From Porticoccaceae bacterium (GTDB taxonomy: Bacteria; Pseudomonadota; Gammaproteobacteria; Pseudomonadales; Porticoccaceae): a stretch of DNA of 64,000 nucleotides. The notes under the pieces were generated by a model, which saw nothing but the letters and a program-made list of their open reading frames with translations, ran no database searches and was not told the origin of the DNA. The DNA lies in assembly GCA_018663035.1 (NCBI GenBank), contig JABJEX010000013.1, positions 4,409 through 68,408 of the forward strand. The letters are read 5' to 3'. Shown here one piece after another: positions 1 through 64,000 of the stretch. Made by a program: the position numbers and the translations under genes. Position 1 is the first letter of the stretch, and every line of letters starts with the position of its first letter.

Positions 1-987
1 GCGAATCATCATGCCGAACCGCGCTGCATCTCTGGTGGTGCTATTCATGCCTCCAGTCACCGCTGGCATATAGGCGCGATCTACAGCGATAAAACCATCG
101 TGTTCGGCGCCTAGCTTGGACCAGATATGCTGCTGGATATAATCCTGGAAAGGCTGACCGCTTATCCGTGAAATCAACCAGCCCAGCACATCGGCATTGC
201 TTGAGTTGTAGTCGAAGTTATCACCTGGCACGCGCTGGAGATCTGGCTTGATAAAGCGACCAAGAAAATCATGCACACCGTAAATTTCTGCATTTTGCGG
301 CTGCACATCAGCAGCACCGGGCATCCATCCTAGATTCAGTGCGGGAGCATAATAGCGCGCAAAGTCAGAATCCAAATCTGTGTAGGTTTCATGAAAATCT
401 AATGAGGTAGCGTGATCTAACACCTGCTGAATGGTCACTCGTTCAAAGCCACTACCTTTTAGCTCTGGAATATATTTAGCCGGTGAGTCCTGCAAATTAA
501 CCTTTCCCTCTGCCACCAAAATACCGAATGCCGCACTGGCTAGGGACTTACTCATAGAAAACCAAATGTGCTGGGCATGGGCCGAAAAACCATTAAAGTA
601 ATTTTCATAGAGCAGTTCATCAGCCTGCACAACAACCATACCATCGGTATAGTTGTCAGCAAAAACGCTATCGAGGGGGGCCTGCTCGCCATTCAGATCC
701 CCAACCAAAAACTGACCCAGCTCCGGCTTAGTGGGGCCCAGTAATTCGACAATTTTACCCTCTCTGGGAATTACTACTGTACGCAGTGGCGCACCGGCAT
801 TACGAAATGCCCAGCGACTCATCGGATACTCGCGATAGTTCTGCATAGTAACCTGAGACTCGCGGGCAGGCGGAATGCCCAGCATAGGCTCAAGCGCTTC
901 CTTCTCGGGCGCTGAGTTGACAACCTGGCTAACAGCCAAGCAACCTAAAGCAACGATATTGCCGACTATTTTCTGAATGTTTTCCAT
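1..987 (-). CDS. Beta-lactamase-family serine hydrolase (NylB/AmpC-like), truncated at the window edge
   Basis: Not in the ORF track. Hand translation from ATG at 987 gives MENIQKIVGNIVALGCLAVSQVVNSAPEK... with no stop down to base 1. It has SxxK (FSMSKS), a Y-x-S motif (FDYNSSNAD) and a signal-peptide-like N-terminus. Confidence 0.85.
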   Translation of the reverse strand, partial: MENIQKIVGNIVALGCLAVSQVVNSAPEKEALEPMLGIPPARESQVTMQNYREYPMSRWAFRNAGAPLRTVVIPREGKIVELLGPTKPELGQFLVGDLNGEQAPLDSVFADNYTDGMVVVQADELLYENYFNGFSAHAQHIWFSMSKSLASAAFGILVAEGKVNLQDSPAKYIPELKGSGFERVTIQQVLDHATSLDFHETYTDLDSDFARYYAPALNLGWMPGAADVQPQNAEIYGVHDFLGRFIKPDLQRVPGDNFDYNSSNADVLGWLISRISGQPFQDYIQQHIWSKLGAEHDGFIAVDRAYMPAVTGGMNSTTRDAARFGMMIR

Positions 988-1120
988 GTTAATTCCCCCA
1001 GTGCTCGCTAGCATTTAGCTATGGCGATTTTATTAATTTATGGTTTTATTATTTTATTATTAATTTGCCAAACCAAAGCCAAAGCGGTTTTGGTTAGTAT
1101 ACCTGCAAGAACTCTGGGGC

Positions 1121-1168
1121 AAAATAAAGGCCCCTTGCCTACCCTCAGGGGGCGCGCTTGGGGCCTTT
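1121..1168 (-). terminator. Likely intrinsic terminator of secDF
   Basis: 9-bp inverted repeat AAAGGCCCC (1126-1134) / GGGGCCTTT (1160-1168). On the minus strand it is followed by TTTATTTT, just downstream of the secF stop. Confidence 0.5.
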
Positions 1169-1203
1169 AGAAAGAACCATCAACTAACCGAGTAACTAGT
1201 CAC

Positions 1204-2118
1204 CTAAGGCAGATCATCCACCAGCTCGCCCTCAACAGGCTCGAGGAGATCTTCGCGATCTACATTCATGGCTAACATAACAGTGGCTGCCACATAGATA
1301 GATGAATAGGTTCCTATACCCACGCCAACAAGCAGTGCAATAGCAAAATTATGAATAAGCTCACCGCCAATAAAGAATAGCGCCAACAATACCAACAGCG
1401 TAGTTAGAGAGGTGTTAATGGTGCGCCACAGAGTTTGCGAAAGGGATTCATTAATCACCTCCACGGCAGAGGTATTGCGGATTTTGCGGAAATTTTCACG
1501 AATGCGATCAGAGACCACGATGGTGTCGTTGAGAGAATACCCTACCACCGCCAGAATTGCTGCTAGTACGGTAAGATCAAACTCCAGACGCGCTAAGGAG
1601 AACACTCCCAGGGTGATCAACACATCATGCCCCAGCGCCAATACCGCAGCCACAGAAAATTTAAACTGGAAACGAATTGCCACATAGAGCATCACAATCG
1701 CCAAAGCGGTGAGCATACCGAGACCACCATCGTCACGCAGTTCCTCACCGATCTGCGGGCCAACAAAGTCTACCCGACGCAACTCAACTTCTTCGCCATC
1801 AGCCTGTAACACCTGATACACCCGCTCAGCAAGACTCTGATCTGGCTCACCCTGCATACGGATCAGTACATCGGTCTCAGACCCAAAATGCACCACCACA
1901 GGGCTTTCAAACCCAGCCACTTCGAGCTTCTCACGCAACTTGCCTACATCCGCAGGCTGCTTGTAACCGACCTCAATCTGCGTGCCGCCAGAAAAGTCCA
2001 ACCCGAGCACTAGGCCCTGACTGTAAAGAGACCAGGACGACACCAGCAGCATAACCACGGAAAAAACCAGCGCGTATTTGCGAATACCCATAAAGTTGTA
2101 AACTTTTAGTTGAGTCAT
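1204..2118 (-). CDS. secF: Protein translocase subunit SecF
   Basis: LGLDFSGG, VGYSLNDTIVVSDRIREN and RTINTS motifs; directly follows secD. Start taken at MTQLKV (2118) to avoid overlap with secD. Confidence 0.97.
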   Translation of the reverse strand: MTQLKVYNFMGIRKYALVFSVVMLLVSSWSLYSQGLVLGLDFSGGTQIEVGYKQPADVGKLREKLEVAGFESPVVVHFGSETDVLIRMQGEPDQSLAERVYQVLQADGEEVELRRVDFVGPQIGEELRDDGGLGMLTALAIVMLYVAIRFQFKFSVAAVLALGHDVLITLGVFSLARLEFDLTVLAAILAVVGYSLNDTIVVSDRIRENFRKIRNTSAVEVINESLSQTLWRTINTSLTTLLVLLALFFIGGELIHNFAIALLVGVGIGTYSSIYVAATVMLAMNVDREDLLEPVEGELVDDLP

Positions 2119-2128
2119 GATTTTCTCC

Positions 2129-3976
2129 TTAGATCCAAAGCTTTTCGATTCTGCGACCACCCACAACCAGATTTACTAATCCGCGGGTCATCACGATTGA
2201 GGTAAACATCGAGGTTAAGATACCTATGGACAGGGTTACGGCAAAACCTTGAACCGGCCCAGAACCGATAAGAAATAGAATTAACGCCACAATCAGTGTC
2301 GTAATATTGGCATCCAAAATAGACACAAAGGCACGATCATAGCCGGCACTAATGGCACCCTGAGGCGATGCCCCTGCTGCAAGCTCCTCGCGAATACGCG
2401 AGAAAATAAGCACATTGGCATCAACGGCCATTCCCACAGTTAACACAATTCCTGCAATACCGGGCAGGGTAAGAGTGGCGCCAAGTAGCGACATAAATGC
2501 CACAAGTAGAACCAGATTCATTGCTAGAGCGAAATTAGCAACCACACCAAAGCCCTTGTAAATCACCAGCATAAACAACAGAACCAGAAACATACCCAGA
2601 GTAACGGACTTAACACCCAACTCAATATTATCCGCACCCAGTGATGGACCAATGGTGCGCTCTTCGACAATGTACATAGGCGCAGCCAGGGCTCCAGCGC
2701 GCAGTAACAGAGCTAGCTCGGAAGACTCTCTCTGACCGTCCAGACCGGTGATACGGAACGACTTACCGAGCTGAGCCTGCACCGTGGCTAGACTAATAAT
2801 ATTTTTCTCAACAAAGGGAACAGGCGTAATGACCAGCTCACCATCGGCACCCACAGATTTCTCAAGCTTAGTTTTGTACTCGATAAACAATACACCCAGA
2901 CGGCGGCCTATGTTGTCACGAGTAGCATGGCCCATTTGCCAACCACCTTTACTATCCAGCGTAATATTCACCTGAGGACGGCCGTTTTCGTCAAAACTAG
3001 CACGGGCGTCTGTAACGTTTTCACCAGTGATAACCGCTTTGTTTTCTAAGCGTGCATCTGGACCCTGAACTGTAGGATTGCGGAACTCAAAGGTTTCGCC
3101 AGATTTGGATTCAGCTTCGAGACGAAACTCCAAGTTGGCAGTTTTACCAATAATACGTTTCGCCTCAGCAGTATCCTGAACCCCAGGTAGCTCAACTACG
3201 ATGCGGTTTTTGCCCTGCCGAGAAACCAATGGCTCGGAGACACCCAGCTCGTTGACACGATTTCTCAACGAGGTCAGGTTCTGCTTGATGGCGTTGTCTT
3301 CAATTGTACTGGAGGCCTCCTCACTCAGATTTAGCACTAGGGAGAGGGGGTTTTGACTAGGCCCAATCTGCGGCTGAAGATCGCGGTAGTTGGTGCGAAC
3401 CAGCGAGGTAGCCAGGCCGACCTGATCAACATCGCGAAACTGACCAATTATTTGATTGCCCCTTATTTCAAAGGTGCGGTAGCGAATTCTCTCTTCGCGC
3501 AATGCTGCTTTAATATCCTGCAGATCACCCTCGAGTCTGGTCGTCAGCGCAGAATCCAAGTCAACCTCAAGTAAGAAGTGCACACCACCACTTAGATCTA
3601 ATCCAAGTTTCATGGGCGTACCGCCAAGATTACGAAGCCAGTCTGGTGTGGTAGGCGCCAGATTGAGGGCAACAATATAGTCTCCGCCCATATTGGCTTG
3701 AATAACTTCTTTGGCACGCAGCTGCTGATCTATCGCCTGTAGTCGCACAAGTGCGGTCTGACCATCTGCTTCGCCGGCAAAGTGCGCTATGCCAGCCTCA
3801 TCTAGAGAGCCTTCAATTTTATCCAAGACAACCTGATCAATAACCATAGCACCACTCTGGCCAGATAGCTGAATCGCGGGGTCTGGTGGATAGAGATTAG
3901 GCGCCGCGTAAACAAAGCCGAATGTTACGATCAGCAGGATCAGCAGATTTTTCCAAAGGGGAAACTTATTTGGCAT
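2129..3976 (-). CDS. secD: Protein translocase subunit SecD
   Basis: KLGLDLSGGVH, RVNELGVSEP, IVVELPG, GMAVDANVLIFSRIREE and ILDANITT motifs. Confidence 0.98.
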   Translation of the reverse strand: MPNKFPLWKNLLILLIVTFGFVYAAPNLYPPDPAIQLSGQSGAMVIDQVVLDKIEGSLDEAGIAHFAGEADGQTALVRLQAIDQQLRAKEVIQANMGGDYIVALNLAPTTPDWLRNLGGTPMKLGLDLSGGVHFLLEVDLDSALTTRLEGDLQDIKAALREERIRYRTFEIRGNQIIGQFRDVDQVGLATSLVRTNYRDLQPQIGPSQNPLSLVLNLSEEASSTIEDNAIKQNLTSLRNRVNELGVSEPLVSRQGKNRIVVELPGVQDTAEAKRIIGKTANLEFRLEAESKSGETFEFRNPTVQGPDARLENKAVITGENVTDARASFDENGRPQVNITLDSKGGWQMGHATRDNIGRRLGVLFIEYKTKLEKSVGADGELVITPVPFVEKNIISLATVQAQLGKSFRITGLDGQRESSELALLLRAGALAAPMYIVEERTIGPSLGADNIELGVKSVTLGMFLVLLFMLVIYKGFGVVANFALAMNLVLLVAFMSLLGATLTLPGIAGIVLTVGMAVDANVLIFSRIREELAAGASPQGAISAGYDRAFVSILDANITTLIVALILFLIGSGPVQGFAVTLSIGILTSMFTSIVMTRGLVNLVVGGRRIEKLWI

Positions 3977-4000
3977 GACTTGGGTGGTCCTTTATTTCTT

Positions 4001-4013
4001 GGCGCGCATTATA
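4001..4013 (-). promoter_or_regulatory. Candidate -10 element with GC-rich discriminator for secDF
   Basis: The minus strand reads TATAAT-GCGCGCC about 30 nt upstream of the secD ATG. No convincing -35 seen. Confidence 0.4.
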
Positions 4014-4079
4014 GCTGTATTAGAGAATAAATAGGGGCAGATTTAGGGATTTAAACCCCTGGCGATTGTTGTTGCGCTG

Positions 4080-6261
<2,182 letters not shown>

Positions 6262-6378
6262 AGGACAATGTGTTAGGCAAAGTATTAAAGATTTTGGGGT
6301 TAAGGTTAACAACTGGCAAGGGTATAGAAAATATGCCTAAACACCAAACCATTTAATTACAATTGCCATCAAGATCAG

Positions 6379-6414
6379 TTGACCCGCCTATGATCACTGC
6401 TATAATCGCCGCCC
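6379..6414 (+). promoter_or_regulatory. Sigma70 promoter of tRNA-Leu with GC-rich discriminator
   Basis: TTGACC (6379-6384), 16-nt spacer, TATAAT (6401-6406), then CGCCGCCC. This is the architecture typical of stable-RNA promoters. Confidence 0.75.
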
Positions 6415-6436
6415 TGTCAGCGCAAGCTGATAGAAT

Positions 6437-6523
6437 GCCAGTGTGGTGGAATTGGTAGACACAGGGGATTCAAAATCCCCCGCCCTTAAAAGCGTGCCGG
6501 TTCGAGTCCGGCCACTGGTACCA
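6437..6523 (+). tRNA. tRNA-Leu (anticodon CAA)
   Basis: Acceptor stem GCCAGTG/CACTGGT, D-loop GG, anticodon arm GGGGA-TTCAAAA-TCCCC, long variable arm, GGTTCGAGTCC T-arm and encoded CCA; 87 nt. Confidence 0.97.
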
Positions 6524-6533
6524 AGCATACGTT

Positions 6534-6569
6534 AAAGCCTCTGCAATCATTAGACTGCAGGGGCTTTTT
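6534..6569 (+). terminator. Intrinsic terminator after tRNA-Leu
   Basis: AAAGCCTCTGCA...TGCAGGGGCTTT stem (one G-U pair) followed by a T run. Confidence 0.75.
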
Positions 6570-6644
6570 GCTGTTAATGGGCCTACCAATTCGCAGCGTT
6601 TTATAAGCTAGATTTCTGCTCGCAGCGCAATCTGCGCCGATGGT

Positions 6645-7370
6645 CTAGATACGCTTGAAGGATTGAGTCAGCAGTCCTGTATCTGTCAGCGATGTCTGCA
6701 CAAAGCAGTCTTTATTAATGAGTTCGAGTCGCATCGGATAAACTGAACCCTGACGATCTTTTCGGGCGCTTATAGAAATCTCTTCACTCGCATGCCCCGC
6801 CTTGTCGATAGTCCAGGGACCAAATGCAAAGTCTTGCTCGGGCTGGCCGTCTCGGGTGCCATTGCGCAGCCAAATAAAGTGCCCGCCACCAATCATTTTG
6901 GTTTCGGCAACTCCACTGATCTCAACACCGTCTTTACTAGAAGTCTCCAGCTGCCAAAGGCCATCGAAATCACTTCGAGCGGTGGATACAACATGCCAAT
7001 CTTCGACCATATCGACAACACGGCCATCATCGTAGCGAAACCCAAGAATAGTCTGCTCAAAGCCAGTCACTGTCTGTTTGATGGCTACATCAAAACTGAG
7101 GCCGTCCACTGGACCATCATGGTTTACTCTAGGCACTTCAACCATTACGCCTGCGCGCCAGCTGGCCATACCCCCGCCCACATCAATATTGCCGGTCATT
7201 GCGTTATTAAAGGCGTACATAAAGCGGCCGTTGCTATAAATTTTTATTTGGTCGCGCTGCAGCTGACTGACCTGCCCTTTCTCTGTCATCAAAACGCCAG
7301 CAATCAGATAGGCACCATCCGGCAGTGCTTGGCTATTAGAGGCAGCGTATTGTTGGTCACTGGAAGACAT
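6645..7370 (-). CDS. Hypothetical protein with two similar beta-rich (lipocalin-like) halves
   Basis: 241-aa ORF. The halves align loosely: DGAYLI..QIKIYSNGRFMY..GGGMASW versus DGLWQL..ETKMIGGGHFIW..AFGPWTI. Confidence 0.65.
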   Translation of the reverse strand: MSSSDQQYAASNSQALPDGAYLIAGVLMTEKGQVSQLQRDQIKIYSNGRFMYAFNNAMTGNIDVGGGMASWRAGVMVEVPRVNHDGPVDGLSFDVAIKQTVTGFEQTILGFRYDDGRVVDMVEDWHVVSTARSDFDGLWQLETSSKDGVEISGVAETKMIGGGHFIWLRNGTRDGQPEQDFAFGPWTIDKAGHASEEISISARKDRQGSVYPMRLELINKDCFVQTSLTDTGLLTQSFKRI

Positions 7371-7480
7371 AATGGGTCCTGTAAAACTGTGAGTTGCAGA
7401 ACCTTAACGGGACAACAGCACTCTGTATAGAATCGATATGCCGCTTTGACGCACAAAAACCTGGGGTTTATCTCATCCCG

Positions 7481-8857
7481 TTAGATAACACGTCGTGGAT
7501 TGAGGATTCCCTTGGGATCCATGGCCATTTTTAAGGTTTTCATTAGCGCTATTTCGCTGGGGCTACGCGACTGATCGAGAAAGTCTCTCTTTAGGACACC
7601 CACACCATGCTCAGCGGTAATCGCGCCACGGTGTTCGCCAATCATCAGCATAATGTCTCTATTGATATCAGCCTTGTCCTCTTCGCGCCCGGTATAAGCC
7701 ACGACATGTAAGTTGTTGTCACCAATATGGCCAAACAGTAACACAGCCATATTGCTGTACCTGTCTTTAAGACGGGATTCCAAGGCCGCTGAAAACTCCC
7801 CCAGTTCACTAATTGGCAGGCTAATATCCTGATTGGAGACAGGCCCCAACACCTGCAGCAGCTCACCTATGCCATCTCTAATTTGCCAGAACCGCGCTGC
7901 GTCTTGGTGAGACTGAGCAATAAGGGCATCGGTGATCAAACCAGCTTCGATCTGCTCGAATAAAGCCGACTCGAATCGCTCTCTGCCGGCGGTTTCGCTA
8001 CTGTCTTTGTATTCCACCAGAAGATAGAAGGGATGAGCCTGGGTAAAGGGGTTTTGTAACCTGGTATCAACTTCTAACACTTTGTCGTAGTAGTTATCCC
8101 ACATCAACTCGAACCCAGTCAGGCCCGACCCTAAGCTACGCTTTAGTTCAGCCAAAAGTCTGGTAACAGATTCATAGTCTTGTAGCGCACAGAGCGCAGT
8201 GTGCGAGCTCTTCAGTTTAGGCTGAAGCTGGATGACCACTCGAGTAACTATACCCAATGTGCCCTCGGAGCCTATAAACAGGTGTTTAAGGTCATAGCCA
8301 GAATTGTTTTTGACCATTTTGTTCATAGCGTTGATGACAGTACCGTCTGCGAGCACCGCTTCTAGACCAAGCACTAGAGACCTGGTCATACCATAGCGAA
8401 TCACCTCGGTGCCACCGGCATTAGTGGCAACATTGCCACCGATATTACAGCTGCCACGGGCACCCAAATCCAAGGGCATAAACAGATCCTGCTCGGCTGC
8501 CGCTTCTTGAAGCACCTGCAATGCCGTGCCAGCTTGGGCAGTCATAGTCATGGCTGTGGTATCTATCTCTTCGATACCCTGCATACGCTCGAGAGAAATG
8601 GCAACCTCGCCCGGCTGCGGTGTTGCACCGCCAGCAAGACCAGTCAGGCCTCCCTGTATCACAACGGGCTGCTCGTGCTCATGGCATAGCGCCATAATAC
8701 TCGACAGTTGTTCAGTATTTTTAGGTTTTAACAGGGCGGCAGGCTTGCAGGGGTCTGCACCGCTCCAGTCGACAGAGTATTTTTCACTGATCTCGTCGCC
8801 AAGAAACAGTGCAGATTTATCTAGAGTCTGTACAAGGCGATCAATTAAAGTTTGCAT
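7481..8857 (-). CDS. FAD-binding oxidoreductase (D-2-hydroxyglutarate dehydrogenase / GlcD / D-lactate dehydrogenase family)
   Basis: QGGLTGLAGGA FAD motif, GGNVATNAGG, FIGSEGTLGIVT, FGHIGDNNLH, AEHGVG and MDPKGILNP. Confidence 0.9.
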   Translation of the reverse strand: MQTLIDRLVQTLDKSALFLGDEISEKYSVDWSGADPCKPAALLKPKNTEQLSSIMALCHEHEQPVVIQGGLTGLAGGATPQPGEVAISLERMQGIEEIDTTAMTMTAQAGTALQVLQEAAAEQDLFMPLDLGARGSCNIGGNVATNAGGTEVIRYGMTRSLVLGLEAVLADGTVINAMNKMVKNNSGYDLKHLFIGSEGTLGIVTRVVIQLQPKLKSSHTALCALQDYESVTRLLAELKRSLGSGLTGFELMWDNYYDKVLEVDTRLQNPFTQAHPFYLLVEYKDSSETAGRERFESALFEQIEAGLITDALIAQSHQDAARFWQIRDGIGELLQVLGPVSNQDISLPISELGEFSAALESRLKDRYSNMAVLLFGHIGDNNLHVVAYTGREEDKADINRDIMLMIGEHRGAITAEHGVGVLKRDFLDQSRSPSEIALMKTLKMAMDPKGILNPRRVI

Positions 8858-8912
8858 TGCAAAGGAGCTTGTCAGTTAGCTGAGTTCTAGTTTAACTGAC
8901 AACTACAGGCTA

Positions 8913-9980
8913 CTACCACTTGTCATCATAGGTTTGTAGACGATCAAATGACTCGCCAATCAGAACGCCAAGTTCGCGCTCCTCTCCCTCTTTAAGGTGC
9001 ACCGCGGGACGACCATGGGCGAACCTGTAGTTACAGATAATAGCAACATCACCGACTTGCCAGTTTATCGGTATACCGTAGTCATCATAAATCTTCAAAA
9101 ACAGCTGCTTTTCCTCAGCAGTCATTTCAGTGCCATCGCCAAAGGTTAGCTTCAGGGGGCGTTCATCGGCAGGCAGATGCTGAACCAAAGGCCAGGTGTC
9201 AAACCACATAGCGTCGTCGGCAAGACTGGCGTAAAGCAGGTTGCGATCTAACTGCGGGAAATATTCAAATGCAGAGATGTAGTAACGAGTCTTTAATAGA
9301 CGACCCTCTCCCCACTCGGCTTCCAGCCCACGGTTGCGAGCTTCAGCGATTGCTGCATCTGGATCATCAGTCAACATTGACTGCTGCCAGTGGTTGTAGA
9401 CACCAATATTCAAACGATCGACAAAAGATTCTCTATCTGTCAGGTTGCGGTGATAGCACAGCCCCCGTTTTTTTAGCTTCTGACCAAACTCTGTTGCCAT
9501 TAACGCATCAGTCGCCTGACAGTTATCCGAGACAAAGGTGGCTCCACCCTCACTAGGCATTTTATGGGCCATAAAACTGACCATCTTGGTGCTCGACCCT
9601 ATATAGGCCATTTCATGGTGGTAGTGCAGCCAAGCTTCAAGCGGCGCACCCACTTCATAAACATTCTTTTCAATGGGCCGTCTTGGGTTGGCGCCACCTT
9701 CGTACTTACGTTCATTTTTTAGCACCTGAGTTGCGATAAGGCGCATGGACTGAAGGTCATCCAACCCGGTATTGATTACATGCACCAGTCCAACTCTGTC
9801 AAAAGTAGCTTGCATATGTGCGGCTAACTCATCGCTCGGCACCAGCGGTTGACCATCAGTTCTGTAGTCATTGCCATCAACAACAAACAGTTCTGGACTG
9901 ATCGCAGGCGACCCTGTCCACCACTTTGGTTCTGTGATATCTGGCAGTGGAGCAAAATTTTCGGCGCTGTTAGCGGACAT
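8913..9980 (-). CDS. TauD/TfdA-family Fe(II)/2-oxoglutarate dioxygenase (SyrP-like HxE type)
   Basis: HYHHEMAY (H-x-E), GGATFVSD, and W.VGDVAIICNYRFAHGR (distal His plus Arg). Confidence 0.85.
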   Translation of the reverse strand: MSANSAENFAPLPDITEPKWWTGSPAISPELFVVDGNDYRTDGQPLVPSDELAAHMQATFDRVGLVHVINTGLDDLQSMRLIATQVLKNERKYEGGANPRRPIEKNVYEVGAPLEAWLHYHHEMAYIGSSTKMVSFMAHKMPSEGGATFVSDNCQATDALMATEFGQKLKKRGLCYHRNLTDRESFVDRLNIGVYNHWQQSMLTDDPDAAIAEARNRGLEAEWGEGRLLKTRYYISAFEYFPQLDRNLLYASLADDAMWFDTWPLVQHLPADERPLKLTFGDGTEMTAEEKQLFLKIYDDYGIPINWQVGDVAIICNYRFAHGRPAVHLKEGEERELGVLIGESFDRLQTYDDKW

Positions 9981-10297
9981 CTATTACTTCTCGAACGTTT
10001 TAGTTTTAAAAAAAGCTCCGCATTCTATCTGCGAAAACTGGCGCGAACAACACAATAAGGCTGATTTCTTAGATGATTTATATTGGTCGTCATTACTTTA
10101 CGTCACATTAAAAAAAATCGGTTTATTTTCTTTACCAATATTTGTGCATCGCCAGACGCCCACTTATATCCCTCTTATCTCAACGGCAGAGCAATTCGAC
10201 TTTTTTAAGTAGTGCTCTCAACGTTTAAAGAAGAAAATAGGGCGGTTAAATTTCAAAAAATGTCAGTTAACTAATAACTAAAACTTTTGAGGGACCC

Positions 10298-12763
10298 ATG
10301 ATTCAATCTCGATTAACTCAGCTTGTTCGGCAGCCGCTGGCTGTAGCTTTTGCGGCGCTGATTCTCGCGGCCTGCGGCGGCGGTGGGGGAAGCACTACAC
10401 CACCAGTAACGCCAGGGCCTGTCAGTGATACTACTGCACCGGAAATAACGCTAGTAGGCTCATCTACAATGACCCACGAACAGGGCACCGAATTCTCCGA
10501 TCCAGGTTACAGCGCTTCTGACAACGTAGATAGCAATCTGACCGTTAGCGTCGATGGTGAAGTCAACACAGCAGTTGCAGGCGAATACAGCATTACCTAT
10601 TCGACTAGCGATAGTGCCGGTAACAGCACTTCAGAAACTCGCACGGTTACAGTGGTAGACACCACTGTGCCGGTTATCACTCTTTCAGGTGACGCGGAAG
10701 TATCTGTGCAACAGGGCGATGCCTACACAGACGCTGGCGCAACGGCTAGCGACAGTGCCGATGGCGAAGTTGCCGTAGTCACCTCTGGCAGCGTAGACGC
10801 AAATACTGCGGGTCAATATGTTATTACCTATACCGCAACTGATGCAGCGGGTAATCAGGCCACGCTTACCAGAACAGTCACTGTTGACGAAATTGATACG
10901 GGCGTTATCGGGGGCATCGCTGGCGATTGGCGATTGTCGCCAGTGGCTAACGCTCTGGGTGTAGGCCCTAGCCAGGGCGATATCAGCTGGTGGTCAAGCT
11001 CAGAGGAAGATGTGAACGGCCGCGGATGTCTCTTTGATGATATCTATCGCTTTGCGGAGGATGGCTCATTCTCTAACCTGATGGAAGGCTCTACTTGGGT
11101 TGAACAGTGGCAGGGCGGTGCTGATAGCTGCGGTACACCTGTTGCTCCTCATGATGGGTCTAATGCAGCCACCTATACCTACAACGAAACAGCTGCCACC
11201 CTTACGCTTCAGGGCCTCGGCGCACATATTGGTCTATCCAAGGCATTTAATGGCGGTGAGCTGGCCTCCCCAGCGGATGCAGTTGAATCTATTGTGTACT
11301 CAGTGGTGGAAATGAGCGCCACCGAAATGACGCTGGATATTGAGATCGCTAATGGTGCTTACTGGCGCTTCATGCTCACTAAACTTGATAATGCCGATAT
11401 AGCGCCTGATTTAAGTATTTTAGACAATGGTGTTGCTAGCGCAGAATGGGACACTGGAGTAGTTATCATTGATGAAGCCAAGGCCTGGGGCCGCTGTGAT
11501 TCAGGTGATGATGCCTCATGTCCAAGTGCGAGCTGGACGGTAGTAAATGACGCTGACCGCGGTAATGTTTTGCAAATCAGCCATGCACCAGCGGCGCAGC
11601 TTGGCTTCGTTATCGTGCAGACGTCTACGCCCTATGACCTGTCAGCTTATGCAGGCGGAACCATTGAATTTGATGTAAAAATCATTAGTGGCGACAGCAA
11701 TCTGACCTTAAAATCAGAATGTACCTTTCCCTGTACATCTGGTGATTTCGCTCTTGGCGCAGTGCAGGGCAATGACTGGGTAGCTATATCTGTCAATGTA
11801 AATGATCTGGTTGATCAGGGGCTCAGTCTATCGGCTGTCGACATTGGCTTGGCTATCTGGGCAACTAATCATGACTCTACAGTGTTCCAGATTGACAATG
11901 TTCGCTGGGTAGCCAATCCCAATGGGCCAACGTTTGGCACGGGCAATACTGGCGGCACTATTTCTGAGTGGGTCAAGGCAGATCCCAGCATAGGCTATGT
12001 TACGCCAACAGAATATGCGGGCTATAACCTTGTCTGGGCCGATGAGTTTAATGGCACAGATCTGGACACTACTCAGTGGAAATTCGATATTGGCACCGGC
12101 AGTAATGGCTGGGGTAACAATGAACTCGAGTACTACACTGAGAACAATGTCAGTGTTGAAAACGGATTGCTGGTCATTGAGGCTCGTAAAGAGACCTTTG
12201 GTGGCAGAGCCTATACTTCTTCACGCATCAAAACTCAGGACAATTTCTCTTTCAAATACGGCCGTGTAGATGCCAGAGCAGTTGTTGCAGAGGGTAAGGG
12301 GCTGTGGTCAGCTATCTGGATGCTGGGCCAGAATTTTGCTGAGGTCAGCTGGCCTCATAGTGGTGAGATTGACATAGTCGATACCATTGGTGGCCCAGGC
12401 AATGAGAATTCAGCAGTTCACAATGTCTATTGGAATAATGGTGGCGTTGGCGCAGCTTACAGCCCCGCCTCAGCAGGCACTAATCACGTACTCTCTGGTG
12501 GTGAAACCTATTCTGACACTTTCCATGTGTTCAGCATCGAGTGGACCGAAGATCAGATTATCTGGTACGTCGATGATGTGCAGTCGCACGTGGTAGATGT
12601 CACCGATGGTTCAGATCTTGCAGAAGCTGTTCGAGCAGAGTTCTTCTTGATTCTGAACGTAGCTGTTGGAGGCAACTGGCCTGGTAAGCCGATCACATCT
12701 ACCCAGTTCCCTCGCGGTATGCTGGTAGACTATGTTCGTGTCTTCCAAAAGACTGCTCCCTAA
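10298..12763 (+). CDS. Multidomain surface lipoprotein: 2x Ig-like (DUF5011-type), putative glycan-binding modules and a C-terminal GH16 (laminarinase-like) domain with a variant active site
   Basis: Lipobox LAAC; two TTxPxITLxG...RTVTV Ig repeats; GH16 motifs LVWADEFNG, WGNNELEYY, YTSSRI and KYGRVDARA. The catalytic motif reads EIDIVD instead of ExDxxE. Confidence 0.85.
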   Translation: MIQSRLTQLVRQPLAVAFAALILAACGGGGGSTTPPVTPGPVSDTTAPEITLVGSSTMTHEQGTEFSDPGYSASDNVDSNLTVSVDGEVNTAVAGEYSITYSTSDSAGNSTSETRTVTVVDTTVPVITLSGDAEVSVQQGDAYTDAGATASDSADGEVAVVTSGSVDANTAGQYVITYTATDAAGNQATLTRTVTVDEIDTGVIGGIAGDWRLSPVANALGVGPSQGDISWWSSSEEDVNGRGCLFDDIYRFAEDGSFSNLMEGSTWVEQWQGGADSCGTPVAPHDGSNAATYTYNETAATLTLQGLGAHIGLSKAFNGGELASPADAVESIVYSVVEMSATEMTLDIEIANGAYWRFMLTKLDNADIAPDLSILDNGVASAEWDTGVVIIDEAKAWGRCDSGDDASCPSASWTVVNDADRGNVLQISHAPAAQLGFVIVQTSTPYDLSAYAGGTIEFDVKIISGDSNLTLKSECTFPCTSGDFALGAVQGNDWVAISVNVNDLVDQGLSLSAVDIGLAIWATNHDSTVFQIDNVRWVANPNGPTFGTGNTGGTISEWVKADPSIGYVTPTEYAGYNLVWADEFNGTDLDTTQWKFDIGTGSNGWGNNELEYYTENNVSVENGLLVIEARKETFGGRAYTSSRIKTQDNFSFKYGRVDARAVVAEGKGLWSAIWMLGQNFAEVSWPHSGEIDIVDTIGGPGNENSAVHNVYWNNGGVGAAYSPASAGTNHVLSGGETYSDTFHVFSIEWTEDQIIWYVDDVQSHVVDVTDGSDLAEAVRAEFFLILNVAVGGNWPGKPITSTQFPRGMLVDYVRVFQKTAP

Positions 12764-12777
12764 GATCTAACAGACAG

Positions 12778-12806
12778 GTATCTGGCCTCGCTTGGAGGCC
12801 GGATAC
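12778..12806 (+). terminator. Hairpin between the two GH16 genes (terminator or mRNA stabiliser)
   Basis: 12-bp stem GTATCTGGCCTC-GCTTG-GAGGCCGGATAC with one G-U pair; the U-tail is weak. Confidence 0.5.
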
Positions 12807-12871
12807 TCTGGTCTGTATAGTTATAGCAAGACCAGCCTAACTAGGCTGCATCAATTCCCAAGGGCTCTTCT

Positions 12872-13954
12872 ATGCGTACTCTATTGATAGCTAGTTTAAT
12901 TTCACTACTTGTCGCCTGCGGCGGAAACACCACTTTCAGCCCCAGCCAACCCATCATCGATATAACGCCTCCAGTTATTACACTGCAAGGATCCTCCTCA
13001 CTCACTATTGAACAGGGGTCATCCTACAGCGAGCTCGGAGCATCGGCAGTTGATGATCAAGACGGCAGCCTAGAGGTCGAAATTTCAGGGACTGTAGGCT
13101 CCGAACCTGGTGCCTACACACTGACCTACAGCGCTACAGATAGCGCTAACAATTCTGCGTCAACCAACAGAACAGTCACTGTGATTGCAGCAACTGGCAG
13201 TGCCCAGCCAATTGATGGAACAAAATGGTTTCAACAAACCATTATTCCCAATGGCTCAGGCTGGTTTAATAATGAGCAGCAAATCTACACAGATCGCACT
13301 GAGAACAGCTACGTCAGCGACGGCACCTTAAAAATTGTTGCCAAGAGAGAGCAGTTTACCGATCAGGGTGTTACCAAGCAGTTCACCTCAGCACGACTCA
13401 ATTCTAAATTTGCCTTTAAATACGGCCGAGTTGAAGTCAGAGCCAAGCTCCCCTCAGGGCATGGCACCTGGCCGGCGATATGGATGTTAGGGAAAAACAT
13501 TAATGAGCGAGGAGCCTATTGGCAGCAGCAAGGTTTTGGTAATGTGGGTTGGCCACACTGTGGCGAGCTAGACATCATGGAGCATTGGGGCCGCAACCAA
13601 AACTACGTGCAAAGTGCTATTCACAGCCCCAGTAGTTACGGCGGCACCATCAACCATGGTGGACAGTATGTGAGCACAGTGTCTACAGACTTCCATACCT
13701 ACAGTATGGAGTGGTCGTCTGAGCGAATGATTTTTAGCGTTGATGGCACAGAGCACTACACCTATGACCCAGTAGTTAAAGACGCTGATAGCTGGCCCTT
13801 TGACGCTGAAATGTACCTTCTACTCAATGTTGCAATACAGGATGGTATCTCATCAGCTTTTAATGAGAGCGAAATGGAAATCGACTATGTGCGTATCTAT
13901 AGCCTAGATGCTACCCCTGAAGACGCACCCATCTGGTCTGACGAGTTTAACTAA
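12872..13954 (+). CDS. GH16 endo-beta-1,3-glucanase (laminarinase-like) lipoprotein with one Ig-like domain
   Basis: Lipobox LVAC; one DUF5011-type Ig repeat; intact WPHCGELDIMEHWG (ExDxxE); FTSARL, KYGRVEVRAKLP and WPAIWML motifs. Confidence 0.92.
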   Translation: MRTLLIASLISLLVACGGNTTFSPSQPIIDITPPVITLQGSSSLTIEQGSSYSELGASAVDDQDGSLEVEISGTVGSEPGAYTLTYSATDSANNSASTNRTVTVIAATGSAQPIDGTKWFQQTIIPNGSGWFNNEQQIYTDRTENSYVSDGTLKIVAKREQFTDQGVTKQFTSARLNSKFAFKYGRVEVRAKLPSGHGTWPAIWMLGKNINERGAYWQQQGFGNVGWPHCGELDIMEHWGRNQNYVQSAIHSPSSYGGTINHGGQYVSTVSTDFHTYSMEWSSERMIFSVDGTEHYTYDPVVKDADSWPFDAEMYLLLNVAIQDGISSAFNESEMEIDYVRIYSLDATPEDAPIWSDEFN

Positions 13955-13969
13955 AAGAGAGTTCCGTCT

Positions 13970-13990
13970 GGCAGCCAACCACCGGCTGCC
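13970..13990. terminator. Hairpin between the convergent GH16 and pyrF genes
   Basis: GGCAGCC-AACCACC-GGCTGCC, lying between the two stop codons. Confidence 0.45.
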
Positions 13991-14685
13991 TAGAGCGATT
14001 GGTTGATCTTTCTGAGGACTGCGGTGGGGTTTTCTGCCTGAGTAATGGGTCGACCAATCACTAAAAAGTCACTGCCCATTGCCACTGCATCGATAGGACT
14101 GACGATTCTACGCTGGTCGTCTGCGGCACTTTCTGGCAAGCGAATTCCCGGTGTAATCAACTTAAAGTCTGAACCCAACCCTCGCTTCAGAGCCTGGGCC
14201 TCCTGAGCGGAGCAAACTACGCCATCCAGACCACAGCCTTGCGTCAAGCGCGCCAGGTGCAATACCTGATCACTGGGGCTGCGCTGCACCCCTAACTCGG
14301 CCAAATCCTCTTGGTCCATGCTGGTCAGCACCGTCACCCCTATCAGCAGCATGTCACTGCCCTGCTGATCTAATGCGCGCTTGGCAGCGCTCATCATTCT
14401 TGAGCCGCCTGAGGCATGCACGTTGGCCATCCAGACACCTAGATCTGCCGCGGCACAAATAGCCTTCGCCGTGGTATTGGGAATATCATGAAACTTGAGG
14501 TCGAGAAAGACATCAAAACCGCGGTTTACTAGTGATCTCACTAGCTGAGGCCCCGCCCTAGTAAATAACTCCTTACCCACCTTAAGCCGGCATTCGCTGG
14601 CATCTAACTGCTCAGCCAGAGCGAGGGCCGCCTGCTCATTATCAAAATCTAGAGCGACAATAACGCGGGAATTTGAAGAAGTCAT
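13990..14685 (-). CDS. pyrF: Orotidine-5'-phosphate decarboxylase
   Basis: [37 protein letters not shown] and LVIGRPIT motifs. Start at MTSSNSRV. Confidence 0.98.
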
Positions 14686-14692
14686 AAAGGGA

Positions 14693-14941
14693 TCAGTCCT
14701 TTCTGGTGGCGCGAGCCAATTTGCGTCGATAGCTAGCAATAATCACTGAGCTGGCGAAGACACCCAACAGGGTGCCCGCCGCCAAAAATAGCAACAACCA
14801 AACCCCTAGTGCAATTTCCGGGCTATTTATCAGTACAAAATTTACACTGAGCTGTTGGCTATTTTCCATAGCAAACAGAGCGCCAATTAGAGCAACAGCA
14901 ACAATCAGTAAAAACTTAATAAACGTCCACAGTGCGCGCAC
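14693..14941 (-). CDS. lapA: Lipopolysaccharide assembly protein A family (LapA/YciS)
   Basis: Two hydrophobic helices with [13 protein letters not shown] between them and a basic C-tail; directly upstream of pyrF. Probable GTG start at 14941 with GGAGG 5 nt upstream. Confidence 0.75.
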
Positions 14942-15032
14942 CTTAGCCTCCAGCATGCTATTCGATTCAGCCCGTTACAGTTATTGTAACCGCTGTCTGT
15001 CAAAGCGACAAAAGCCACAGCTTTTTATCCGC

Positions 15033-15070
15033 AAAAAAAATGCGCCGATGGATAAACCAAGGCGCATTTT
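15033..15070 (-). terminator. Intrinsic terminator of rpmE
   Basis: Minus strand reads AAAATGCGCC...GGCGCATTTTTTTT. Confidence 0.8.
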
Positions 15071-15094
15071 ATAGTCTGTCTAGCTGCCTGCTAT

Positions 15095-15304
15095 CTACTT
15101 CTTAGCAGCACCAAAACGCTTGTTGAAGCGATCGATTCGACCACCAGTATCAACAACTTTCTGCTTGCCAGTGTAGAACGGGTGACATGCAGAGCAGACA
15201 TCCAAATATAAATCTTCGGAACGTGTTGATCCGACTTTGATAACGTTACCACAGCTGCAAGTCGCTGCTAATTCGCTATAGTTTGGGTGAATCTCAGTTT
15301 TCAT
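15095..15304 (-). CDS. rpmE: 50S ribosomal protein L31 (zinc-binding C+ type)
   Basis: MKTEIHPNY...CSCG...[15 protein letters not shown]...[10 protein letters not shown]; divergent from priA, as is usual. Confidence 0.98.
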
Positions 15305-15422
15305 CATATACTCCAATTCGCGAGCCGCCACCTCATCGTAAAACTGTTAAGCTACTGGCAACTAACACCAATCTCTAGATAAGTTTCCGAAAGGCACGGT
15401 AGGCCATTTCTAAAGAGCGCGG

Positions 15423-15450
15423 ATTCTAGCAGAAATAAACTGGGTTACAA
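15423..15450 (-). promoter_or_regulatory. Sigma70 promoter of rpmE
   Basis: Minus strand reads TTGTAA-N16-TAGAAT followed by CCGCGC, about 115 nt upstream of the start codon. Confidence 0.55.
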
Positions 15451-15469
15451 AAGGAATTCTTTATTTTTT

Positions 15470-17698
15470 ATGGCGCAATCAGAGCCTTTTATTATTCGTG
15501 TTGCTGTACCTTCGCCACTGCGTCGTCTGTTCGACTATCTAGTTCCGGCCGACTTACTGCAAAGCCACAGTCCCAATGCTGTTCAGCCCGGTTGCAGGGT
15601 CAGAGTGCCCTTTGGTCGCAGACAGCTAGTCGGGCTCATTATAGAAACCGCTCATAGCAGTGAATTCGATATTGCTAAACTAAAACCCGTTGGCGAATTA
15701 GTGGATTCAGAACCTCTGCTACCGCCCTCATTATTCAAGTTGTTTATCTGGGCAGCAAACTATTACCAGCACCCGATTGGCGATGCGCTGTTTGCGACAT
15801 TACCTGTGCTACTCCGAACAGGGCAGCCCCTGCCCGAGCCGGGACAGCCAGGTTGGCAGCTTAGTCATCAAGGACTCGGGTTGGGGCCAAATTCCCTAAA
15901 GCAAGCTCCTAAACAACGCGCCCTAGTAGAGTTTTTGCAAACTCAGGGGGCCGCGGTTTTAGAATCTGTTTTGCTAGCATCATTCTCACGACCCGTTGTT
16001 AGGCAGCTCGAACATAAAGGTCTGCTGGAGTCCTGCTTGATCGAACCGCAGAATCAAGCTGTCTCCACAGACGAGTTATTGGCTGAAAACTCACTTAACC
16101 TTTATGACTCTCAGCGGCTTGCGATGGACGCCATCCAAAGCCATGGCTTCAACTGCTATTTACTCGATGGCGTCACGGGTAGCGGCAAAACTGAAATCTA
16201 CTTGCAGTCCATCGAAAAAGTTTTAAGGTATGGGCGCCAAGCGCTGGTGCTTATTCCAGAAATTAGCCTGACACCACAGACTAAAAAGCGTTTTCGTGAT
16301 CGCTTTAATGTGCCTATGGTAACGCTGCACTCAGGACTAAGTGACAAACAGCGTCTAGTTGCATGGAATCAGGCGAGATCTGGCGAGGCATCCATTGTTC
16401 TTGGCACTAGGTCAGCGATTTTTACCGCATTAAAAAGTCCCGGACTGATCATCCTCGATGAAGAACATGATCAGTCTTACAAACAACAGGACGGCTTTCG
16501 CTATTCGGCTCGAGATCTAGCAGTGATTCGTGCCCGACAAGAAACTATCCCGATTATTTTGGGGTCAGCCACCCCCTCTTTGGAATCGCTAAATAACTGC
16601 GCCATGGGTCGCTACAGTCATCTGATCTTGGATAGTCGGGCCGGTCAGGCGCAACAGCCAGACTGGCATTTAATCGACCTCAAAAATGAGTCTGTGGATT
16701 CAGGCGTTGCAACCTCTACCTTGCAAGCTATTGAGGAAACCCTAAATAGCAACCAGCAGGTCCTAGTGTTTCTCAATCGCCGTGGTTATGCCCCAGCCCT
16801 GCTGTGTCATCAATGCGGCTGGACCGCTGACTGCAATCAGTGCGATGCTCGACTAACAGTGCACCGCGCTCGCGCTCGTCTTATTTGCCACCACTGTGAT
16901 CATCAGCGGCGCATACCCCACCATTGTCCCAGCTGTCAAAGCCAGCAGCTAATTGCCGCTGGCGAGGGTACAGAGCGCAGCGAAGCTTTTTTGCAGCAGC
17001 GCTTCCCAAGCAGTAAGGTATTGCGAGTAGATCGCGATAGCACTAGGCGCAAAGGTGCTATGCAGGAAGTATTCGATACAGCCGACAGCGGTGAGCCCTG
17101 CATTCTTCTAGGCACCCAAATGCTGGCCAAGGGTCACCATTTCCCGAATGTCACTCTGGTAGCGGTGTTAGACGCTGACAGCGGGCTGTTCAGCCCAGAC
17201 TTTCGCGGCCATGAGCGCACTGGACAACTGCTTACTCAGGTTGCTGGGCGCAGTGGCCGAGGCACAGCCCGAGGGAGGGTGTTAATTCAGACCCACCAGC
17301 CGCAACATCCTTTACTTCAGATACTGATGAATGAGGGTTACGGACAGTTCGCTAAAAAGCTTTTATCTGAGCGTCAACTGCATCAGCTACCACCCTTCAG
17401 GCATCTTGTGGTGATCAGAGCTGAATCTAATCGAGCAGAGCTGGCCGAGGCATTTTTACGGCAGGCGCGTCGCTTGGCTGAGACTATCGCAGTGCCTAGC
17501 ACTAGCCTAGCTTATCTGGGACCATTGCCTGCAATGCTGGAAAAGCGCGGCGGTCGCTACCGCTATTTGTTGCAAATCGATGCCGATCATCGCCAGAGCC
17601 TGCATGGACTTTTATCTCAGCTAGCTGGGCAATTGGAGAGCCAACCAGAGGGTAGGTCAATCCGCTGGTCGATTGATGTAGATCCTCAGGAACTGTGA
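15470..17698 (+). CDS. priA: Primosomal protein N' (PriA helicase)
   Basis: GVTGSGKTE, DEEHD, GSATPS, four CxxC zinc knuckles, GTQMLAKG, GRSGR and WSIDVDP motifs. Confidence 0.98.
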   Translation: MAQSEPFIIRVAVPSPLRRLFDYLVPADLLQSHSPNAVQPGCRVRVPFGRRQLVGLIIETAHSSEFDIAKLKPVGELVDSEPLLPPSLFKLFIWAANYYQHPIGDALFATLPVLLRTGQPLPEPGQPGWQLSHQGLGLGPNSLKQAPKQRALVEFLQTQGAAVLESVLLASFSRPVVRQLEHKGLLESCLIEPQNQAVSTDELLAENSLNLYDSQRLAMDAIQSHGFNCYLLDGVTGSGKTEIYLQSIEKVLRYGRQALVLIPEISLTPQTKKRFRDRFNVPMVTLHSGLSDKQRLVAWNQARSGEASIVLGTRSAIFTALKSPGLIILDEEHDQSYKQQDGFRYSARDLAVIRARQETIPIILGSATPSLESLNNCAMGRYSHLILDSRAGQAQQPDWHLIDLKNESVDSGVATSTLQAIEETLNSNQQVLVFLNRRGYAPALLCHQCGWTADCNQCDARLTVHRARARLICHHCDHQRRIPHHCPSCQSQQLIAAGEGTERSEAFLQQRFPSSKVLRVDRDSTRRKGAMQEVFDTADSGEPCILLGTQMLAKGHHFPNVTLVAVLDADSGLFSPDFRGHERTGQLLTQVAGRSGRGTARGRVLIQTHQPQHPLLQILMNEGYGQFAKKLLSERQLHQLPPFRHLVVIRAESNRAELAEAFLRQARRLAETIAVPSTSLAYLGPLPAMLEKRGGRYRYLLQIDADHRQSLHGLLSQLAGQLESQPEGRSIRWSIDVDPQEL

Positions 17699-17785
17699 CC
17701 AAAAACAGTCGGGGCTAGATAGATTGTTTTGCTTACAACAGAGCAATTCACCTACAATCTGAGCCTGATTAAGGGAAATTATTTT

Positions 17786-18319
17786 ATGGCGCAAGACAAG
17801 GCTCGAAAATCTGCTACTCGCTCTCCTCAGCGAGGCCCCGCAACTGAAAAGTCTACCGCGCCCGCTTTTTTGTCTGGCTTAGTACTAGGCGCCCTGCTCA
17901 GCTATTTTATACCCATGCTATTCGACAGCCCATTGCCTGATAGCCAGAGCACCGCAGACAGCGTAGACGAGGTTAAATCACCAAGCCTAACCTTTACCTT
18001 TCATGATATTTTAAAGACTTCGGAGATTGTTATCGCTGAGGAAGAGCAGGTCGAAGATAGCAAGGCGGTACAGGGTGAAGACTACAATTATCTACTGCAA
18101 GTAGGATCCTTTAAAAACAAAGCTGATGCCGAGCGACTGCGTGTTCAGCTCCTACTGCTTAACCTGACGGTGAGCACAGAAACCCTGGGCGCCGAAAAGG
18201 GCGATGTCTGGCACCGCGTATTGGTCGGGCCCTTCGCCAATACCTCTAAAATGGCGTCGGCGAGGGCCAAGCTTGCTCAAAATGAGATAGACACCCTTCT
18301 AGTTAAGCGCAAACTCTAG
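17786..18319 (+). CDS. SPOR-domain cell-division protein (FtsN-like)
   Basis: Basic N-terminus, one TM helix, FTFHDIL and a C-terminal SPOR domain (YLLQVGSFKNKADAE...WHRVLVGPF). Start at MAQDK. Confidence 0.85.
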   Translation: MAQDKARKSATRSPQRGPATEKSTAPAFLSGLVLGALLSYFIPMLFDSPLPDSQSTADSVDEVKSPSLTFTFHDILKTSEIVIAEEEQVEDSKAVQGEDYNYLLQVGSFKNKADAERLRVQLLLLNLTVSTETLGAEKGDVWHRVLVGPFANTSKMASARAKLAQNEIDTLLVKRKL

Positions 18320-19662
18320 AGATAGGCATCGTATTCCATCATTGTGACGGCAGAATCAAACTCCTGCTTCTCTTTGCGCTTGCACAGTGCATAGGTAGAC
18401 TGTAACTCAGCCCCTAAGTACTCCCTTATAAAATCTGACTTCTCAAACGCTTTAATAGCATCATTCCAAAAATGCGGCAGCGTGGCCTCAACATCGCCAG
18501 CGTCACCCTCGACTGCTTCAGGTGCTTTTAATTTGTTTTCAATGCCATACAGAGCTCCTGCCAACATTGCTGCGACCGTGAGATAAACATTGGCATCTGC
18601 GCCGGCTACACGATGTTCTATGCGCATAGCGCTGTTATCGCCACCGGGTATACGGATGGCTGTGGTGCGATTTTCATAGCCCCAATTGGGTGCCAGTGGC
18701 GCATAGCATCCGGGTACCATGCGGCGAAAGGAGTTGATATTAGGAGCGAATATAGCCATGCAGTCGGCCATAGTTTCTAGGCAACCAGCGACCGCATGGT
18801 TGAGCAGCTCCGAGCCCTGCTCTGTGCCATTATCAAACACATTATTACCCTGGTCGTCGAGTAGACTAAAGTGGATATGCATACCATTGCCAACCTGCTC
18901 TGCAAAAGGCTTAGCCATAAAGGAAGCTACTTTGCCATGGTTGTGGGATACATTGCGAATGGCGCGCTTCAGCATGCTGCCCTGGTCGCAGGCACGCAAT
19001 GCACAATCTTGATGGTAGAGATTAATCTCGAACTGTGAGGGGCCAAACTCTGTAATCAGGGTATCTACCGGTAGATTCTGGATTCTTGCCGCCTCGGAGA
19101 TGGCATCCATGAGTGGCGCCGTCCGGCGCATAGCCTCTAGACCGTATGTCTGGCCTCCCAGCGCCGGACTACCATCCAGCGCACTTTGGCTGTGCTGAGG
19201 CTTGCCAAATTGATCGCGATCTAATTCGAACAGATGAAACTCCATCTCACTAGCAACCACTGGTGTGAGACCGAGAGCCTTAAAGCGTGCCAATAGGTTT
19301 TCAAGAACAACGCGTGGGTCGCCACCGTAGTGACTTTCCCCATTAAAGCTACCCATAGAAACAATGAGTTGGCCTGTGGGTCGATCCGCCCAGGGGACCC
19401 GCGCCAGGGTTTCAGGGTGGGGCTTGCAGACGCCATCAGCGTCGCCACTGTCTGCCACTAGCTCCTCGAGATCGCGCCCCCAGATATCTAAAGAACAGGT
19501 GTTTTGGGGCATTTTATAGCCGCCCTCAAAAACCTTAGCGATCTGCTCGCGGGGTAACCATTTGCCGCGATGTACGGCGTTTAGGTCATGCAGAATCACC
19601 TCAAATATTTCTATATCCGGGTTATCTTGCAAAAATTGATCGAGTGGGGAGAGCATAGCCAT
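18316..19662 (-). CDS. Glutamine-synthetase-family gamma-glutamylpolyamine ligase (PuuA/PauA-like)
   Basis: EMEFHL, EFGPSQFEIN, GNGMHIHFSL, WGYENRTTAIRIP and RIEHRVAGADAN motifs. The N-terminus (DLNAVHRGKW) is PuuA-type, and a PuuD-like gene lies nearby. Confidence 0.85.
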   Translation of the reverse strand: MAMLSPLDQFLQDNPDIEIFEVILHDLNAVHRGKWLPREQIAKVFEGGYKMPQNTCSLDIWGRDLEELVADSGDADGVCKPHPETLARVPWADRPTGQLIVSMGSFNGESHYGGDPRVVLENLLARFKALGLTPVVASEMEFHLFELDRDQFGKPQHSQSALDGSPALGGQTYGLEAMRRTAPLMDAISEAARIQNLPVDTLITEFGPSQFEINLYHQDCALRACDQGSMLKRAIRNVSHNHGKVASFMAKPFAEQVGNGMHIHFSLLDDQGNNVFDNGTEQGSELLNHAVAGCLETMADCMAIFAPNINSFRRMVPGCYAPLAPNWGYENRTTAIRIPGGDNSAMRIEHRVAGADANVYLTVAAMLAGALYGIENKLKAPEAVEGDAGDVEATLPHFWNDAIKAFEKSDFIREYLGAELQSTYALCKRKEKQEFDSAVTMMEYDAYL

Positions 19663-19782
19663 AGTGTTTTCCAATTTGCTTATCGGCAACAGTAGCGCAT
19701 GTTGCAGCACAAATACATTGACCCCTGTGCTAACTACCCCTTGGTGGTATCTAAAATTAGCTCAGACAAAGCATTGGGGGAC

Positions 19783-21756
19783 TTATTCGGCAAGATCACC
19801 TAGGGCTGCTTTTAAAGGGCCCAAATGCGCTTCGAAATGCTTCCAGTAGGCAACTGCTGATTTGTAAATAGGCTGGCGCACCTGTTCAGAACTAGCGGTA
19901 TTTACTGCTCGCTCTGTCTCATGAAAACGCAGACAGGCTTGCTCTAGAGGCAGCCCACAGTAAGCCAATAACTTCTCCACATTCCCCTCAAGGTCATCGA
20001 CAACATTCTCATATTGCACTGAGTATACCTTGCCGGGGAAAACCTTTTGCCAGTGGGCCATAAGACGCTGGTAATCGCGGTAATAACGGCCCAGATCATT
20101 GAGGTCATAGCTGAAGTGTTGCCCCTCTGCCCAGAGTTGCTTGAAGCAGCCAAAACAATTGTCGATTGGGTGACGCATGGTGTTTACGATTTTGGCATTG
20201 GGCATGGCCAGCAGTATCAGCCCAATATAGATAAAGTTGTTCGGCAGCTTGTCGGTAAACAGCGGCGCATCAGTTTGCCGATGACGCTGGGCCTGAGCCA
20301 TAAACTGCTCTCCTAGGGAATACCAGTCCTGTGCGCCTAGCTCTGTTACCCCCAGAGGATAGGGTTGCGAAGCCATGGCATTGGGCTGCCGATGCAGCCG
20401 ATTTGCCAGCCAAGGGATATAGGGTAACTCGCGGGTGCCCTCCACCTGCGAATGAGACGCTAGTATTTGCTCCTGTAGCGTGGAACCTGATCTTGGCAGG
20501 CCGAGAATAAAAATCGGCGCGCCATCGTCTACACCTGCACCTGCAGACTGGGCAATAAACTCTGTCGAAAACGTCTCTATTGTTCTGTCAACCAGCTGAG
20601 AGAAATCATCGGCACTCCAACTCACCAATTGCTTCTGCACCTGGTTACCAGCTGCATAGTAAGCAAAGGCACTGTCCCAATCCTTGCGATGTTCATAGGC
20701 TTTGCCTAACGCATAATTAAAATGCACCTTGCTCTTGTCGGTAAGACTACCTTCGGCCAGAGCGGCCTGTATCTGACTCACCTCTGCATCACTAAATCTA
20801 TAGGTTTTGAGATTAGACAGAGACCAGGCGGCTTCGCCATAGTTGTTATCCAACTGCATGCAACGCCGATAGACTTCAACTGCCTGATCCTGTTCACCCA
20901 GAGTTTTTAATACTGTCGCTTTTTGGGAGAGTGCCACAACATTGTCTGGGGTTTTTTCAAGGACGAGATTGTACTGTTCGAGCGCAGCCTGAAAGCGGTT
21001 ATCCTTGGCAAAAATATCACCTAACAACATGCGCGCTTCGCTTCTGTCACTGTCAATATTTAGAACATGCTGAACAGCCTCTTCAGCCTCGATAATTTTG
21101 TCCTGCCGAGAGAGTGCCGCTGCTAGCCGCAACCACCATTTTAGACGTTCAGGCATTTTGCGAATAAGCTGCCGAGAAAGCTCCTCAGCCCAGCGTGCGC
21201 GACCAGAATCCAGTGCATGGTCGATCATTAACTCTTTGGCACCAACATTGTCGGGATCGACCGCCAAAACTTCCTGACAGAGCTTTTCGCTGCCAGCTCT
21301 ATCACCCGCCTTTAAGAGGCTAGAGGCTTCTATGACTTTATTTTTGAGTTCTTCCGACTGACGATTAAGCGCTGCTATCTGCGCTGATTGATCGGTTTTG
21401 CCCTGTGCCAATAAGACTTTTTCCAGCAATCTGCGCGGGGCCTTGAGCCTGTCATCAAGACTAAGAGCGCGCCTCAGGGATTGCTCAGCTGAATGGTATT
21501 GCTCTAGGGCAAGCTGGACCCTGCCAAGATCGGCGCAGGCATGGGCAAAATCTGGGGTGATGGCAAGAACCGCCTCAAACCCGCTTGCTGCTAGCTCTAG
21601 ATCTCCACGGCGCTCCCATACCTGAGCACGCAAACGCAAGCTGTTTACCTCGCGTGGGTTGAGCTTCAGCAGGGTTTCGCAAATCGCCTCGCAGCGCTGC
21701 AGATCGCCTTCGCGCAATGCTGAGAGTGCTTTAAAAAATTGCTGCTGAGGATCCAT
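19783..21756 (-). CDS. TPR-repeat sulfotransferase-family protein
   Basis: Many TPR-like helices, then the 5'-PSB loop PIFILGLPRSGSTL, FTDKLPNNF, RHPIDNCF and TASSEQVRQPIY. Confidence 0.92.
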   Translation of the reverse strand: MDPQQQFFKALSALREGDLQRCEAICETLLKLNPREVNSLRLRAQVWERRGDLELAASGFEAVLAITPDFAHACADLGRVQLALEQYHSAEQSLRRALSLDDRLKAPRRLLEKVLLAQGKTDQSAQIAALNRQSEELKNKVIEASSLLKAGDRAGSEKLCQEVLAVDPDNVGAKELMIDHALDSGRARWAEELSRQLIRKMPERLKWWLRLAAALSRQDKIIEAEEAVQHVLNIDSDRSEARMLLGDIFAKDNRFQAALEQYNLVLEKTPDNVVALSQKATVLKTLGEQDQAVEVYRRCMQLDNNYGEAAWSLSNLKTYRFSDAEVSQIQAALAEGSLTDKSKVHFNYALGKAYEHRKDWDSAFAYYAAGNQVQKQLVSWSADDFSQLVDRTIETFSTEFIAQSAGAGVDDGAPIFILGLPRSGSTLQEQILASHSQVEGTRELPYIPWLANRLHRQPNAMASQPYPLGVTELGAQDWYSLGEQFMAQAQRHRQTDAPLFTDKLPNNFIYIGLILLAMPNAKIVNTMRHPIDNCFGCFKQLWAEGQHFSYDLNDLGRYYRDYQRLMAHWQKVFPGKVYSVQYENVVDDLEGNVEKLLAYCGLPLEQACLRFHETERAVNTASSEQVRQPIYKSAVAYWKHFEAHLGPLKAALGDLAE

Positions 21757-21788
21757 AACTATCGCCGTTAGAATTTTGTTTAGTCTAC

Positions 21789-21818
21789 AAAAAAAGAGCC
21801 GACATTGTCGGCTCTTTT
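21789..21818 (-). terminator. Intrinsic terminator between the TonB-dependent receptor and the sulfotransferase
   Basis: AAAAAAAGAGCCGAC-ATT-GTCGGCTCTTTT, with a T-run on the minus strand. Confidence 0.85.
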
Positions 21819-21840
21819 ATTTGGTTGTTGGTCTGGTCTC

Positions 21841-24186
21841 TTAGAACTTCCAGCCAACATCTACGCCTATACGACGAGGCTCAGAGAAACCAAAGTAATG
21901 GGCACCAATATTAGAATCTGATGGTGCAGCTCCCTTGTAGTGGAACTCATCGGTAATATTATTAACCCACAGCGTTAGGTTCCAGTCCTCAGCACTGTCA
22001 AAGCCGACTCGCAGATTACTGGTAGTGAAACCGTCAGTAATAATTGGGTCGTTGCTAAATGAGCCAAAGCCAATACCCTCGTCCTGATGGAAAGTCTCCC
22101 AGGAAATAGCCAGATCGCCATTTTCCATAGGCACCGTATAGGTCGCTACAATGGCTCCACTGAACTCTATAGTTCCTGGAATCTGAGCACCCTTACAGTC
22201 AGCTGGATCACAGAAGCCCGGATCTGGGTTTGTCAGATCGGTATCTGCCCATGACAGTCCCATGTAAATATCTAGGTTGTCAGTCGGCAAGATGCGTATA
22301 TCCAACTCAACGCCGCTGCCCTCTGCATCACCTATATTAGCCACGCTGTAGCGCGAGCCAACATAGTAGCCTGACTGCATATCAGTAAACTCGTAGCTGT
22401 AGAGACTACCATTAACCTGCAACTGACCATCCCAGAACTGACCCTTGAGTCCCAATTCAATATTGGTCACTTCTTCCTTCCTAAAGCTCTCTGGAGTGGC
22501 ACCCAAATCTAGAGCGTCCGCACCTTCCATATCCTCGTCGGTAACCGAGTCAGGGAAAGACAGGAAGAAGGTATTAAAACCGCCGGCTTTGTAGCCAGTG
22601 CTGTAGTTAATATAGGTCGATACATCTTCTGACACCTGATAAGAAACTGCAGCTCGGACAGATGTATTAGTCCACTGGTCACTGCCACGGACATAGTCAG
22701 AGGAGAAGAATGGGAATGAATAGAAGAAATAATTGCGGTCAGCGCCACCAAATTTCTGGCCGAAGTCACGATTATCCTCTGTGTAACGAGCACCAACACT
22801 GACGTCGATCTTGTCAGAAACACGGATAGTAGCATCGCCGTAAACACCCCAGCCATCATACTCAGCATCAATATCTACCGAGTCATTGCGCGTGCCTATA
22901 CCTGGACCATAGCTGGTATATCCGTTGTACTCGTAATAAGAAGCACAGTCGGTAACCTCTGACTCAAAATACGCAGCATCAAAGTCCTCGCCATAGGCTG
23001 CCGCATAAGAAGCTGCATAGTAAGTACCATAGGTGACACACATAGTGTCTTCATCATAGGTTTGATTGAAGCGCGTCTGAATCTCTTCTTGATACCAAGA
23101 AGCTCCGACAAACCAGCTGACGTCTTCGCTATCGCCATCGAGTCGGAATTCTTGACTGAAGTACTCCTGCTCCTGAATCTGCTGGTAGTTGAAGATAAAG
23201 CGGTCTTCACCATCAAAATCTTCGTTGTAGTAATAGTTGTGTCCACGCAGACCAGTAATGGATGTCAGACTGAGATCGCCGCCAAGGTCAACCTCTACAT
23301 TTAAGCTGGCTCCCCAGACTTCGCCCTCATCAATAAGGAGGTCTGTGTCTACATCTGAACTAAACTGCTTTTTGCCCGCGTCAGAACTAAAGAACGAAAA
23401 GCCTGTGTTGTCCGCATCAAACACCTTGTAAATAGTAGGAGGACCCATACGGTCTTCGTACTCTAGTACTAGCGTGCTGCTTACAGCATCATTTTCAAAC
23501 GAGATGCTGTGTCTAATTGCCCTATTTTCAATAGCGCCAGCAGTTTTGCCGTCGTTGATGTTAGTCATCCAGCCATCTTGCTGCTGATGATAAATCGCCG
23601 TGCGACTGGTGAGGTTATCACTCAGGGACATATTAAAGGCACCAGATAGCATACCGTAACCGTCCTGACCCATTCCCACTGTCAATGAAGCATCCTGATC
23701 CTGACTTGGTTTCTTGGTGGTTACAGCAATAGCACCAGCTGATGCGTTGCGACCAAACAGGGTACCCTGTGGCCCCTTGACGATTTCTACTGCCTCTATA
23801 TCAAAGAAACTTGAGAGAGCGCCACCGGTTCGACCCAGATAGATACCATCCTGATAGACGCCGATGGAAGGCTCTGCACCTACACCAAAATCATTGGTGC
23901 TGATGCCGCGCACATTCATAGAGTCCAAGAACGAGTCGTCTGTATCGCCAGATACGCCAGGCGTGAGCAGAGCCAATTCTTTAGCATCATTTATCTGGGC
24001 CTTCTCAATAAAAGATCCAGTAAAGGCTGATACCGAAATAGGCACATCCTGTAGTGATTCTGCACGCTTCTGCGTGGTGACAATCACCTCTTCAATCTGA
24101 GCTGCAGTCACCTGCGCTGCATTTATTGTGGCTGCTGCCACAGCTGCCGAAAGCAGCGTTTTACGTAATACGGTATTAGATTTCAT
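21841..24186 (-). CDS. TonB-dependent outer-membrane receptor
   Basis: Signal peptide, TonB box IEEVIVTTQKRAESLQDVPISVSAF, plug motif VEIVKGPQGTLFGRNASAG, and a C-terminal beta strand ending in F (PRRIGVDVGWKF). Start at MKSNTV. Confidence 0.95.
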   Translation of the reverse strand: MKSNTVLRKTLLSAAVAAATINAAQVTAAQIEEVIVTTQKRAESLQDVPISVSAFTGSFIEKAQINDAKELALLTPGVSGDTDDSFLDSMNVRGISTNDFGVGAEPSIGVYQDGIYLGRTGGALSSFFDIEAVEIVKGPQGTLFGRNASAGAIAVTTKKPSQDQDASLTVGMGQDGYGMLSGAFNMSLSDNLTSRTAIYHQQQDGWMTNINDGKTAGAIENRAIRHSISFENDAVSSTLVLEYEDRMGPPTIYKVFDADNTGFSFFSSDAGKKQFSSDVDTDLLIDEGEVWGASLNVEVDLGGDLSLTSITGLRGHNYYYNEDFDGEDRFIFNYQQIQEQEYFSQEFRLDGDSEDVSWFVGASWYQEEIQTRFNQTYDEDTMCVTYGTYYAASYAAAYGEDFDAAYFESEVTDCASYYEYNGYTSYGPGIGTRNDSVDIDAEYDGWGVYGDATIRVSDKIDVSVGARYTEDNRDFGQKFGGADRNYFFYSFPFFSSDYVRGSDQWTNTSVRAAVSYQVSEDVSTYINYSTGYKAGGFNTFFLSFPDSVTDEDMEGADALDLGATPESFRKEEVTNIELGLKGQFWDGQLQVNGSLYSYEFTDMQSGYYVGSRYSVANIGDAEGSGVELDIRILPTDNLDIYMGLSWADTDLTNPDPGFCDPADCKGAQIPGTIEFSGAIVATYTVPMENGDLAISWETFHQDEGIGFGSFSNDPIITDGFTTSNLRVGFDSAEDWNLTLWVNNITDEFHYKGAAPSDSNIGAHYFGFSEPRRIGVDVGWKF

Positions 24187-24299
24187 AATTCTCCCCAATT
24201 AGTCTGAGTTGATTGGCGTCATTGCTAAGATCTTGACCACTAATACTTTTAGACTGCAGTTGCCAATATCAGAATTCTATCCCTAAACAAACAATTTAC

Positions 24300-25109
24300 C
24301 TATCCCTGGTCAAACAATTTCCCCTGCCCTTTTAAGGCTTTTTTTCGCATCTGCTGTCCGAACTCACTAAACAGCAGCTTGGAAATCTGGTTGTTTTCAT
24401 ATTGCCACTCTGGATGCCACTGCACCCCAACGGCCCAACAGCCACTTTCAGGCTTCAGCATAACCGCTTCAATCAAGCCATCCTCTGCATGGGCTAGGGC
24501 TTCTAAGCCATCAGCTAATCGATTTATGCCCTGACTATGCAGACTGTTAACCTGACAACTAGTGTCGCCACTGGCGCTGTGCAGCCAACCACCAGAAACA
24601 AAGTTTACTGAATGGGACGGGCCATACTGTCCATCGCGATCTTTGCTCTTGTCCTCTCGGTGGTCATGGTAAGGGCTCACCTCATGAACCTTGGCATGCA
24701 ATGAACCGCCTAGGGCCACATTGAGCTCCTGAAAGCCCCTACAGACTGCAAAAATAGGCACCCCATGATCGATACAGCAGCGGATCAACTGCAAACTCAA
24801 GCTATCGCGCTGAGGATCCTCTAAGGTACCATCTGCATGGGCGGGGCCAGCGTAATGTCGGGGCTGAATATTCGATGGGCTGCCCGGCAAGAATAGCCCA
24901 TCAATGCGACTGACAATATCCTCAACCTGATACAGAGCACCTAGGTCGTTGATATCTTTCCCGTCGCCAAAGGTAGGCAACAGCATCGGCAGCGCCTGAG
25001 CACCGTTAGCAGCTGCATTAATATATTTCTCACCGACCCCATGCACAGGATGCATCCCCGAGGTCATTACGTCACAGGCTATACCCACCACAGGCAGAGT
25101 TTTGCTCAT
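24300..25109 (-). CDS. Gamma-glutamyl-gamma-aminobutyrate hydrolase family (PuuD/SpuA, peptidase C26)
   Basis: GLFLPGSPSNI, AVCRGFQELNVALGG (nucleophile Cys), VNSLHSQG and VQWHPE. Start at MSKTLPVVGI. Confidence 0.9.
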   Translation of the reverse strand: MSKTLPVVGIACDVMTSGMHPVHGVGEKYINAAANGAQALPMLLPTFGDGKDINDLGALYQVEDIVSRIDGLFLPGSPSNIQPRHYAGPAHADGTLEDPQRDSLSLQLIRCCIDHGVPIFAVCRGFQELNVALGGSLHAKVHEVSPYHDHREDKSKDRDGQYGPSHSVNFVSGGWLHSASGDTSCQVNSLHSQGINRLADGLEALAHAEDGLIEAVMLKPESGCWAVGVQWHPEWQYENNQISKLLFSEFGQQMRKKALKGQGKLFDQG

Positions 25110-25291
25110 CGATAAATCCTTCACTTTTACTCGCCATTTATAGGTTGAAATTTGCCAACCCATTTGGGTACATGACGCCTGACCATTTGTATGTTGAGAT
25201 ATTCATTCAACCTAGCCGCTATAAAAATACCCTTTTGGGGTGGCTCATCATTGCAGCACTGGCGCTAGTCAGACGACTTCTTGAGATAATT

Positions 25292-26665
25292 ATGACCAAA
25301 ATGCGAACAACAGAACAGTGGCAACAGCTGGATACCCAGCGACATCTGCACCCCTTTACGGACTTTAATGACTATGCACGTAAACCTGGCAGAATCATCA
25401 ACCGCGCCGAGCATATTTATATCCATGATACCGACGGCAACGTTTTGCTCGACGCCATGTCAGGGCTTTGGTGTTGCAGTCTGGGCTATAGCCAGCCGAC
25501 TATTGCTGAAGCTGTAAGCCGTCAATTTTCTGAACTGCCCTACTACAATAATTTCTTCCAATGCAGTAACGCACCAGCCGTAGAACTGGCGAATCGCTTA
25601 GTAAACATTACGCCAGAGCAGTTTACCCATGTGTTTTTCACCAGCTCTGGTTCCGAAGCAAACGATACTAACATTCGTATCGTACGACGGTATTGGGATC
25701 TCAAAGAGCAGCCTAAAAAACGAATTATCCTATCGCGCACCAATGGTTATCACGGCAGTACTATTGCGTCCGCCAGTCTTGGCGGCTTTGAATTTGTTCA
25801 CAAGCAGTTCGAGACGCTACCCTATGTTGAGCATATTGCCGATCCCAACTGGTATTGCAACGGTGGCGAGCTAAGCCCCCATGAATTTGGTATTCAGGCA
25901 GCGCGCGAATTAGAGAAGCGCATCGACAAATTGGGCGCCGAAAATGTCGCTGCGTTTATAGCCGAACCTGTGCAGGGTGCAGGCGGTGTTATCGTGCCAC
26001 CAGACAGTTATTGGCCAGAAGTTAGCCGCATTCTTAAAGAGCGGGATATTCTGTTTATCAGCGACGAGGTTATCTGTGGCTTTGGTCGAACTGGAAACCT
26101 GTTTGGCTGCCAGACCTATGGCACTGAGCCGGATCTTATTACCTTTGCCAAGGCAGTAACTAATGGCTTTCAGCCTCTGGGTGGTGTAATGGTCAGCGAT
26201 AAAGTTGCGCAGGTAATCACCAGCAGCGGCGGCGAGTTTGGTCATGGCTTTACCTACTCGGGCCACCCTATCGCCTGTTCAGCCGCTCTGGCGACCCTCG
26301 ATATTATTGAAGATCAGAATATGGTGTCTCATGTTGCCGATAATGTCGGCCCTTACTTACAAAATAAGTGGGCAGCGCTAGCAGAGCACCCTATAGTCGG
26401 TCATGTGCGCGGCGTAGGCATGCTGGGCTCTATCGAGTTGGTGCGTAACAAAGAGACCCGTGAGCGACTGGAGCCAGAGCAAAAATCCGGCGGCATCTGT
26501 AGAGAATTTTGTATTGCTAATGGCCTAGTAATGCGTGCTGTGGGCGACTCAATGATTATTTCACCGCCCTTTGTTAGCAGCCATGAAGAAATTGATCTAT
26601 TAATCGAACGTGCCACTAAGGCGCTGGATGCCACTGCGCATCATTACCAAGTAAAAGGTTCTTAA
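25292..26665 (+). CDS. Class III aminotransferase (SpuC-like polyamine:pyruvate transaminase)
   Basis: [48 protein letters not shown] and FAKAVTNG motifs. Start at MTKMRTT. Confidence 0.9.
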
Positions 26666-26666
26666 T

Positions 26667-27848
26667 ATGGCGGGTGATTGGGGAAAGTTTAACTGGCAAG
26701 ACGCATTTAATCTCGATGATCAGCTGACTGATGAGGAGCGTATGGTGCGAGACACCGCCGCCATCTATGCTCAGGAAAAACTAGCACCCAGAGTACGTGA
26801 TGCTTTTCGTCAAGAACACACAGACCGAGAAATCTTTAACGAAATGGGTGAACTAGGGTTACTGGGTGCCACTATTGATGGCTATGGCTGCCCTGGTGTT
26901 AGCTATGTAAGCTACGGTCTAGTCGCCCGAGAAGTCGAACGCGTCGATTCTGGCTATCGCTCGATGATGAGTGTGCAATCTAGCCTAGTTATGTACCCCA
27001 TCTATACCTATGGCACTGAACAGCAAAAAGAAAAATACCTGCCCAAGTTGGCCACCGGTGAATGGGTGGGCTGCTTTGGTCTGACCGAACCAGACGCTGG
27101 TTCTGATCCGGGCGGGATGAAAACTCGAGCGAGAACTGTAGATGGCGGCTATCTGCTGTCAGGCAGCAAAATGTGGATCAGTAACTCACCGATTGCCGAT
27201 GTATTTGTGGTCTGGGCGAAAACTGATGACGGTATTATTCGAGGCTTTATTCTCGACAAAGGTATGAAAGGTCTTACCGCACCTAAAATAGAAGGCAAGC
27301 TAGCACTGCGCGCTTCGATTACCGGTGAGATTGTTATGGACGAGGTATTTGTTCCTGAAGAGCAACTGATGTCCAATGTACAGGGCTTAAAAGGGCCCTT
27401 TGGCTGCCTTAATTCTGCACGCTATGGCATAAGCTGGGGTGTTATGGGGGCCGCTGAAAACTGCTGGCATGCAGCGCGACAATACTGTCTGGACCGCACG
27501 CAGTTTAACCGACCTCTGGCGGCTACCCAGTTGATTCAAATGAAATTGGCTAATATGCAAACAGAGATCAGCCTGGGGCTACAGGGTTCGTTGCGTGCTG
27601 GACGGTTGAAAGATCAAGGCCAGCTAGCGCCTGAACTGATCTCTCTAATGAAGCGCAACAACTGTACTAAGGCTCTGGATATTGCTCGTATGGCAAGAGA
27701 CATGCATGGTGGCAACGGAATTTCTGATGAATACCCAATTATGCGCCATATGATGAACCTAGAGGTGGTTAACACCTACGAGGGTACAGCTGATGTTCAT
27801 GCCCTGATTCTAGGGCGTGCCCAAACAGGCATTCCGGCCTTCGGATAA
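26667..27848 (+). CDS. gcdH: Glutaryl-CoA dehydrogenase
   Basis: [40 protein letters not shown] and [20 protein letters not shown] are characteristic of GcdH. Confidence 0.93.
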
Positions 27849-27852
27849 TTCT

Positions 27853-29073
27853 ATGGCAGGACCTCTGGCTGGCTATAAAGTTTTGGATATGAGCCGCGTG
27901 CTCGCTGGCCCCTGGGCTGGGCAGATGCTCGCGGATCTCGGAGCTGAGGTAATCAAGATTGAACGGCCATCAGTGGGCGACGACACTCGCCACTGGGGAC
28001 CTCCCTACCTGCAAAACAGCGACGGCACCAGCACCCAAGACGCGGCTTATTTTTTTTGCACCAATCGCGGTAAAAAATCGGTCACTGTAGATATTACACA
28101 ACCAGAAGGCCAAGCAATTATCCGTCAGCTCGCCAGTCAGTCTGATGTGCTGATCGAAAACTATAAGGTGGGTGGCCTTGCAAAGTACGGTCTCGACTAC
28201 GACTCTCTGCAAGCCTTAAACCCACAGCTGATCTACTGCTCAATCACTGGCTTTGGCCAAACCGGCCCCTATGCTCAACGTCCGGGTTATGATTTTTTAA
28301 TTCAGGGCATGGGCGGCTTAATGAGCATCACCGGCGAGCCCGATGAGCAGCAAGGCGGCCCAGTAAAGGTCGGAGTAGCTGTCACAGATATTTTTACCGG
28401 TCTTTACGCCGCCAATGCAATTCAGGGCGCCCTGCTCGAACGGCACCAATCTGGACTGGGACAGCACATAGATCTGGCATTACTGGATGTGCAGGCTGCC
28501 GTATTAGCCAATCAGGCCAGCAACTACCTCATTGGTGGTCAGGTGCCAGAGCGTCTGGGTAATGCCCACCCAAACATTGTGCCCTATCAAGCATTCGCTA
28601 CTGCAGATGGCCATATTATTTTGGCGGTGGGTAATGACAGCCAGTTTGAGCGTCTCAGTCAGGTGCTACAGCAGCCACAGTGGGCTCTTGATCCAAGCTA
28701 TCAAACCAATGCCGCCAGAGTGAAAAACCGACAGCAACTATGCGCCAGTATCAGCCAGCAACTCAGTGCAGGAAACAGCAGTGATTGGCTCAGATTATTC
28801 ACCGAGCACCAGATTCCCTGCGGCCCGATTAATAGAATTGATGAAGTATTCGAAGACCCACAAATCTTAGCTCGTGACATGCTGGTCAAGGTGGCGGATA
28901 AACGCGCCGGTGAAATTAAACTGGTGGGCAATCCAATAAACTATAGTCGCTCACAAATAGACTATGCAGTGCCACCTCCGGAACTTGGAGATGACACTGC
29001 ATCAGTACTAGGGGAGACTCTTGAATTTTCGCAAGCGGAGCTAGACGCCCTGCGCAAAAAATCTATTATTTAG
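27853..29073 (+). CDS. CaiB/BaiF (family III) CoA-transferase, probably succinyl-CoA:glutarate CoA-transferase
   Basis: DMSRVLAGPW, GDDTRHWGPP, NRGKKS, PGYD and GVAVTDIFTG motifs; directly follows gcdH. Confidence 0.85.
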   Translation: MAGPLAGYKVLDMSRVLAGPWAGQMLADLGAEVIKIERPSVGDDTRHWGPPYLQNSDGTSTQDAAYFFCTNRGKKSVTVDITQPEGQAIIRQLASQSDVLIENYKVGGLAKYGLDYDSLQALNPQLIYCSITGFGQTGPYAQRPGYDFLIQGMGGLMSITGEPDEQQGGPVKVGVAVTDIFTGLYAANAIQGALLERHQSGLGQHIDLALLDVQAAVLANQASNYLIGGQVPERLGNAHPNIVPYQAFATADGHIILAVGNDSQFERLSQVLQQPQWALDPSYQTNAARVKNRQQLCASISQQLSAGNSSDWLRLFTEHQIPCGPINRIDEVFEDPQILARDMLVKVADKRAGEIKLVGNPINYSRSQIDYAVPPPELGDDTASVLGETLEFSQAELDALRKKSII

Positions 29074-29076
29074 TCG

Positions 29077-30891
29077 CTAGTTTTGTGACGCAATCCAACT
29101 GGCCACTGACTCTTCCAAAATGGCCAGTGGCATAGCGCCATTCATCAAAATCATTTCGTGAAACTCGCGGCTATCAAAGCGCTCACCCAGTGCTTTTTCA
29201 GCTTGGGTACGCAGCGCCAATATGGCTTGTTGACCGACTTTGTAGGAGGTCGCCTGACCGGGCCAAACCACATAGCGCTCAATTTCGCGAGTAACTTCTG
29301 CCTCAGTGAGACCAGTTTTCTCAAGCATGTAAGCGATCGCTTTCTCGCGACTCCAACGCTTGGCGTGGATGCCAGAATCTACGACTAAACGCACAGCCCG
29401 AAAAATCTCGTCCTGCAAGCGACCCAGATTCCCCAGAGGGTCATTGTCATAAACTCCCATGTCGGTAAAAGCGATGCGCTCTGCGTAAAGCGCCCAACCC
29501 TCGGTATAGGCATTGAAAGGGCTCATCATGCGAAGGAACGGCACATCCTCGATCATCTGCCCCGCAGAAATCTGGAAATGATGTCCTGGAGCACCCTCGT
29601 GATACATAAAGGTCCGCAGTTTCCAGCGGGGATTATCCCAGGTATCTTTTTGATTGATGTAGAAGCGCCCTGGGGTAGATCCATCTAGAGCTGGCGGCTG
29701 GTAGTACCCGCCTGGAGAGGAATCCTGCGCATAGACAGGCACCCTGACTATCTCCAGAGGCTGCGGCGGTATGGTTATAAAGTGCTGATCCGCCATAGCC
29801 ATCAACTGATCATTGACCTGGTTTAGGTAGGCTATCTGCTCAGCCCGACCTTCCTCTGTGTTGGCGAAGTTATGTTCAGGCATCACCATCAGCTGCTGAA
29901 CTCGAGACAGAATACTGCCTTCCGTCATCCCCAAGCTCATCAGAATATCGTTCATTTCCAACTGAATTCGTGCCACCTCGGCTAAACCTAGTTGATGAAC
30001 GTCATCTGCCGACATATTGGTGGTGGTATTTGATCTCAGAGCATTGTTGTAAATAGCTTCACCCTGAGGCAGACGCCATACACCAGCATCATGACTGCTG
30101 GTCAATAGCATCTCTTCAAATAGCGCGATCATGTTGTGGTACTGAGGAATAATCTGGGAGCTTACAGCCTCCTGCGCTTCCTTGGTGAGCGCCACCTTAG
30201 TAGCCTCAGCGATGTTGTCCAACGGATCCAACCTGCTGGCTAATGTAGCCACTAGAGGGTTTTCCTCTACTGGGCCATCAGAGAAAGCACGCATGCCAAC
30301 CAGTACTTTTTCAATAATAAAATCAGGGGGCACGGTCCCCTGATCACGATCATCCATTACCCGCACCCGCACCTCGGAAATGACCCGGGCGAACTCATTC
30401 AGGCGTGAAATGTAACGACGCAAACTTTTCTCGTCGACGATCCTATGTCTATCTGTGAGGAACTGAGGCAAATCCACCATCACGCCAGAGATTTGATTAA
30501 CTCGATATCCACCATGCTCAAACTCGGCGCTGCGAATTAAATCGTCAAAAAACCAGGCAGTAATCTTCCAACTGAGGAGCTCTTGACCCTCTAATCCCTC
30601 TGGGCCATAACTATCGAGACCGCGACGACCCTCAAGCAAAATAGTCAGTGACTTTTTATCGGCCTCCTCTGTATAGGACTCTAATTTGTCACTGTGGAAG
30701 TCTAGGGGCGTGTTATCAATAAGTCCGATAGAGCTGATCATTTCAGGAGACTGCATCACCAGCTGGAGGCTTATTTTGTTGATATAGTTATTGACGCCCA
30801 CAGGCATAGCCCAGAACCACAGATAGAGCGAAAACACTGCAATGACGACGACTGAGATCAGTAGCCCGAGAATTTTTTTAACAGCAGACAT
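29077..30891 (-). CDS. DUF885-family protein (putative metallopeptidase-like)
   Basis: N-terminal TM anchor, YHEGAPGHHFQ, EGWALYAE, RAVRLVVDSGIH and WPGQATSYKVG motifs. Confidence 0.88.
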   Translation of the reverse strand: MSAVKKILGLLISVVVIAVFSLYLWFWAMPVGVNNYINKISLQLVMQSPEMISSIGLIDNTPLDFHSDKLESYTEEADKKSLTILLEGRRGLDSYGPEGLEGQELLSWKITAWFFDDLIRSAEFEHGGYRVNQISGVMVDLPQFLTDRHRIVDEKSLRRYISRLNEFARVISEVRVRVMDDRDQGTVPPDFIIEKVLVGMRAFSDGPVEENPLVATLASRLDPLDNIAEATKVALTKEAQEAVSSQIIPQYHNMIALFEEMLLTSSHDAGVWRLPQGEAIYNNALRSNTTTNMSADDVHQLGLAEVARIQLEMNDILMSLGMTEGSILSRVQQLMVMPEHNFANTEEGRAEQIAYLNQVNDQLMAMADQHFITIPPQPLEIVRVPVYAQDSSPGGYYQPPALDGSTPGRFYINQKDTWDNPRWKLRTFMYHEGAPGHHFQISAGQMIEDVPFLRMMSPFNAYTEGWALYAERIAFTDMGVYDNDPLGNLGRLQDEIFRAVRLVVDSGIHAKRWSREKAIAYMLEKTGLTEAEVTREIERYVVWPGQATSYKVGQQAILALRTQAEKALGERFDSREFHEMILMNGAMPLAILEESVASWIASQN

Positions 30892-31007
30892 GTTTGAACC
30901 TTTTTCATTGAATTAATGCGCCGGTCATTAGCCGGCATTAGTTGCCCTGATTTAGACGAATCAGGGCTCTAATTTGGATTCAACTCAGTATTACCTAAAC
31001 GTCACCA

Positions 31008-32183
31008 CTAGTCGATAAGCCGCATCACTGGCGGAGGAAAGCCATTGAAATCGCAGGCACAGGTGGTGCAATAGGCACCCAGATTGGGCATATAGATAAA
31101 ATCTTCCGCCTCGGTGTTAGCTGGGAGTTTATGTCGGCCCATTACGTCGATAGAGTCACAGGTTGGGCCAGCCATGGTCCACAGTCCCGGCTCCCCAGTG
31201 CGCTCGCTTATAAGAGTCACTGGAAAATCTTGGGTTAACTCCATCAATCCACCGTAAACACCAGTATCCAGATAGACCCAACGCACCTCATCGCGAGTCG
31301 CCACGCCTACTACCTGTGCAATGAGACAGCCTGCTGAACCAGCAAAGTATCTTCCCGGCTCTGCCATTATCTGAATATTTTCCGGAATCGATTCAAGCTC
31401 AGCATTGATCACGGCGCCAATCTCTTCAATAGCCGGCTCAGCTCCAGTAAATTGCAATGGATAACCACCACCCATATTGAGCAGTTCAGGCTCAAAGCCA
31501 TGGCTGGATAATTTAGTAAACAGTGCCTTGGCCGCTCGAATACCCTCAACCCAATTATTGGTGTTCACGCATTGCGAACCCACATGGAAGGTCACGCCAC
31601 AGATTCGCATACCGAGATTTTTTGCCGTTTCTATAACAGCATCAACGCCAGACGGACTAGCACCAAACTTACCTGCCAACGGCCAGCTGGAGCCTTCGTT
31701 GCTAACTTCGATACGAATATACAACTTGGCATCTGGCTTGATTGCAGATATTTTTGCCACCTCTTCTGGCGTGTCAACGCTGTACCAAAGGATGCCGTTC
31801 TTTGCAGCATGGGCAACGGCAGCGGGCGATTTAATCGGGTTGGAGTAAAATACTGTCTGCATATCGGCGCCCAGCTTCAGCATCGCATCTACCTCGGCGA
31901 TAGAGGCCACCTCAAAACAGGTACCCTCTTCTTTGAAGGTGCGCAGAATATCCATATCAGGGTTGGCCTTCACCGCATAATGAGGGCGTACTCTTGGCAT
32001 AGCCGCCATAAAACGACGCGCGTTTTCTCGCAGACGCTGCTTTGACACGACCAACACAGGCCGGCTGTAGTCTTTAGTGAAAGGCGCAGTAAAAGAAATT
32101 TGCTGACGACTGTCTTCTTCTACCATTAATCTACGCTGATTTTGGTTATTATTTTCCAGCTTAACTGCTGCAGCAACGCTCAT
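31008..32183 (-). CDS. Fold-type III PLP-dependent basic amino-acid decarboxylase (ornithine/lysine decarboxylase family)
   Basis: HYAVKAN (PLP Lys), KFG, TFHVGSQ, MGGGYP, AEPGRY and GPTCDSID motifs. Confidence 0.9.
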   Translation of the reverse strand: MSVAAAVKLENNNQNQRRLMVEEDSRQQISFTAPFTKDYSRPVLVVSKQRLRENARRFMAAMPRVRPHYAVKANPDMDILRTFKEEGTCFEVASIAEVDAMLKLGADMQTVFYSNPIKSPAAVAHAAKNGILWYSVDTPEEVAKISAIKPDAKLYIRIEVSNEGSSWPLAGKFGASPSGVDAVIETAKNLGMRICGVTFHVGSQCVNTNNWVEGIRAAKALFTKLSSHGFEPELLNMGGGYPLQFTGAEPAIEEIGAVINAELESIPENIQIMAEPGRYFAGSAGCLIAQVVGVATRDEVRWVYLDTGVYGGLMELTQDFPVTLISERTGEPGLWTMAGPTCDSIDVMGRHKLPANTEAEDFIYMPNLGAYCTTCACDFNGFPPPVMRLID

Positions 32184-32255
32184 TACACACCTATAAGAAG
32201 AGAGGTTTAAAACAGCATTTTATTAATATAAACTGTCATTTTGTATTTGCAAACC

Positions 32256-32290
32256 TTTCAATTTGTTTACTATTAATAAGCAAATTGAAA
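32256..32290. promoter_or_regulatory. AT-rich inverted repeat in the decarboxylase/Lrp divergent promoter (candidate operator)
   Basis: TTTCAATTTGTTTA...TAAGCAAATTGAAA: 14-bp arms with one mismatch. Confidence 0.5.
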
Positions 32291-32309
32291 TATTAAATGG
32301 CATATTGAA

Positions 32310-32732
32310 ATGAAAAATGAAAGTCGCCTTCTCAAGCTTCTCCAAGAAAATAGCCGCAGAACCGTATCTGATCTCGCCAGCGAACTAGGGCTTAGCCGTG
32401 CCACAGTGCAGCAGACAATGGAGAGGTTGGAGCGCAAAGGCGTAATCCAGGGCTATACCATTAAGATTAACCCGCATTTTGAGCAGCAGCAGGTTAGCGC
32501 CTACATCATGATCTCAGTGATTCCTAAAAAGACTGCAGATATTGTTCGCCAGATTCACAGGGTGCCGCAACTGGATATGCTATGCACAATCAGTGGCCAG
32601 TACGACCTTATTGCCAAGGTAACTGAGGAAACCACAGAGGCGCTGGATAAAAGCATTGATCGAATCGCTACCCTTGATGGAGTAGAAAAAACACTGAGTC
32701 ATATTGTGTTGTCAAGAAAGGTAGATAGATAG
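32310..32732 (+). CDS. Lrp/AsnC-family transcriptional regulator
   Basis: N-terminal HTH (LQENSRRTVSDLASELGLSRATV...GVIQGYT) and a C-terminal RAM domain (ISGQYDLIAKV). Confidence 0.93.
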   Translation: MKNESRLLKLLQENSRRTVSDLASELGLSRATVQQTMERLERKGVIQGYTIKINPHFEQQQVSAYIMISVIPKKTADIVRQIHRVPQLDMLCTISGQYDLIAKVTEETTEALDKSIDRIATLDGVEKTLSHIVLSRKVDR

Positions 32733-32788
32733 TCGGTAGACTGGTAACTTAGCGACTCAAAAAAATAACGACAAAATCATCATTCCCT

Positions 32789-34252
32789 ATGAGCAAAATA
32801 ATCACTAAACCCAGCTTACTCGACGCCCTGATTCCTGTTATCGTTCTAATCAGCATGCTGGCAGGCACTGTCTATGTGTTTGGTCTAGACTCCTTTGGCC
32901 CCAATCAGGTTGCACTCATCATGGCAGCGGCAGTAGCTGCCATGATTGGGATTAAAAATGGCATCAGCTGGCATGAGATTGAGCAGGGCATGATTCACAC
33001 AATTAGCCTCTCACTACAATCAATTCTGATTCTATTAATGGTTGGCTCATTAATCGGCAGCTGGATTCTGTCTGGCACTGTACCCAGCATGATTTACTAT
33101 GGGGTGGAGTTGATGTCGCCGGACTACTTTTATCTCACCGCCTGCCTGGTTTGCGCCCTGCTAGGCTTTAGCATTGGTAGTTCTTGGACAGTGGCAGGAA
33201 CCCTAGGTATTGGCCTGATGGGCATCGCTGCGGCACTTAATCTTTCGCTGGCGATCAGTGCTGGCGCTATCATCTCCGGCGCCTACTTTGGCGACAAGCT
33301 GTCACCACTCTCAGAAACCACCAATCTGGCAGCGGCAGTAACCAGCAACAATCTGTTTGACCATATTCAGCACATGCTTTGGACTACTATCCCAGGCTTT
33401 TTGATTACCCTGGTTCTATTTTTTCTTTTGGGGGTAGGTAGCGGGTCCAACCTAGTAATTGATGATATTGAGATACTCCAAAATGCAATGCAGCAAACCT
33501 TCACCATTAATCCGCTGATGCTGCTGCCACTGATACTTTTACTGACCATGGCGGTCAAGAAGCTACCGGCCCTATCAACATTGATCTGCGGAACAGTCGC
33601 AGGCTGTGTGTTTGCGGCGGCGTTTCAAACCGATGTAGTTATTGCTCTGGCGGATGATAATAGCCTCAGCTCCACTGCAGCTATTTTTAAGGGCCTGTTT
33701 AGCTCGATGTTTTTGGGCTACAGCTCTGTGACCGGCAACGAAGCCCTTGATACCCTGCTGTCCAAAGGCGGCATGAGTAATATGCTGACTACCGTTGGTC
33801 TGGTCATAAATGCGATGGCCTTCGGTGGCGCGATGCGACGCACAGGTCTGCTGCAGCGGCTGGTAGAGGCTGCATTGAGCCGAGTTAGATCAGCAGGCGA
33901 TATGATTGTCGCCACTGTAGGGACCTGTATAGGCACGAATATTTTGGCTGCCGACCAATATCTCAGCCTGGTAATTCCTGGGCAGATGTTTGTAAAACCC
34001 TATGAAGAGCGCGGGCTCAGCACCATCAACCTATCGCGTACACTTGAGGACTCTGGCACCCTAACCTCGGCGCTAGTGCCCTGGAATACCTGTGGTGCCT
34101 ATATGTCAGCAACCCTAGGGGTCAGCACGTTTATCTATGCCCCCTATGCTTTCTTTAATATCCTCTGCCCAATCATTGCCATTATCTATGGTTATTCGCA
34201 AATTGGATTGACTACAATTGATAAAGAACCCTCAGGGCAGGCCCGGTCTTAG
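32789..34252 (+). CDS. NhaC-family antiporter (possible amino-acid/amine transporter)
   Basis: About 12 TM helices; GSSWTVAGTLG, GAYFGDKLSPLSETTNLA and SRTLEDSGT..LVPWNTCG motifs. Confidence 0.88.
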   Translation: MSKIITKPSLLDALIPVIVLISMLAGTVYVFGLDSFGPNQVALIMAAAVAAMIGIKNGISWHEIEQGMIHTISLSLQSILILLMVGSLIGSWILSGTVPSMIYYGVELMSPDYFYLTACLVCALLGFSIGSSWTVAGTLGIGLMGIAAALNLSLAISAGAIISGAYFGDKLSPLSETTNLAAAVTSNNLFDHIQHMLWTTIPGFLITLVLFFLLGVGSGSNLVIDDIEILQNAMQQTFTINPLMLLPLILLLTMAVKKLPALSTLICGTVAGCVFAAAFQTDVVIALADDNSLSSTAAIFKGLFSSMFLGYSSVTGNEALDTLLSKGGMSNMLTTVGLVINAMAFGGAMRRTGLLQRLVEAALSRVRSAGDMIVATVGTCIGTNILAADQYLSLVIPGQMFVKPYEERGLSTINLSRTLEDSGTLTSALVPWNTCGAYMSATLGVSTFIYAPYAFFNILCPIIAIIYGYSQIGLTTIDKEPSGQARS

Positions 34253-34298
34253 AGGGTCTCTGCCAATCTAGTGGCGGTGGTACTCGGGGCTTAATGCT

Positions 34299-35198
34299 AT
34301 GACCATCAGCCAGTGCAGCATAATTTTTCTAGCGGCCTGTTTATCGGCTGGCTCGGCCTCATCTGGACCATTATTATTTGACGGTGAACTGGCAATACAA
34401 CATATAGCTAGGCAGATAGCATTCGGGCCCAGAGAGCCTCGCAATCAACTAGCAAAGAAAAATACCCTTAGCTATTTACAGCAAACTCTGGCCCCTCTGG
34501 CCGATGATATTAGCATCCAACATTTTCAAGCCTACCAACTAGAAGGTACTAATTTATGGGCCAGCTTCCAAGGCCCTACCCACGGCGATAAGCCCAGCGA
34601 ACGGATTATGCTCGCAGCCCACTGGGATACTCGCCCCTGGGCGGACCAAGACTCTGATCCAGCACTGCGACGCAGTGCGGTTATTGGCGCGAATGACGGC
34701 GGCTCTGGCGTCGCCCTGTTACTAGAGATGGCTCGTATTCTGGCATATAGACCAGCCCCAGTTACTGTTGATCTGGTATTTTTTGACCTTGAAGATATGG
34801 GAGGCATAGGTAATCGCCCTTTCTCGATTGGTGCACAACAATTTATTGCTGCCAATCCTAAGTATCGTCCCAGCGCAGGGGTTGTGGTTGATATGGTCTG
34901 CGATAAAAACCTCAGCATTCCCAGAGAGCAATATTCCGATACTAGAGCGGGCGCGCTGATGGATAAACTGTGGGCGATTGCTAAGACACAACAGGCTCGG
35001 GCCTTTAAAGACCGACGCGGTGGATTTATCAGCGACGACCACCTACCCTTTTTGGAGGCTGGAATTCCAGTCGTTGATTTGATTCACTATCCATTTCCTG
35101 ATTACTGGCACACTACAGAAGACACCCTAGACAAATGCAGTGCCCGTAGCTTGCAGCAGGTTGGCAATCTTCTGACTGACTTTATCTACACTTACTAG
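34299..35198 (+). CDS. M28-family metalloenzyme, glutaminyl-cyclase-like, secreted
   Basis: Signal peptide; AHWDTRP, GANDGGSG, FDLEDMG, DMV, SDDHLPF and YWHT motifs. Confidence 0.8.
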   Translation: MTISQCSIIFLAACLSAGSASSGPLLFDGELAIQHIARQIAFGPREPRNQLAKKNTLSYLQQTLAPLADDISIQHFQAYQLEGTNLWASFQGPTHGDKPSERIMLAAHWDTRPWADQDSDPALRRSAVIGANDGGSGVALLLEMARILAYRPAPVTVDLVFFDLEDMGGIGNRPFSIGAQQFIAANPKYRPSAGVVVDMVCDKNLSIPREQYSDTRAGALMDKLWAIAKTQQARAFKDRRGGFISDDHLPFLEAGIPVVDLIHYPFPDYWHTTEDTLDKCSARSLQQVGNLLTDFIYTY

Positions 35199-35233
35199 CA
35201 ACTTAGCAACTTAGCAACTTAGCAACTTAGCAA
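35196..35233 (+). repeat. Intergenic 8-bp tandem repeat (TAGCAACT)x4 plus a partial copy
   Basis: Exact copies start at 35196, 35204, 35212 and 35220, with partial TAGCAA at 35228. The first TAG is the M28 stop codon. Confidence 0.95.
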
Positions 35234-35253
35234 AACTTTAGAGAACAAACAGC

Positions 35254-36591
35254 ATGACAAAAAATAAACTAGTTCGTCTCATTAGCCTGTCTGCTATCGG
35301 CAGCCTTTTCGCCCTCAGTGTCAGCGCAGACAATCTGATGCAGTCCATCGAGGACGACTACAGCAATCGACTAGGCGATATCTTTGCCGACTTCCATGCT
35401 AATCCAGAGCTCAGCACAGGCGAGTTTCGCACGGCCAAAATACTGGCTAGCCTGCTGCGAGAATCAGGCTTTGAGGTCACAGAAGGCGTCGGTGGTACTG
35501 GGATTGTGGCACTAATGGAAAATGGCCCTGGACCATTAGTAATGATGCGCGCTGATATGGATGGACTTCCCCTAGAAGAAAAATCCGGCTTGCCCTATGC
35601 CTCAAAGGTGACCCAGTTGGATCCGGTGACTGGGAAGGTGTTTCCAGTGATGCATGCCTGTGGCCACGACGTTCATATCACCAGCTTAGTAGGAACTGCC
35701 AAACAGATGGCCGAGCGGCGAGATAGCTGGTCTGGCAGGTTGATGCTAATTGGCCAGCCTGCCGAAGAGCGAGTATTGGGTGCCAAGATCATGATGCAGG
35801 ACAATCTCTGGAAGCGTTTTGGAAAGCCTGACTATGCTTTGGCGTTCCACGTCGCAGCGGGGCTGCCTGCGGGAAATATTAATGTGCAAGAAGGTGCGCC
35901 CATGGCAGGTGCGGATACTGTAGATATTATTGTCCACGGCATCGGTGCTCACGGCGCGTCTCCCCATGCAGGTAAAGATCCAGTCCTTCTCGGCAGTCAG
36001 ATTGTAGTAGGACTACAGGCACTGGTGGCACGAGAACTCCCGCCAAGAGAAGCCGGCGTGGTCACTGTGGGGGCATTCCATAGCGGCACCAAGCACAATA
36101 TTATTTCCGATCGTGCAGAACTTCAGCTGACAGTGCGCAACACCAACCTTAAGACAAGGGATAAGTTACTCAGTGGCATAGAACGCATTGCGACCAACAT
36201 GGGGCGTGTTGCTGGATTGCCCGAGGATAAGCTGCCCGAGGTTATTGTTCTCGACGAATCAACCCCTCCCACCATTAATAATGATCCACTGGTGCGCCGC
36301 CTAAAGGCAGTGTGGCAGAACGCCATGGGAGAGGATCGGGTAACCGGTTATTCATCTCAGGGGATGGGCGCAGAAGACTTTCCATTTTTCACGACAGAAC
36401 CGGCAATACCAAGCGTTTACTTCTCTGTAGGTGGCACCCATATCTCGGACATAGAAGCCGCTGCTGATGGCACTGGGCCCGCAGTACACTCCCATCACAG
36501 CCCATTATTTAAGATTGAACCGCAGCCGTCGGTGACTACAGGCATTCAGGCCACCGTGCTTGCGCTGATGGATTTGATGCCAGTGAACTAA
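35254..36591 (+). CDS. M20D amidohydrolase (hippurate hydrolase-like) with signal peptide
   Basis: HANPELS, RADMDGLP, MHACGHDVH, QPAEE, FHV, MGAEDF and HHSP motifs. Confidence 0.9.
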   Translation: MTKNKLVRLISLSAIGSLFALSVSADNLMQSIEDDYSNRLGDIFADFHANPELSTGEFRTAKILASLLRESGFEVTEGVGGTGIVALMENGPGPLVMMRADMDGLPLEEKSGLPYASKVTQLDPVTGKVFPVMHACGHDVHITSLVGTAKQMAERRDSWSGRLMLIGQPAEERVLGAKIMMQDNLWKRFGKPDYALAFHVAAGLPAGNINVQEGAPMAGADTVDIIVHGIGAHGASPHAGKDPVLLGSQIVVGLQALVARELPPREAGVVTVGAFHSGTKHNIISDRAELQLTVRNTNLKTRDKLLSGIERIATNMGRVAGLPEDKLPEVIVLDESTPPTINNDPLVRRLKAVWQNAMGEDRVTGYSSQGMGAEDFPFFTTEPAIPSVYFSVGGTHISDIEAAADGTGPAVHSHHSPLFKIEPQPSVTTGIQATVLALMDLMPVN

Positions 36592-37703
36592 AGCACTGCT
36601 TTTAAGGCGTTAAGGCAGAAGTCGACATTTTTTTGGTTGCTGGCGTGTCCCATTAATCCGATGCGCCAGACCTTGCCTGCAAGGGCGCCTAGGCCTGCGC
36701 CGATCTCAAGGTCGAACTCGTTAAGCAAGCGAGTTCGCACCTCAGCATCATCGGCACCCGAAGGTATAAAGACGCTATTGAGCTGCGGCAGACGATGAGC
36801 TTCTTTAACCAAAAAGCCTATACCCAACTGCTGTAAACCCTTATGCAGCGCCAAATGGTTCTGCTGATGCCTAGCCCAAGAATTTTCCAGCCCTTCCTCT
36901 TGAACAATTACCAGTGACTCATGCAATCCGTAGAGACAGTTGACCGGAGCAGTGTGATGATAAGCACGTTTGCCTTCGCCACCCCAGTAGCCCATAACAA
37001 GGTTGAGATCGAGAAACCAACTCTGCACCTTGCTCTGGCGACCTTGAATCTTTTCTGCGGCACGCTGATTAAAGCTGACGGGCGACAACCCGGGGGGCGC
37101 CGAGAGACACTTCTGAGAACCTGAGTAGATCGCATCTATGCCCCATTCATCTACCAACAGGGGGGTACCTACTAAACTAGTCACAGCATCGACGATAGTA
37201 AGGCAACCATATTGATGAGCCAACGCCACCAAAGTTTTGGCATCGGACTGAGCGCCAGTGGAGGTCTCCGCATGCACAAAGGCAACCAGTACAGCATCTG
37301 GATGAGCTTTTAATGCCGCCTCAAGTTTCTCCGGGTCAACCGCATCGCCCCAGTTATCCTCAACCATCACTGCAGTGCCACCACAGCGCTCTACATTTTC
37401 TTTCATGCGCCCGCCAAACACGCCATTTTGGCAAACAATAACCTTGTCACCGCACTCGACTAAATTGGCAAAGCAACATTCCATACCAGCTGACCCAGGG
37501 GCAGATACCGCGAAGGTCAGCTCATTTTGGGTCTGAAAAACATATTGCAGCAGAGTTTTGACCTCATTCATCATACCGATAAATGCGGGATCCAAGTGAC
37601 CTAGTGTAGGTCTCGCCATAGCCTGTAAAACACGGTCGCTCACATCTGAAGGGCCAGGGCCCATGAGGGTACGGCGCGGAGGTAGAAAACTGCTTATGCT
37701 CAT
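36588..37703 (-). CDS. Alanine-glyoxylate / serine-pyruvate aminotransferase (class V)
   Basis: LMGPGPS, HAETSTG, VDAVTS, YSGSQKCLSAPPG, YHHT and WRIGLMG motifs. Confidence 0.92.
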   Translation of the reverse strand: MSISSFLPPRRTLMGPGPSDVSDRVLQAMARPTLGHLDPAFIGMMNEVKTLLQYVFQTQNELTFAVSAPGSAGMECCFANLVECGDKVIVCQNGVFGGRMKENVERCGGTAVMVEDNWGDAVDPEKLEAALKAHPDAVLVAFVHAETSTGAQSDAKTLVALAHQYGCLTIVDAVTSLVGTPLLVDEWGIDAIYSGSQKCLSAPPGLSPVSFNQRAAEKIQGRQSKVQSWFLDLNLVMGYWGGEGKRAYHHTAPVNCLYGLHESLVIVQEEGLENSWARHQQNHLALHKGLQQLGIGFLVKEAHRLPQLNSVFIPSGADDAEVRTRLLNEFDLEIGAGLGALAGKVWRIGLMGHASNQKNVDFCLNALKAVL

Positions 37704-37720
37704 AATGATCTCTTTGTAAG

Positions 37721-38932
37721 TTAACTCTTTGGGTCTGCGACCACACCGGTGCTTTTCAACTGCGCTATATGTTCAGCATCTAGCCCTAGGCTACTGAGTA
37801 CCTCATCTGTATGAGAGCCCAATTCAGGTCCAGGCCATTCGGTCCCGCCCGGCGTACTTTGCAATTTTGGTAGCATTGCAGGGATTTTGAGGGATTCACC
37901 ATTAATTTCAATGTTCTCAAATAATTCTCGGTATTTGAAATGCTCATCTTGCATCATATCTGCCACGTTATAGACAGGGCCACAGGGCACAAGATGTTCC
38001 TCAAGTATGGCCATTGCCTTGGCTAGACTATGAGATGCACACCAGTTGGCCAGAACCAAATCGATATCCGCCTCATGAACAACGCGCTCGGCATTGCTGC
38101 TGTATTTTTTATCCTCGGCCATGTCAGGTCTGCCTACAGCCACCATTAGCCGAGAAAAAATCGAGTCTCCATTACCCCCAATAACCAGAAATTTATCATC
38201 GGCACATTTGTAGGTGTTAGTGGGTACTATACCGGTCACCGTGGTTCCAGACGGTTGGCGAATAACGCCAGCGCCGTCGTATTCAGGAACAACCGCTTCC
38301 AGCAAATTAAACATTGACTCATAGAGGGCAACATCGACCACCTGACCACCTGCCGAGCTACCATTAGTCACCTGGTCCCGAGAGCGCAGAGCCATTAGAA
38401 TTCCGATTACCGCATGCAGCCCGGACACTGTGTCGCCGATGCTAAGGTTGGGACGCACAGGAGCCTCACCAGGATAACCATTGACATAGCGGAAACCACT
38501 TATCGCCTCACAGGCAGAGGCAAACCCAGGCTTTTTGGCATAGGGTCCAGTCTGTCCATAACCAGAAATCCGCGCATAGACAAGATTAGGGTTGTCGGCT
38601 CTGAGACTTTCAGGACAGAGACCCCAGTCTTCCAGCACACCAGGGCGAAAGTTCTCGATCACTATATCTGCGGTTTTAAGTAACCGCTTAACTAGGTCTC
38701 GACCCTCGGTAGTTTTTAAATCAAGCGAGATACATTTTTTATTGCGGGCAAGGCTGCGCCACCAAAGTGAAGTGCCGTCTTTGACCTCCCTCCAATTGCG
38801 AATAGGGTCACCGCCCGGTGGCTCAACTTTGATCACCTCGGCACCAAAATAACCCAGCATGCAGCCTGCGAAAGGACCAGCTAATAGCTGCCCCAGTTCT
38901 ACCACCCTAAGTCCCTGCAATGGTTTATTCAT
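37721..38932 (-). CDS. CaiB/BaiF (family III) CoA-transferase
   Basis: ELGQLLAGPF, GGDPIRNW, RNKK, ENFRPG, ISGYGQTGP and GDTVSGLH motifs. Confidence 0.9.
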   Translation of the reverse strand: MNKPLQGLRVVELGQLLAGPFAGCMLGYFGAEVIKVEPPGGDPIRNWREVKDGTSLWWRSLARNKKCISLDLKTTEGRDLVKRLLKTADIVIENFRPGVLEDWGLCPESLRADNPNLVYARISGYGQTGPYAKKPGFASACEAISGFRYVNGYPGEAPVRPNLSIGDTVSGLHAVIGILMALRSRDQVTNGSSAGGQVVDVALYESMFNLLEAVVPEYDGAGVIRQPSGTTVTGIVPTNTYKCADDKFLVIGGNGDSIFSRLMVAVGRPDMAEDKKYSSNAERVVHEADIDLVLANWCASHSLAKAMAILEEHLVPCGPVYNVADMMQDEHFKYRELFENIEINGESLKIPAMLPKLQSTPGGTEWPGPELGSHTDEVLSSLGLDAEHIAQLKSTGVVADPKS

Positions 38933-39108
38933 TATTAATCGATCTCATCCCTATAAAGCCTAAAATTACCTGAGCTCAAAAGTGTAAACTAAGCTCAGCG
39001 AGAAATTAAATTAAAACGCTTAGTGAGCTAAACCCATGATTTTGCAGTCAAAGCACCTAATGATGGCGAATAAAAATAAAAAAACTGTATTTCAATGTTC
39101 TGACCATG

Positions 39109-39135
39109 GAACCGGCTTTTACCTGAATACTCTAA
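39109..39135 (+). promoter_or_regulatory. Candidate ECF (sigmaE/AlgU-type) promoter of the envelope cluster
   Basis: GAACCG-N16-TCTAA compared with the consensus GAACTT-N16/17-TCTNA; lies 26 nt before the ATG, which has an AGGAG RBS. Confidence 0.35.
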
Positions 39136-39161
39136 ACTTGGAGTCACCTTAGGAGCTGGTT

Positions 39162-40418
39162 ATGCCCAACGAACAAATAATGGCCCATTGTCACAGAGAC
39201 TATAAATACAGAGTGTCTGCAATTTTTTTACTTATCGCTTTGTTGCTGGCCAGTCAAACTGGATATTCCGAATCTATTGCGCAACAACAGCCACTAACAG
39301 ATCCAGTGGCAGACTACATCGACGCAATAGATCAGGTTGAAGCCGAGTACAGCGCCTATTCAACAGAACTCTCCGATCTCTATCTAGGGTTAGGAAAATT
39401 ACTTTATTCTCGCCAGAGCTACCAGGAGGCTCGCCAAGCATTTCAGCGCGGAATGCAGGTAGAGCGCGTCAACTATGGGCTCGAAAGCCTATCTCAGGGA
39501 CCATACTTACTGTCTATCGCAGACACTGAAAGCTATCTGGGCAACTGGGAAGAATCTCAAAAAGCGCTAGAGAATCTTTACAATATTCATGAAGCAACCC
39601 ATGGTAAAAATACCATAGAGATGTTGCCCGTATTGGATCAGATGATGACCTGGTATCTGGATAGCTACGATGAACGCACGCCCGCTGGAGGCTACTCCAG
39701 TCTGGTGGTGACCGAACGTATCGCAATGCGCATGCACTACATCATGGACAATAAAATGCCCCTCGACCACCCAGATGCGGTGCACCGTTATCGACGATTG
39801 GGGCATCTACAGTACTTTATAGCCAACCATATTAAACAGCATGGTGAACCCACCGTATCCGGGATTACCATTTCCACGGGCTCATCTGTACGCGGCAGTG
39901 ATGACAGCACCTCTCATATGCATTTTAGGCGCGGAAAAATAGCACTGGAGAGAGTTGTGGAGTCTCTGGTACAGCGCCAGGAAGATAATGAAATTGAACA
40001 GGCAATGGCGTTAGCGGAGCTGGGAGACTGGTACCTGGTCTTTGGACAGAGGTACTCTGCTCAGGAAGCCTATCAATTGGCCTATGATGTCTTGGGGAAT
40101 ACAGATCACCCAGAGCAGATCCGTGAGCAGCTCTTTGGCCAGCCACAGGTGATCGCTTTTAAGATGGAAAAGGACCCGGTGCCATTAGAGCCCAACGAAA
40201 ATCAACTACAGTTTAATATGGTTGTTTCTTCTGCTGGAGTCCCACAGGACATTAAAATGGTTAGTCAGGATGCTAACCTCTCCGACGAGCAACTGATGGC
40301 TCTGCGTAAAAAAGTGCGTAAACAGAGATACAGACCGAAATTGGACGCTGGACTGACTCAGGATGCTCCCCATAGCGTTATCCTCAATAATCCGGCACTA
40401 CTACCAGATGACCAATGA
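39162..40418 (+). CDS. Secreted TPR protein with a C-terminal TonB-C-like domain
   Basis: Hydrophobic N-terminal signal/anchor and TPR-like helices. The C-terminus LQFNMVVSSAGVPQDIKMV...VRKQRYRPKLDAG resembles the TonB C-terminal pattern. Confidence 0.65.
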   Translation: MPNEQIMAHCHRDYKYRVSAIFLLIALLLASQTGYSESIAQQQPLTDPVADYIDAIDQVEAEYSAYSTELSDLYLGLGKLLYSRQSYQEARQAFQRGMQVERVNYGLESLSQGPYLLSIADTESYLGNWEESQKALENLYNIHEATHGKNTIEMLPVLDQMMTWYLDSYDERTPAGGYSSLVVTERIAMRMHYIMDNKMPLDHPDAVHRYRRLGHLQYFIANHIKQHGEPTVSGITISTGSSVRGSDDSTSHMHFRRGKIALERVVESLVQRQEDNEIEQAMALAELGDWYLVFGQRYSAQEAYQLAYDVLGNTDHPEQIREQLFGQPQVIAFKMEKDPVPLEPNENQLQFNMVVSSAGVPQDIKMVSQDANLSDEQLMALRKKVRKQRYRPKLDAGLTQDAPHSVILNNPALLPDDQ

Positions 40419-40426
40419 GATGCCAT

Positions 40427-41185
40427 ATGACAGTGAAGATTACAGCCAAAAACACATCTAAGCCTGCACCCTCAATACTGGCTTTAGCCTCTGTGGTTCT
40501 AACCAGTCTGATATTAGGCGCCTGCCAGATGCCGTCCTACAGTTCACCCACGGGACCATCTTTACCCTCGGGACCATCTGGCGGAAGTTCTGGTGGTGGA
40601 AGCTCTGGTGGCGGAAGCTCTGGTGGCGGAGGCTCAGGTGGCGGTAGTTCAGGTGGTGGAATGCCCAGCGGCGGTGGAATGCCCGGCGGAACAGATTCCG
40701 GTAGTGGCGGCCAATCCGTCGAAGACTTAGATCAGGCCCTGGATGATAGTCTAGATGGTTTTGATGATGCCATGGGTGGCCAGAGTTCGAGTCAGGGCCC
40801 AGACGAAATTGATATTCTCAGCCCTAGCGGAGGTGGCGGCGGCGTGCAAAGTGATAGCGACGCACCATTGTTTGAGGGTGCTGAAGGCGGCCCCTTGGGC
40901 GAAAGCAATTCAGATTACGATCAGCGCGCAGCCGAGGGTCCTAGCTCTGGGGACTCAGCCGAGAGCAGCGCTGGAGGCCAGGGTGCCCCGCAGGGACAAG
41001 AGAGCAGTACCGGCTCCGCCTCTGAAAATGAGCCGGGTGAGGCGATACCAATGCCCGAGGATATAGGCGACGGACAGGGTGATGATATAGTGCTCAGGCA
41101 GATTAGAGATGCGGCGATGAAAGAGACTGACCCCGTCCTGCGTGAAAAGCTTTGGGACGAATATCGTCGTATAAAGAATCAATAA
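40427..41185 (+). CDS. Gly/Ser/acidic low-complexity lipoprotein with a short helical C-terminal domain
   Basis: Lipobox LGAC, a long disordered linker, and C-terminal DDIVLRQIRDAAMKETDPVLREKLWDEY. Confidence 0.7.
   Translation: MTVKITAKNTSKPAPSILALASVVLTSLILGACQMPSYSSPTGPSLPSGPSGGSSGGGSSGGGSSGGGGSGGGSSGGGMPSGGGMPGGTDSGSGGQSVEDLDQALDDSLDGFDDAMGGQSSSQGPDEIDILSPSGGGGGVQSDSDAPLFEGAEGGPLGESNSDYDQRAAEGPSSGDSAESSAGGQGAPQGQESSTGSASENEPGEAIPMPEDIGDGQGDDIVLRQIRDAAMKETDPVLREKLWDEYRRIKNQ
40586..40660 (+). repeat. Coding 15-bp tandem repeat x5 encoding (S/G)SGGG
   Basis: agttctggtggtgga / agctctggtggcgga x2 / ggctcaggtggcggt / agttcaggtggtgga. Confidence 0.9.
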
Positions 41186-41217
41186 CAGACTAGGCTACGC
41201 AATAAATAGGACGCTTT

Positions 41218-42471
41218 ATGAAAACCAAATTCTCAGGGACTAGCCCAATCTATCTGCGCCGCTATTTGAAGCGGCAGTCAGAGTACCGCTGGTATTTCCT
41301 AGCTAGAATTATGTGTTGCTGTGCAGCTATTGCTCTCTCGGCATCATCAGCTTGGAGCGCCACAGATAAGATCACCTCCTCAACGGCACTAGTGCTCAAC
41401 ACGCCGAGTCAGCAAATCCCAGATGAGGCCCTGTTAGATGTAGGCATCGCCACGCTAAATGACGGCCTAGAACTCACTGACGAAGATGACACAGTTTTCC
41501 CTGAGGTTCGCTTCGCCGAAGCCATATATTTTTCCAACCAGCTGGCTAAGGTAATGGAAAAAAGTGGTGCCTGGGGTGCTATTCGCGTCACCCCCAGCGA
41601 CAACGTAATTATGGATCTCTACATCACCGGCACCATCCTGCAATCCGATGGCGAGACCATGGATTTAGATATCAATGTGCGGGACAGCAGTGGTCGACAG
41701 TGGTTTAGTAAGCGCTATAAACAGATCACAGGAAAGTACGCCTACGATCGACGCCTAAAAACTTTGGGCGACCCCTTTCAGAATTTATTTGTGAGAATTG
41801 CCAATGATCTGCTTGCCTACCGAGAGGGGCTTACTAGTCAGCAGGCCGCCGAGCTGCGCACTATATCTGAACTGCGTTTTGCAAAACTGTTTTCACCTCA
41901 GGCCTTCGATAACTATGTCAGTGAGAGACGTGATGGCACATTAAAAATTGATCGTCTGCCAGCGGAAAACGACAGCATCCTCCAGCGAGTGCGCAAAATT
42001 CGTGATCGCGATTACCTGTATATAGATACTATGCAAGATTACTACGATGGTTTTTCTCAACAGATGCATCTGGCCTACCAAGAGTTCCGCCGCGCCTCCT
42101 ATGACTCAGTGGTAAAAGCTCGACAGCTAGACAAACAGGGTAACCGCCGTATTATCGCTGGTATCGGCGCCATACTAGCGGGTATCTATGGCCGCTATGA
42201 AGCCAATACCAGCATCGCTAGCGATGCTGGTTCAGCGACCGCGGCTGTGGGAGGCTTTGTTCTCAAGTCAGGGCTAGAAAAAAAGCAGGAGGCCGCATCC
42301 TACAATGAGGCCGTGGCGGAGATGGGCTCATCACTGGAGGCTGAAATTGCACCTCAGGTGATTGAGCTAGAAGATCGTACAGTGACCCTCACCGGCACAG
42401 TGCAGGCCCAGTATCAGCAGTGGCAAGAGTTGCTACAAAAAATTTACAAGCAAGAACGAGGCGCTCTGTAG
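41218..42471 (+). CDS. Uncharacterised exported protein with C-terminal glycine-zipper-like helices
   Basis: 417-aa ORF in the operon; signal-like segment (AIALSASSAWSA) and IIAGIGAILAGI...AAVGGFVL hydrophobic Gly-rich helices. Confidence 0.7.
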   Translation: MKTKFSGTSPIYLRRYLKRQSEYRWYFLARIMCCCAAIALSASSAWSATDKITSSTALVLNTPSQQIPDEALLDVGIATLNDGLELTDEDDTVFPEVRFAEAIYFSNQLAKVMEKSGAWGAIRVTPSDNVIMDLYITGTILQSDGETMDLDINVRDSSGRQWFSKRYKQITGKYAYDRRLKTLGDPFQNLFVRIANDLLAYREGLTSQQAAELRTISELRFAKLFSPQAFDNYVSERRDGTLKIDRLPAENDSILQRVRKIRDRDYLYIDTMQDYYDGFSQQMHLAYQEFRRASYDSVVKARQLDKQGNRRIIAGIGAILAGIYGRYEANTSIASDAGSATAAVGGFVLKSGLEKKQEAASYNEAVAEMGSSLEAEIAPQVIELEDRTVTLTGTVQAQYQQWQELLQKIYKQERGAL

Positions 42472-42474
42472 CCT

Positions 42475-43893
42475 ATGCCTGAGGCCAAACAGCATACCCA
42501 GCAAAAATTTATTGTCGGTGGTTTATTACTGCTCGGGGGCTTTGTGTTTTTGCTGCTTCCCAATATGGTAACCGAGCCTTGGATTGCAGCTGATGATAGT
42601 TCAACGGCACCAGTGGCGCCCGCTCCTTTAGTTAGTCCATCCACAGCCGCAGAAAAAACCAAGTATCGACAGGACTCACAGAAAGTATTGGCTCAAATTA
42701 TCGTGGCACGCGATAGCCTTCAAGAACGTTCCGTGGAGTACTGGGGTGACTTTGATTTCCGTCAGGCGATAGCGCTGGTGGATCAGGGTGACGAACAGTA
42801 TGGCTATGGCAATTACCGCGAATCATTGGCGAGCTATCAACAGTCACTGCTTGAGCTTCAAAGGTTGCAAGATAAAGCGCAAATCACTCTGGAAAACGCT
42901 CTAGCCGACGCCTCCAACGCTATCGAAAACGCCCAGCCGGGAGATGTTGCCATTGCTCAACAGGCAGCAAACACTGCCATAACCATAGCTCCTGACGACA
43001 GTAGATCGCAGCAGATTCTTGCGCGCACCAGCCAATTGGAAGCACTCGTCGAGGCATTGCAACTGGGTGAACAGCATCTGCAAAGAAAAGAACTAGCAAC
43101 TGCTAAAGCGTACTTCCAAAAAGCGTTGGCTCTTGATGGCCAGCATAAAAAAGCTACTGCTGCGCTGAGCTCTGTAGACCAAGCCATAGTAGAGCAGACA
43201 TTTCGCGGCTATATGAGTCGCGGTTTTAAAAAACTTGAAGACAATAATTTCGATGCTGCCACTGCAGCCTTTAACGAAGCAGGTAGAATCTACACTAATC
43301 ATCCAGCTGTAGATCAGGCTCTTTCACAGTTAGAGACAAGGCGCTCACAACTTACTGTCAGTCGGCAGATGCGGGAGGCAGCCGCCTTTGAGCGCCAGGA
43401 AGACTGGCAAAAGGCGCTAGCGCTGTATCAGGCACTGTTAAAAACCGACCCCTCACTTACCGAGGCTAGCGTTAGAACCGTAGGCGTCACTGTGCGAGCC
43501 AATTTAGACGAACAACTAAAAATGGCGCTTAAAGACCCCCTAGCGCTGTCTTCACCTAATGCCTACAACAGAGCCCAGAGGCTGGTCACAGATGCAGACA
43601 GCATTAAAAACCCAGGGCCTAAACTGCAACAACAGGTCTCAGAATTAAAGCGGCTATTGCAACAGTCCACAGTAGCCGTGAACGTAGAGCTGAGATCCAA
43701 CAACCTAACTGAGGTCACATTGTTTAGAGTCGCCGAGCTGGGCACCTTCGAAAATACCTCATTACAGCTGCGCCCTGGGCGCTATATTGCCGCAGGCACC
43801 CGCCTAGGTTTTCGAGACGTGAGAGTTGAATTTACCATTAGCGGCGAGCCCCTAGATCAACCCATTTGGGTAAGCTGCGAAGAAGCAATCTAA
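42475..43893 (+). CDS. Membrane-anchored periplasmic TPR protein with a C-terminal PEGA-like beta domain
   Basis: One N-terminal TM helix, a long helical/TPR region, and LQLRPGRYIAAGTRLGFRDVRVEFTI. Confidence 0.75.
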   Translation: MPEAKQHTQQKFIVGGLLLLGGFVFLLLPNMVTEPWIAADDSSTAPVAPAPLVSPSTAAEKTKYRQDSQKVLAQIIVARDSLQERSVEYWGDFDFRQAIALVDQGDEQYGYGNYRESLASYQQSLLELQRLQDKAQITLENALADASNAIENAQPGDVAIAQQAANTAITIAPDDSRSQQILARTSQLEALVEALQLGEQHLQRKELATAKAYFQKALALDGQHKKATAALSSVDQAIVEQTFRGYMSRGFKKLEDNNFDAATAAFNEAGRIYTNHPAVDQALSQLETRRSQLTVSRQMREAAAFERQEDWQKALALYQALLKTDPSLTEASVRTVGVTVRANLDEQLKMALKDPLALSSPNAYNRAQRLVTDADSIKNPGPKLQQQVSELKRLLQQSTVAVNVELRSNNLTEVTLFRVAELGTFENTSLQLRPGRYIAAGTRLGFRDVRVEFTISGEPLDQPIWVSCEEAI

Positions 43894-44022
43894 ACAAAAG
43901 TAAGAAAATGGAGTCAAAGACAACAGGGAACAGTTCAGTGCGCAGTATATACTTGGTAAAAAACAAACAGCGTTTAAGCAGCTACCAGCACTGTCTTATA
44001 ATCAATTACAACAATTACCAAA

Positions 44023-46098
44023 GTGACTATGCTCGGAAAAAATAATAATCAGCATCTATCCGCTACAGACTTCACACCACTCGACCAGGTAGCTAGCCAA
44101 CGTCGTCTGCCATTTTCTCCCGGCGTATTGGCACTGGTTTTACTTGCCGCCAGTGCCGCTGTGATAATGCTATATCTGGTTATAGCTCGCGCGGTGATTT
44201 TTCAAACAGAGCCAGAGAGTGCCGAGATAACGATTAGCGGCCTTTCATTTAACATAGGTGACAATTATCTACTGTTGACCGGCGTCTATCAGGTTGAGGC
44301 CAGCGCTGATGGTTACCATCCCCTGACCCAGAATATCGAGGTCACCGAGCAAGCAACTCAGAACGTCAAACTGGAGCTACAACCATTGCCAGGCAACCTC
44401 AGTGTCAGCTCAGAACTGACCGAGATAGAGGTCAGTATTGATGATGAACTCCGATCAACAGTGCCAGGCACGATAGAGGGCATTAACCGTGGGCTGCATC
44501 AAATCGAGTTTAAAAAATACCGCTATTTTCCATTGCAGCAAGAAATTGACATAGTCGGCCTGGGCACCACCCAGTCTCTAAATGTCTCCTTATTGCCCGC
44601 CTGGGGTGAGATGCATTTTGACTCCCAACCTCAGGGTGCCGATCTATATATTGATGATCGACCTGTCGGCCAAACCCCCTTGAAAACCGAGGTGTTGGAA
44701 ACTGGCAGTAAACTCAGATTGGAATACCCAGGCTATAAAACCTATACCAAGCAGGTGACTGTTAAAGCGGGCACTTCGGAGCAACACGAACTGATTAAGA
44801 TGATAGTTTCGGACGGTACGCTGCGAATCAGCAGCATGCCAGAGGGCGCCAATATCACCATCGACAGTCAATTTTTTGGCACCACCCCCGTTGATCTACC
44901 CCTAGCACCTTTTAAACAATACGACGTTGGGTTGTTTCTGGAGGGCTATATAAAAACCACTAAAAAGGTCAGTCTGGAGCCGGAGAAAACCACTGCTATG
45001 CAGGTTAGGCTGCAGCCAAATATCGGTAGCATTGCCTTGACCATAAGCCCAGCTGATGCGCAGATATTGATCGACAATAGGGATCAGGGCACTGGTAGCC
45101 GTACCCTGTCATTAACTGCCAAGCCGCACACGCTCACAGTTACTAAGCCAGGCTACGAGCCTAAATCTCTAACGGTTACTCCTAGGCCAGGGCATCAGCA
45201 GGCGCTCAATATCAAACTACTGACTCTTGAAGATGCCTACTGGGCATCTCGCCCCCCTGTAATAAAGAGCCCAGTTGGCTCAGAGTTAAAGCTTTTCCGT
45301 CCACAGCAGAGCTTCATCCTGGGTGCACCTCGCCGGCAACCGGGTCGACGAGCCAATGAGGCCGAGCGCAACGTTGGTCTGGAGAGACCCTTTTACCTGG
45401 GACGCAAAGAAATCAGCAATACCCAGTTCCGACGATGGCAAGAGCACAGCTCCTCAGCCATTAAAGGCCAGTCATTAGATATGAATAACCAGCCAGTGGC
45501 CAACGTCTCCTGGGAACAGGCCGCCCTGTTCTGTAACTGGCTTAGTCGTCAGGAGGGGCTCCCACCCTTTTATCTGATTGAAGACGGACTGATCAGTGGC
45601 TTTGACTGGGAGTCTCATGGTTATCGCCTACCCACAGAGGCAGAATGGGCCTGGGCGGCCAAGGTAAACAACGATGGCAATTCAGAGATCTTCCCATGGG
45701 AGTCTGGGCTATACCCGCCGATCAATGTACTAGACAACTATGCAGATCAGAGTGCTGCCAAGTTTCTTAGCTTTACCATTGCGAACTACAACGATAACTA
45801 TCCAGTCTCTGCGGACATAGGTAGTTTTAAGCCCAATAATAAGGGGCTCTACAATATGAGTGGCAATGTCTCAGAATGGGTCAACGACTTCTATGATATA
45901 CGCCCACATCGCGGCGCGCCTATCATGGACCCTAGGGGCCCGATTAGTGGTAATCGTCATGTTATTCGTGGCGCTAGCTGGGCACTTGGATCACGCACTG
46001 AACTGCGCCTGAGTTACCGTCAGGCTGGCACAGACGGTCAACTGGATGTAGGCTTTAGAATCGCCCGCTATGTTGATAGCCCCGGAGTCACACCATGA
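44023..46098 (+). CDS. PEGA-repeat protein with a C-terminal FGE-sulfatase (SUMF1/C-lectin-fold) domain
   Basis: One TM helix and several PEGA repeats (SQPQGADLYIDDRPVGQTP; SSMPEGANITIDSQFFGTTP). FGE motifs EISNTQF, PVANVSWEQA, RLPTEAEW, GLYNMSGNVSEW, RGASW and GFRIAR. Confidence 0.9.
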   Translation: MTMLGKNNNQHLSATDFTPLDQVASQRRLPFSPGVLALVLLAASAAVIMLYLVIARAVIFQTEPESAEITISGLSFNIGDNYLLLTGVYQVEASADGYHPLTQNIEVTEQATQNVKLELQPLPGNLSVSSELTEIEVSIDDELRSTVPGTIEGINRGLHQIEFKKYRYFPLQQEIDIVGLGTTQSLNVSLLPAWGEMHFDSQPQGADLYIDDRPVGQTPLKTEVLETGSKLRLEYPGYKTYTKQVTVKAGTSEQHELIKMIVSDGTLRISSMPEGANITIDSQFFGTTPVDLPLAPFKQYDVGLFLEGYIKTTKKVSLEPEKTTAMQVRLQPNIGSIALTISPADAQILIDNRDQGTGSRTLSLTAKPHTLTVTKPGYEPKSLTVTPRPGHQQALNIKLLTLEDAYWASRPPVIKSPVGSELKLFRPQQSFILGAPRRQPGRRANEAERNVGLERPFYLGRKEISNTQFRRWQEHSSSAIKGQSLDMNNQPVANVSWEQAALFCNWLSRQEGLPPFYLIEDGLISGFDWESHGYRLPTEAEWAWAAKVNNDGNSEIFPWESGLYPPINVLDNYADQSAAKFLSFTIANYNDNYPVSADIGSFKPNNKGLYNMSGNVSEWVNDFYDIRPHRGAPIMDPRGPISGNRHVIRGASWALGSRTELRLSYRQAGTDGQLDVGFRIARYVDSPGVTP

Positions 46099-46334
46099 AA
46101 ACAGTCTTATTCTTGCTGCTAATGCCCCTGCTGGCACTAGCCCAACAACCGGATGCTGATACCAGCGGCCAGGGTACCAGCCCTGAGCCAATAGAAAGCC
46201 CTGAGCCAATAAACAGCCCTGAGCCGGAAGAAAGCCCTGAGCCTACAGAAAGCCCCGAACCCCAAGACATTGACTTCAAACCCAGCGAAGAGATATCTGA
46301 AGATTTCCCAGTTCCTCTTCCAGCAGACATATAA
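46095..46334 (+). CDS. Small secreted acidic Pro-rich protein
   Basis: Signal peptide (LLALA|QQ), five SPEPxx repeats and tail FKPSEEISEDFPVPLPADI; overlaps the upstream stop (ATGA). Confidence 0.75.
   Translation: MKTVLFLLLMPLLALAQQPDADTSGQGTSPEPIESPEPINSPEPEESPEPTESPEPQDIDFKPSEEISEDFPVPLPADI
46179..46268 (+). repeat. Coding 18-bp tandem repeat x5 encoding SPEPxx
   Basis: agccctgagccaatagaa / agccctgagccaataaac / agccctgagccggaagaa / agccctgagcctacagaa / agccccgaaccccaagac. Confidence 0.92.
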
Positions 46335-46360
46335 GTATATCCACAGATAGGAACAGCGAC

Positions 46361-47182
46361 ATGAACAGTTCAACCAACCGCTCAACCAACGAGTTGTTTT
46401 TCCAGATAGTAGCACTGCTACTCGCGGTGATAATTGTCCACACCATCTTTGTCACTGTGGTGCGTCCCAACGCAGAGAGTACCATTCGCCAGCATGCCGA
46501 AATGGCTGCCGCTGGAGAGGACTACGTGGTGCCAAGATCATTTTTTATTGTCATTAAAGATCTTGAACAGGAAGCCTGTTTTATCCTGATGTTCTGGGCA
46601 CTGGCGATTATGGGCTACAAGACTCGCACCAGTATTCGTGAAAACAAAATGCTGCAAAAGCCACTAATCTCCATCGCTGAGGGTTCGCGAGTGCTACCAG
46701 AGGACGCAGCGCAGCTAGCTCGCCCATTGCAAGCATTACCCGAGGTAGAGCGCAGCTATCTGCTACCCCGCGCGCTGCAAACCGCTCTGACCAGATTTCA
46801 GGTTACAGCCAGCGTACAATTTGCTACCGAGGCAGTGACCAATGTCTGCGAAACTGAAAATGATCGGCTCGACTCTGAATTGTCCATGGTTCGCTACATA
46901 ACCTGGGCCATTCCCTCGATTGGATTTATTGGTACAGTGCGAGGTATTGGCGCGGCTCTGGGTCAGGCTCATGAAGCTATGCAAGGGAATATTGCTGGGG
47001 TTACTAGCAGCCTTGGAGTCGCCTTTAACTCAACATTTATCGCACTGCTAATCAGCATGGTGGTGATGTTCTTTATGTTTCAACTGCAACTTATTCAGGA
47101 ACGTCTGGTACTTGATTCTCAGGCTCACTGTGAAAATAACCTGCTGCGCTTTTTAAAGGCGCCCAAAGCGACGCAGTCCTAA
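46361..47182 (+). CDS. MotA/TolQ/ExbB proton-channel family protein
   Basis: AIPSIGFIGTVRGIG matches the TolQ/ExbB PxxGLxGTVxG motif, followed by LGVAFNSTFIALL. It carries extra N-terminal TM helices. Confidence 0.92.
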   Translation: MNSSTNRSTNELFFQIVALLLAVIIVHTIFVTVVRPNAESTIRQHAEMAAAGEDYVVPRSFFIVIKDLEQEACFILMFWALAIMGYKTRTSIRENKMLQKPLISIAEGSRVLPEDAAQLARPLQALPEVERSYLLPRALQTALTRFQVTASVQFATEAVTNVCETENDRLDSELSMVRYITWAIPSIGFIGTVRGIGAALGQAHEAMQGNIAGVTSSLGVAFNSTFIALLISMVVMFFMFQLQLIQERLVLDSQAHCENNLLRFLKAPKATQS

Positions 47183-48441
47183 TGACCACAGCTGTTTTAG
47201 ACCTCAATGATCAGAATCTGTTGATCCAGACAGAGGATGGTACCCTGTATGCAGAACCAGGCTTCGCTCAGCTGACCACCACAGGAATAGACACGGGTGA
47301 TCGTGCTAAAGACCGTGCCTGGAAAGAGCCACAACAGAGTTACAATGACTATTGGCGGCAACTGAATCAACTTCCACTGCCCAGCAGGCAGCCACTGGCT
47401 CGCCACCATGCAGATATCGCCTTTGCCCAGCTAAAGAGGCTATATGAGATCGCCGGCTCTCCAGAAGACCTTATTATTGCGGTACCAGGCAGTTTTTCCG
47501 ATCAACAATTATCCCTGCTGCTTGGTTTAGCCAGCGCCATACCCACTCGGGTAAAAGGCGTTATAGATAGTGCCCTTGCCTGCTGCCCGCAACAGCAAAC
47601 AACCCTTTTAGTAGAGCTACAGCTACAACAGGCAGTTATTAGTCTGATAGAAGAAAATCAGGGCATCAGAAGCATAAGCCAGCAAGAGGTGATACCAGAT
47701 CTTGGAATCTTGCATCTCTACAACGCCGCTGCTCGGCATATCAGTGAGCAACTTATCGCTGACTACCGCTATGACCCTTTGCACACCTCAATTGGCGAGC
47801 AGACAATTTATGATCAGCTACCAAATTGGTTAATGCAGCTGAGCTGGGCAGACGAGGTTTCATTCAATGTTCCCACAGCCCAGGGCGAGCTAAATTTGAT
47901 ACTTCGCAAACACCAGATTGCCGCACTATTTGAGGAACGTCTTGCCAGTTTAAATACCATTATCAAAAAACACCCTCAGGCCAACCTGTGTTTTTCTCAT
48001 GGTGCCGGTGTGATTCCCGCCCTACTGCCACAGTTTTCTGAGGCACAGGTCTGCGCGCAGAACGCCGGCATAGAGCAGTGTTTTAGACTGCAAGCTCAGT
48101 TATCAGGGGAACAGCTGCAGCGCGTTAGCCAGATACAAATACTCGAGCACACCGGTGAGACGCCGACTACGACACCGCATCATGCGACCCATCTGTTGTA
48201 TCAGAACCATGCCTACCCTCTCGATCATCCGATTAGCATCCATATCAAAGAGAATCAGCTAAGCCTGATTAGCGCGATTGATAACCGCGCCGCCTGTGTA
48301 CTGATTTTAGAGGAGCAAAAATTGAAAGCTCTGCATCAGCAGAGCGACCTTGAGGTAAAAGTGCCCAGCGTCTGCCAGCCGGGAAAAATCGTCCAGATCG
48401 CAGAGCACAGCCTGCGGCTTATTGAGGTAAGCAATGCCTAA
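47182..48441 (+). CDS. Cytoplasmic protein with a degenerate Hsp70/actin-like domain and an FHA-like C-terminus
   Basis: LIIAVPGSFSDQQLSLLLGLA...VKGVIDSALA parallels the DnaK motif AVITVPAYFNDAQR...VKRIINEPTAA. The C-terminus QPGKIVQIAEHSLRLIEV parallels the end of FHA domains. Confidence 0.6.
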   Translation: MTTAVLDLNDQNLLIQTEDGTLYAEPGFAQLTTTGIDTGDRAKDRAWKEPQQSYNDYWRQLNQLPLPSRQPLARHHADIAFAQLKRLYEIAGSPEDLIIAVPGSFSDQQLSLLLGLASAIPTRVKGVIDSALACCPQQQTTLLVELQLQQAVISLIEENQGIRSISQQEVIPDLGILHLYNAAARHISEQLIADYRYDPLHTSIGEQTIYDQLPNWLMQLSWADEVSFNVPTAQGELNLILRKHQIAALFEERLASLNTIIKKHPQANLCFSHGAGVIPALLPQFSEAQVCAQNAGIEQCFRLQAQLSGEQLQRVSQIQILEHTGETPTTTPHHATHLLYQNHAYPLDHPISIHIKENQLSLISAIDNRAACVLILEEQKLKALHQQSDLEVKVPSVCQPGKIVQIAEHSLRLIEVSNA

Positions 48442-49489
48442 AAAGCGTCGCAATATAGCCTTCAGTCTTTCCTTTCTGGATATTATGGCCTGTGGCTTTG
48501 GTGCTGTGACATTGCTGTTTTTAATTCTTCGCCACAATGCTGCCGAGGTGGTTACCCCAGATCTGCGTATCGCTGCAGAGGTAGACATGCTGCAGATGGA
48601 TATTCGCCAAGCCGAGGAAGAGAGAGTTGAGCTGCTCAATAGCCTTCAAGAAATTCAACTCCAGTTGGTTGAGGCTCAGGGCCTCTCACAAAGAGTGATT
48701 ACCGATCTTCAGGAACAGGAAAACAGTATTCAAAACGACCCCAATGATCTGGACAGGCTTCGCCGTCAAGTGGAACGCCTCGAAGAAGAGACTGCGCAGA
48801 TGGAAGAGGTGGAGTTTGGTGACCGCGTGCGCGAATTTCAGGGCGATGGCAATCGCCAATACCTGACGGGACTAAAATTAGGTGGGGAACGGGTTCTTAT
48901 TTTGGTGGATGGCTCCGCTAGTATGCTAGCAGATACAGTGGTCAATGCTGTGCGACGACGCAATATGGAGGACAGCCAAAAACAGCAGTCTGCAAAATGG
49001 CAGTGGACATTGCGGACGCTGGAATGGCTGCTCGCTCAACTACCGCCCAGCAGCCGCTTTCAAGTCTATGTATTTAATACGCAGGCACGGCCCGCTCTTG
49101 AAGGAACAGAGGGTGAGTGGCTGGACGCAGCAGATTCTCTTGCCCTAGAGCAGGTAGTTGCAGGTATCAAAGAATACTCTCCCGGTGAAGGCACCAGCCT
49201 GTTCAATGCCTTTACGGCTATTCGAGACTTTGAAGATAAACCGGATAACCTATTCCTGTTAACCGATGGACTGCCCACTCAGGGAAAAAGCCCGCCGAAA
49301 AAATATATGGTCAGTGGTAAACAACGCCGCAATCATTTTTCGACTGCCATCGATCTGCTGCCGAGGGGTCTACCTGTAAACACCATTTTGTTTCCCATGG
49401 AAGGTGATCCAGAGGCAGCAGCACTATTTTGGCAGACAGCATTAGATACCAATGGCGCGTTTATAGCGCCTTCAAGAGACTGGCCCTAG
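48434..49489 (+). CDS. ExbD/TolR-like anchored coiled-coil VWA protein 1
   Basis: Basic N-terminus, TM helix LSFLDIMACGFGAV (Asp16), a long coiled coil, and a VWA domain with MIDAS DGSAS and LLTDG. Confidence 0.85.
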   Translation: MPKKRRNIAFSLSFLDIMACGFGAVTLLFLILRHNAAEVVTPDLRIAAEVDMLQMDIRQAEEERVELLNSLQEIQLQLVEAQGLSQRVITDLQEQENSIQNDPNDLDRLRRQVERLEEETAQMEEVEFGDRVREFQGDGNRQYLTGLKLGGERVLILVDGSASMLADTVVNAVRRRNMEDSQKQQSAKWQWTLRTLEWLLAQLPPSSRFQVYVFNTQARPALEGTEGEWLDAADSLALEQVVAGIKEYSPGEGTSLFNAFTAIRDFEDKPDNLFLLTDGLPTQGKSPPKKYMVSGKQRRNHFSTAIDLLPRGLPVNTILFPMEGDPEAAALFWQTALDTNGAFIAPSRDWP

Positions 49490-49498
49490 GTTAATGCT

Positions 49499-50488
49499 AT
49501 GAAAAAACAACGTAGAGAACTTCAGGAAGCGAGCCTCTCATTTCTAGATGTCATTAGCTGTGGTTTTGGCGCCATAGTGCTGTTACTGGTAATCGCGAAA
49601 GTGGGTGACCCCTCAGCGCTAGAGGAGGCAGAAAAACAACTGCTTGGCTCAGTAAAGGACTATCAGGAAAAGCTCTTTGATATTCGTGGTGAGGCAGTGA
49701 TTCTCGATCGGCGTCTAAAATCCCGTCAGGAGCAGCTCTCAGATCTCAATGAGCGAATAGCCCGTCTCAAAGAAAAACTGGCCAGCGTTGCCAAACAATC
49801 CAACCAGCTGTCGCAATCCCAGTCACGAGAAAAAGAACAGCTACAGCTGGTGCTTCAGGTGCTCTCAGAAGAAATGCAGCGTCTGCTAGGGCCGGAATTT
49901 CAGCGCAAAAATCAGTTGATCGGCGGTATACCAGCAGACAGTGATTATATTATTTTTGTCATAGATACCTCAGGTAGCATGCAGGTAGCAGCCTGGGAAA
50001 AAGTAAAAAAGGAGATGCTCAATATTCTCGATATATACCCCGAGGTCAAGGGGCTTCAGGTGCTTAATGATATGGGCCAGTACATGTTCAGTGCAGAAGA
50101 AGGCCGCTGGATAGCAGACAGCCCTGGCATGAGAAAAAACATCATAGATCAGCTGACAAACTGGGCGCCCTTTAGTAACTCAAGCCCAGTGGAAGGAATC
50201 AATGCAGCTATTCGAACCTTTTACAAGCCGGGCCGTAAAATCAGTATCTATACCCTAGGTGATGATTTTCAGGGGCGTTCAATTCGCAAGGTAGTCAAAG
50301 CTGTTGACCAGTTAAATAAAGCCCATCGTGGCAGCGACCGACTAGTGCGCGTCCACGCTATTGGGTTCCCTGTGCACTTCCCCCCAGGGGGCACCCCAAG
50401 CGCATCGGCCGTTAAGTTCGCCGCATTGATGCGCGAACTAAGTTACAACAATGGAGGAACCTTTATCGGGTTAAATAGCCTTAACTAA
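49499..50488 (+). CDS. ExbD/TolR-like anchored coiled-coil VWA protein 2
   Basis: Basic N-terminus, TM helix LSFLDVISCGFGAI (Asp17), a long coiled coil, and a VWA domain with MIDAS DTSGS and TLGDD. Confidence 0.85.
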   Translation: MKKQRRELQEASLSFLDVISCGFGAIVLLLVIAKVGDPSALEEAEKQLLGSVKDYQEKLFDIRGEAVILDRRLKSRQEQLSDLNERIARLKEKLASVAKQSNQLSQSQSREKEQLQLVLQVLSEEMQRLLGPEFQRKNQLIGGIPADSDYIIFVIDTSGSMQVAAWEKVKKEMLNILDIYPEVKGLQVLNDMGQYMFSAEEGRWIADSPGMRKNIIDQLTNWAPFSNSSPVEGINAAIRTFYKPGRKISIYTLGDDFQGRSIRKVVKAVDQLNKAHRGSDRLVRVHAIGFPVHFPPGGTPSASAVKFAALMRELSYNNGGTFIGLNSLN

Positions 50489-50501
50489 AGGGATATAAAC
50501 T

Positions 50502-51146
50502 ATGTTGAATATAAATAGACCTGACGGAAGCGGACAAAAAACCTCAATTAAAGTCCTTTTGGGCTTGGGTTTACTACTATTGCTGAGTGGCTGCAGCAGC
50601 TCCTCCTCGGTGACAGTAGATCAGGAATTTCCAACCGTGCTAGCTGTTCCCAAGCCGGTATCTGCCAGCATCGTCTTCGACGAAAGCTTCAGCACCTATC
50701 TTGCTCAGCCCAATGAAAAAACACAGATTGCTCTGGGGACTGCTCAGGTAAAACTGTTGCGCAACGCCTTTACCGGCCTCTTTGAAGAAGTCGAGTTTGT
50801 CAGCAGCAAAGAACAGATCACTAGTACCAATGGCCTTGTGATTATCCCCTCGGTGAGAGAGGTACAGGTCTCGACCCCATCAGACAATTATCTCAATGTA
50901 TTTGAAGTCTGGATCAAATATAACTTAGACATTGAAACCGCTGATGGCGAGACAATAGATAGCTGGTTTATGCCGGCCTATGGCAAAACCCCCGATGCGT
51001 TTATGGCCTCGAAATCAAGTGCCATTGAAGACGCCGCAGTCATTGCTCTTCGGGATGCTGGCGCCAAGTTGATGCTGGACTTTTATCGTATTCCTGCAAT
51101 TTACGGCTGGATGATGGAACAGCAAATATTGGAGGACTCAAAATGA
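50502..51146 (+). CDS. Uncharacterised lipoprotein
   Basis: Lipobox LSGC; 214 aa; translationally coupled to the next gene. Confidence 0.75.
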   Translation: MLNINRPDGSGQKTSIKVLLGLGLLLLLSGCSSSSSVTVDQEFPTVLAVPKPVSASIVFDESFSTYLAQPNEKTQIALGTAQVKLLRNAFTGLFEEVEFVSSKEQITSTNGLVIIPSVREVQVSTPSDNYLNVFEVWIKYNLDIETADGETIDSWFMPAYGKTPDAFMASKSSAIEDAAVIALRDAGAKLMLDFYRIPAIYGWMMEQQILEDSK

Positions 51147-51805
51147 ATACTCTGACCAAATTCACTGGTATTGGCCTATTTTTAATTGTTTTAAGTGGCT
51201 GTACAGCCACCACCACTATTGATGAGTATCGTCCATCGACTGAAGCCATAGACCTCAATAGTGACGAAAAAGTCGTTATTCTCGGCCGTCGTGATGCAGG
51301 CCACTACGAAACTGACCGAGAATTTATTCAATGTGTTGCCGGAAAAATGAAAGGTGCTGATATTTCAGTACTGCCCGAACAGACTTTTATTGATTCTATT
51401 TACCCCTGGTTTGAACCACGTACTGCGCCCAAGGGCCTGCCCAGACTCAAGCGTCTGATGCAAGACCCCAGTGTTAAAGCCCAGGTTGACCGGCAGTCAG
51501 TGCGCTATTTGGTATGGTTAGATGGTTCCACGGAAACTCTGGATCAGGGTGGCTCTATCAGCTGTGCTGTCGGCCCCGGTGGTGGTGGCTGCTTCGGCTT
51601 CGCCCAGTGGGACAAACTCTCAGTGTACGAAGCCATAGTCTGGGATATGACCAATCTTCAGGAAATGGGTCGACTTCGAGTGGACTCCGAAGGCACCTCT
51701 TATCTGATTGGTGCCGTAGCACCGATCCCCCTGCTAACACCCGTCAAGAGTGATGCCTGCTCCAGCTTGGGCAATCAGCTTAAATCATTTTTCTCGGCGC
51801 CTTAA
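51143..51805 (+). CDS. Uncharacterised Cys-containing lipoprotein
   Basis: Lipobox LSGC; contains ISCAVGPGGGGCFGF and two further Cys residues. Confidence 0.75.
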   Translation: MNTLTKFTGIGLFLIVLSGCTATTTIDEYRPSTEAIDLNSDEKVVILGRRDAGHYETDREFIQCVAGKMKGADISVLPEQTFIDSIYPWFEPRTAPKGLPRLKRLMQDPSVKAQVDRQSVRYLVWLDGSTETLDQGGSISCAVGPGGGGCFGFAQWDKLSVYEAIVWDMTNLQEMGRLRVDSEGTSYLIGAVAPIPLLTPVKSDACSSLGNQLKSFFSAP

Positions 51806-51810
51806 CTCTT

Positions 51811-53241
51811 ATGCCTTTACTGACTCAAACCTTTAAGCATCGCTGGTCGATAATCTTTATGGTCAGCTTACTAAGCCTGACTCCAGCGACTGCTCTGTCC
51901 GCAGTTAGCGGCGCTGACATCTACAAAGAGGTGCTAGAAAGCACCAATATTTATAAAGACGAAAAGCTACAGGCCTACATAGAAAGGCTCGGCAATGAAA
52001 TTGTCGCTCAATCAGAAATGGCTGGGGAGACCTTTATATTTACCCTGCTCGACTCGCCAGATCTCAATGCCTTTGCCACCAGAGATAACTATATCTACGT
52101 CAATCGCGGGCTGCTCAATTATGTCAGCAATGAGGCTCAGCTGGTTTCTGTACTTGCCCATGAGGTGGGCCATATCACTCGCAATCATGTGCGCGGACAG
52201 GAAGGCCAGGCTACGGGAGCGCAGATTCTCTCTACCATCGCTGCAGTGCTCTCTAATAGCTCAGAGGTATACGAGGCCGGCATGGCCTACGCCAACTCAT
52301 TGATACGAGGCCATGGCCGCCGCAACGAATTGGAGGCAGATGAAGCTGGTGCAGAATATATGGCCAAACTCGGATATGACCCCAACGAAATGCTGGGCAT
52401 GCTGTCAATAATGAAAGACTATGAGTCCCTGACAAAACAGCGCGCTAAATCCAAAGGTGCCAGCAAACAGACTTACCATGGGATTTTTTCTACGCATCCG
52501 CGCAATGACAGCCGTCTGCGTACCGTGGTCAGTAAAGCAAATGCCTTTAAATCTGAAATCACCAGGGATAATGGTGCCGCCAACTACAGAGCACTGACCG
52601 ACGGTCTAGTCTGGGGTGAAAACTTTCTTGCTAAGGAACAAAAACTGCAGCGCTTTTCAGATATGCGTCTGCGGGTACGCCTGGATTTTCCACCCGACTG
52701 GATCCAAGATAAGCCTGCTAGTGGGCTATTAGCCAGTGCCACAGCACCAGATAAAAAGGCTGACATGAGCATGCAGGTCATTGCCCGCACGGCTCAGAGC
52801 CCGGAAGAGTATCTCTACAACTATCTTAAAGTCTCGCAACTAAAAAATGGCACAGCCATAGCACCGGCGAGACTAAAGGGCTTTACCGGCATACTGCCCG
52901 GCCAAGAGGGTGATCCGGATACTCGAATCGCAGTAATTTATTACAAGTTGAATGCCTATTTGCTGAGTGGCACGGTTGAGGAGCCGACTAGCTTTAATGA
53001 TATTGATAAGAGCTTTATCGCCTCAATTAATACCTTTCGGCCGATTTCCAGTCGAGAAATTGCTGGCCAAAAACCTCAGACCGTTCGCTATGTAAAAGCC
53101 ACGGCCGCCACTACCTTTGAGGCACTGGCAAAGACCCTTAAACTGAGCAGCGCGGATGTTGAAGATCTGCGTATAATCAACGGCTACTACCCCAGTGGCG
53201 AGCCCGCCGCAGGCGAGTGGATTAAAATCTTTAAACGCTAG
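51811..53241 (+). CDS. M48-family zinc metalloprotease (BepA/YfgC-like) with a LysM-like C-terminus
   Basis: LNAFA, VLAHEVGH (HExxH), ELEAD and FSTHP motifs. The C-terminus TTFEALAK...LRIINGYYPSGEPAAGEWIKI is LysM-like. Confidence 0.9.
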   Translation: MPLLTQTFKHRWSIIFMVSLLSLTPATALSAVSGADIYKEVLESTNIYKDEKLQAYIERLGNEIVAQSEMAGETFIFTLLDSPDLNAFATRDNYIYVNRGLLNYVSNEAQLVSVLAHEVGHITRNHVRGQEGQATGAQILSTIAAVLSNSSEVYEAGMAYANSLIRGHGRRNELEADEAGAEYMAKLGYDPNEMLGMLSIMKDYESLTKQRAKSKGASKQTYHGIFSTHPRNDSRLRTVVSKANAFKSEITRDNGAANYRALTDGLVWGENFLAKEQKLQRFSDMRLRVRLDFPPDWIQDKPASGLLASATAPDKKADMSMQVIARTAQSPEEYLYNYLKVSQLKNGTAIAPARLKGFTGILPGQEGDPDTRIAVIYYKLNAYLLSGTVEEPTSFNDIDKSFIASINTFRPISSREIAGQKPQTVRYVKATAATTFEALAKTLKLSSADVEDLRIINGYYPSGEPAAGEWIKIFKR

Positions 53242-53254
53242 GTTTTAACATCAG

Positions 53255-54013
53255 ATGAAAATGTTAAATAGACTTTCTAGTCGGCGGTGGCTGCTGCTGA
53301 TAATTCTTTTGCTACCTATGCTGTTGGCAGTTTACTGGGTCATCAATCAGGAGAATTCAGCTAGCCAAAAAGACTGGGACGCAGATCGATACAACCTGCC
53401 GGATATCTCTGCACTGGAACAACGTATTGAGATTGAACTATTTGGTACTGAGCCAGAGGCGACCCGAGATATAGGTGCAGATATAGATATGCCGCTGGAT
53501 ATCCAGGCAATGGAAGCGAAGCTGGCAGGGCTAACCAAAAATGTTACCACTCTCCGCCAACCCAAAGAGCAGGAACTGCAGAGCTACTTTCAACGCCATG
53601 AGGCAAATTACCGGCGAGACTCGTATTTCAGTTTTCGACACATGCTATTTAGTACCGCGGCTTATGGCGGTCAGGCCTATGACAGGGCCGAGAGAGAATT
53701 GCTTGAGCTCAAGGCAGGCGCAGCAACAACATCCCAGCCTAGCTCTTTAAAAGACCAGTATTATGGAGTTTCCTCAAGCGAGATCGACCGAGATTTTGGC
53801 AACAATTTTTCGACTAAAATGATCGCTCTGAGTTTGGAGGGAGACCAGAGCAATGGCAGCCTACCCTGCTGGGCCGGCCCCATTACCTCAGCCTATGGTG
53901 CCCATCTAATCTGTATAGAGAAGTTGGTTTTGGGAGCAGTTCCAAGGTTGGAGGATGTGCGTGCTCAGGTAATCAACGATTGGCGCTACTGGATAAGCAC
54001 AGCAACCGATTAA
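53255..54013 (+). CDS. Membrane-anchored parvulin/PpiC-like protein (rotamase-like, probably divergent)
   Basis: TM anchor; ELQSYFQRH..Y...FSFRHMLF and WAGPITSAYGAHL...PRLEDVRAQVINDW motifs. Confidence 0.65.
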   Translation: MKMLNRLSSRRWLLLIILLLPMLLAVYWVINQENSASQKDWDADRYNLPDISALEQRIEIELFGTEPEATRDIGADIDMPLDIQAMEAKLAGLTKNVTTLRQPKEQELQSYFQRHEANYRRDSYFSFRHMLFSTAAYGGQAYDRAERELLELKAGAATTSQPSSLKDQYYGVSSSEIDRDFGNNFSTKMIALSLEGDQSNGSLPCWAGPITSAYGAHLICIEKLVLGAVPRLEDVRAQVINDWRYWISTATD

Positions 54014-54777
54014 GCCATAAGGTCCGCAAAGAATTTTTGCAAGCCCTCAGCCCCTGACTGCTCCCAGGTCTTGAGCGCCGCAGTACCCACAATCGCCAGA
54101 TCAGCAGAGCCTCGCAAAAAGTCCATATCCGCCTTGCTGCTGATACCAAAGCCCACACCAATAGGCACGTTGGTGTGCTGTTTACAGCGGTCGATCAACG
54201 CAATAACATCATCACCCATGTTGGTTTTAGAGCCAGTAACGCCTTTGCGGGCGACGGCATAAACCATTCCGCGGCTGGCGGCGCCCAACTGGGCTAGACG
54301 CCTATCGCTACTAGTGGGCGTCATTAAAATTACTGGTTCTATACCAGCCTCTGCGGACAGACTGTGCAGGTTGGCCGACTCTTCAATAGGAAGATCTGGC
54401 AGAATATAGCCCACACCCCCCGCCTCTTTTAGGCGCTGAACAAATACATCTTCGCCCATTTTAAACACAGTATTGTAGTAACCCATCATCAAGACTTTGA
54501 ACGGAAAACGGGCACTGACCAAGGCCATAAACTCAAAACATTGGTCCACTGTAGTGCCAGCCTTTAATGATTGCTCATTGGCACGAACAAAAAGTGGGCC
54601 ATCAGCACTGGGCTCGGAAAATGGGAACTGGAGTTCAACCAGGTCGACCCCAGCCTCAGCCATAATTTCAAGTTCCTGCAGATTTTCCTCAAAGGAAGGG
54701 TATCCACAGACAACGTGGGCCATTACCAGTAGGTCTTTGCTCTTTTTGCGCTCTGCTATAAAAGCTTCCAAGCCCAT
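54010..54777 (-). CDS. trpA: Tryptophan synthase alpha chain
   Basis: VELQFPFSEPSADGP (catalytic Glu and Asp), LMMGYYN, LPDLP, LMTPTS, VARKGVTG, VGFGIS and IVGTA motifs. Confidence 0.93.
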   Translation of the reverse strand: MGLEAFIAERKKSKDLLVMAHVVCGYPSFEENLQELEIMAEAGVDLVELQFPFSEPSADGPLFVRANEQSLKAGTTVDQCFEFMALVSARFPFKVLMMGYYNTVFKMGEDVFVQRLKEAGGVGYILPDLPIEESANLHSLSAEAGIEPVILMTPTSSDRRLAQLGAASRGMVYAVARKGVTGSKTNMGDDVIALIDRCKQHTNVPIGVGFGISSKADMDFLRGSADLAIVGTAALKTWEQSGAEGLQKFFADLMA

Positions 54778-56036
54778 TATTTTTTCTCCGCGCGGTACTG
54801 ATCCGCTTTACCGCAAATAAATGACTTCCACTTAGCATCGTCGAGGGCATCGGCAATGGTAAAAATGTCCTTATCACCACGTCCCGACATATTGACTAGC
54901 ACAATTTCATCTTTGGCCAAAGTCGCTGCTTCTTTCAATGCCACCACGAATCCGTGGGTACTTTCCAGCGCAGGAATCAGACCCTCAGTACGCATGGTCA
55001 GCTTTAAGGTCTCTTTTACTTCTGCATCTGTGGCCGCCTCAAAACGCACCTTGCCCTGATCATGAAGATGAGAAAAGATAGGATTTACACCAATATAGTC
55101 GAGACCGGCCGCAACCGAATGAGTCTCATTCATATTGCCTTCTTCGTTTTGCAGGAAGTAGGTCTTATAACCCTGAGCCACACCCACGCTGGCATCGTCA
55201 TAGGCCAGTCGTGCCGAGTGCATATAGGATCCAACACCCTCACCACCAGCTTCGCAGCCAATCAACTCAACATTGGGTTCATCGAAAAAGCCTTGGAAAA
55301 GGCCCATGGCATTAGAGCCCCCACCAACACAGGCGTAGACACGATTAGGTAATCGCCCAGTCTGCGCAATAATCTGCTCTCGGGCTTCAAGACCAATAAT
55401 TGATTGGAACCAGCTGACCATTTCCGGGAACGGATGAGGGCCACAGGCAGTACCTAGGATGTAATGGGTATCGGCCATATTGGTGACCCAATCACGCATA
55501 CATTCATTGACCGCATCTTTTAGCGTCTTTTGGCCATCCTCTACCGCAATCACCTCTGCACCCAGATTTTCCATCCAGAATACATTGGGTCGCTGTCGAG
55601 CCACATCGACTGCACCCATATAAATCTTGCAGTCAAAGCCAAATTTAGCGGCCATAGTGGCGGTGGCAAACCCATGCTGCCCAGCACCGGTTTCAGCAAT
55701 CACCCGCGTTTTTCCCAGTCGCTGAGTTAACAGCCCCTGCCCCATAACATTGTTAACCTTGTGGGAGCCAGTGTGATTGAGGTCATCGCGCTTGACATAA
55801 ATTTGTGCGCCACCCAACTCTCGACTTAGGTTTTCAAGATAGGTCACAGGGGTAGGACGACCGGAATAATTCTGCAGAAGGGCTACATAGTCCTGCCAAA
55901 ATTTAGGATCGGCTTTACATTCGCGGAAGCACTCGAGAAGCTCCTCAATAGTGGCGTGTAAAATTTCTGGCAGAAAAACACCGCCATACTCTCCGTAGTA
56001 GCCTTCGCGACCATCGGAGAAGTCAAAAATATCCAT
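54777..56036 (-). CDS. trpB: Tryptophan synthase beta chain
   Basis: HTGSHKVNN (PLP Lys), AETGAGQHG, VGGGSNA, HSVAAGLDY, PALES and SGRGDKD motifs. Confidence 0.96.
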   Translation of the reverse strand: MDIFDFSDGREGYYGEYGGVFLPEILHATIEELLECFRECKADPKFWQDYVALLQNYSGRPTPVTYLENLSRELGGAQIYVKRDDLNHTGSHKVNNVMGQGLLTQRLGKTRVIAETGAGQHGFATATMAAKFGFDCKIYMGAVDVARQRPNVFWMENLGAEVIAVEDGQKTLKDAVNECMRDWVTNMADTHYILGTACGPHPFPEMVSWFQSIIGLEAREQIIAQTGRLPNRVYACVGGGSNAMGLFQGFFDEPNVELIGCEAGGEGVGSYMHSARLAYDDASVGVAQGYKTYFLQNEEGNMNETHSVAAGLDYIGVNPIFSHLHDQGKVRFEAATDAEVKETLKLTMRTEGLIPALESTHGFVVALKEAATLAKDEIVLVNMSGRGDKDIFTIADALDDAKWKSFICGKADQYRAEKK

Positions 56037-56235
56037 GAATTGCCTCAGCAGAGCTCAGATGGATCCAGACATGTAGCCATCAGTGCAGGTGATTATTTGA
56101 AGGCGATATTTTATATAAGTCGCCACATAGGCACAACAGCTCGCAGGCACTGGAAAATTTATCGTCGACATTAAATTCTGCGCTGCTAACTCAGTCTGTG
56201 CGTATGTCAGTATACGAGCCACAAACATGACCGGT

Positions 56236-56301
56236 TTATGCACAATGGTCGGATTCTATTAAAACCTCAATAACTACGCGTAGTTACGGGATTTATCCAC
56301 A
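56236..56301 (+). promoter_or_regulatory. Two DnaA boxes upstream of nrdJ
   Basis: TTATGCACA (56236-56244) and TTATCCACA (56293-56301); both fit TTWTNCACA. Confidence 0.6.
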
Positions 56302-56350
56302 AGTTTTGCAAAGGCAGATAGGGGCTATTTAGGGGGTAAATCCATAAAAA

Positions 56351-56397
56351 ACACAATATATAGTGGATTAGGGCTTGCATGACACAAAATGTAGGAT
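56351..56397 (+). promoter_or_regulatory. Tandem NrdR boxes
   Basis: ACACAATATATAGTGG (56351-56366) matches the acaCwAtATaTwGtg consensus. A weaker ACACAAAATGTAGGAT starts 31 bp later (56382), the canonical tandem spacing. Confidence 0.85.
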
Positions 56398-56566
56398 AAA
56401 CTCTAGATCGTTTCCCCAGCGCAAAAGCGGGGACCTGATGGCACTAAATCATCAAAAAACAGCATTAAAGAGACCAGTATGGCTCCCAGGAGTGCATAGC
56501 CGGCTAGTAATCGCGCAAGGGCGCGGTAGAGATGAATAACGATAATACGATAAAAAAGGTCATGTA

Positions 56567-58717
56567 ATGAGCGCAACCAGACTAAAGACAGTGAAGCCAA
56601 CTAAGGCAGTTCAAGAAATTGCAATGCAAGATGCGTCCCTAGACATTTGGGATAAAAAGTACCGCTTAAAAGATAAGCAAGAGCAGCCTGTTGATAAAGA
56701 TATCAACGCTACCTATATGCGTGTAGCCAAGGCTCTTTCTGACGTCGAAAGCAAAGAAAAGCGTGAAGAATGGCAGGAGAAATTTGTCTGGGCACTTCAG
56801 CATGGTGCGATCCCGGCTGGCCGTATTATCTCTAACGCAGGCGCTCAGGCATACAAACCTGCCACCTCCACTATTAACTGCACAGTGTCCGGCGTAGTGC
56901 CTGATTCCATGCAGGGTATCCTAGAACGCAATCTTGAAGCCGGGCTAACGCTCAAGGCTGGCTGTGGTATTGGTTACGAATTTTCCACACTGCGCCCAAA
57001 AGGTGCCTATGTGTCCGGTGCAGGCGCCTATACGTCTGGTCCGCTGTCCTTCATGGATATCTACGACAAAATGTGTTTTACCGTGTCATCTGCTGGTGGC
57101 CGTCGCGGCGCTCAGATGGCAACCTTTGATGTGAGTCATCCAGATGTGTTTGATTTTGTGCGCGCTAAGCGTGAAGACGGCCGCCTGCGTCAATTCAACC
57201 TGTCGCTGTTAATCACCGAAGAGTTTATTGAAGCCGTGCGCTCCGACAGTGACTGGGATCTGACCTTCCCTATCAGCAGCAAAGAGATTGAAGGTGGTTT
57301 GGATCTTAAAGGCGACAACGTGGTGTGGAAGCCATTCCCCACTACTGATGGCTACACCAGCAATGAAGAGGGCCTGGTGGCCTGCCGCATCTACGAGACC
57401 ATTCGCGCTCAAAAGCTGTGGAATGCCATTATGTCCTCCACCTATGACTATGCAGAACCTGGCTTTATTCTTATTGATCAGGTTAATAAGAATAACAACA
57501 ACTGGTTCTGCGAAGATATTCGCGCTACTAACCCCTGTGGTGAACAGCCACTGCCCCCCTATGGAAGCTGCCTGCTGGGTTCAGTCAACCTGACCAAGTT
57601 TGTTCGCAATCCGTTTACTGAGGATGCGTTCTTTGACTGGGACGAGTATGCAGAGGTGGTCGGCGTATTTACACGTATGCTCGACAACGTAGTCGAGATC
57701 AATGGTCTGCCCCTAGATGGTCAGCGCAAAGAAATCGAATACAAGCGTCGTCACGGCATGGGCTTCCTAGGTCTGGGGTCGGCTATTACCATGTTGCGTA
57801 TGAAGTACGGAGAGCAGGATTCGCTGGAGTTTACCGAACGTGTGGCAAGAGATATGGCGGTTGCCGGTCTTAAAAGCGGTCTGCATCTAGCCCGCGAAAA
57901 AGGCGCAGCGCCAATTATGGAAGACGAGTTCGAAGTCACTGCAGCCATGTTGTTCAAGCAGCCAGATATGGCTAAAGACGGCATCAAGGTAGGCGACAAA
58001 CTTTCAGGCAAGGTGCTAATGGCCAAGTACAGCCGCTACATGCAGAACATCTCTGCAGTAGCCCCCGAGCTGGTCGACGCTATTTCCGAAGAGGGCTGTC
58101 GTTTTAGTCACCACTCATCTATTGCGCCCACAGGTACTATCTCGCTGTCGCTTGCCAATAACGTTAGCAATGGTATTGAGCCAAGCTTTGCGCACCACTA
58201 TTCGCGCAATGTGATTCGCGAAGGCAAGAAGTCTAAAGAGAAAGTCGATGTTTTCTCATATGAGCTACTGGCCTATCGCACATTGGTTAACGAAAAAGCT
58301 ATGCCCTATGGCACCAGTGAAGAAGAAGCTCTACCAGATTATTTTATGAGCTCGGAGAACATTACTCCCCGCGCCCATGTAGATATTCAGGCAGCGGCTC
58401 AGAAGTGGGTTGATTCATCAATTTCTAAAACGATCAACGTGCCAACTGACTGCGACTACGATGACTTTAAAGACATCTACCTGTACGCAGCAGAGAAAGG
58501 CCTTAAAGGCTGCACCACTTTCCGCTTTAACCCAGAGGCATTCCAGGGCGTACTGGTGACCGAGAAAGATCTCGAGAACACCACCTACAGCTTCACATTG
58601 GAAGACGGCTCTACGGTTGAATTTAAAGGTAACGAAGAAGTTGAGTATGACGGTGAAACTCATACCGCAGCCAACCTGTTCGACGCCCTGAAAGAAGGTT
58701 ACTACGGTAAATTCTGA
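56567..58717 (+). CDS. nrdJa: Class II (adenosylcobalamin-dependent) ribonucleotide reductase, large subunit of the split enzyme
   Basis: PAGRIISNAG, TINCTVS, GGRRGAQM, TNPCGEQ, CLLGS, IAPTGT, SISKT and GLKGCTTFR motifs; no ATP cone; ends LFDALKEGYYGKF. Confidence 0.93.
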   Translation: MSATRLKTVKPTKAVQEIAMQDASLDIWDKKYRLKDKQEQPVDKDINATYMRVAKALSDVESKEKREEWQEKFVWALQHGAIPAGRIISNAGAQAYKPATSTINCTVSGVVPDSMQGILERNLEAGLTLKAGCGIGYEFSTLRPKGAYVSGAGAYTSGPLSFMDIYDKMCFTVSSAGGRRGAQMATFDVSHPDVFDFVRAKREDGRLRQFNLSLLITEEFIEAVRSDSDWDLTFPISSKEIEGGLDLKGDNVVWKPFPTTDGYTSNEEGLVACRIYETIRAQKLWNAIMSSTYDYAEPGFILIDQVNKNNNNWFCEDIRATNPCGEQPLPPYGSCLLGSVNLTKFVRNPFTEDAFFDWDEYAEVVGVFTRMLDNVVEINGLPLDGQRKEIEYKRRHGMGFLGLGSAITMLRMKYGEQDSLEFTERVARDMAVAGLKSGLHLAREKGAAPIMEDEFEVTAAMLFKQPDMAKDGIKVGDKLSGKVLMAKYSRYMQNISAVAPELVDAISEEGCRFSHHSSIAPTGTISLSLANNVSNGIEPSFAHHYSRNVIREGKKSKEKVDVFSYELLAYRTLVNEKAMPYGTSEEEALPDYFMSSENITPRAHVDIQAAAQKWVDSSISKTINVPTDCDYDDFKDIYLYAAEKGLKGCTTFRFNPEAFQGVLVTEKDLENTTYSFTLEDGSTVEFKGNEEVEYDGETHTAANLFDALKEGYYGKF

Positions 58718-58768
58718 TCATATTAATTAGGTTCTGTAGCCAAGGCGCAGAACAGTAAGAGGAAGACA

Positions 58769-59455
58769 ATGAGCAAGAAAATTTCGCAAAAAATTGTAGG
58801 CTACAAAGTAGCCACTGAAGAGCAGACCAAAGAGGTCGTTGCCAAAGAGCCAGAAAGTAACATTATTCAGATGCACGAGAAGGTCTCGCGCCCTGAAGAG
58901 CTAGCGGGCAGTACCTACAAGATTAAGACTCCTATGTCTGATCATGCTCTGTACCTGACAATTAACGATATTATTTTAAATCAGGGTACAGACCACGAAC
59001 TGCGCCGACCATTTGAAGTCTTTATCAACTCTAAAAACATGGATCACTTCCAGTGGATCGTGGCCCTGACCAGAGTACTGTCAGCCGTGTTCCGCAAGGG
59101 CGGCGACTGCACCTTCCTAGTTGAAGAGATGAAGGCGGTGTTTGATCCCCAGGGTGGTTACTTCAAGCCAGGCGGCAAGTTTATGCCCTCATTGGTTGCA
59201 GAGATTGGCTGGGCGATCGAAGATCACCTGCAGAAGATCGGCATGTTGCAAAAGCCTGAGATCTCCGACCATCAGCAGCAGATTATGAATGAGAAGCGCG
59301 CTGAATTTGAAGGTGCGGGAACGGCTGCACCAGCAGAGGGTTCCAGTGATTTTCCTCCCACAGCCGAAGTCTGTAAAAAGTGTAGTGTTAAAGCTACGAT
59401 CCTGATGGATGGCTGCATGACCTGCTTAAACTGCGGTGATTCTAAATGCGGTTAA
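58769..59455 (+). CDS. nrdJb: Class II RNR small subunit (TSCPD domain with C-terminal Cys cluster)
   Basis: TYKIKTP..HALYLTIND, PFEVFINSK and terminal CKKC...DGCMTCLNCGDSKCG; directly follows nrdJa. Confidence 0.92.
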   Translation: MSKKISQKIVGYKVATEEQTKEVVAKEPESNIIQMHEKVSRPEELAGSTYKIKTPMSDHALYLTINDIILNQGTDHELRRPFEVFINSKNMDHFQWIVALTRVLSAVFRKGGDCTFLVEEMKAVFDPQGGYFKPGGKFMPSLVAEIGWAIEDHLQKIGMLQKPEISDHQQQIMNEKRAEFEGAGTAAPAEGSSDFPPTAEVCKKCSVKATILMDGCMTCLNCGDSKCG

Positions 59456-59475
59456 GCTGATTATTACAGCAGCAT

Positions 59476-59505
59476 AAAAAAAGCGGCTAGTGAGCCGCTT
59501 TTTTT
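59476..59505. terminator. Bidirectional intrinsic terminator
   Basis: AAAAAAAGCGGCT-AGTG-AGCCGCTTTTTTT between convergent genes. Confidence 0.9.
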
Positions 59506-59518
59506 ATGTCTTAGCTGT

Positions 59519-60715
59519 TTACAAAAACAGTCGCACAATATTCCATAGACCCAACGCTGTCACCACAGCTACTACAGCGACACCAAATACATTGGTCCAA
59601 AGTCTATTTCGGTACTCACCTAACAGGTCAGCACGATTCATAATAATAATCAGAAATATGGCGGTAACCGGCAACAAAATCCCATTGGCCGCCTGAGCAA
59701 ATAAAATAGCTGCAATAGGCTTGGTGCCCAGTGCCGCAAACAAAGTACCCAACGCCAGAACCAACATCCAGATTAACTTAAAACGCCGATCTTTAAACGT
59801 TGCTGGCCATCCCATGGCGCCGCTTACGGCATAAGCTGCCGCCAACGGGGCGGTAATAGCACTGGTTAAACCCGCTGCCATTAAACCAAAGGCAAAAAAA
59901 CTGTTAGCTGCTATGCCAAGTGTAGGCTCCAGCTGGGTCGCCAGACTAGCGGCAGAAAACTCAGCGCCAGTGTTAAAGAATGCCACAGCACTAGTGCTCA
60001 TTACTGCCAGAGTAATCAAGCCCCCCAGTCCTATGGAGATTACTGTATCCCCACGAGATTCCACTATCGCCTGTGCCGTATTAACCCCATGCCATTTTTC
60101 CTGGACAATATTGGCATGTAAAAATAGATTGTAGGGCACCACAGTAGTACCAATCAGCGCTACCACGGTTAATGCTGAGCCACTGGGCATGCTGGGTTTA
60201 AATAAACCACTGAGCATGGCACTGAGGTCAAGATCGATCATCAGCATGGTTACTACAAATACCGTACTCATCATCAGTACCAGAACAATAAGTATCGGCT
60301 CGAGTAATCGATAGCCACCGCCCGCCAGTAATAGTGCTGCTAAACTGCCAATCAACAGCGCACAGACAGCAGTAGAAAATGGAAGCAATGATTGCAGCCC
60401 CAGAGCAGCGCCAGAAATATTACCAGCTTCGTAGGCCGCATTGCCCACACCAATAGCCGCGACCACCAATATTACCGACGCCCGGCTTAGGTTTGGATTG
60501 CTAAAGGTGCTTCGCAGTGCCTGAGATAGGCCCTCACCTGTCACCAGACCGAGGCGCGCCGCCATTTCTTGCAACACCATGGTGGCCAGCAGAGAAAAAA
60601 GCAGCGCCCAAAGCAAAACAAAACCAAAGTTAGCACCAGCAGCACTGGCGGTGGCAATGCTGCCGGGACCTATAAAGGCCGCAGTCACCAGCAATCCGGG
60701 TCCAAATTTCTTCAT
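59519..60715 (-). CDS. NRAMP-like transporter (non-canonical, YcsG-like)
   Basis: About 11 TM helices; AAFIGPGS in place of the canonical DPGN; QEMAARLG, GNAAYEAGN and IGTTVVPYNLFLH motifs. Confidence 0.85.
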   Translation of the reverse strand: MKKFGPGLLVTAAFIGPGSIATASAAGANFGFVLLWALLFSLLATMVLQEMAARLGLVTGEGLSQALRSTFSNPNLSRASVILVVAAIGVGNAAYEAGNISGAALGLQSLLPFSTAVCALLIGSLAALLLAGGGYRLLEPILIVLVLMMSTVFVVTMLMIDLDLSAMLSGLFKPSMPSGSALTVVALIGTTVVPYNLFLHANIVQEKWHGVNTAQAIVESRGDTVISIGLGGLITLAVMSTSAVAFFNTGAEFSAASLATQLEPTLGIAANSFFAFGLMAAGLTSAITAPLAAAYAVSGAMGWPATFKDRRFKLIWMLVLALGTLFAALGTKPIAAILFAQAANGILLPVTAIFLIIIMNRADLLGEYRNRLWTNVFGVAVVAVVTALGLWNIVRLFL

Positions 60716-60747
60716 TATTTTATATCCTTTTAAAATAGCTAAAGTTA

Positions 60748-61335
60748 TTAGTCAGACAATAATGTTAGCTGTCCTGTGGCAACATCGTAGATAAGTCCCT
60801 TAACAACAATATGGCTAGGCACCAATGGGTGATTAGCAATCAGATGTACGTCGTCCAACACAGACTGATGCAAGTCAGCAATGGTGTGCCAGTGCATAGA
60901 TCTGCCCAGATCTGAACCAGCTTTTTTATTGTCGCTCTGCTCACGTTGAGGATTTTCCCAACATTCACCATTGTGAACAGCGGTTTCTAAGTCCTCTTCC
61001 AGCAGCTCGGCAATCTGCTGGTCAGAAACCGTGGCCATGCCGCAGCCAGTATGCTGAATTACAAACCACTCAGTAGTACCCAGAAACTTATGGGAAATAA
61101 TCAGCGAGCGAATAGCATCATCTGACGCACGTCCCCCGGCGTTGCGAATCACATGGGCATCGCCCTCGTTAAGTCCAGCGAATTTGGCCGGATCCATACG
61201 GGCGTCCATACAGGTAAGCACCGCAAAATTTCTAGCCGGAGGAGACGGCAAATCGCCCTTTTTAAAGGTTTCGGCATAGGCGCTATTGGCTGTCATGATT
61301 GCGTTGAGATTTTTACTATTGCCGGAGTTGGCCAT
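60748..61335 (-). CDS. Beta-class carbonic anhydrase
   Basis: LTCMDAR, IRNAGGR and QHTGCG zinc-ligand motifs. Confidence 0.93.
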   Translation of the reverse strand: MANSGNSKNLNAIMTANSAYAETFKKGDLPSPPARNFAVLTCMDARMDPAKFAGLNEGDAHVIRNAGGRASDDAIRSLIISHKFLGTTEWFVIQHTGCGMATVSDQQIAELLEEDLETAVHNGECWENPQREQSDNKKAGSDLGRSMHWHTIADLHQSVLDDVHLIANHPLVPSHIVVKGLIYDVATGQLTLLSD

Positions 61336-61400
61336 GGATAAACTGTCCTTCTGTGATTCTAACTACTGCTGGCGCTTTGTTTAAAGTTGCAAGTATAGAC

Positions 61401-62375
61401 TTAGTGGCCGGACTTGTAATTCTCAATTAGTCGCTGAGCCGCAACTATGGCTGGCAGCTCGCCCGCCAATACAGCGGCCTCTAATTCAGGCACTAGTTTA
61501 CTAACACCCGGATGATTGCGCAGATCTGCCAGCAACTCGGCGGCCGTCTCAGCCCACATCCAAGCTTTGGCCTGCCGCGCGCGAAGCACCTCTAACTTGC
61601 CGGATTCAGTCAGTACTCGTCGAAAGTCTTCCACTACAGCCCATGCCTGTTCTATACCCTGCCCCTGTAAAGCGGAACAGCTGTTGACCTTAGGTATCCA
61701 GCCGGGTGTTCGCGCCTGCATAAATTGCAATGCACCGCGGTAATCAGACAGGGTTTGATTAGCTGCACTAGCCTGATCACCATCGGCCTTATTGACCAGC
61801 ACCAGATCCGCCAGCTCCATAATGCCGCGCTTAATCCCCTGCAAATCATCACCACCACCGGGGGACAGCAGCAGTAAAAACATATCGGTCATATCAGAGA
61901 CTGCCGTCTCAGACTGTCCTACCCCCACAGTCTCAACAATAATTACATCATAGCCCGCAGCTTCGCAGAGCAGCAGCGATTCACGAGTTCGACGGGTCAC
62001 ACCACCAAGAGTGGTACCCGCAGGTGAAGGCCGCACAAAGGCTTTGGGGTTAACTGAAAGAGCTTCCATTCTGGTCTTGTCGCCCAGAATAGAACCACCA
62101 CTGACCGCAGAAGTAGGATCAACCGCCAGCACTGCCACCTGATGTCCCAGCAGGGTTAAATAATTACCCAGAGCCTCAATGAAGGTCGACTTGCCCACCC
62201 CGGGCGCACCGGAAATACCAAGACGTATAGACTTGCCAGTGTGAGGCATTAGCTCGGCCAACAGATGCACAGCCTGTTCGCCATGATCAACCCGAGTAGA
62301 TTCCACCAGAGTAATGGCTTTCGCCAGTGCCCGGCGATCTCCCTCGATAATTTGCTGTGCTAATGGCTGAATCAT
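61401..62375 (-). CDS. meaB: Methylmalonyl-CoA mutase-associated GTPase MeaB/ArgK
   Basis: RRALAKAITLVES, GAPGVGKST, VDPTS, ETVGVGQSE, LQGIKRG and NKAD motifs. Confidence 0.95.
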   Translation of the reverse strand: MIQPLAQQIIEGDRRALAKAITLVESTRVDHGEQAVHLLAELMPHTGKSIRLGISGAPGVGKSTFIEALGNYLTLLGHQVAVLAVDPTSAVSGGSILGDKTRMEALSVNPKAFVRPSPAGTTLGGVTRRTRESLLLCEAAGYDVIIVETVGVGQSETAVSDMTDMFLLLLSPGGGDDLQGIKRGIMELADLVLVNKADGDQASAANQTLSDYRGALQFMQARTPGWIPKVNSCSALQGQGIEQAWAVVEDFRRVLTESGKLEVLRARQAKAWMWAETAAELLADLRNHPGVSKLVPELEAAVLAGELPAIVAAQRLIENYKSGH

Positions 62376-62385
62376 AATTTAATCG

Positions 62386-64000
62386 TTATTCAAATTCTAA
62401 AATAGCCTGATCCACCACCAGACTATCACCGGCGGCGGCCGAGATTTTAGCCACAATACCATCATTAACAGCGCGCAGACTATTCTCCATTTTCATAGCT
62501 TCCACCACTGCCAGCTCTTCTCCCGCCTTCACTTGATCGCCCTCCTTAACCGCCAGCTTAACCAGTAGCCCAGGCATCGGCGACAGTAAATACTTAGATA
62601 GATCAGCTGGAACCTTTTCCAGCATAAGCTTATTCAGCTGAGCAGCCTTGGGTGACAGCACCAGCGCATTGATTTCTGCGCCGCGGTAAAAGAGCCTGTA
62701 GCCAGAGCCGCTGCGCTCAACCTGAACAGTCACCGCCTGGCCATTAATGTCAGCCTCAAAGAGTGGCGCGCCAAGGGCCCAGTCGGTCGCCACTGAGTAA
62801 TCATCATTGCCAATAGACACCAAAAATCCTGACATGGTTAGGGTCATTGAGACCGCAACCTCATCGGAGCCAGTAATCACCACCCATTGATCGGGCACCT
62901 GATATTCATGACCTTCCGACTGCCCAGAAATCTGCGCCGAACGCTCGCGGTATTCCTGATGCACAGCTGCTGCGACTACCAAAGGTATATGAGGGTTATT
63001 TTGCGGGACTAAATCTGCATTAAAGCCCTCGGGAAACTCTTCCTCAATAAAGTTAGTGGTGAGTTCGCCAGCAACAAATCTCGGATGCACCATCAGTGCA
63101 TTAAGGAAGCTGATATTGTGGTTAACACCGCGAATATAGTAGGCATCAAGCGCATCGACCATGCGACCAATAGCCTGCTCACGATCATCACCATAGGTGA
63201 TTAACTTCGAAATCATAGGGTCGTAGTGCATAGACACCTCACCGCCCTCATAGACACCACTGTCGACCCGAACTCCCTCTCCTCGGGGCTCCCTGTACCC
63301 AGAGAGCCTGCCAATGGAGGGCATAAAGTTGCGGAACGGATCCTCCGCATAGACCCGCGATTCCATCGCCCAGCCAGTTAAAGTTACATCATTTTGAGCC
63401 AGAGCAAGCTTTTCACCCGCCGCCACCCGAATCATCATCTCGACCAGATCCTGACCTGTAACCAACTCAGTGACCGGATGCTCCACCTGCAACCTAGTAT
63501 TCATCTCCAGAAAATAGAAATTCATATCAGCATCGGCAATAAACTCCACCGTGCCCGCCGACTGATAATCCACCGCCTTTGCTAGAGCACAACTCTGCTC
63601 ACCCATTTTCTGACGAGTGGCTTCATTGAGAAATGGTGATGGTGCCTCTTCAATTACCTTCTGGTGACGGCGCTGAATCGAGCACTCTCGCTCACCCAGA
63701 TAAATCACATTGCCATGACCATCTGCCATTATCTGAATTTCGATATGCCGTGGCTGCTGGATATATTTTTCAATAAAGATGCGCGTATCGCCAAAGCTAG
63801 AGCGTGCTTCATTGGTGGCGCGTTCAAAACCGTCGCGACAATCTGCCTCATCCCAGGCCACTCGCATGCCCTTACCGCCGCCACCGGCGGAGGCCTTCAG
63901 CATTACCGGATAACCAATACCATTGCTAATCTCCACCGCATGATCCGCATCTCGCACCACATCGGTATAGCCCGGAATACAGCTAACGCCAGCTTTTTCA
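62386..64000 (-). CDS. pccA: Propionyl-CoA carboxylase alpha chain (biotin carboxylase plus biotin carrier); N-terminus lies beyond the window
   Basis: The frame stays open to base 64000 (..EKAGVSCIPGYTDVVRD..). KASAGGGGKGMR, ERECSIQRRHQK, EMNTRLQVEH and biotinyl EAMKM motifs; adjacent to meaB. Confidence 0.88.
   Translation of the reverse strand, partial: EKAGVSCIPGYTDVVRDADHAVEISNGIGYPVMLKASAGGGGKGMRVAWDEADCRDGFERATNEARSSFGDTRIFIEKYIQQPRHIEIQIMADGHGNVIYLGERECSIQRRHQKVIEEAPSPFLNEATRQKMGEQSCALAKAVDYQSAGTVEFIADADMNFYFLEMNTRLQVEHPVTELVTGQDLVEMMIRVAAGEKLALAQNDVTLTGWAMESRVYAEDPFRNFMPSIGRLSGYREPRGEGVRVDSGVYEGGEVSMHYDPMISKLITYGDDREQAIGRMVDALDAYYIRGVNHNISFLNALMVHPRFVAGELTTNFIEEEFPEGFNADLVPQNNPHIPLVVAAAVHQEYRERSAQISGQSEGHEYQVPDQWVVITGSDEVAVSMTLTMSGFLVSIGNDDYSVATDWALGAPLFEADINGQAVTVQVERSGSGYRLFYRGAEINALVLSPKAAQLNKLMLEKVPADLSKYLLSPMPGLLVKLAVKEGDQVKAGEELAVVEAMKMENSLRAVNDGIVAKISAAAGDSLVVDQAILEFE

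What the first reader, a model, noticed from the sequence alone, without database searches (positions are those of the whole stretch)
39162..54013. Candidate undescribed proton-motive-force-driven trans-envelope machine (14-gene operon)
Seen: 14 co-directional genes, several with overlapping or near-touching start/stop codons, nearly all encoding envelope proteins. They include a MotA/TolQ/ExbB channel, two Asp-bearing single-pass coiled-coil VWA proteins, a TPR+TonB-C-like protein, a TM-TPR-PEGA protein and a TM-PEGA-FGE protein. Also present are three lipoproteins, two exported unknowns, a cytoplasmic Hsp70/FHA-like protein, an M48 protease and a PPIase-like protein. Established: MotA/ExbB plus Asp-bearing partners power the Ton, Tol-Pal, flagellar-stator, Myxococcus Agl-Glt and Zorya systems, and FGE-fold proteins (GldK/PorK, GldJ) are structural parts of the Bacteroidota T9SS/gliding machine. 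Inference: this is a complete energised machine with a motor, transducer, periplasmic scaffold, outer-membrane lipoproteins and its own protease/foldase. It could serve surface motility, adhesion, secretion or macromolecule import. There is no TBDR, tolB/pal, MotB-OmpA domain or Zorya nuclease in the operon, so it fits none of the known systems.
Basis: partly seen in the sequence, partly recalled or inferred. Interest (0 to 1): 0.93.

Follow-up and report, generated by a model that had tools for sequence, protein, structure and literature searches.

The report
Proton motor operon with vWA axle
This is a real, strictly conserved 13-gene operon of marine Gammaproteobacteria that most likely builds a proton-driven machine spanning the cell envelope; a 2025 paper predicted its unusual motor core by computer, but nobody knows what the whole machine does.

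Summary
There are 14 intact co-directional genes at 39162-54013, many with overlapping start and stop codons, and the stated domain content was confirmed.

- **Motor:** g07 is a TolQ/ExbB-like channel. g09 and g10 are paralogous proteins with an ExbD/TolR-type Asp-bearing membrane helix, a coiled-coil stalk and a vWA head. No ExbD/TolR gene lies in the cluster.
- **Other parts:** a TM-5xPEGA-FGE protein without catalytic cysteines, a TM-TPR-PEGA protein, a TPR-TonB_C protein, a cytoplasmic Hsp70-fold protein (pLDDT 94), three lipoproteins and an M48 protease.
- **Conservation:** g02-g13 keep the same order and strand in about 90 loci from Porticoccaceae, Halieaceae, Cellvibrionaceae, Microbulbifer, Lysobacterales, Colwellia and Thalassomonas. 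Where enough upstream DNA is held, g01 sits ahead of them. Flanking genes differ where they were compared.
- **g14:** the PPIase-like gene travels with the set only in the SAR92 genus.
- **Novelty claim:** "undescribed" is only partly right. The motor core (TolQ-like pentamer plus a heterologous pair of Asp-bearing vWA proteins) was predicted in silico in Mol Biol Evol 2025 (PMC12204202), with function unknown. I found no paper covering the other ten conserved genes.

Best reading: a proton-driven 5:2 motor whose vWA-tipped axle works on an outer-membrane lipoprotein platform. Its cellular role is unknown, and I favour envelope maintenance only weakly.

The parts
39162..40418 (+). g01: exported TPR protein with a TonB_C-like C-terminal domain (418 aa)
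   Evidence: TPR_12 E 7.9e-9. Signal-peptide-like N-terminus. Orthologues hit Pfam TonB_C at their C-termini: L008 5.8e-9 (above cut-off), L098 1.2e-3, L091 0.019. It is the least conserved member, at 20-37% identity outside the genus.
40415..41185 (+). g02: lipoprotein with a variable Gly/Ser-rich linker and an invariant C-terminal helical peptide
   Evidence: Lipobox LGAC at residue 34. 15/30-bp tandem repeats at 40579-40689. In orthologues the linker varies in length and composition; complete ORFs run 221-447 aa. The tail DDDVVARQIREAAMxExDPxLREKLWDEYRKYK is kept in all of them.
41218..42471 (+). g03: exported 417-aa protein with an alpha/beta domain and a long helical hairpin; no family assignment
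   Evidence: No Pfam or NCBIfam hit. Identity is 33-81% across 31 orthologues. AF2 model pLDDT 79. The alpha/beta domain weakly resembles LptE (E 7e-4) and the TolB N-terminal domain (E 2e-3 to 5e-2). That resemblance is a lead only.
42475..43893 (+). g04: inner-membrane-anchored TPR protein ending in a PEGA-like domain (472 aa)
   Evidence: Membrane helix at residues 12-30. TPR_2 1.5e-9. The C-terminal 100 aa match the g05 PEGA-repeat profile with hhalign probability 93.7%, E 1.9e-7.
44023..46098 (+). g05: inner-membrane-anchored stalk of five PEGA repeats carrying a non-catalytic FGE-fold head (691 aa)
   Evidence: PEGA 5e-51 in five stretches; FGE-sulfatase 3.7e-34. The best NCBIfam match is GldK/PorK at 96.8 bits, far below the 350-bit cut-off. 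The protein has only one Cys (residue 504), so the FGE catalytic Cys pair is absent. Orthologue length is conserved: median 693 aa, n=74.
46095..46334 (+). g06: small secreted acidic protein with a variable linker and an invariant C-terminal peptide
   Evidence: Signal peptide. An 18-bp repeat occurs 4.3 times at 46179-46255. Orthologues differ in length and linker, but nearly all listed ones end in ...PSEEISEDxxVxFPxDI-COOH; the most distant are degenerate but keep FPxDI.
46361..47182 (+). g07: TolQ/ExbB/MotA-like proton-channel subunit (273 aa)
   Evidence: MotA_ExbB 3.8e-13. TolQ 5.2e-6, below the equivalog cut-off. The P.IG..GTV.GI and NST motifs align with the genome's own TolQ. It is the best conserved member, at 46-63% identity across the families sampled.
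47182..48441 (+). g08: cytoplasmic Hsp70-fold protein (probably a pseudo-ATPase) with a C-terminal beta domain, translationally coupled to g07 and g09
   Evidence: No Pfam hit and no membrane helix. AF2 pLDDT 94, pTM 0.87. The 50 listed best Foldseek PDB hits are all Hsp70/DnaK/Ssz1, E 3e-16 to 1e-13. The glycine-rich phosphate loops are replaced (LDLND and ELQLQQ, by inspection). 2 of 49 family members hit FHA. The family has 1241 clusters at 50% identity.
48434..49489 (+). g09 (VWA1): Asp-bearing trans-pore helix, coiled-coil stalk and vWA head with MIDAS (351 aa)
   Evidence: VWA_3 5.7e-6. The helix SLSFLD16IMACGFGAV aligns with the [P][FLMY][LI]D[V] motif of the genome's own ExbD/TolR proteins. 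DGSAS MIDAS motif. Asp-to-MIDAS spacing is conserved, median 151 residues.
49499..50488 (+). g10 (VWA2): paralogue of g09 (25% identity) with the same architecture (329 aa)
   Evidence: Weak VWA hits. Invariant FLD17..CGFGA and DTSGS motifs. Asp-to-MIDAS spacing median 142. More than 7998 homologues at E <= 1e-3; the search was saturated.
50502..51146 (+). g11: lipoprotein of unknown fold (214 aa)
   Evidence: Lipobox LSGC at residue 28; Ser at +2 suggests outer-membrane sorting under the E. coli rule (inference). No Pfam, NCBIfam or PDB sequence match. Conserved next to g10 in most loci.
51143..51805 (+). g12: lipoprotein with four invariant cysteines (220 aa)
   Evidence: Lipobox LSGC at residue 17. 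C64, C141, C150 and C206 are invariant in 30 orthologues, which implies disulfides. No family or PDB match.
51811..53241 (+). g13: exported M48 zinc metalloprotease, BepA-like catalytic domain plus an unassigned 230-aa C-terminal region (476 aa)
   Evidence: Peptidase_M48 5.5e-33. BepA 4.8e-29, but 101 bits against a 570-bit cut-off. The C-terminal 227 aa have no Pfam hit. Present in most loci but missing from some distant ones.
53255..54013 (+). g14: membrane-anchored parvulin-like protein; a genus-specific neighbour, probably not part of the conserved system
   Evidence: Rotamase_2 E 1e-4, 23.5 bits, below the 27-bit cut-off. tblastn finds it after g13 only in loci closely related to the window, at 21-71% identity (labelled Porticoccaceae/SAR92), and in none of the more distant loci.

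Best explanation
Genes g01-g13 form one operon for an envelope-spanning machine driven by the proton-motive force.

**Motor (strongly inferred).** Five copies of the TolQ-like g07 surround a heterodimer of g09 and g10. The N-terminal helices of g09 and g10 each carry the proton-binding Asp, in the position it occupies in ExbD/TolR/MotB. Proton flow turns or pulls this pair.

**Axle (inferred).** A coiled-coil stalk of conserved length carries two metal-binding vWA heads across the periplasm.

**Scaffold (inferred).** Two inner-membrane-anchored proteins stand beside the motor and reach a similar height: g05 (five PEGA repeats plus a non-enzymatic FGE-fold head) and g04 (TPR plus PEGA). At the outer side there are three lipoproteins (g02, g11, g12), the periplasmic TPR-TonB_C protein g01, and g03.

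**Docking peptides (speculative).** g02 and g06 are flexible tethers that end in invariant peptides. These probably dock into the TPR domains or the vWA MIDAS sites.

**Cytoplasmic side (inferred).** The Hsp70-fold g08 is translationally coupled between the channel gene and the axle gene. It probably binds the motor's cytoplasmic face as a regulator or clamp. This would be comparable to PilM binding PilN.

**Processing (inferred).** The M48 protease g13 probably processes or quality-controls a component.

**Cellular role.** This is not known. My weakly favoured guess is Tol-Pal-like mechanical work on the outer membrane or its lipoproteins (envelope maintenance), because no outer-membrane channel, substrate or surface adhesin is encoded in the operon.
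For: **The unit**
- The same order and strand for g02-g13 in about 80 loci from at least seven labelled gammaproteobacterial families or orders.
- The same in loci found independently through g08 across the class.
- The same 13 genes in L101 at 27% g08 identity, with different flanking genes.
- Overlapping start and stop codons.

**The motor**
- g07 hits MotA_ExbB and keeps the TolQ Thr-bearing motifs.
- g09 and g10 carry the invariant FLD..CGFGA motif, which aligns with the Asp motif of the genome's own four ExbD/TolR proteins.
- No ExbD domain lies in the cluster or on this contig.
- The published AF3 model of this class places the two Asp residues inside the Thr ring of the pentamer (PMC12204202).

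**The axle**
- DxSxS is invariant in both paralogues.
- Asp-to-MIDAS spacing is conserved at 151 and 142 residues.

**The scaffold**
- for g04 and g05.
- for TonB_C in g01 orthologues.
- for the lipoboxes.

**The tethered peptides:**

**g08 fold:**

**Other context**
- Base composition is even, with GC 0.47-0.52 across the window, and the flanking genes are metabolic. This is not an island.
- Separate TolQ/ExbB-ExbD sets exist elsewhere in the genome, so this cluster is an additional system.
Against: - No experiment exists for any member. No multimer model could be run here.
- The vWA loci were retrieved with the Asp-helix pattern itself. Conservation of that motif in those loci is therefore partly built in. 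The loci found through g08 are not subject to this.
- No outer-membrane barrel, peptidoglycan-binding domain or substrate is encoded, so "trans-envelope" is inferred only from lipoproteins and stalk lengths.
- g03's similarity to LptE and the TolB N-domain is weak.
- g08's ATP-site degeneration and FHA-like end rest on inspection and on 2 of 49 Pfam hits.
- The system is dispensable. It is absent from 8 of 24 genomes of the same genus, including two near-complete genomes of 2.4-2.5 Mb.
Confidence: 0.6

Rival explanations
1. A secretion or surface-motility apparatus built on the plan of the Bacteroidota T9SS/gliding core. An FGE-fold protein (like PorK/GldK) forms a sub-outer-membrane ring that is driven by a 5:2 motor whose long periplasmic subunit reaches the ring. 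The outer-membrane channel and the cargo or adhesin would be encoded elsewhere.
For: - The FGE domain of g05 scores best against GldK/PorK among NCBIfam models (1.7e-27), and it lacks the catalytic Cys pair.
- The gene order is FGE gene, then motor channel, then long periplasmic motor subunit. This mirrors gldK-gldL-gldM (established knowledge).
- vWA adhesins act in Myxococcus gliding (cited in PMC12204202).
Against: - The GldK score is 96.8 bits against a 350-bit cut-off. g05 is anchored by a membrane helix, not lipidated.
- No GldL, GldM, GldN or SprA-like hit.
- No outer-membrane translocon, cargo with a C-terminal sorting domain, or surface adhesin in any of the roughly 90 loci.
- The host here is a 2.0-Mb planktonic SAR92-type bacterium.
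Confidence: 0.15
2. An envelope-stress sensor or defence-type signalling device, comparable in logic to Zorya. The motor would report a perturbation of the envelope to the cytoplasm through the Hsp70-fold/FHA-like protein, rather than do mechanical work outward.
For: - A cytoplasmic Hsp70-fold protein with an FHA-like end sits inside the motor genes.
- Earlier scan notes report related clusters in other bacteria that carry Ser/Thr kinases and FHA domains (not tested here).
- There is a weak ZorA hit, E 0.004.
Against: - PADLOC finds nothing else in ten proteins.
- There is no nuclease, kinase or other effector in this version.
- The setting is not a defence island: even GC and metabolic flanks.
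- Ten periplasmic or outer-membrane components are more than a sensor would need.
Confidence: 0.1
3. A Ton-like import system. The TonB_C domain of g01 would engage a TonB-dependent receptor encoded elsewhere, and the vWA motor would energise uptake of a macromolecule.
For: - A TonB_C domain occurs in g01 orthologues.
- The carriers are marine polymer-degrading lineages.
Against: - No receptor gene lies in or beside the cluster in any locus.
- g01 has a signal peptide, not a TonB-type SHLS membrane helix, so it cannot couple to the motor the way TonB does (and inspection).
- g01 is the least conserved member.
- Canonical ExbB-ExbD sets are present elsewhere in the genome.
Confidence: 0.05
4. 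Not one machine: two or three unrelated operons (for example g01-g04, g05-g10, g11-g13) that merely lie side by side.
For: - There is a 129-nt gap between g04 and g05.
- g11-g13 are missing from some distant loci (L093, L096, L100).
- No transcript data are available.
Against: - g02-g10 keep the same order in every locus with enough sequence, and g11-g12 do so in most, across families whose flanking genes differ where compared.
- There is no convincing + strand terminator inside the cluster.
- Neighbours whose adjacency is only by chance do not stay collinear at 25-40% protein identity.
Confidence: 0.07

Closest known systems
[quoted passage not shown] 4c,d)
   Same: - A tolQ-like gene sits tightly next to a heterologous pair of membrane-anchored vWA genes.
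- There is no tolR/exbD.
- The anchor helix carries a conserved Asp, and the channel carries Thr-bearing motifs.
- The class is found mainly in Proteobacteria.
- Function is unknown.
   Different: - The paper's main text describes only the motor core; I did not read its full supplement.
- Here the core is embedded in a strictly conserved 13-gene set that the paper's main text does not mention. The extra genes are PEGA-FGE, TPR-PEGA, TPR-TonB_C, an Hsp70-fold protein between the channel and axle genes, three lipoproteins, two tethered-peptide proteins and an M48 protease.
- Direct homology to the paper's Idiomarina reference could not be tested, because no accession is given in the held supplements.
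Tol-Pal system (TolQRA-TolB-Pal)
   Same: - It has a TolQ-family channel.
- A TonB_C/TolA-C-type domain occurs in a partner protein (g01 orthologues).
- g03 may have a TolB-N/LptE-like domain.
- Outer-membrane lipoproteins are present.
- The presumed task is mechanical coupling of the inner and outer membranes.
   Different: - There is no TolR (ExbD domain), no TolA-type SHLS anchor, no TolB beta-propeller and no OmpA-like Pal.
- The axle is a vWA pair.
- Canonical TolQ/ExbB and ExbD/TolR gene sets are present elsewhere in the genome.
T9SS/gliding core PorK-L-M-N (GldK-L-M-N) of Bacteroidota
   Same: - It has a non-catalytic FGE-fold protein.
- That gene is followed by a 5:2-type motor channel and a long periplasm-spanning motor subunit.
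- The gene order is analogous.
   Different: - The motor subunits belong to different families (TolQ-like against GldL; vWA axle against GldM).
- g05 is anchored in the inner membrane by a helix and a PEGA stalk, not lipidated.
- No PorN, translocon or cargo is present.
- The GldK model scores far below its cut-off.
Myxococcus Agl-Glt gliding machinery
   Same: - It has a TolQ/R-type motor.
- It also has several TPR proteins, TonB_C-domain proteins, lipoproteins and a vWA protein (CglB).
   Different: - In Agl-Glt the vWA protein is a surface adhesin, not the motor's inner subunit.
- AglQ/S are ordinary TolR-like proteins.
- Agl-Glt has outer-membrane barrels (GltA/B/H), which are absent here.
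- No sequence-level match was found.
Zorya anti-phage system (ZorAB plus effectors)
   Same: It has a MotA/ExbB-family channel with an atypical partner, and a cytoplasmic component attached to the motor.
   Different: - The ZorA hit is only E 0.004.
- There is no ZorB peptidoglycan-binding domain, no long ZorA tail, and no ZorC/D/E nuclease or helicase.
- The cluster is not in a defence island.

Membership tests
TPH-vWA / TolQ-like predicted motor class (PMC12204202) | A tolQ-like gene tightly linked to membrane-anchored vWA genes | tested here: met
   g07 hits MotA_ExbB. g09 and g10 are VWA proteins 1.25 kb downstream in the same operon. The linkage is kept in about 90 loci.
TPH-vWA / TolQ-like predicted motor class (PMC12204202) | No tolR/exbD/motB gene in the cluster | tested here: met
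   No ExbD or OmpA hit among the 14 proteins. The genome's four ExbD genes lie on other contigs.
TPH-vWA / TolQ-like predicted motor class (PMC12204202) | vWA genes occur as a heterologous pair | tested here: met
   g09 and g10 are 25% identical, and each is closer to its own orthologues.
TPH-vWA / TolQ-like predicted motor class (PMC12204202) | TolR/ExbD-like helix with a conserved Asp and no SHLS/His motif | tested here: met
   FLD is invariant and aligns with the own-genome ExbD motifs. It is found in 81/90 and 88/95 orthologue ORFs (part of this set was retrieved with the pattern). The helices contain no His (inspection).
TPH-vWA / TolQ-like predicted motor class (PMC12204202) | Sequence homology to the paper's reference cluster (Idiomarina loihiensis) | not testable with these tools
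   No accession for the vWA proteins appears in the text or the held supplements.
Tol-Pal | TolR (ExbD domain), TolA (SHLS anchor), TolB beta-propeller and Pal (OmpA-like lipoprotein) | tested here: not met
   None of these domains is found in the 14 proteins. The TolQ equivalog scores 26 bits against a 221-bit cut-off. Only weak TolB-N-like fold hits exist for g03.
Ton system / TtpC-type Ton | ExbD, a TonB with membrane anchor and Pro-rich linker, and an associated TonB-dependent receptor | tested here: not met
   There is no ExbD. g01 has a TonB_C-like end but a signal peptide and TPRs in place of an anchor and linker. No receptor lies in or next to any locus.
T9SS PorKLMN / GldKLMN | GldK/PorK lipoprotein at equivalog level, plus GldL, GldM and GldN | tested here: not met
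   GldK scores 96.8 bits against a 350-bit cut-off. No GldL/M/N hits. g05 has a membrane helix, not a lipobox.
Zorya | ZorA with a long tail, ZorB, and ZorC/D or ZorE effectors | tested here: not met
   Only a ZorA hit at E 0.004, 14 bits. Nothing else matches in PADLOC.
Bat / aerotolerance-type vWA-TPR locus | MoxR AAA+ ATPase, a DUF58 protein, and BatA/BatB-type vWA proteins with two membrane helices | tested here: not met
   No AAA or DUF58 hit. The vWA proteins here are single-pass with an ExbD-like Asp helix.
Flagellar stator MotAB | MotB with an OmpA-like peptidoglycan-binding domain and plug helix | tested here: not met
   No OmpA-family domain occurs in any of the 14 proteins.
Hsp70 chaperones (for g08) | Nucleotide-binding domain with Gly-rich phosphate loops, plus a substrate-binding domain | tested here: inconclusive
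   The fold matches the Hsp70 nucleotide-binding domain. No Pfam HSP70 hit. A profile search of PDB gives only E about 0.1. The DLGTT and DLGGG loops read LDLND and ELQLQQ (inspection). The C-terminal domain is a small beta domain, not an Hsp70 substrate-binding domain.

The most novel reading that the evidence does not exclude
The 13 genes encode a distinct, self-contained class of trans-envelope machine. A rotary TolQ-like motor turns a heterodimeric, integrin-like vWA axle. The MIDAS heads of the axle catch the invariant acidic C-terminal peptide of a dedicated secreted or tethered ligand (g06 or g02). Catch and release happens at a platform of outer-membrane lipoproteins, framed by a PorK-like FGE ring on PEGA stalks. 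The motor is gated from the cytoplasm by an Hsp70-fold pseudo-ATPase. This would be a fifth or sixth functional family of 5:2 motors, alongside Mot, Ton, Tol, Agl-Glt, GldLM and Zor, with a new output mechanism and possibly a shared ancestry with the T9SS core.
Probability: 0.3. Interest if true: 0.85.

Novelty: new variant of a known kind. Interest (0 to 1): 0.68.

Why it matters
Proton-driven 5:2 motors are the only known way Gram-negative bacteria deliver energy to their outer membrane, which has none of its own. Each known family (flagellar stator, Ton, Tol, gliding/T9SS, Zorya) turned out to underlie a major piece of cell biology.

This operon replaces the universal ExbD/TolR/MotB partner with two adhesion-type vWA proteins. 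It also brings about ten dedicated partners that no paper I could find has examined.

It is kept in abundant marine carbon-cycling lineages, including a 2-Mb streamlined SAR92-type genome. It also occurs in cultured strains in which deletion, point-mutation and imaging experiments could be attempted.

Working out its role would add a new output mechanism to this motor family. It might also show how the T9SS motor-ring arrangement arose.

Tried and rejected
**Searches that found nothing useful**
- PADLOC scan of ten proteins: only a 14-bit ZorA hit, so a defence system is rejected.
- NCBIfam: no equivalog-level hit for any member. GldK, TolQ and BepA all score far below their cut-offs.
- Sequence searches of PDB with g01, g11 and g12: nothing.
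- Pfam on 32 g03 orthologues: nothing consistent.
- Pfam on the isolated C-terminal pieces of g01, g04, g08 and g13 from this genome: nothing. The LysM-like look of the g13 tail is therefore unsupported.
- Cluster-member names for ten distant g08 relatives: all "hypothetical protein".
- Six literature searches: only PMC12204202 bears on the system.
- Supplements of PMC12204202: no accession for the Idiomarina vWA genes.

**Steps that failed or were blocked**
- A locus search with the g08 alignment failed because it has no conserved stretch. The vWA alignment was used instead.
- The promoter/terminator scan was uninformative.

**Negative distribution result**
- A phylum-wide sample found the g08 family only in Gammaproteobacteria. 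At most four candidates per genome were scored, so this is a floor.

Full report
**What is there.** The region 39162-54013 holds 14 intact + strand ORFs. Several junctions overlap: g01/g02 by 4 nt, g05/g06 by 4, g07/g08 by 1, g08/g09 by 8 and g11/g12 by 4. The other gaps are 3-32 nt, apart from 129 nt between g04 and g05. Base composition is even across the window, GC 0.47-0.52. The neighbours are ordinary metabolic genes: a CoA-transferase, an aminotransferase and an M20 peptidase upstream. Two convergent ORFs that I read as trpA and trpB, by inspection only, lie downstream. The genome is a 2.0-Mb, 104-contig assembly. Source names on near-identical proteins place it in SAR92/Porticoccaceae.

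**Domain content.** Pfam and NCBIfam and a topology scan give the following.

| Gene | Reading |
|---|---|
| g01 | exported TPR protein |
| g02 | lipoprotein with a Gly/Ser-rich linker |
| g03 | exported, no family |
| g04 | membrane helix plus TPR |
| g05 | membrane helix, five PEGA repeats, FGE-sulfatase domain |
| g06 | 79-aa secreted acidic protein |
| g07 | MotA/TolQ/ExbB channel |
| g08 | cytoplasmic, no family |
| g09, g10 | single-pass, coiled-coil, vWA |
| g11, g12 | lipoproteins, no family |
| g13 | exported M48 protease |
| g14 | membrane-anchored, sub-threshold parvulin hit |

Three first-reader calls do not show up directly in this genome's sequences, so I tested them another way.
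- Orthologues of g01 hit Pfam TonB_C at their C-termini. L008 gives E 5.8e-9, above the cut-off; L098 gives 1.2e-3.
- The C-terminal 100 residues of g04 match a profile of the g05 PEGA repeats, with hhalign probability 93.7% and E 1.9e-7.
- g08 folds with pLDDT 94. All 50 listed best Foldseek hits in the PDB are Hsp70/DnaK/Ssz1 nucleotide-binding domains, E 3e-16 to 1e-13. A profile search of PDB sequences also returns only Hsp70s, though weakly.

By inspection, the two glycine-rich phosphate loops of Hsp70 are replaced in g08 by LDLND and ELQLQQ. It is probably not a normal ATPase. Its last 85 or so residues form a separate beta domain. Two of 49 family members hit FHA there, best E 1.4e-4, so "FHA-like" is plausible but degenerate. 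g05 has a single cysteine, at residue 504, so the catalytic Cys pair of formylglycine-generating enzymes is absent.

**The motor.**
- g09 and g10 are paralogues at 25% identity. They share an invariant FLD..CGFGA helix and an invariant DxSxS MIDAS motif.
- Set beside this genome's four canonical ExbD/TolR proteins (TPMLDVVF, VPYIDVTL, TPLIDVVF), the Asp falls at the same place at the start of the helix.
- g07 keeps the P.IG..GTV.GI motif and a second Thr-bearing motif of the genome's own TolQ.
- No ExbD-domain gene lies in the cluster or on this contig. The four ExbD genes and the four other MotA_ExbB genes lie on other contigs.
- The distance from the helix Asp to the MIDAS Asp is tightly conserved among orthologues, with medians of 151 and 142 residues. 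This fits a stalk of fixed length.

**Co-conservation.**
- tblastn of the 14 proteins against four relatives shows the same order, including one genome from another family of the order.
- A scan of one genome per species with the helix pattern gave more than 593 confirmed loci. They carry labels such as Porticoccaceae, Halieaceae, Cellvibrionaceae, Microbulbifer, Lysobacterales, Pseudohongiella, Thalassomonas and Colwellia, and they include cultured strains.
- In the best 80 loci, g02-g13 appear in the same order and strand wherever the sequence reaches that far.
- Loci found independently through g08 in an even sample of the class (16 of 321 genera) keep g02-g10 in that order, apart from a displaced g07 in one locus and an unmatched g07 in another. 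They usually keep g11 and g12, and sometimes g13.
- A Porticoccaceae MAG whose g08 is only 27% identical has the same 13 genes in order, between different neighbours.
- g14 is found only within the window's own genus. g01 is conserved but diverges fast.
- Within the genus, 16 of 24 other genomes carry g08. The 8 non-carriers include four near-complete genomes of about 1.4-1.5 Mb and two of 2.4-2.5 Mb.
- A phylum-wide sample found the g08 family only in Gammaproteobacteria. This is a floor.

**Two tethered peptides.**
- g06 orthologues differ greatly in length and linker composition. Here the linker is an 18-bp repeat, 4.3 copies. Nearly all listed orthologues end in ...PSEEISEDxxVxFPxDI, and the most distant ones keep at least FPxDI.
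- g02 orthologues have linkers of varying length and composition, with complete ORFs of 221-447 aa. All keep the tail DDDVVARQIREAAMxExDPxLREKLWDEYRKYK.
- These look like docking peptides on flexible tethers. Their partners (TPR domains, or the vWA MIDAS sites for the acidic g06 tail) are my inference.

**g03.** The model has pLDDT 79. It has an alpha/beta domain that weakly resembles LptE and the N-terminal domain of TolB (E 7e-4 to 5e-2), followed by a long helical hairpin. I treat this as a lead only.

**Comparison with what is known.**
- One paper bears directly on this system: Mol Biol Evol 2025, PMC12204202.
- Its section on new force transducers describes TMH-tethered vWA genes that co-occur tightly with tolQ homologues and no tolR/exbD.
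- These occur mostly as heterologous pairs, with a TolR/ExbD-like helix and a conserved Asp.
- AF3 models place them inside the TolQ-like pentamer.
- The paper reports them mainly in Proteobacteria and Verrucomicrobia, with function unknown.
- Every defining feature of that class that I could test is met here (see the membership table).
- Homology to the paper's Idiomarina reference could not be tested.
- The paper's main text does not mention the PEGA-FGE protein, the Hsp70-fold protein, the TPR proteins, the lipoproteins, the tethered-peptide proteins or the protease.
- Five further literature searches found nothing else.
- The cluster fails the defining features of Tol-Pal, Ton, MotAB, T9SS, Zorya and Bat loci.
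- Earlier notes of this scan on other genomes reached the same reading independently. I used them only as leads.

**How it most likely works.**

*Strongly inferred from sequence and the published models:* five g07 surround a g09/g10 heterodimer, and proton flow through the Asp/Thr site moves the pair.

*Inferred:*
- The coiled-coil stalks carry the vWA heads toward the outer membrane.
- g05 and g04 stand beside them on PEGA and TPR stalks.
- g02, g11 and g12 form the outer-membrane side. Their +2 residues are Gln, Ser and Thr, which point to outer-membrane sorting under the E. coli rule.
- g08 sits on the cytoplasmic face as a regulator or clamp. This follows from its translational coupling to g07 and g09, and is analogous to PilM binding PilN.
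- g13 processes a component.

*Function:* unknown. The operon encodes no outer-membrane barrel, cargo, adhesin or receptor. It does encode a BepA-like protease, a TonB_C/TolA-C-type domain and perhaps a TolB-N/LptE-like domain. I therefore weakly favour Tol-Pal-like mechanical work on the outer membrane or its lipoproteins. A T9SS-like secretion or motility role, a sensing or defence role, and a Ton-like import role remain open.

**Verdict.**
This is a genuine, deeply conserved machine built on a 5:2-type motor, but its core is already in print as a prediction, g14 is not part of it, and no function can be assigned.
- It is a new variant of a known kind of system. It can be tested experimentally, because cultured carriers exist.

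Noticed in passing
window 53255-54013 and 54010-54777: g14 ends 4 nt inside the stop of the convergent ORF at 54010-54777 (-), which I read as trpA by inspection. The two genes therefore share their 3' ends with no room for a terminator between them. g14 follows g13 only in the window's own genus.
   Followed up: partly
window 40579-40689 and 46179-46255: Coding tandem repeats occur in the linkers of g02 (15/30-bp units, Gly/Ser-rich) and g06 (18-bp unit, SPEP, 4.3 copies). Orthologues show that these linkers are free to change in length and composition while the terminal peptides stay fixed.
   Followed up: yes
own genome, contig C70:38590-39961: A 480-aa ExbB with a long N-terminal extension (TtpC-like in appearance) is followed by a second ExbB and an ExbD. 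Further ExbB/ExbD sets lie on C80, C32, C48 and C98. The genome therefore has several canonical Ton/Tol motors besides this cluster.
   Followed up: partly
genomes G004, G011-G014, G017, G019, G021 (same genus): The g08 marker is absent from 8 of 24 genomes of the genus. Four of these are near-complete at about 1.4-1.5 Mb, and two are near-complete at 2.4-2.5 Mb. The operon has therefore been lost repeatedly and is not essential.
   Followed up: partly
L093:9358-13705 (G169): In one distant family the TolQ-like gene sits after the two vWA genes instead of before the Hsp70-fold gene. This is the only rearrangement of the core seen. In L091 (G244) no g07 match was found between g05 and g08.
   Followed up: no
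L101:1-2364: In the Porticoccaceae MAG KatS3mg124 the cluster is preceded by two MacB_PCD/FtsX permease genes. These look like LolC/E-type lipoprotein-release genes. The link was seen only once, so it is probably coincidence.
   Followed up: no
window 51143-51805 (g12): Four cysteines (C64, C141, C150, C206) are invariant in 30 orthologues of this small lipoprotein, together with a GPGGxGCFGF motif. The fold is probably disulfide-locked, and it has no match in Pfam or PDB sequences.
   Followed up: partly

Follow-up and report, generated by a model that had tools for sequence, protein, structure and literature searches.

Organization of the locus

The window, a stretch of 64,000 nucleotides from a Porticoccaceae bacterium, contains four consecutive genes encoding a channel subunit, an Hsp70-fold protein and two proteins with von Willebrand factor A-type (vWA) heads, together with further genes on either side. 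The features are as follows.

40415–43893, + strand: Gly/Ser-rich lipoprotein, 417-aa protein and TPR protein (synteny, TPR Pfam matches)
44023–46098, + strand: single-pass PEGA-FGE protein, GldK/PorK-like (Pfam PEGA, 5e-51; FGE-sulfatase, 3.7e-34)
46361–47182, + strand: MotA/ExbB/TolQ-family channel subunit, 273 aa (Pfam PF01618, MotA_ExbB)
47182–48441, + strand: protein with a predicted Hsp70-NBD fold and FHA-like part, 419 aa (AF2, Foldseek, Pfam FHA in orthologues)
48434–49489, + strand: VWA1, 351 aa (basic N-terminus, Asp16 helix, stalk, vWA head)
48461–48532, + strand: VWA1 membrane ("transpore") helix FSLSFLDIMACGFGAVTLLFLILR (Asp16 codon, Cys20)
48563–48814, + strand: VWA1 coiled-coil stalk, residues 44–127 (AF2 helices, heptad power)
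48881–49486, + strand: VWA1 vWA domain (MIDAS conservation, Foldseek)
49499–50488, + strand: VWA2, 329 aa, a paralog of like architecture (helix, coiled coil, MIDAS)
49529–49597, + strand: VWA2 membrane helix (Asp17 codon, Cys21)
50502–53241, + strand: two lipoproteins (214 and 220 aa) and an M48 metalloprotease (Peptidase_M48, 5.5e-33)

The channel, VWA1 and VWA2 genes are real and translationally coupled. The stop of the MotA-like gene and the start of the Hsp70-fold gene share 1 nt, the VWA1 start overlaps the preceding gene (47182–48441) by 8 nt, and the VWA1 ATG is preceded by GAGG at a distance of 7 nt; the N-termini read MPKKRRNIAFSLSFLDIMACGFGAV for VWA1 and MKKQRRELQEASLSFLDVISCGFGAI for VWA2. 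The original prediction, which spanned 46361–50488, had located its features correctly, but its title passed over the fourth gene, 47182–48441.

A divergent, presumed ring subunit

The product of 46361–47182 belongs to the Pfam family MotA_ExbB (PF01618; 49.7 bits, E 3.8e-13, cut-off 22.9), and in a six-frame search of the genome with this profile the channel gene scores 51.5 bits. Comparison with the genome's own TolQ/ExbB profile using hhalign yielded an E value of 2.7e-5 and aligned Thr192 with the Thr of FGTVWGIM in TolQ, the pore Thr. The ring subunit represents a divergent branch, because its profile reaches no solved ExbB, TolQ or MotA chain at E < 1 in hmmsearch. Thr192 is part of the invariant motif WAIPSIGFIGTVRGIG and, with Pro185 and Thr225, is among the residues invariant in 15 orthologues; the last helix bears the polar cluster N223-S224-T225. 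The cytoplasmic part is small (~85 residues), and its loop includes R145 and T149, both invariant in the 15 orthologues. We presume that the protein forms a pentameric ring.

Two paralogous proteins with aspartate-bearing membrane helices

The membrane helices of VWA1 and VWA2 read SFLDIMACGFGAV and SFLDVISCGFGAI, and each has a conserved Asp, encoded by GAT at 48479–48481 (Asp16 of VWA1) and at 49547–49549 (Asp17 of VWA2). Among 118 VWA1 representatives clustered at 50% identity, counting ungapped rows, Asp16 is present in 107/107, C20 in 108/113, G21 in 111/113 and G23 in 113/113, whereas in VWA2 D17, C21 and G24 are each found in all 85 orthologues; the CGFGA motif of both helices is invariant or nearly so. 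In these alignments, the conservation of Asp16 and Asp17 exceeds chance. Loss of the Asp among homologues, named beforehand as the outcome that would speak against the proposal, was looked for and not seen, and the residue is invariant in both paralogs, as had been anticipated. Cys20 and Cys21 occupy the Asp+4 position; the suggestion that they cross-link the dimer finds no support. The Cys shares a helix face with the Asp and is located in the half of the membrane that adjoins the reducing cytoplasm. Neither helix contains an SHLS motif of the TonB/TolA type or a His, and hhalign against the TolR of this genome detected no N-terminal match; the resemblance is at the motif level only.

VWA1 and VWA2 are paralogous, as originally claimed, with 25% identity overall (BLASTP, E 4e-15) rising to 61% in the membrane helix (14/23 residues), their best conserved segment. 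In a tree of 23 loci, the VWA1 and VWA2 clades each received 100/100 support, and the duplication is therefore ancient. The 2 genes occur in tandem, in the same order and with both kept, at every locus with enough flank (~90 loci). Retention of both paralogs since one ancient duplication would fit a heterodimer.

Coiled-coil stalks and vWA heads

The AF2 model of VWA1 (pLDDT 83) consists of a membrane helix (residues 12–35), a stalk of 2 helices (44–101 and 103–127; 84 residues in all) and an alpha/beta domain (150–351) with pLDDT above 90. The long coiled coil proposed for each VWA protein is corroborated by a clear heptad periodicity of 3.5 residues: at this period the hydrophobicity power reaches 99.7 in VWA1 (residues 44–127) and 84.4 in VWA2 (residues 37–135, approximately), against 12 ± 12 in shuffles, of which 0/2,000 reached the observed value. 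VWA2 additionally matches coiled-coil families in profile searches.

The best PDB matches of VWA1 in Foldseek are all vWA or integrin-I domains (among them CLCA1, ITIH1, BatB and integrin I), and Pfam VWA_3 scores 26.9 bits, just under its cut-off of 27. The VWA1 MIDAS comprises DGSAS (D159-G-S161-A-S163; residues 159–163, at 48908–48922) and D278, conserved in 111/119 (D159; Glu in 7), 119/119 (S161), 112/119 (S163) and 119/119 (D278) rows, and the family consensus contains GGTNL. In VWA2, DTSGS (D156-T-S158-G-S160; residues 156–160, at 49964–49978) is complemented by S228 and D255, and each of D156, S158, S160, S228 and D255 is present in 85/85 orthologues. Both heads are thus vWA domains with an intact predicted MIDAS on a Rossmann-like alpha/beta fold, in agreement with the earlier reading of DGSAS and DTSGS as intact DxSxS motifs.

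The stalk lengths of VWA1 and VWA2 co-vary (r = 0.88, 72 loci), a correlation uncorrected for phylogeny that perhaps reflects five or six independent changes. This bears on whether VWA1 and VWA2 might form separate homodimers in a real motor, so that there would be 2 sorts of 5:2 complex, each with its own type of head. The known ExbD, TolR and MotB axles are homodimeric, which favors such an arrangement, but we consider it unlikely on indirect evidence, given that each of ~90 loci has both paralogs side by side in an unchanging order, that they form 2 clades derived from one ancient duplication, that their stalk lengths change together, and that the published AF3 model took one copy of each (PMC12204202).

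Linkage to the channel gene and absence of ExbD, TolR and MotB

VWA1 was detected in 22 of 300 Gammaproteobacteria genomes, and a full-length channel orthologue is adjacent to VWA1 in 22/22 of these, whereas 0/278 of the others have one. The order of the putative motor genes is common to 14 distant and 80 closer loci (94 loci). Neither PF02472 (ExbD) nor PF13677 (MotB_plug) has a match on the 95-kb contig (C13), no ExbD, TolR or MotB gene lies beside the MotA-like gene in ~90 related loci, and MotB_plug has no match across the genome. One orphan ExbD gene is located elsewhere, on contig C32, adjoining a TonB-dependent-receptor-like gene.

Membership of VWA1 and VWA2 in the ExbD/TolR family (PF02472) was considered and rejected, with no Pfam or NCBIfam match and nothing relevant in hhalign to TolR; the MotB family was likewise rejected, with no MotB_plug in the genome and no OmpA match on either protein. 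The 2 proteins would work like ExbD/TolR at the helix, yet are not members of that family. The absence of an ExbD, TolR or MotB gene from the cluster and the perfect co-occurrence of channel and pair support the original view of the VWA proteins as ExbD-like subunits with vWA heads, and VWA1 and VWA2 very probably replace ExbD, TolR or MotB inside the adjacent MotA/ExbB-type channel.

Alternatively, the VWA proteins could be anchored periplasmic scaffolds or adhesins similar to BatA/BatB, with the MotA-like protein using an unlinked ExbD or none and the Asp being otherwise employed. The vWA head has BatB among its nearest structural neighbors, an orphan ExbD gene exists, and the helix has no statistical homology to TolR. 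We nevertheless regard this as very unlikely: the Asp is present in 192/192 membrane helices, as deep in the membrane as its counterparts in ExbD, TolR and MotB, for which another explanation is difficult to find; the paralogs resemble each other most in this helix (61% versus 25% overall); co-occurrence with the ring subfamily is perfect; and the orphan ExbD gene neighbors a TonB-dependent-receptor-like gene.

A wider conserved cluster and an optional Hsp70-fold protein

Conservation extends beyond the 4 genes. The PEGA-FGE protein has five PEGA repeats followed by a C-terminal FGE-sulfatase-fold domain, with a partial match to NCBIfam GldK (1.7e-27; 96.8 versus a cut-off of 350 bits). Its gene is upstream of the motor genes in 13/14 distant loci (the exception being L020) and, where the upstream flank is long enough, in almost every one of the 80 closer loci. 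Orthologues of the Gly/Ser-rich lipoprotein, which has a conserved C-terminal motif, and of the 417-aa and TPR proteins occur in the same order in 12–13 of the 14 distant loci. Most of the 80 closer loci also have the downstream lipoproteins, the 220-aa one with five invariant Cys, and the M48 protease. No PDB relatives were found for the 417-aa, 214-aa and 220-aa families. Judging from their signal peptides, their lipoboxes or, in some cases, one anchor at the N-terminus, the conserved partners other than the Hsp70-fold protein are envelope proteins.

The product of 47182–48441 is a cytoplasmic protein without a membrane segment, modeled by AF2 (pLDDT 91.6) with an Hsp70 nucleotide-binding-domain fold and a C-terminal, FHA-like beta-sandwich. 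Its best Foldseek matches, with E values as low as 3e-17 and TM 0.6–0.7, are NBDs of the Hsp70/DnaK type, and Pfam FHA matches 4/43 orthologues (best 5e-12). The Asp is retained in LDLND at the N-terminus, with D10 nearly invariant; on comparison by eye with DnaK motifs, the segment in the presumed position of the DLGGGT loop reads VELQLQQ and has no glycines. The protein is probably a pseudo-ATPase. Its gene, which is optional in the cluster, is missing from loci L017–L020, L024 and L026.

The presence of a gene for a cytoplasmic protein inside the motor genes, translationally coupled to the ring gene, raises the question of whether the vWA pair is a true stator attached to a fixed envelope structure, so that the ring turns and works cytoplasmically, for example on the Hsp70-fold/FHA protein. 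MotAB operates in this manner, with MotB binding the cell wall, and the invariant R145 and T149 of the ring's cytoplasmic loop are in line with it. However, several systems that are otherwise complete (L017, L018, L019, L024 and L026) do without the Hsp70-fold gene, the remaining conserved partners are all envelope proteins, and the cytoplasmic part of the ring amounts to only ~85 residues, making this reading unlikely.

Proposed motor and its relation to known systems

We consider it likely that the locus specifies a membrane motor of the MotA/ExbB/TolQ type that is driven by ions and has a VWA1/VWA2 pore pair, presumably 5:2. The MotA-like protein would form the outer ring, and the N-terminal helices of VWA1 and VWA2 would fill its central pore, the seat of ExbD, TolR and MotB in known motors. 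The invariant Asp of each helix, facing the ring's Thr192 and N223-S224-T225 cluster, would bind the ion, and ion flow (H+ or Na+) would turn the VWA1/VWA2 pair relative to the ring. The 2 coiled-coil stalks of ~85–100 residues would carry the movement ~12–15 nm into the periplasm, where the 2 vWA heads may hold a periplasmic partner through their metal sites, candidates being the PEGA-FGE protein, the lipoproteins and a small acidic secreted protein. Pore insertion, stoichiometry, heterodimer, rotation, coupling ion and ligand are what we infer. All sequence-level predictions made at the outset hold (the Asp, the MIDAS, no ExbD, TolR or MotB, co-occurrence and the retained pair); conservation of the Asp and MIDAS, linkage and retention of the pair therefore support the original interpretation as far as sequence goes.

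The proposed motor resembles ExbB-ExbD and TolQ-TolR in having a ring of the same Pfam family and a partner that starts with a basic segment, crosses the membrane once through a helix whose Asp lies a few residues from its cytoplasmic end, and has its C-terminus in the periplasm. It differs in having 2 different partners instead of one, with a coiled coil and vWA domain in place of the PF02472 periplasmic domain, and, unlike Ton and Tol-Pal, no TonB/TolA-like third subunit was identified here. GldL-GldM, a 5:2-type motor of type 9 secretion and gliding in Bacteroidota, has an inner pair whose long stalk crosses the periplasm in the direction of an outer assembly. The FGE-sulfatase-fold neighbor here recalls GldK/PorK of the GldK/GldN ring, by analogy only; GldM has another arrangement of charged residues and an all-beta periplasmic stalk in place of a coiled coil with vWA, and beside the GldK-like match T9SS genes are absent. 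BatA/BatB of the Bacteroides aerotolerance operon are likewise membrane-anchored periplasmic vWA proteins with a MIDAS, and BatB ranks high among the structural matches; in Bat operons the partners are MoxR/DUF58 proteins, a MotA-like gene is lacking, and the anchors are not known to carry the Asp motif. In Myxococcus gliding, AglR-AglQ-AglS combine one TolQ-like ring protein with 2 different TolR-like partners, as here, but AglQ and AglS are short and TolR-like, with no coiled coil or vWA domain. CglB, the vWA adhesin of that gliding system, is a separate outer-membrane lipoprotein (PMC9946355).

The idea of a paired vWA-headed axle is already published as the "TPH-vWA" (transpore-helix vWA) prediction: [quoted passage not shown] (Mol Biol Evol 2025; PMC12204202) computationally predicted TPH-vWA pairs beside tolQ-like genes, and its section 8 and Fig. 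4c-d present AF3 5:2 models of a related pair in which the Asp pair is ringed by conserved Thr. The locus matches the described features of this class: membrane-tethered vWA proteins that come as heterologous pairs, tight linkage of the pair to a tolQ-like gene, the lack of tolR, exbD and motB, a helix of TolR/ExbD type in which the Asp is conserved and SHLS is absent, the conserved ring Thr and occurrence in Proteobacteria. The seed proteins are from Idiomarina (PMC12204202), and no Idiomarina-named homologue of the VWA proteins is among the matches listed. The text of PMC12204202 does not include the wider cluster, the Hsp70-fold/FHA gene or the invariant Cys. What is new here is the wider conserved cluster of PEGA-FGE protein, TPR protein, lipoproteins and M48 protease, together with the optional Hsp70-fold/FHA gene.

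Organization of the probable motor locus

The probable motor core is encoded by a compact gene set in which a ring subunit of the MotA/ExbB family is followed by a gene for a protein of Hsp70 fold and by the two vWA genes, VWA1 and VWA2.

Genes of the motor span (window positions)
46361-50488, + strand: four closely packed genes
46361-47182, + strand: MotA/ExbB-family protein (ring subunit), 273 aa; Pfam MotA_ExbB, E 3.8e-13, 49.7 bits versus a cut-off of 22.9
47182-48441, + strand: Hsp70-fold gene product, 419 aa
48434-49489, + strand: VWA1, 351 aa
49499-50488, + strand: VWA2, 329 aa

The stop codon of the ring gene overlaps the start of the Hsp70-fold gene (TAATG), the latter overlaps VWA1 by 8 nt, and 9 nt separate VWA1 from VWA2; a promoter and terminator scan was uninformative, with promoters no more frequent than the shuffled expectation.

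With 25% identity (E 4e-15), VWA1 and VWA2 are paralogous, and their membrane helices, identical at 14 of 23 residues, are conserved well over the whole-protein level. The helices, Asp16 and Asp17, and the DGSAS and DTSGS motifs lie exactly where the original prediction had placed them, and its coiled-coil stalks are likewise borne out by a sharp 3.5-residue hydrophobicity peak in both paralogs. The power at period 3.5 was 99.7 for VWA1 and 84.4 for VWA2, versus 12 +/- 12 for shuffled sequences, with 0 of 2000 shuffles as high, and this period argues for a coiled coil, not a lone amphipathic helix. The AF2 model of VWA1 (32-row alignment, pLDDT 83) comprises helices at residues 12-35, 44-101, and 103-127, followed by an alpha/beta domain at 150-351 (pLDDT above 90), and the PDB structures closest to the model are exclusively vWA or integrin-I domains (CLCA1, ITIH1, BatB, and LFA-1). 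A KKRR patch ahead of the helix places the vWA heads in the periplasm according to the positive-inside rule, so that the predicted topology is that of ExbD, TolR, and MotB. Homology of the vWA-family helix to TolR did not reach statistical detection, as hhalign against the TolR of the same genome gave no N-terminal match.

VWA1 orthologues are often called from Met18 (window numbering; e.g., MSCGLGAV), two residues past the Asp, as seen at locus L017 (10716-11786) and in representatives P0133, P0145, and P0292. Such late starts remove both the basic patch and the Asp, and databases therefore under-report the Asp-bearing helix.

Conservation of the vWA pair and the ring

A VWA1 search of 1.84 billion representatives (50% identity clusters) yielded 266 relatives at E <= 1e-30. 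Residue conservation was counted over 118 full-length representatives for VWA1 and 85 orthologues for VWA2.

Conservation of membrane-helix and MIDAS-region residues
VWA1 Asp16: 107/107 ungapped rows
VWA1 Cys20: 108/113
VWA1 Gly21: 111/113
VWA1 Gly23: 113/113
VWA1 Asp159: 111/119 (Glu in 7)
VWA1 Ser161: 119/119
VWA1 Ser163: 112/119
VWA1 Asp278: 119/119
VWA2 Asp17, Cys21, and Gly24: 85/85 each
VWA2 Asp156, Ser158, Ser160, Ser228, and Asp255: 85/85 each

Loss of the Asp among homologues, which the original prediction had singled out as evidence against a motor, was not found (Asp16, 107/107; Asp17, 85/85). The membrane Cys shared by the two proteins is also real and nearly invariant; the disulfide once proposed for it is unlikely, given its Asp+4 position near the reducing cytoplasm. 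This Cys shares its helix face with the Asp, within the cytoplasm-proximal half of the membrane, and a role in packing or in the ion path is more plausible than a cross-link.

The ring family is divergent, with three or four putative membrane helices. Its kinship to ExbB/TolQ/MotA is detected by Pfam and profile-profile comparison only, and neither the ring sequence nor its profile matched an ExbB, TolQ, or MotA chain in the PDB at E < 1. The motif WAIPSIGFIGTVRGIG is invariant across 15 ring orthologues. Profile-profile comparison with the TolQ/ExbB of the same genome (E 2.7e-5) sets Thr192 opposite the Thr of FGTVWGIM, which in TolQ/ExbB is the first pore Thr. In the last ring helix lies a polar cluster, N223-S224-T225, that is invariant or almost so; the second Thr of TolQ falls opposite L218 in the extended hhalign alignment or N223 in the motif alignment, and in neither opposite T225.

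Linkage to the ring and evolutionary history

VWA1 was present in 22 of 300 evenly sampled Gammaproteobacteria, and all 22 carried an adjacent full-length ring orthologue (E <= 5e-45); the 278 genomes without VWA1 contained no such orthologue, five of them giving weak partial matches. That the vWA proteins are plain anchored scaffolds is a less likely reading, given the invariant Asp in the membrane helix and the ring gene alongside. Partial, weaker ring relatives (E 1e-12 to 1e-22) occur without the vWA pair in genomes G022, G029, G045, G128, and G148 and may belong to further motors with other partners.

All of 14 distant and 80 closer loci keep the order ring-(419-aa gene)-VWA1-VWA2 except L022, where VWA2 is followed by the ring gene. 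In a maximum-likelihood tree of 23 pairs, VWA1 and VWA2 separate with 100/100 support, indicating a single ancient duplication after which both copies were kept everywhere. The spacer between Asp and MIDAS (VWA1, 132-156 residues; VWA2, 131-145) co-varies in length between the paralogs (r = 0.88 over 72 loci); r ignores phylogeny, so it is no more than suggestive of paired stalks. VWA1 and VWA2 might otherwise assemble as separate homodimers, which is less likely, as both copies have been kept together and their spacers change in concert.

Its ~260 clusters at 50% identity and its presence in ~7% of sampled genera make the family widespread among marine Gammaproteobacteria; candidate cultivable carriers are Microbulbifer, Congregibacter, Pseudohalioglobus, and Methylophaga. 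VWA2 is also present in one family of the same phylum outside this class. The gammaproteobacterial genome G191 contains the complete system twice (L024 and L025) in strongly diverged form, one copy with the Hsp70-fold gene and downstream lipoproteins and the other without them. Five further loci (L041, L085, L090, L097, and L102), on contigs labeled Rhodothermales, Saprospiraceae, Phenylobacterium, Acidobacteriota, and Myxococcales, are fully syntenic with the window at 45-74% identity, a pattern that suggests either recent transfer or mis-binning of contigs from Gammaproteobacteria.

Conventional partners lie elsewhere in the genome

Six-frame searching of the genome detected MotA_ExbB five times and ExbD four times. 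No ExbD gene lies on the 95-kb contig bearing the window, and MotB_plug was absent from the whole genome. TolQ, TolR, and TolA are clustered on contig C80, and two ExbB-like genes are clustered with an ExbD and a TonB-like gene on C70; the contig-end ExbB on C98 is plausibly joined to the contig-end ExbD on C48. An orphan ExbD (C32:17204-17581), without an adjoining ExbB-like gene, lies beside the apparent end of a TonB-dependent receptor gene. A defence-system reading was also rejected, PADLOC models having given just a marginal ZorA match (E 0.004) and coiled-coil noise.

Relation to a published prediction and proposed mechanism

A full-text literature search found this arrangement in a single paper (Mol Biol Evol 2025, PMC12204202), which predicted transpore-helix vWA (TPH-vWA) pairs beside tolQ-like genes. 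Judged by sequence, the window locus appears to possess all the defining features of that class. The paper reports a range of Proteobacteria and Verrucomicrobia, describes AF3 models in which conserved Thr residues encircle the Asp pair, proposes that the vWA pair turns, and states that no deletion phenotype has been reported (PMC12204202). Regarding its Idiomarina seed, exact look-ups of homologues gave Methylophaga and Salinisphaera-type names or none. A profile search with a distant subclade had Methylophaga and Candidatus Endobugula, and no Idiomarina, among the matches listed, and the C-terminal domain of I. loihiensis TolA given in the paper's supplement reached only ~40% against candidate genomes. 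The overall interpretation in the original prediction is thus well supported at the sequence level, yet it was anticipated by PMC12204202, and conceptually the locus adds nothing past that 2025 in silico prediction. What it provides is a complete, clear-cut case in which conservation has been quantified and the partner genes are defined.

Probably, the helices of VWA1 and VWA2 occupy the pore of a MotA-like pentamer, where ion flow at the Asp sites would rotate the vWA pair relative to the ring; this motion would pass along the coiled-coil stalk to two differing MIDAS heads, which would grip an envelope partner. The original prediction had called the pair a stator, and the known systems differ in this respect, MotB being held still whereas GldM turns. 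A fixed vWA stator with cytoplasmic output, as the MotB comparison would have it, is less likely than the turning pair to which GldM is the parallel.

The wider conserved cluster

The motor genes are embedded in a larger cluster. Upstream lie genes for a Gly/Ser-rich lipoprotein, a 417-aa protein, a TPR protein, a protein with five PEGA repeats and an FGE fold (PEGA-FGE), and a small acidic secreted protein; downstream are two lipoproteins, an M48 protease, and a PpiC-like protein. Profile searches found no PDB relatives of the 417-aa protein or of either lipoprotein family.

Selected cluster genes (window positions)
44023-46098: single-pass protein, five PEGA repeats and FGE-sulfatase-fold domain; the neighbour found most constantly beside the motor genes
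46095-46334: 79-aa acidic secreted protein with SPEP-type repeats, between the PEGA-FGE and ring genes
51143-51805: 220-aa lipoprotein family; five invariant Cys beyond the lipobox Cys, conserved motif GPGGxGCFGF

The PEGA-FGE protein gave partial GldK/PorK and GldJ matches far under the family cut-offs, a likeness to be read as analogy to the GldLM-GldKN machinery and not as membership. Small ORFs weakly resembling the 79-aa protein occupy the same position in many, not all, loci. For the 220-aa lipoprotein family, neither Pfam nor the PDB holds a relative.

The motor span had originally been described without mention of the Hsp70-fold gene that it contains. The 419-aa product has no Pfam match, and its AF2 model (pLDDT 91.6) adopts the fold of the Hsp70 nucleotide-binding domain (Foldseek E as low as 3e-17) and ends in an FHA-like beta-sandwich; Pfam FHA is matched by 4 of 43 orthologues. 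It has no membrane segment and is cytoplasmic, and its gene is missing from several otherwise complete systems. The region where a Gly-rich phosphate loop is expected is free of glycine, as assessed by eye without a computed DnaK alignment, so the protein may be a pseudo-ATPase.

Tentatively, the entire conserved cluster could encode a larger trans-envelope machine, so far undescribed, with the motor core as no more than its engine. The core partners would be the Gly/Ser-rich lipoprotein, the 417-aa protein, the TPR protein, and the PEGA-FGE protein, with the small acidic secreted protein, the two lipoproteins, and the M48 protease as frequent additions. A rotating heterodimeric coiled coil would offer its two different MIDAS heads to a periplasmic assembly based on the GldK-like FGE-fold protein, much as GldM drives the GldK/N ring, with an independent origin proposed in Proteobacteria. 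In some lineages, the Hsp70-fold pseudo-ATPase, with an FHA domain reading phosphothreonine, would gate the machine from the cytoplasm.

Flagella, TonB-dependent uptake, envelope maintenance by Tol-Pal, gliding and type 9 secretion, and phage defence by Zorya all run on ion-driven 5:2 motors, and every new output module has opened new biology. If the proposal is true, an axle tipped with integrin-like, metal-dependent adhesion domains would represent a new mode of exerting force in the periplasm.

Follow-up and report, generated by a model that had tools for sequence, protein, structure and literature searches.

Motors of the MotA/TolQ/ExbB type power flagella, the Ton and Tol-Pal systems, gliding and Zorya. 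To our knowledge, little is established about regulation at the cytoplasmic faces of these motors outside the flagellum. The stretch of DNA analysed here (64,000 nucleotides from a member of the Porticoccaceae, contig JABJEX010000013.1; termed the window in the following) carries such a motor operon, and an ORF placed between its channel gene and its first von Willebrand-type (VWA) gene raises the question of what a soluble, seemingly Hsp70-related protein does at this site. A preceding interpretation of the bare DNA (the sequence-only reading) had described the product as a degenerate Hsp70-like pseudo-ATPase fused to an FHA-like domain, docked on the motor and possibly reading phosphothreonine (pThr).

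The pseudo-Hsp70 gene and its operon

The pseudo-Hsp70 ORF is an open frame of 419 amino acids plus stop (Table 1). Its product (N-terminus MTTAVLDLNDQ...) contains no hydrophobic signal or transmembrane (TM) segment; the sequence-only reading was correct in this respect, as judged from the 419-aa translation, as well as in stating that the gene overlaps both neighbours. The MotA-like stop codon TAA (47180-47182) shares 1 nt with the pseudo-Hsp70 ATG (47182), and the ATG of VWA1 at 48434 falls within the last 8 nt of the ORF. The motifs it had quoted were found where it had placed them: VLDLND at residues 5-10, LIIAVPGSFSDQQL at residues 97-110 (47470-47511), VKGVIDSALA at residues 124-133 (47551-47580) and LLVELQLQQAVISLI at residues 142-156. 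Neither the protein nor a 22-sequence profile retrieved anything meaningful from Pfam, NCBIfam, PADLOC or PDB sequences, and weak matches to a nucleoprotein and ABC transporters (E 0.2-0.9) were dismissed as chance. Homologues amount to 1479 clusters at 50% identity, mainly from marine Gammaproteobacteria, SAR92, SAR86 and Porticoccaceae among them; the family is unannotated in Pfam and NCBIfam and is undescribed.

The operon conforms to the TolQ-like/TPH-vWA (transpore helix-vWA) motor, the core of which was predicted in 'Origin and Evolution of Bacterial Periplasmic Force Transducers' (PMC12204202): a MotA/tolQ-like gene is combined with a heterologous pair of TM-Asp-coiled-coil-VWA proteins, and tolR/exbD is absent. 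The TM motifs of VWA1 and VWA2 read SFLD(I/V); no ExbD or MotB match and no kinase were found in the operon. The main text of PMC12204202 mentions neither a cytoplasmic Hsp70-like/FHA gene nor a kinase-TPR fusion, and compared with that motor the pseudo-Hsp70/FHA gene is an extra. Two further assignments were rejected. A Zorya-like defence system was discarded for lack of PADLOC hits, the search yielding just a marginal ZorA match for the MotA-like gene (E 0.004) and none for the pseudo-Hsp70 protein, and because the genes of the operon are chromosomal, keep synteny and encode envelope proteins. The conflict systems described by the Aravind laboratory (PMC7159879), which feature vWA, Hsp70, FGS and PEGA domains, are MoxR-vWA- and GTPase-centred and do not cover this operon.

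Table 1 Features of the motor operon, numbered from the first nucleotide of the window
Feature	Coordinates (strand)	Residues	Description and basis
TM-TPR protein	42475..43893 (+)		Orthologue of the sister-clade Ser/Thr-kinase-TM-TPR protein; kinase domain missing here
MotA/TolQ/ExbB-like channel subunit	46361..47182 (+)		Pfam PF01618 at 3.8e-13
MotA-like cytoplasmic loop	46670..46777 (+)		SIAEGSRVLPEDAAQLARPLQALPEVERSYLLPRAL, residues 104-139 of the MotA-like protein; candidate docking site; alignment of 11 MotA-like proteins
Pseudo-Hsp70 ORF	47182..48441 (+)		Predicted pseudo-Hsp70 nucleotide-binding domain (NBD) fold, Thr/Pro-rich linker, FHA-derived domain
Lobe I	47182..47592 (+)	1-137	beta-beta-beta, helix 72-90, beta4 96-101, helix, beta5; model, Foldseek
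Phosphate-1 loop position	47200..47217 (+)		D7-L-N-D-Q-N12 vs Hsp70 D-L-G-T-T-N; no glycine
Stretch most like Hsp70	47470..47580 (+)		LIIAVPGSFSDQQL...VKGVIDSALA vs AVITVPAYFNDSQR...VKRIINEPTAA; hhalign, conservation
Lobe II	47593..48111 (+)	138-310	IIB-like helical/beta insert 176-263; model, Foldseek, hhalign
Phosphate-2 loop position	47614..47631 (+)		E145-L-Q-L-Q-Q150 vs Hsp70 D-L-G-G-G-T; no glycine
Adenosine motif position	47986..48024 (+)		LCFSHGAGVIPAL (FSHGAG) vs Hsp70 ILVGGQTRMP; GG pair lost
Linker	48112..48183 (+)	311-334	Thr/Pro-rich, TGETPTTTPHH; low confidence, pLDDT <50 at 323-330
FHA-derived beta-sandwich	48184..48438 (+)	335-419	Eight strands; AF2 pLDDT 92.8
VWA1	48434..49489 (+)		ExbD-like transpore helix with Asp (SFLDIMACGFGAV), coiled coil, VWA domain
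VWA2	49499..50488 (+)		Paralogous transpore helix with Asp (SFLDVISCGFGAI), coiled coil, VWA domain

Predicted fold, nucleotide-binding motifs and possible docking of the N-terminal domain

The AlphaFold (AF2) model of the pseudo-Hsp70 protein (pLDDT 82.4, pTM 0.70) displays two beta3-alpha-beta-alpha-beta-alpha lobes, and the top 50 Foldseek matches to it were all Hsp70 NBDs (DnaK, mortalin, Hsc70, Ssz1; E 3e-16 to 5e-14, TM 0.55-0.68). At the level of the predicted fold, the likeness of the N-terminal domain to the Hsp70 NBD is far beyond chance, in agreement with the actin/Hsp70 fold that had been postulated. The two-lobed ASKHA fold with IB/IIB-type inserts is common to the model and to DnaK, HscA, Hsc70 and Ssz1, the latter being represented in the top 50 by entries 5mb9, 6sr6 and 4gni. 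Ssz1 is a non-hydrolysing atypical Hsp70 of the ribosome-associated complex. On the sequence level, hhalign alignments with the DnaK and HscA NBDs of the same genome were collinear and not significant (E 0.012-0.05), the ORF had no Pfam match at E<=0.01, HSP70 (PF00012) included, and a PF00012 search of the genome recovered DnaK, HscA, MreB and a 476-aa paralogue, the pseudo-Hsp70 ORF not being among them. Homology to Hsp70 on the sequence level is therefore not claimed; the fold assignment derives from a predicted structure. Local echoes of Hsp70 occur at the connect-1 motif, where LIIAVPGSFSDQQL...VKGVIDSALA forms beta4 and a helix in the corresponding topological position of the model, and at a IIB helix. 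The IIB-like insert carries a conserved RYDPLH..GEQ.IYDQLP.WL motif, and hhalign pairs LIIAVPGSFSDQQ of the pseudo-Hsp70 protein with AVITVPAYFNDSQ of DnaK. MreB, FtsA and PilM were represented neither by a Pfam match of the protein nor in the Foldseek top 50; one distant family member matched MreB_Mbl at E 0.0023, failing the cut-off.

The beta1-loop-beta2 units of lobe I (E3-8 / 9-12 / E13-17) and lobe II (E141-146 / 147-150 / E151-159) mark the phosphate-1 and phosphate-2 positions in the model. D10 of the former is invariant across the family, the consensus at the latter is D-[IL]-Q-L-H-Q, and that at the adenosine motif LLSHR..LPG. The motif glycines are missing from all three sites in 22 close, 30 diverse and 7 kinase-clade members, such that the loss of phosphate-binding glycines noted for this copy extends to all aligned members of the family. 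Since these glycines are replaced, the domain is most likely a rigid binding scaffold and not an ATPase; from its sequence, it may reasonably be taken as catalytically dead. Acidic residues are kept at the positions of DnaK D8, E171 and D194 (D7/E7, the conserved D129, and E145/D), and judged by these, non-canonical metal or nucleotide binding is possible.

Alternatively, the protein might belong to the Hsp70/actin type, have non-canonical loops and still use ATP or another nucleotide for assembling, polymerising or remodelling the motor, in the manner of a dedicated chaperone or of an MreB/FtsA-like filament former. The complete two-lobe fold with IB/IIB-like inserts, the retained acidic residues, a basic RHH cluster near the K70 position and strong purifying selection on the cleft-lining loops agree with this explanation, but the three motifs are bulky family-wide (NDQN, QLQQ/QLHQ, SHG/SHR), no Pfam HSP70 or MreB match passes the cut-off, and no DnaJ/J-domain protein, GrpE or substrate-binding domain is encoded among the operon proteins. 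We regard it as unlikely.

It is reasonable to suppose that the pseudo-Hsp70 protein docks on the motor from its cytoplasmic side, as the sequence-only reading had suggested. An alignment of 11 MotA-like proteins revealed a signature in the cytoplasmic loop that is conserved solely in operons with the pseudo-Hsp70 gene, a pattern confounded by phylogeny in that the operons without this gene come from distant lineages. The limitation of the signature to operons with the gene makes the loop a candidate docking site. PilM and FtsA are actin-fold adaptors binding short peptides of bitopic partners, and by analogy the actin-fold domain could instead grip the cytoplasmic N-terminal tails of the TPH-vWA proteins (MPKKRRNIAFSLSF..., MKKQRRELQEASLSF...) and keep the rotor dimer in place the way PilM does with PilN. 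The overlap of the pseudo-Hsp70 stop with the VWA1 start and the conserved basic N-terminal tails ahead of the transpore helix in both VWA proteins speak for such a clamp. The clamp is nevertheless unlikely: operons without the pseudo-Hsp70 gene have the same basic tails, Foldseek favours Hsp70 NBDs, and the tails, comprising only about 10-15 residues, would be located within the pentamer or at its mouth. Like the pseudo-Hsp70 protein, PilM and FtsA are soluble members of the actin superfamily whose genes neighbour those of bitopic membrane proteins, their presumed binding partners. PilM and FtsA differ in binding ATP, keeping the glycine loops and lacking an FHA domain, and as structural matches they are surpassed by Hsp70 NBDs.

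The FHA-derived domain, the kinase clade and distribution of the family

Canonical FHA domains have about eleven strands. Foldseek with the eight-stranded C-terminal model listed FHA domains first, the similarity being weak and sub-significant (E 0.27-3, TM 0.3-0.5), whereas a profile of 18 distant C-termini matched the FHA domains of KIF13B (1.2e-4), Ki-67 (1.6e-4), EmbR (6.8e-4) and EssC (1.5e-3) in PDB. The FHA-like nature assumed for the C-terminus is thus weakly indicated for the present copy and firmly by the profile, the FHA origin being established solely via distant family members. The pThr-pocket residues (Arg of GR, Ser/His of SxxH, Asn of NG) are absent; the aligned positions read IHIK and DNRAAC, and the NG loop is gone through an 8-residue deletion. 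Judged from its residues, the C-terminal segment of 85 amino acids is a decayed FHA domain devoid of the pThr pocket.

In a sister clade, a canonical FHA domain goes along with an operon-encoded TPR protein fused to a Hanks-type Ser/Thr kinase. HRDIKASN and DFG motifs are present in this kinase-TPR protein, and its C-terminal end is common to it and the TPR protein of the window. Pfam FHA (PF00498) matched 9/9 pseudo-Hsp70 proteins of kinase-bearing operons (best 5.3e-14) and 0/34 of kinase-less ones, including the present copy; the G[IV]SRxH motif was found in 8/9 and 0/34, respectively (loci L011, L062, L067, L137, L145, L165 and L178 as well as the frameshifted L104 are excluded from these counts). 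Pfam Yop-YscD_cpl also matched 8/9 kinase-clade members. The association of kinase and canonical FHA domain corresponds to one change on one tree branch (SH-aLRT 99); the split is a single evolutionary event and not replicated evidence, and the correlation, being a single tree change, permits no statistical test. Loss is preferred over gain on the sole argument that a canonical FHA domain is unlikely to re-evolve.

The proposal that the protein reads pThr is accordingly not supported for the window's copy, in view of the missing pocket residues, the missing Pfam match and the kinase-less operon, and holds as an idea for the sister clade, in which kinase pairing suggests a phospho-controlled motor accessory. 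A kinase encoded elsewhere might still serve the present copy: the genome contains one Pkinase-family ORF on another contig (soluble, 616 aa, HGDIKPSN catalytic loop), the FHA-like domain is preceded by a Thr-rich linker, and it is under purifying selection (dN/dS 0.06-0.30, compared with 0.04-0.16 in the NBD and 0.1-1.2 in the linker, the sole part with relaxed constraint). Given the absent pocket and the weak structural similarity to FHA domains, and with a Pfam FHA search of the own genome remaining empty, pThr reading by this copy appears very unlikely.

The gene was reported to follow the MotA/TolQ-like gene and to precede the first VWA gene, and this translationally coupled arrangement recurs at every junction-covering locus among the >100 examined. 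Gene order is identical, with start/stop overlaps, in 65/65 genome loci, and likewise in metagenome loci. In a census of 401 genomes, a TPH-vWA protein was detected in 19 and the pseudo-Hsp70 family in 3 of these 19, and in four examined operons without the gene the MotA-like gene runs straight into VWA1; the pseudo-Hsp70 gene is an accessory that only a minority of such motor operons possess. Among the core genes of the operon it also evolves fastest (27-81% identity, as against 58-97% for the MotA-like protein). Fast evolution and absence from most operons of the same motor type would befit a passenger or decaying remnant unrelated to the motor, but this reading is disfavoured and hardly credible, as position and coupled overlaps are invariant across deep divergence, both domains have dN/dS values far below 1, and the frame is intact in a streamlined 2.0-Mb genome.

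Proposed role and related systems

On balance, we consider it most probable, if by no means assured, that the pseudo-Hsp70 protein serves the TolQ-like/TPH-vWA motor, at its cytoplasmic face, as a non-catalytic adaptor with an Hsp70 fold, ancestrally phospho-regulated and now a constitutive subunit. The protein would be soluble, reside in the cytoplasm and act as an accessory subunit of a proton-driven motor of the envelope, which consists of a TolQ/MotA-like pentamer and two ExbD-like transpore-helix-vWA proteins. Its N-terminal 310 residues would retain the two-lobed Hsp70/actin (ASKHA) fold, in which conserved N/D/Q/H/L residues stand in place of the glycine-rich loops at the phosphate-1, phosphate-2 and adenosine sites. 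In the ancestral module, a sensor kinase, represented by the sister-clade TPR protein with its predicted periplasmic TPR part and cytoplasmic Hanks-type Ser/Thr kinase, probably set a pThr mark that was read by the FHA/pseudo-Hsp70 adaptor, which in turn gated the motor or set its position. In the window's SAR92/Porticoccaceae lineage, the kinase domain would have been lost and the FHA pocket decayed, with both adaptor domains staying under purifying selection, and the present copy most likely acts as a structural partner of the MotA-like cytoplasmic loop, constitutively and independently of phosphorylation. More tentatively, the family might constitute a hitherto unrecognised control layer for 5:2-type proton motors: the TPR-kinase writes pThr, FHA/pseudo-Hsp70 reads it and clamps or releases the TolQ-like loop as a phospho-controlled clutch, the SAR92 version of which became 'hard-wired' after kinase loss.

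Among known proteins, Hsp70 shares with the pseudo-Hsp70 protein the succession of NBD, linker and beta-sandwich domain. In contrast to Hsp70, the NBD is about 70 residues shorter, lacks a PF00012 match and the motif glycines, the C-terminal beta-sandwich is FHA-derived instead of a substrate-binding domain, and the genomic context is an envelope motor without J-protein or GrpE partners. The parallel previously drawn to the Agl-Glt gliding machinery of Myxococcus is fair: the FHA domains of GltG are cytoplasmic, and a prediction places one of them on the AglR pentamer (PMC11761067). As proposed here, an FHA domain in the cytoplasm is thereby associated with a MotA/TolQ-type pentamer, and an actin-fold protein participates on the cytoplasmic side. 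However, GltG carries its FHA domains within a membrane-spanning TonB-like protein (FHA-TM-TonB-C-like), whereas FHA is here fused to a soluble pseudo-Hsp70, and MreB of Agl-Glt is an active filament-forming ATPase encoded elsewhere. Similar to the kinase clade, a TM Hanks-type kinase and an FHA protein control an envelope machine in the threonine-phosphorylation pathway of the T6SS (PpkA, Fha1/TagH), and FHA-like domains are also present in T3SS YscD/PscD and T7SS EssC. Like the window's copy, YscD-type FHA folds without pThr-binding residues are structural parts. These secretion systems differ from the PMF-driven 5:2-type motor considered here, with its FHA domain fused to an Hsp70 fold, and no PppA-type phosphatase as in the T6SS was seen in the pseudo-Hsp70 operon.

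The pseudo-Hsp70 family provides a concrete putative cytoplasmic partner for a motor class predicted only in 2025, and it improves the annotation of abundant ocean bacteria. Kinase-bearing and kinase-less operons represent a natural experiment in which the FHA pocket would have decayed after kinase loss, and this split yields testable predictions on phospho-control of a PMF motor and on the retention of pseudoenzymes as scaffolds. If the clutch reading is true, an Hsp70 fold would here have been enlisted for the first time as a non-catalytic accessory of a stator.

Operon context and conservation of the Hsp70-like gene

The Hsp70-like open reading frame (ORF) codes for 419 residues, is devoid of signal peptide and transmembrane (TM) helix, and belongs to a long operon of co-directional genes; coordinates and motifs quoted in the sequence-only reading proved correct. 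Its ATG has one base in common with the TAA stop (47180-47182) of the MotA-like gene, and its final 8 nt overlap the VWA1 start.

Features of the operon (in order), of relatives and of the window's own genome
Feature	Location	Strand	Remarks
TPR-like secreted protein			first of the operon genes listed
Gly/Ser-rich lipoprotein			
Exported protein			417 aa
TM-TPR protein	window 42475-43893	+	
TM-PEGA-FGE-sulfatase-fold protein	window 44023-46098	+	
Small secreted ORF	window 46095-46334	+	79 aa; signal peptide, SPEP repeats, conserved tail
MotA/TolQ/ExbB-like protein	window 46361-47182	+	Pfam PF01618, 3.8e-13
Loop of MotA-like protein	window 46670-46777	+	SIAEGSRVLPEDAAQLARPLQALPEVERSYLLPRAL
Hsp70-like ORF	window 47182-48441	+	
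Post-NBD segment	window 48106-48141	+	GEQLQRVSQIQI
VWA1	window 48434-49489	+	TM-coiled-coil-VWA, paralogue of VWA2
VWA2	window 49499-50488	+	TM-coiled-coil-VWA, paralogue of VWA1
Two lipoproteins, M48 peptidase	window 50502-53241	+	
PPIase-like protein			last of the operon genes listed
Kinase-TM-TPR orthologues of TM-TPR protein	L099:2455-4791; L103:2088-4397		
Hsp70-like homologue P0370	L104:8001-9422		
Kinase-like ORF, window's genome (G000)	contig C5, L102:253-2103	-	adjoins 2-oxoacid dehydrogenase E2-like gene

An exhaustive profile search yielded 1,479 clusters at 50 % identity, with SAR92, Porticoccaceae, SAR86, Pseudohongiellaceae, Lysobacterales-type MAGs and other Gammaproteobacteria as sources; the family and its architecture appear to be undescribed. 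In all 65 genome loci the entire operon is syntenic as far as the contig extends, and the Hsp70-like gene invariably separates the MotA-like gene from VWA1. Of the core genes it evolves fastest, with 27-81 % identity at the protein level vs. 58-97 % for the MotA-like protein. Purifying selection nevertheless acts on both folded domains, with dN/dS of 0.04-0.16 in the nucleotide-binding domain (NBD) and 0.06-0.30 in the FHA-like domain (dS saturated in some pairs), and the linker is relaxed.

The small secreted ORF is matched at the same position in most of the 65 loci, and for three kinase-bearing loci gene calls exist (L099, L103, L104), with a gene of 95-107 aa in its place. A contig labelled as Rhodothermales MAG (L032) carries a gammaproteobacterial-type operon copy (46 % identity to the ORF protein, 73-74 % for MotA-like and VWA proteins), which suggests mis-binning or horizontal transfer. 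Two loci of the SAR86 cluster (L100/L101) possess a reduced operon that lacks PEGA-FGE and TPR gene calls ahead of the MotA-like gene; it carries a divergent FHA/Yop-YscD protein and, on the opposite strand, a trypsin-like protease.

Hsp70 fold and altered nucleotide site

Searches of Pfam, NCBIfam, PADLOC and PDB sequences gave no match for the ORF protein or for a 22-sequence profile, and the Pfam HSP70 model, applied to the window's own genome, retrieved DnaK, HscA, MreB and one more paralogue, not the ORF. A confident AlphaFold2 model (from 22 homologues; mean pLDDT 82.4, pTM 0.70) comprises two lobes (residues 1-310), each beta-beta-beta-alpha-beta-alpha-beta-alpha, which a disordered linker rich in Thr and Pro connects to an all-beta domain (337-414). 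Foldseek against the PDB returned 385 matches at E<=1e-3; the best 50 are exclusively Hsp70 NBDs (E 3e-16 to 5e-14, TM 0.55-0.68), including DnaK, mortalin, Hsc70, Ssb1 and the non-hydrolysing Hsp70 Ssz1, and no MreB, FtsA or PilM entry is found among them. Compared at the profile level with DnaK and HscA of the same genome, the protein aligned collinearly but not significantly (E 0.012 and 0.05), pairing LIIAVPGSFSDQQ with AVITVPAYFNDSQ and RYDPLHTS..EQ with GDPLAMQRLKEAAE; the Hsp70-like identity is, therefore, a structural assignment based on the predicted model rather than on sequence. The segment following the NBD is conserved in the family (consensus L.FVT.LP) and aligns, not significantly (hhalign, E 0.05), with the Hsp70-type hydrophobic interdomain linker LLLDVIPLSLG of HscA.

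At the position of the Hsp70 G-T-T-N loop, the model has the hairpin N9-D-Q-N12 (between strands 3-8 and 13-17), and at that of the G-G-G-T loop Q147-L-Q-Q150 (between strands 141-146 and 151-159), while the adenosine motif VGG.TR.P is replaced by FSHGAGVIP. Equivalent replacements occur in close relatives (ELNDQN, ELQLHQ) and in 30 divergent representatives (ELND.., D[IL]QLHQ, LSHR..LPG), as well as in relatives with a Ser/Thr kinase on the operon's TPR protein (kinase clade). The loss of phosphate-binding glycines proposed from sequence for the window copy is borne out. D10 is invariant and L148 nearly invariant across the family, and acidic residues are retained at the positions of DnaK D8, E171 and D194. 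The ATPase function has presumably been lost, with the cleft retained as a binding surface.

FHA-derived domain and the kinase-bearing sister clade

Residues 331-419, folded alone with 34 homologous segments from window and genome loci, are modelled with very high confidence (pLDDT 92.8) as a sandwich of eight strands. FHA domains (KIF1A, ArnA, GarA, Ki-67, Rv0020c, YscD/PscD) dominate the Foldseek list, yet only with E 0.27-3 and TM 0.3-0.5. The FHA link reaches significance via distant relatives at the profile level: 18 divergent C-termini matched the solved FHA domains of KIF13B (1.2e-4), Ki-67 (1.6e-4), EmbR (6.8e-4, spanning nearly full length) and EssC (1.5e-3), and some family members have precomputed Pfam FHA matches or the UniRef name 'FHA domain-containing protein'. 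The ORF protein has IHIK and DNRAAC at the positions of the GR arginine and the SxxH serine/histidine, and has lost the NG loop through a deletion of 8 residues. Its domain is FHA-derived, without recognisable phosphothreonine pocket. The sequence-only observation is confirmed and its interpretation supported in part: a pseudo-Hsp70 joined to an FHA-like domain amid the motor genes holds up, but phosphothreonine reading by the window copy is not supported.

The window TM-TPR protein has orthologues of ~770-780 aa in metagenomic relatives. They share its C-terminal end sequence, and in them a Hanks-type Ser/Thr kinase domain (Pfam Pkinase, with HRDIKASN and DFG) precedes the TM helix and the TPR region. 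The window protein begins directly at the TM helix; the kinase was, therefore, lost or never gained. Where the upstream sequence of a locus sufficed, the kinase is present in 12 loci and absent from all others. Nine loci with the kinase and 34 without it, the window being one of the latter, were evaluable for the FHA comparison: G[IV]SRxH is present in 8/9 vs. 0/34, and Pfam FHA at E<=0.01 in 9/9 (best 5.3e-14; L099 43.9 bits, cut-off 20.7) vs. 0/34. Yop-YscD_cpl also matches 8/9 kinase-clade proteins. In the kinase clade, phosphothreonine reading is plausible. In a tree of the N-terminal 310 residues only, one branch (SH-aLRT 99) separates both groups, so that a single change explains kinase and canonical FHA; the association is perfect, yet represents one evolutionary event. 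Since a decayed FHA is unlikely to be rebuilt into a canonical one, the kinase-bearing state is read as ancestral for operons with the Hsp70-like gene, and that of the window as derived by kinase loss and subsequent pocket decay.

The window's genome harbours no detectable Pfam FHA and only one Pkinase-family ORF, which is soluble (616 aa, HGDIKPSN catalytic loop) and unrelated to the operon. The lipoprotein pair and M48 peptidase go with kinase-less operons containing the Hsp70-like gene; unrelated genes directly follow VWA2 in the kinase-bearing operons examined. P0370 ends in an Arg-rich nonsense C-terminus, at the place of the canonical FHA of the near-identical P0348; the most likely cause is an indel error of long-read assembly.

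Accessory status and proposed role in the motor

TolQ-like genes tightly linked to heterologous vWA protein pairs, without tolR/exbD, were described in PMC12204202 (2025), together with the proposal that the vWA proteins, whose N-terminal 'transpore helix' (TPH) bears the ExbD/TolR/MotB aspartate, rotate inside the pentamer. Helices of precisely this kind are present in the window VWA proteins, SFLDIMACGFGAV and SFLDVISCGFGAI. In this connection the main text of PMC12204202 names neither an Hsp70-like or actin-like protein nor an FHA protein, and other literature searched yielded nothing further; the motor class is so far only predicted, and an Hsp70-like gene in it appears not to have been described previously.

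Of 401 genomes sampled evenly across the phylum, 19 encode a TPH-vWA protein and 3, the window's own among them, the Hsp70-like family. Four gene-less operons examined share the order exported protein, TPR, PEGA-FGE, MotA-like, VWA1, VWA2 (upstream lipoprotein retained in 3/4), with VWA1 directly after the MotA-like gene and no score for the family HMM. The Hsp70-like gene is, hence, an accessory. Gene-bearing operons conserve a cytoplasmic loop of the MotA-like protein (EG.S.LPEDAR...RP.QALPE.ER.YLLPRAL), replaced by a shorter, unrelated one in gene-less operons; due to this restricted conservation it is a candidate docking site, but phylogenetic distance confounds the comparison.

The proposed site of the Hsp70-like protein is the TolQ-like pentamer, at its cytoplasmic face. 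Where the operon bears a kinase, this would be controlled by the periplasmic TPR sensor and would place a phosphothreonine mark on the motor or else on the Thr-rich linker of the adaptor itself; by reading the mark, the FHA domain would engage or release the motor. Precedents are the type VI secretion system (T6SS), which is under FHA/kinase control, and YscD of the type III system (T3SS), which has pocket-less FHA folds. A further precedent for an FHA/motor contact is Agl-Glt, where the FHA domain of GltG is predicted to contact the AglR pentamer (PMC11761067). In the SAR92 lineage, the adaptor would now be a constitutive structural subunit.
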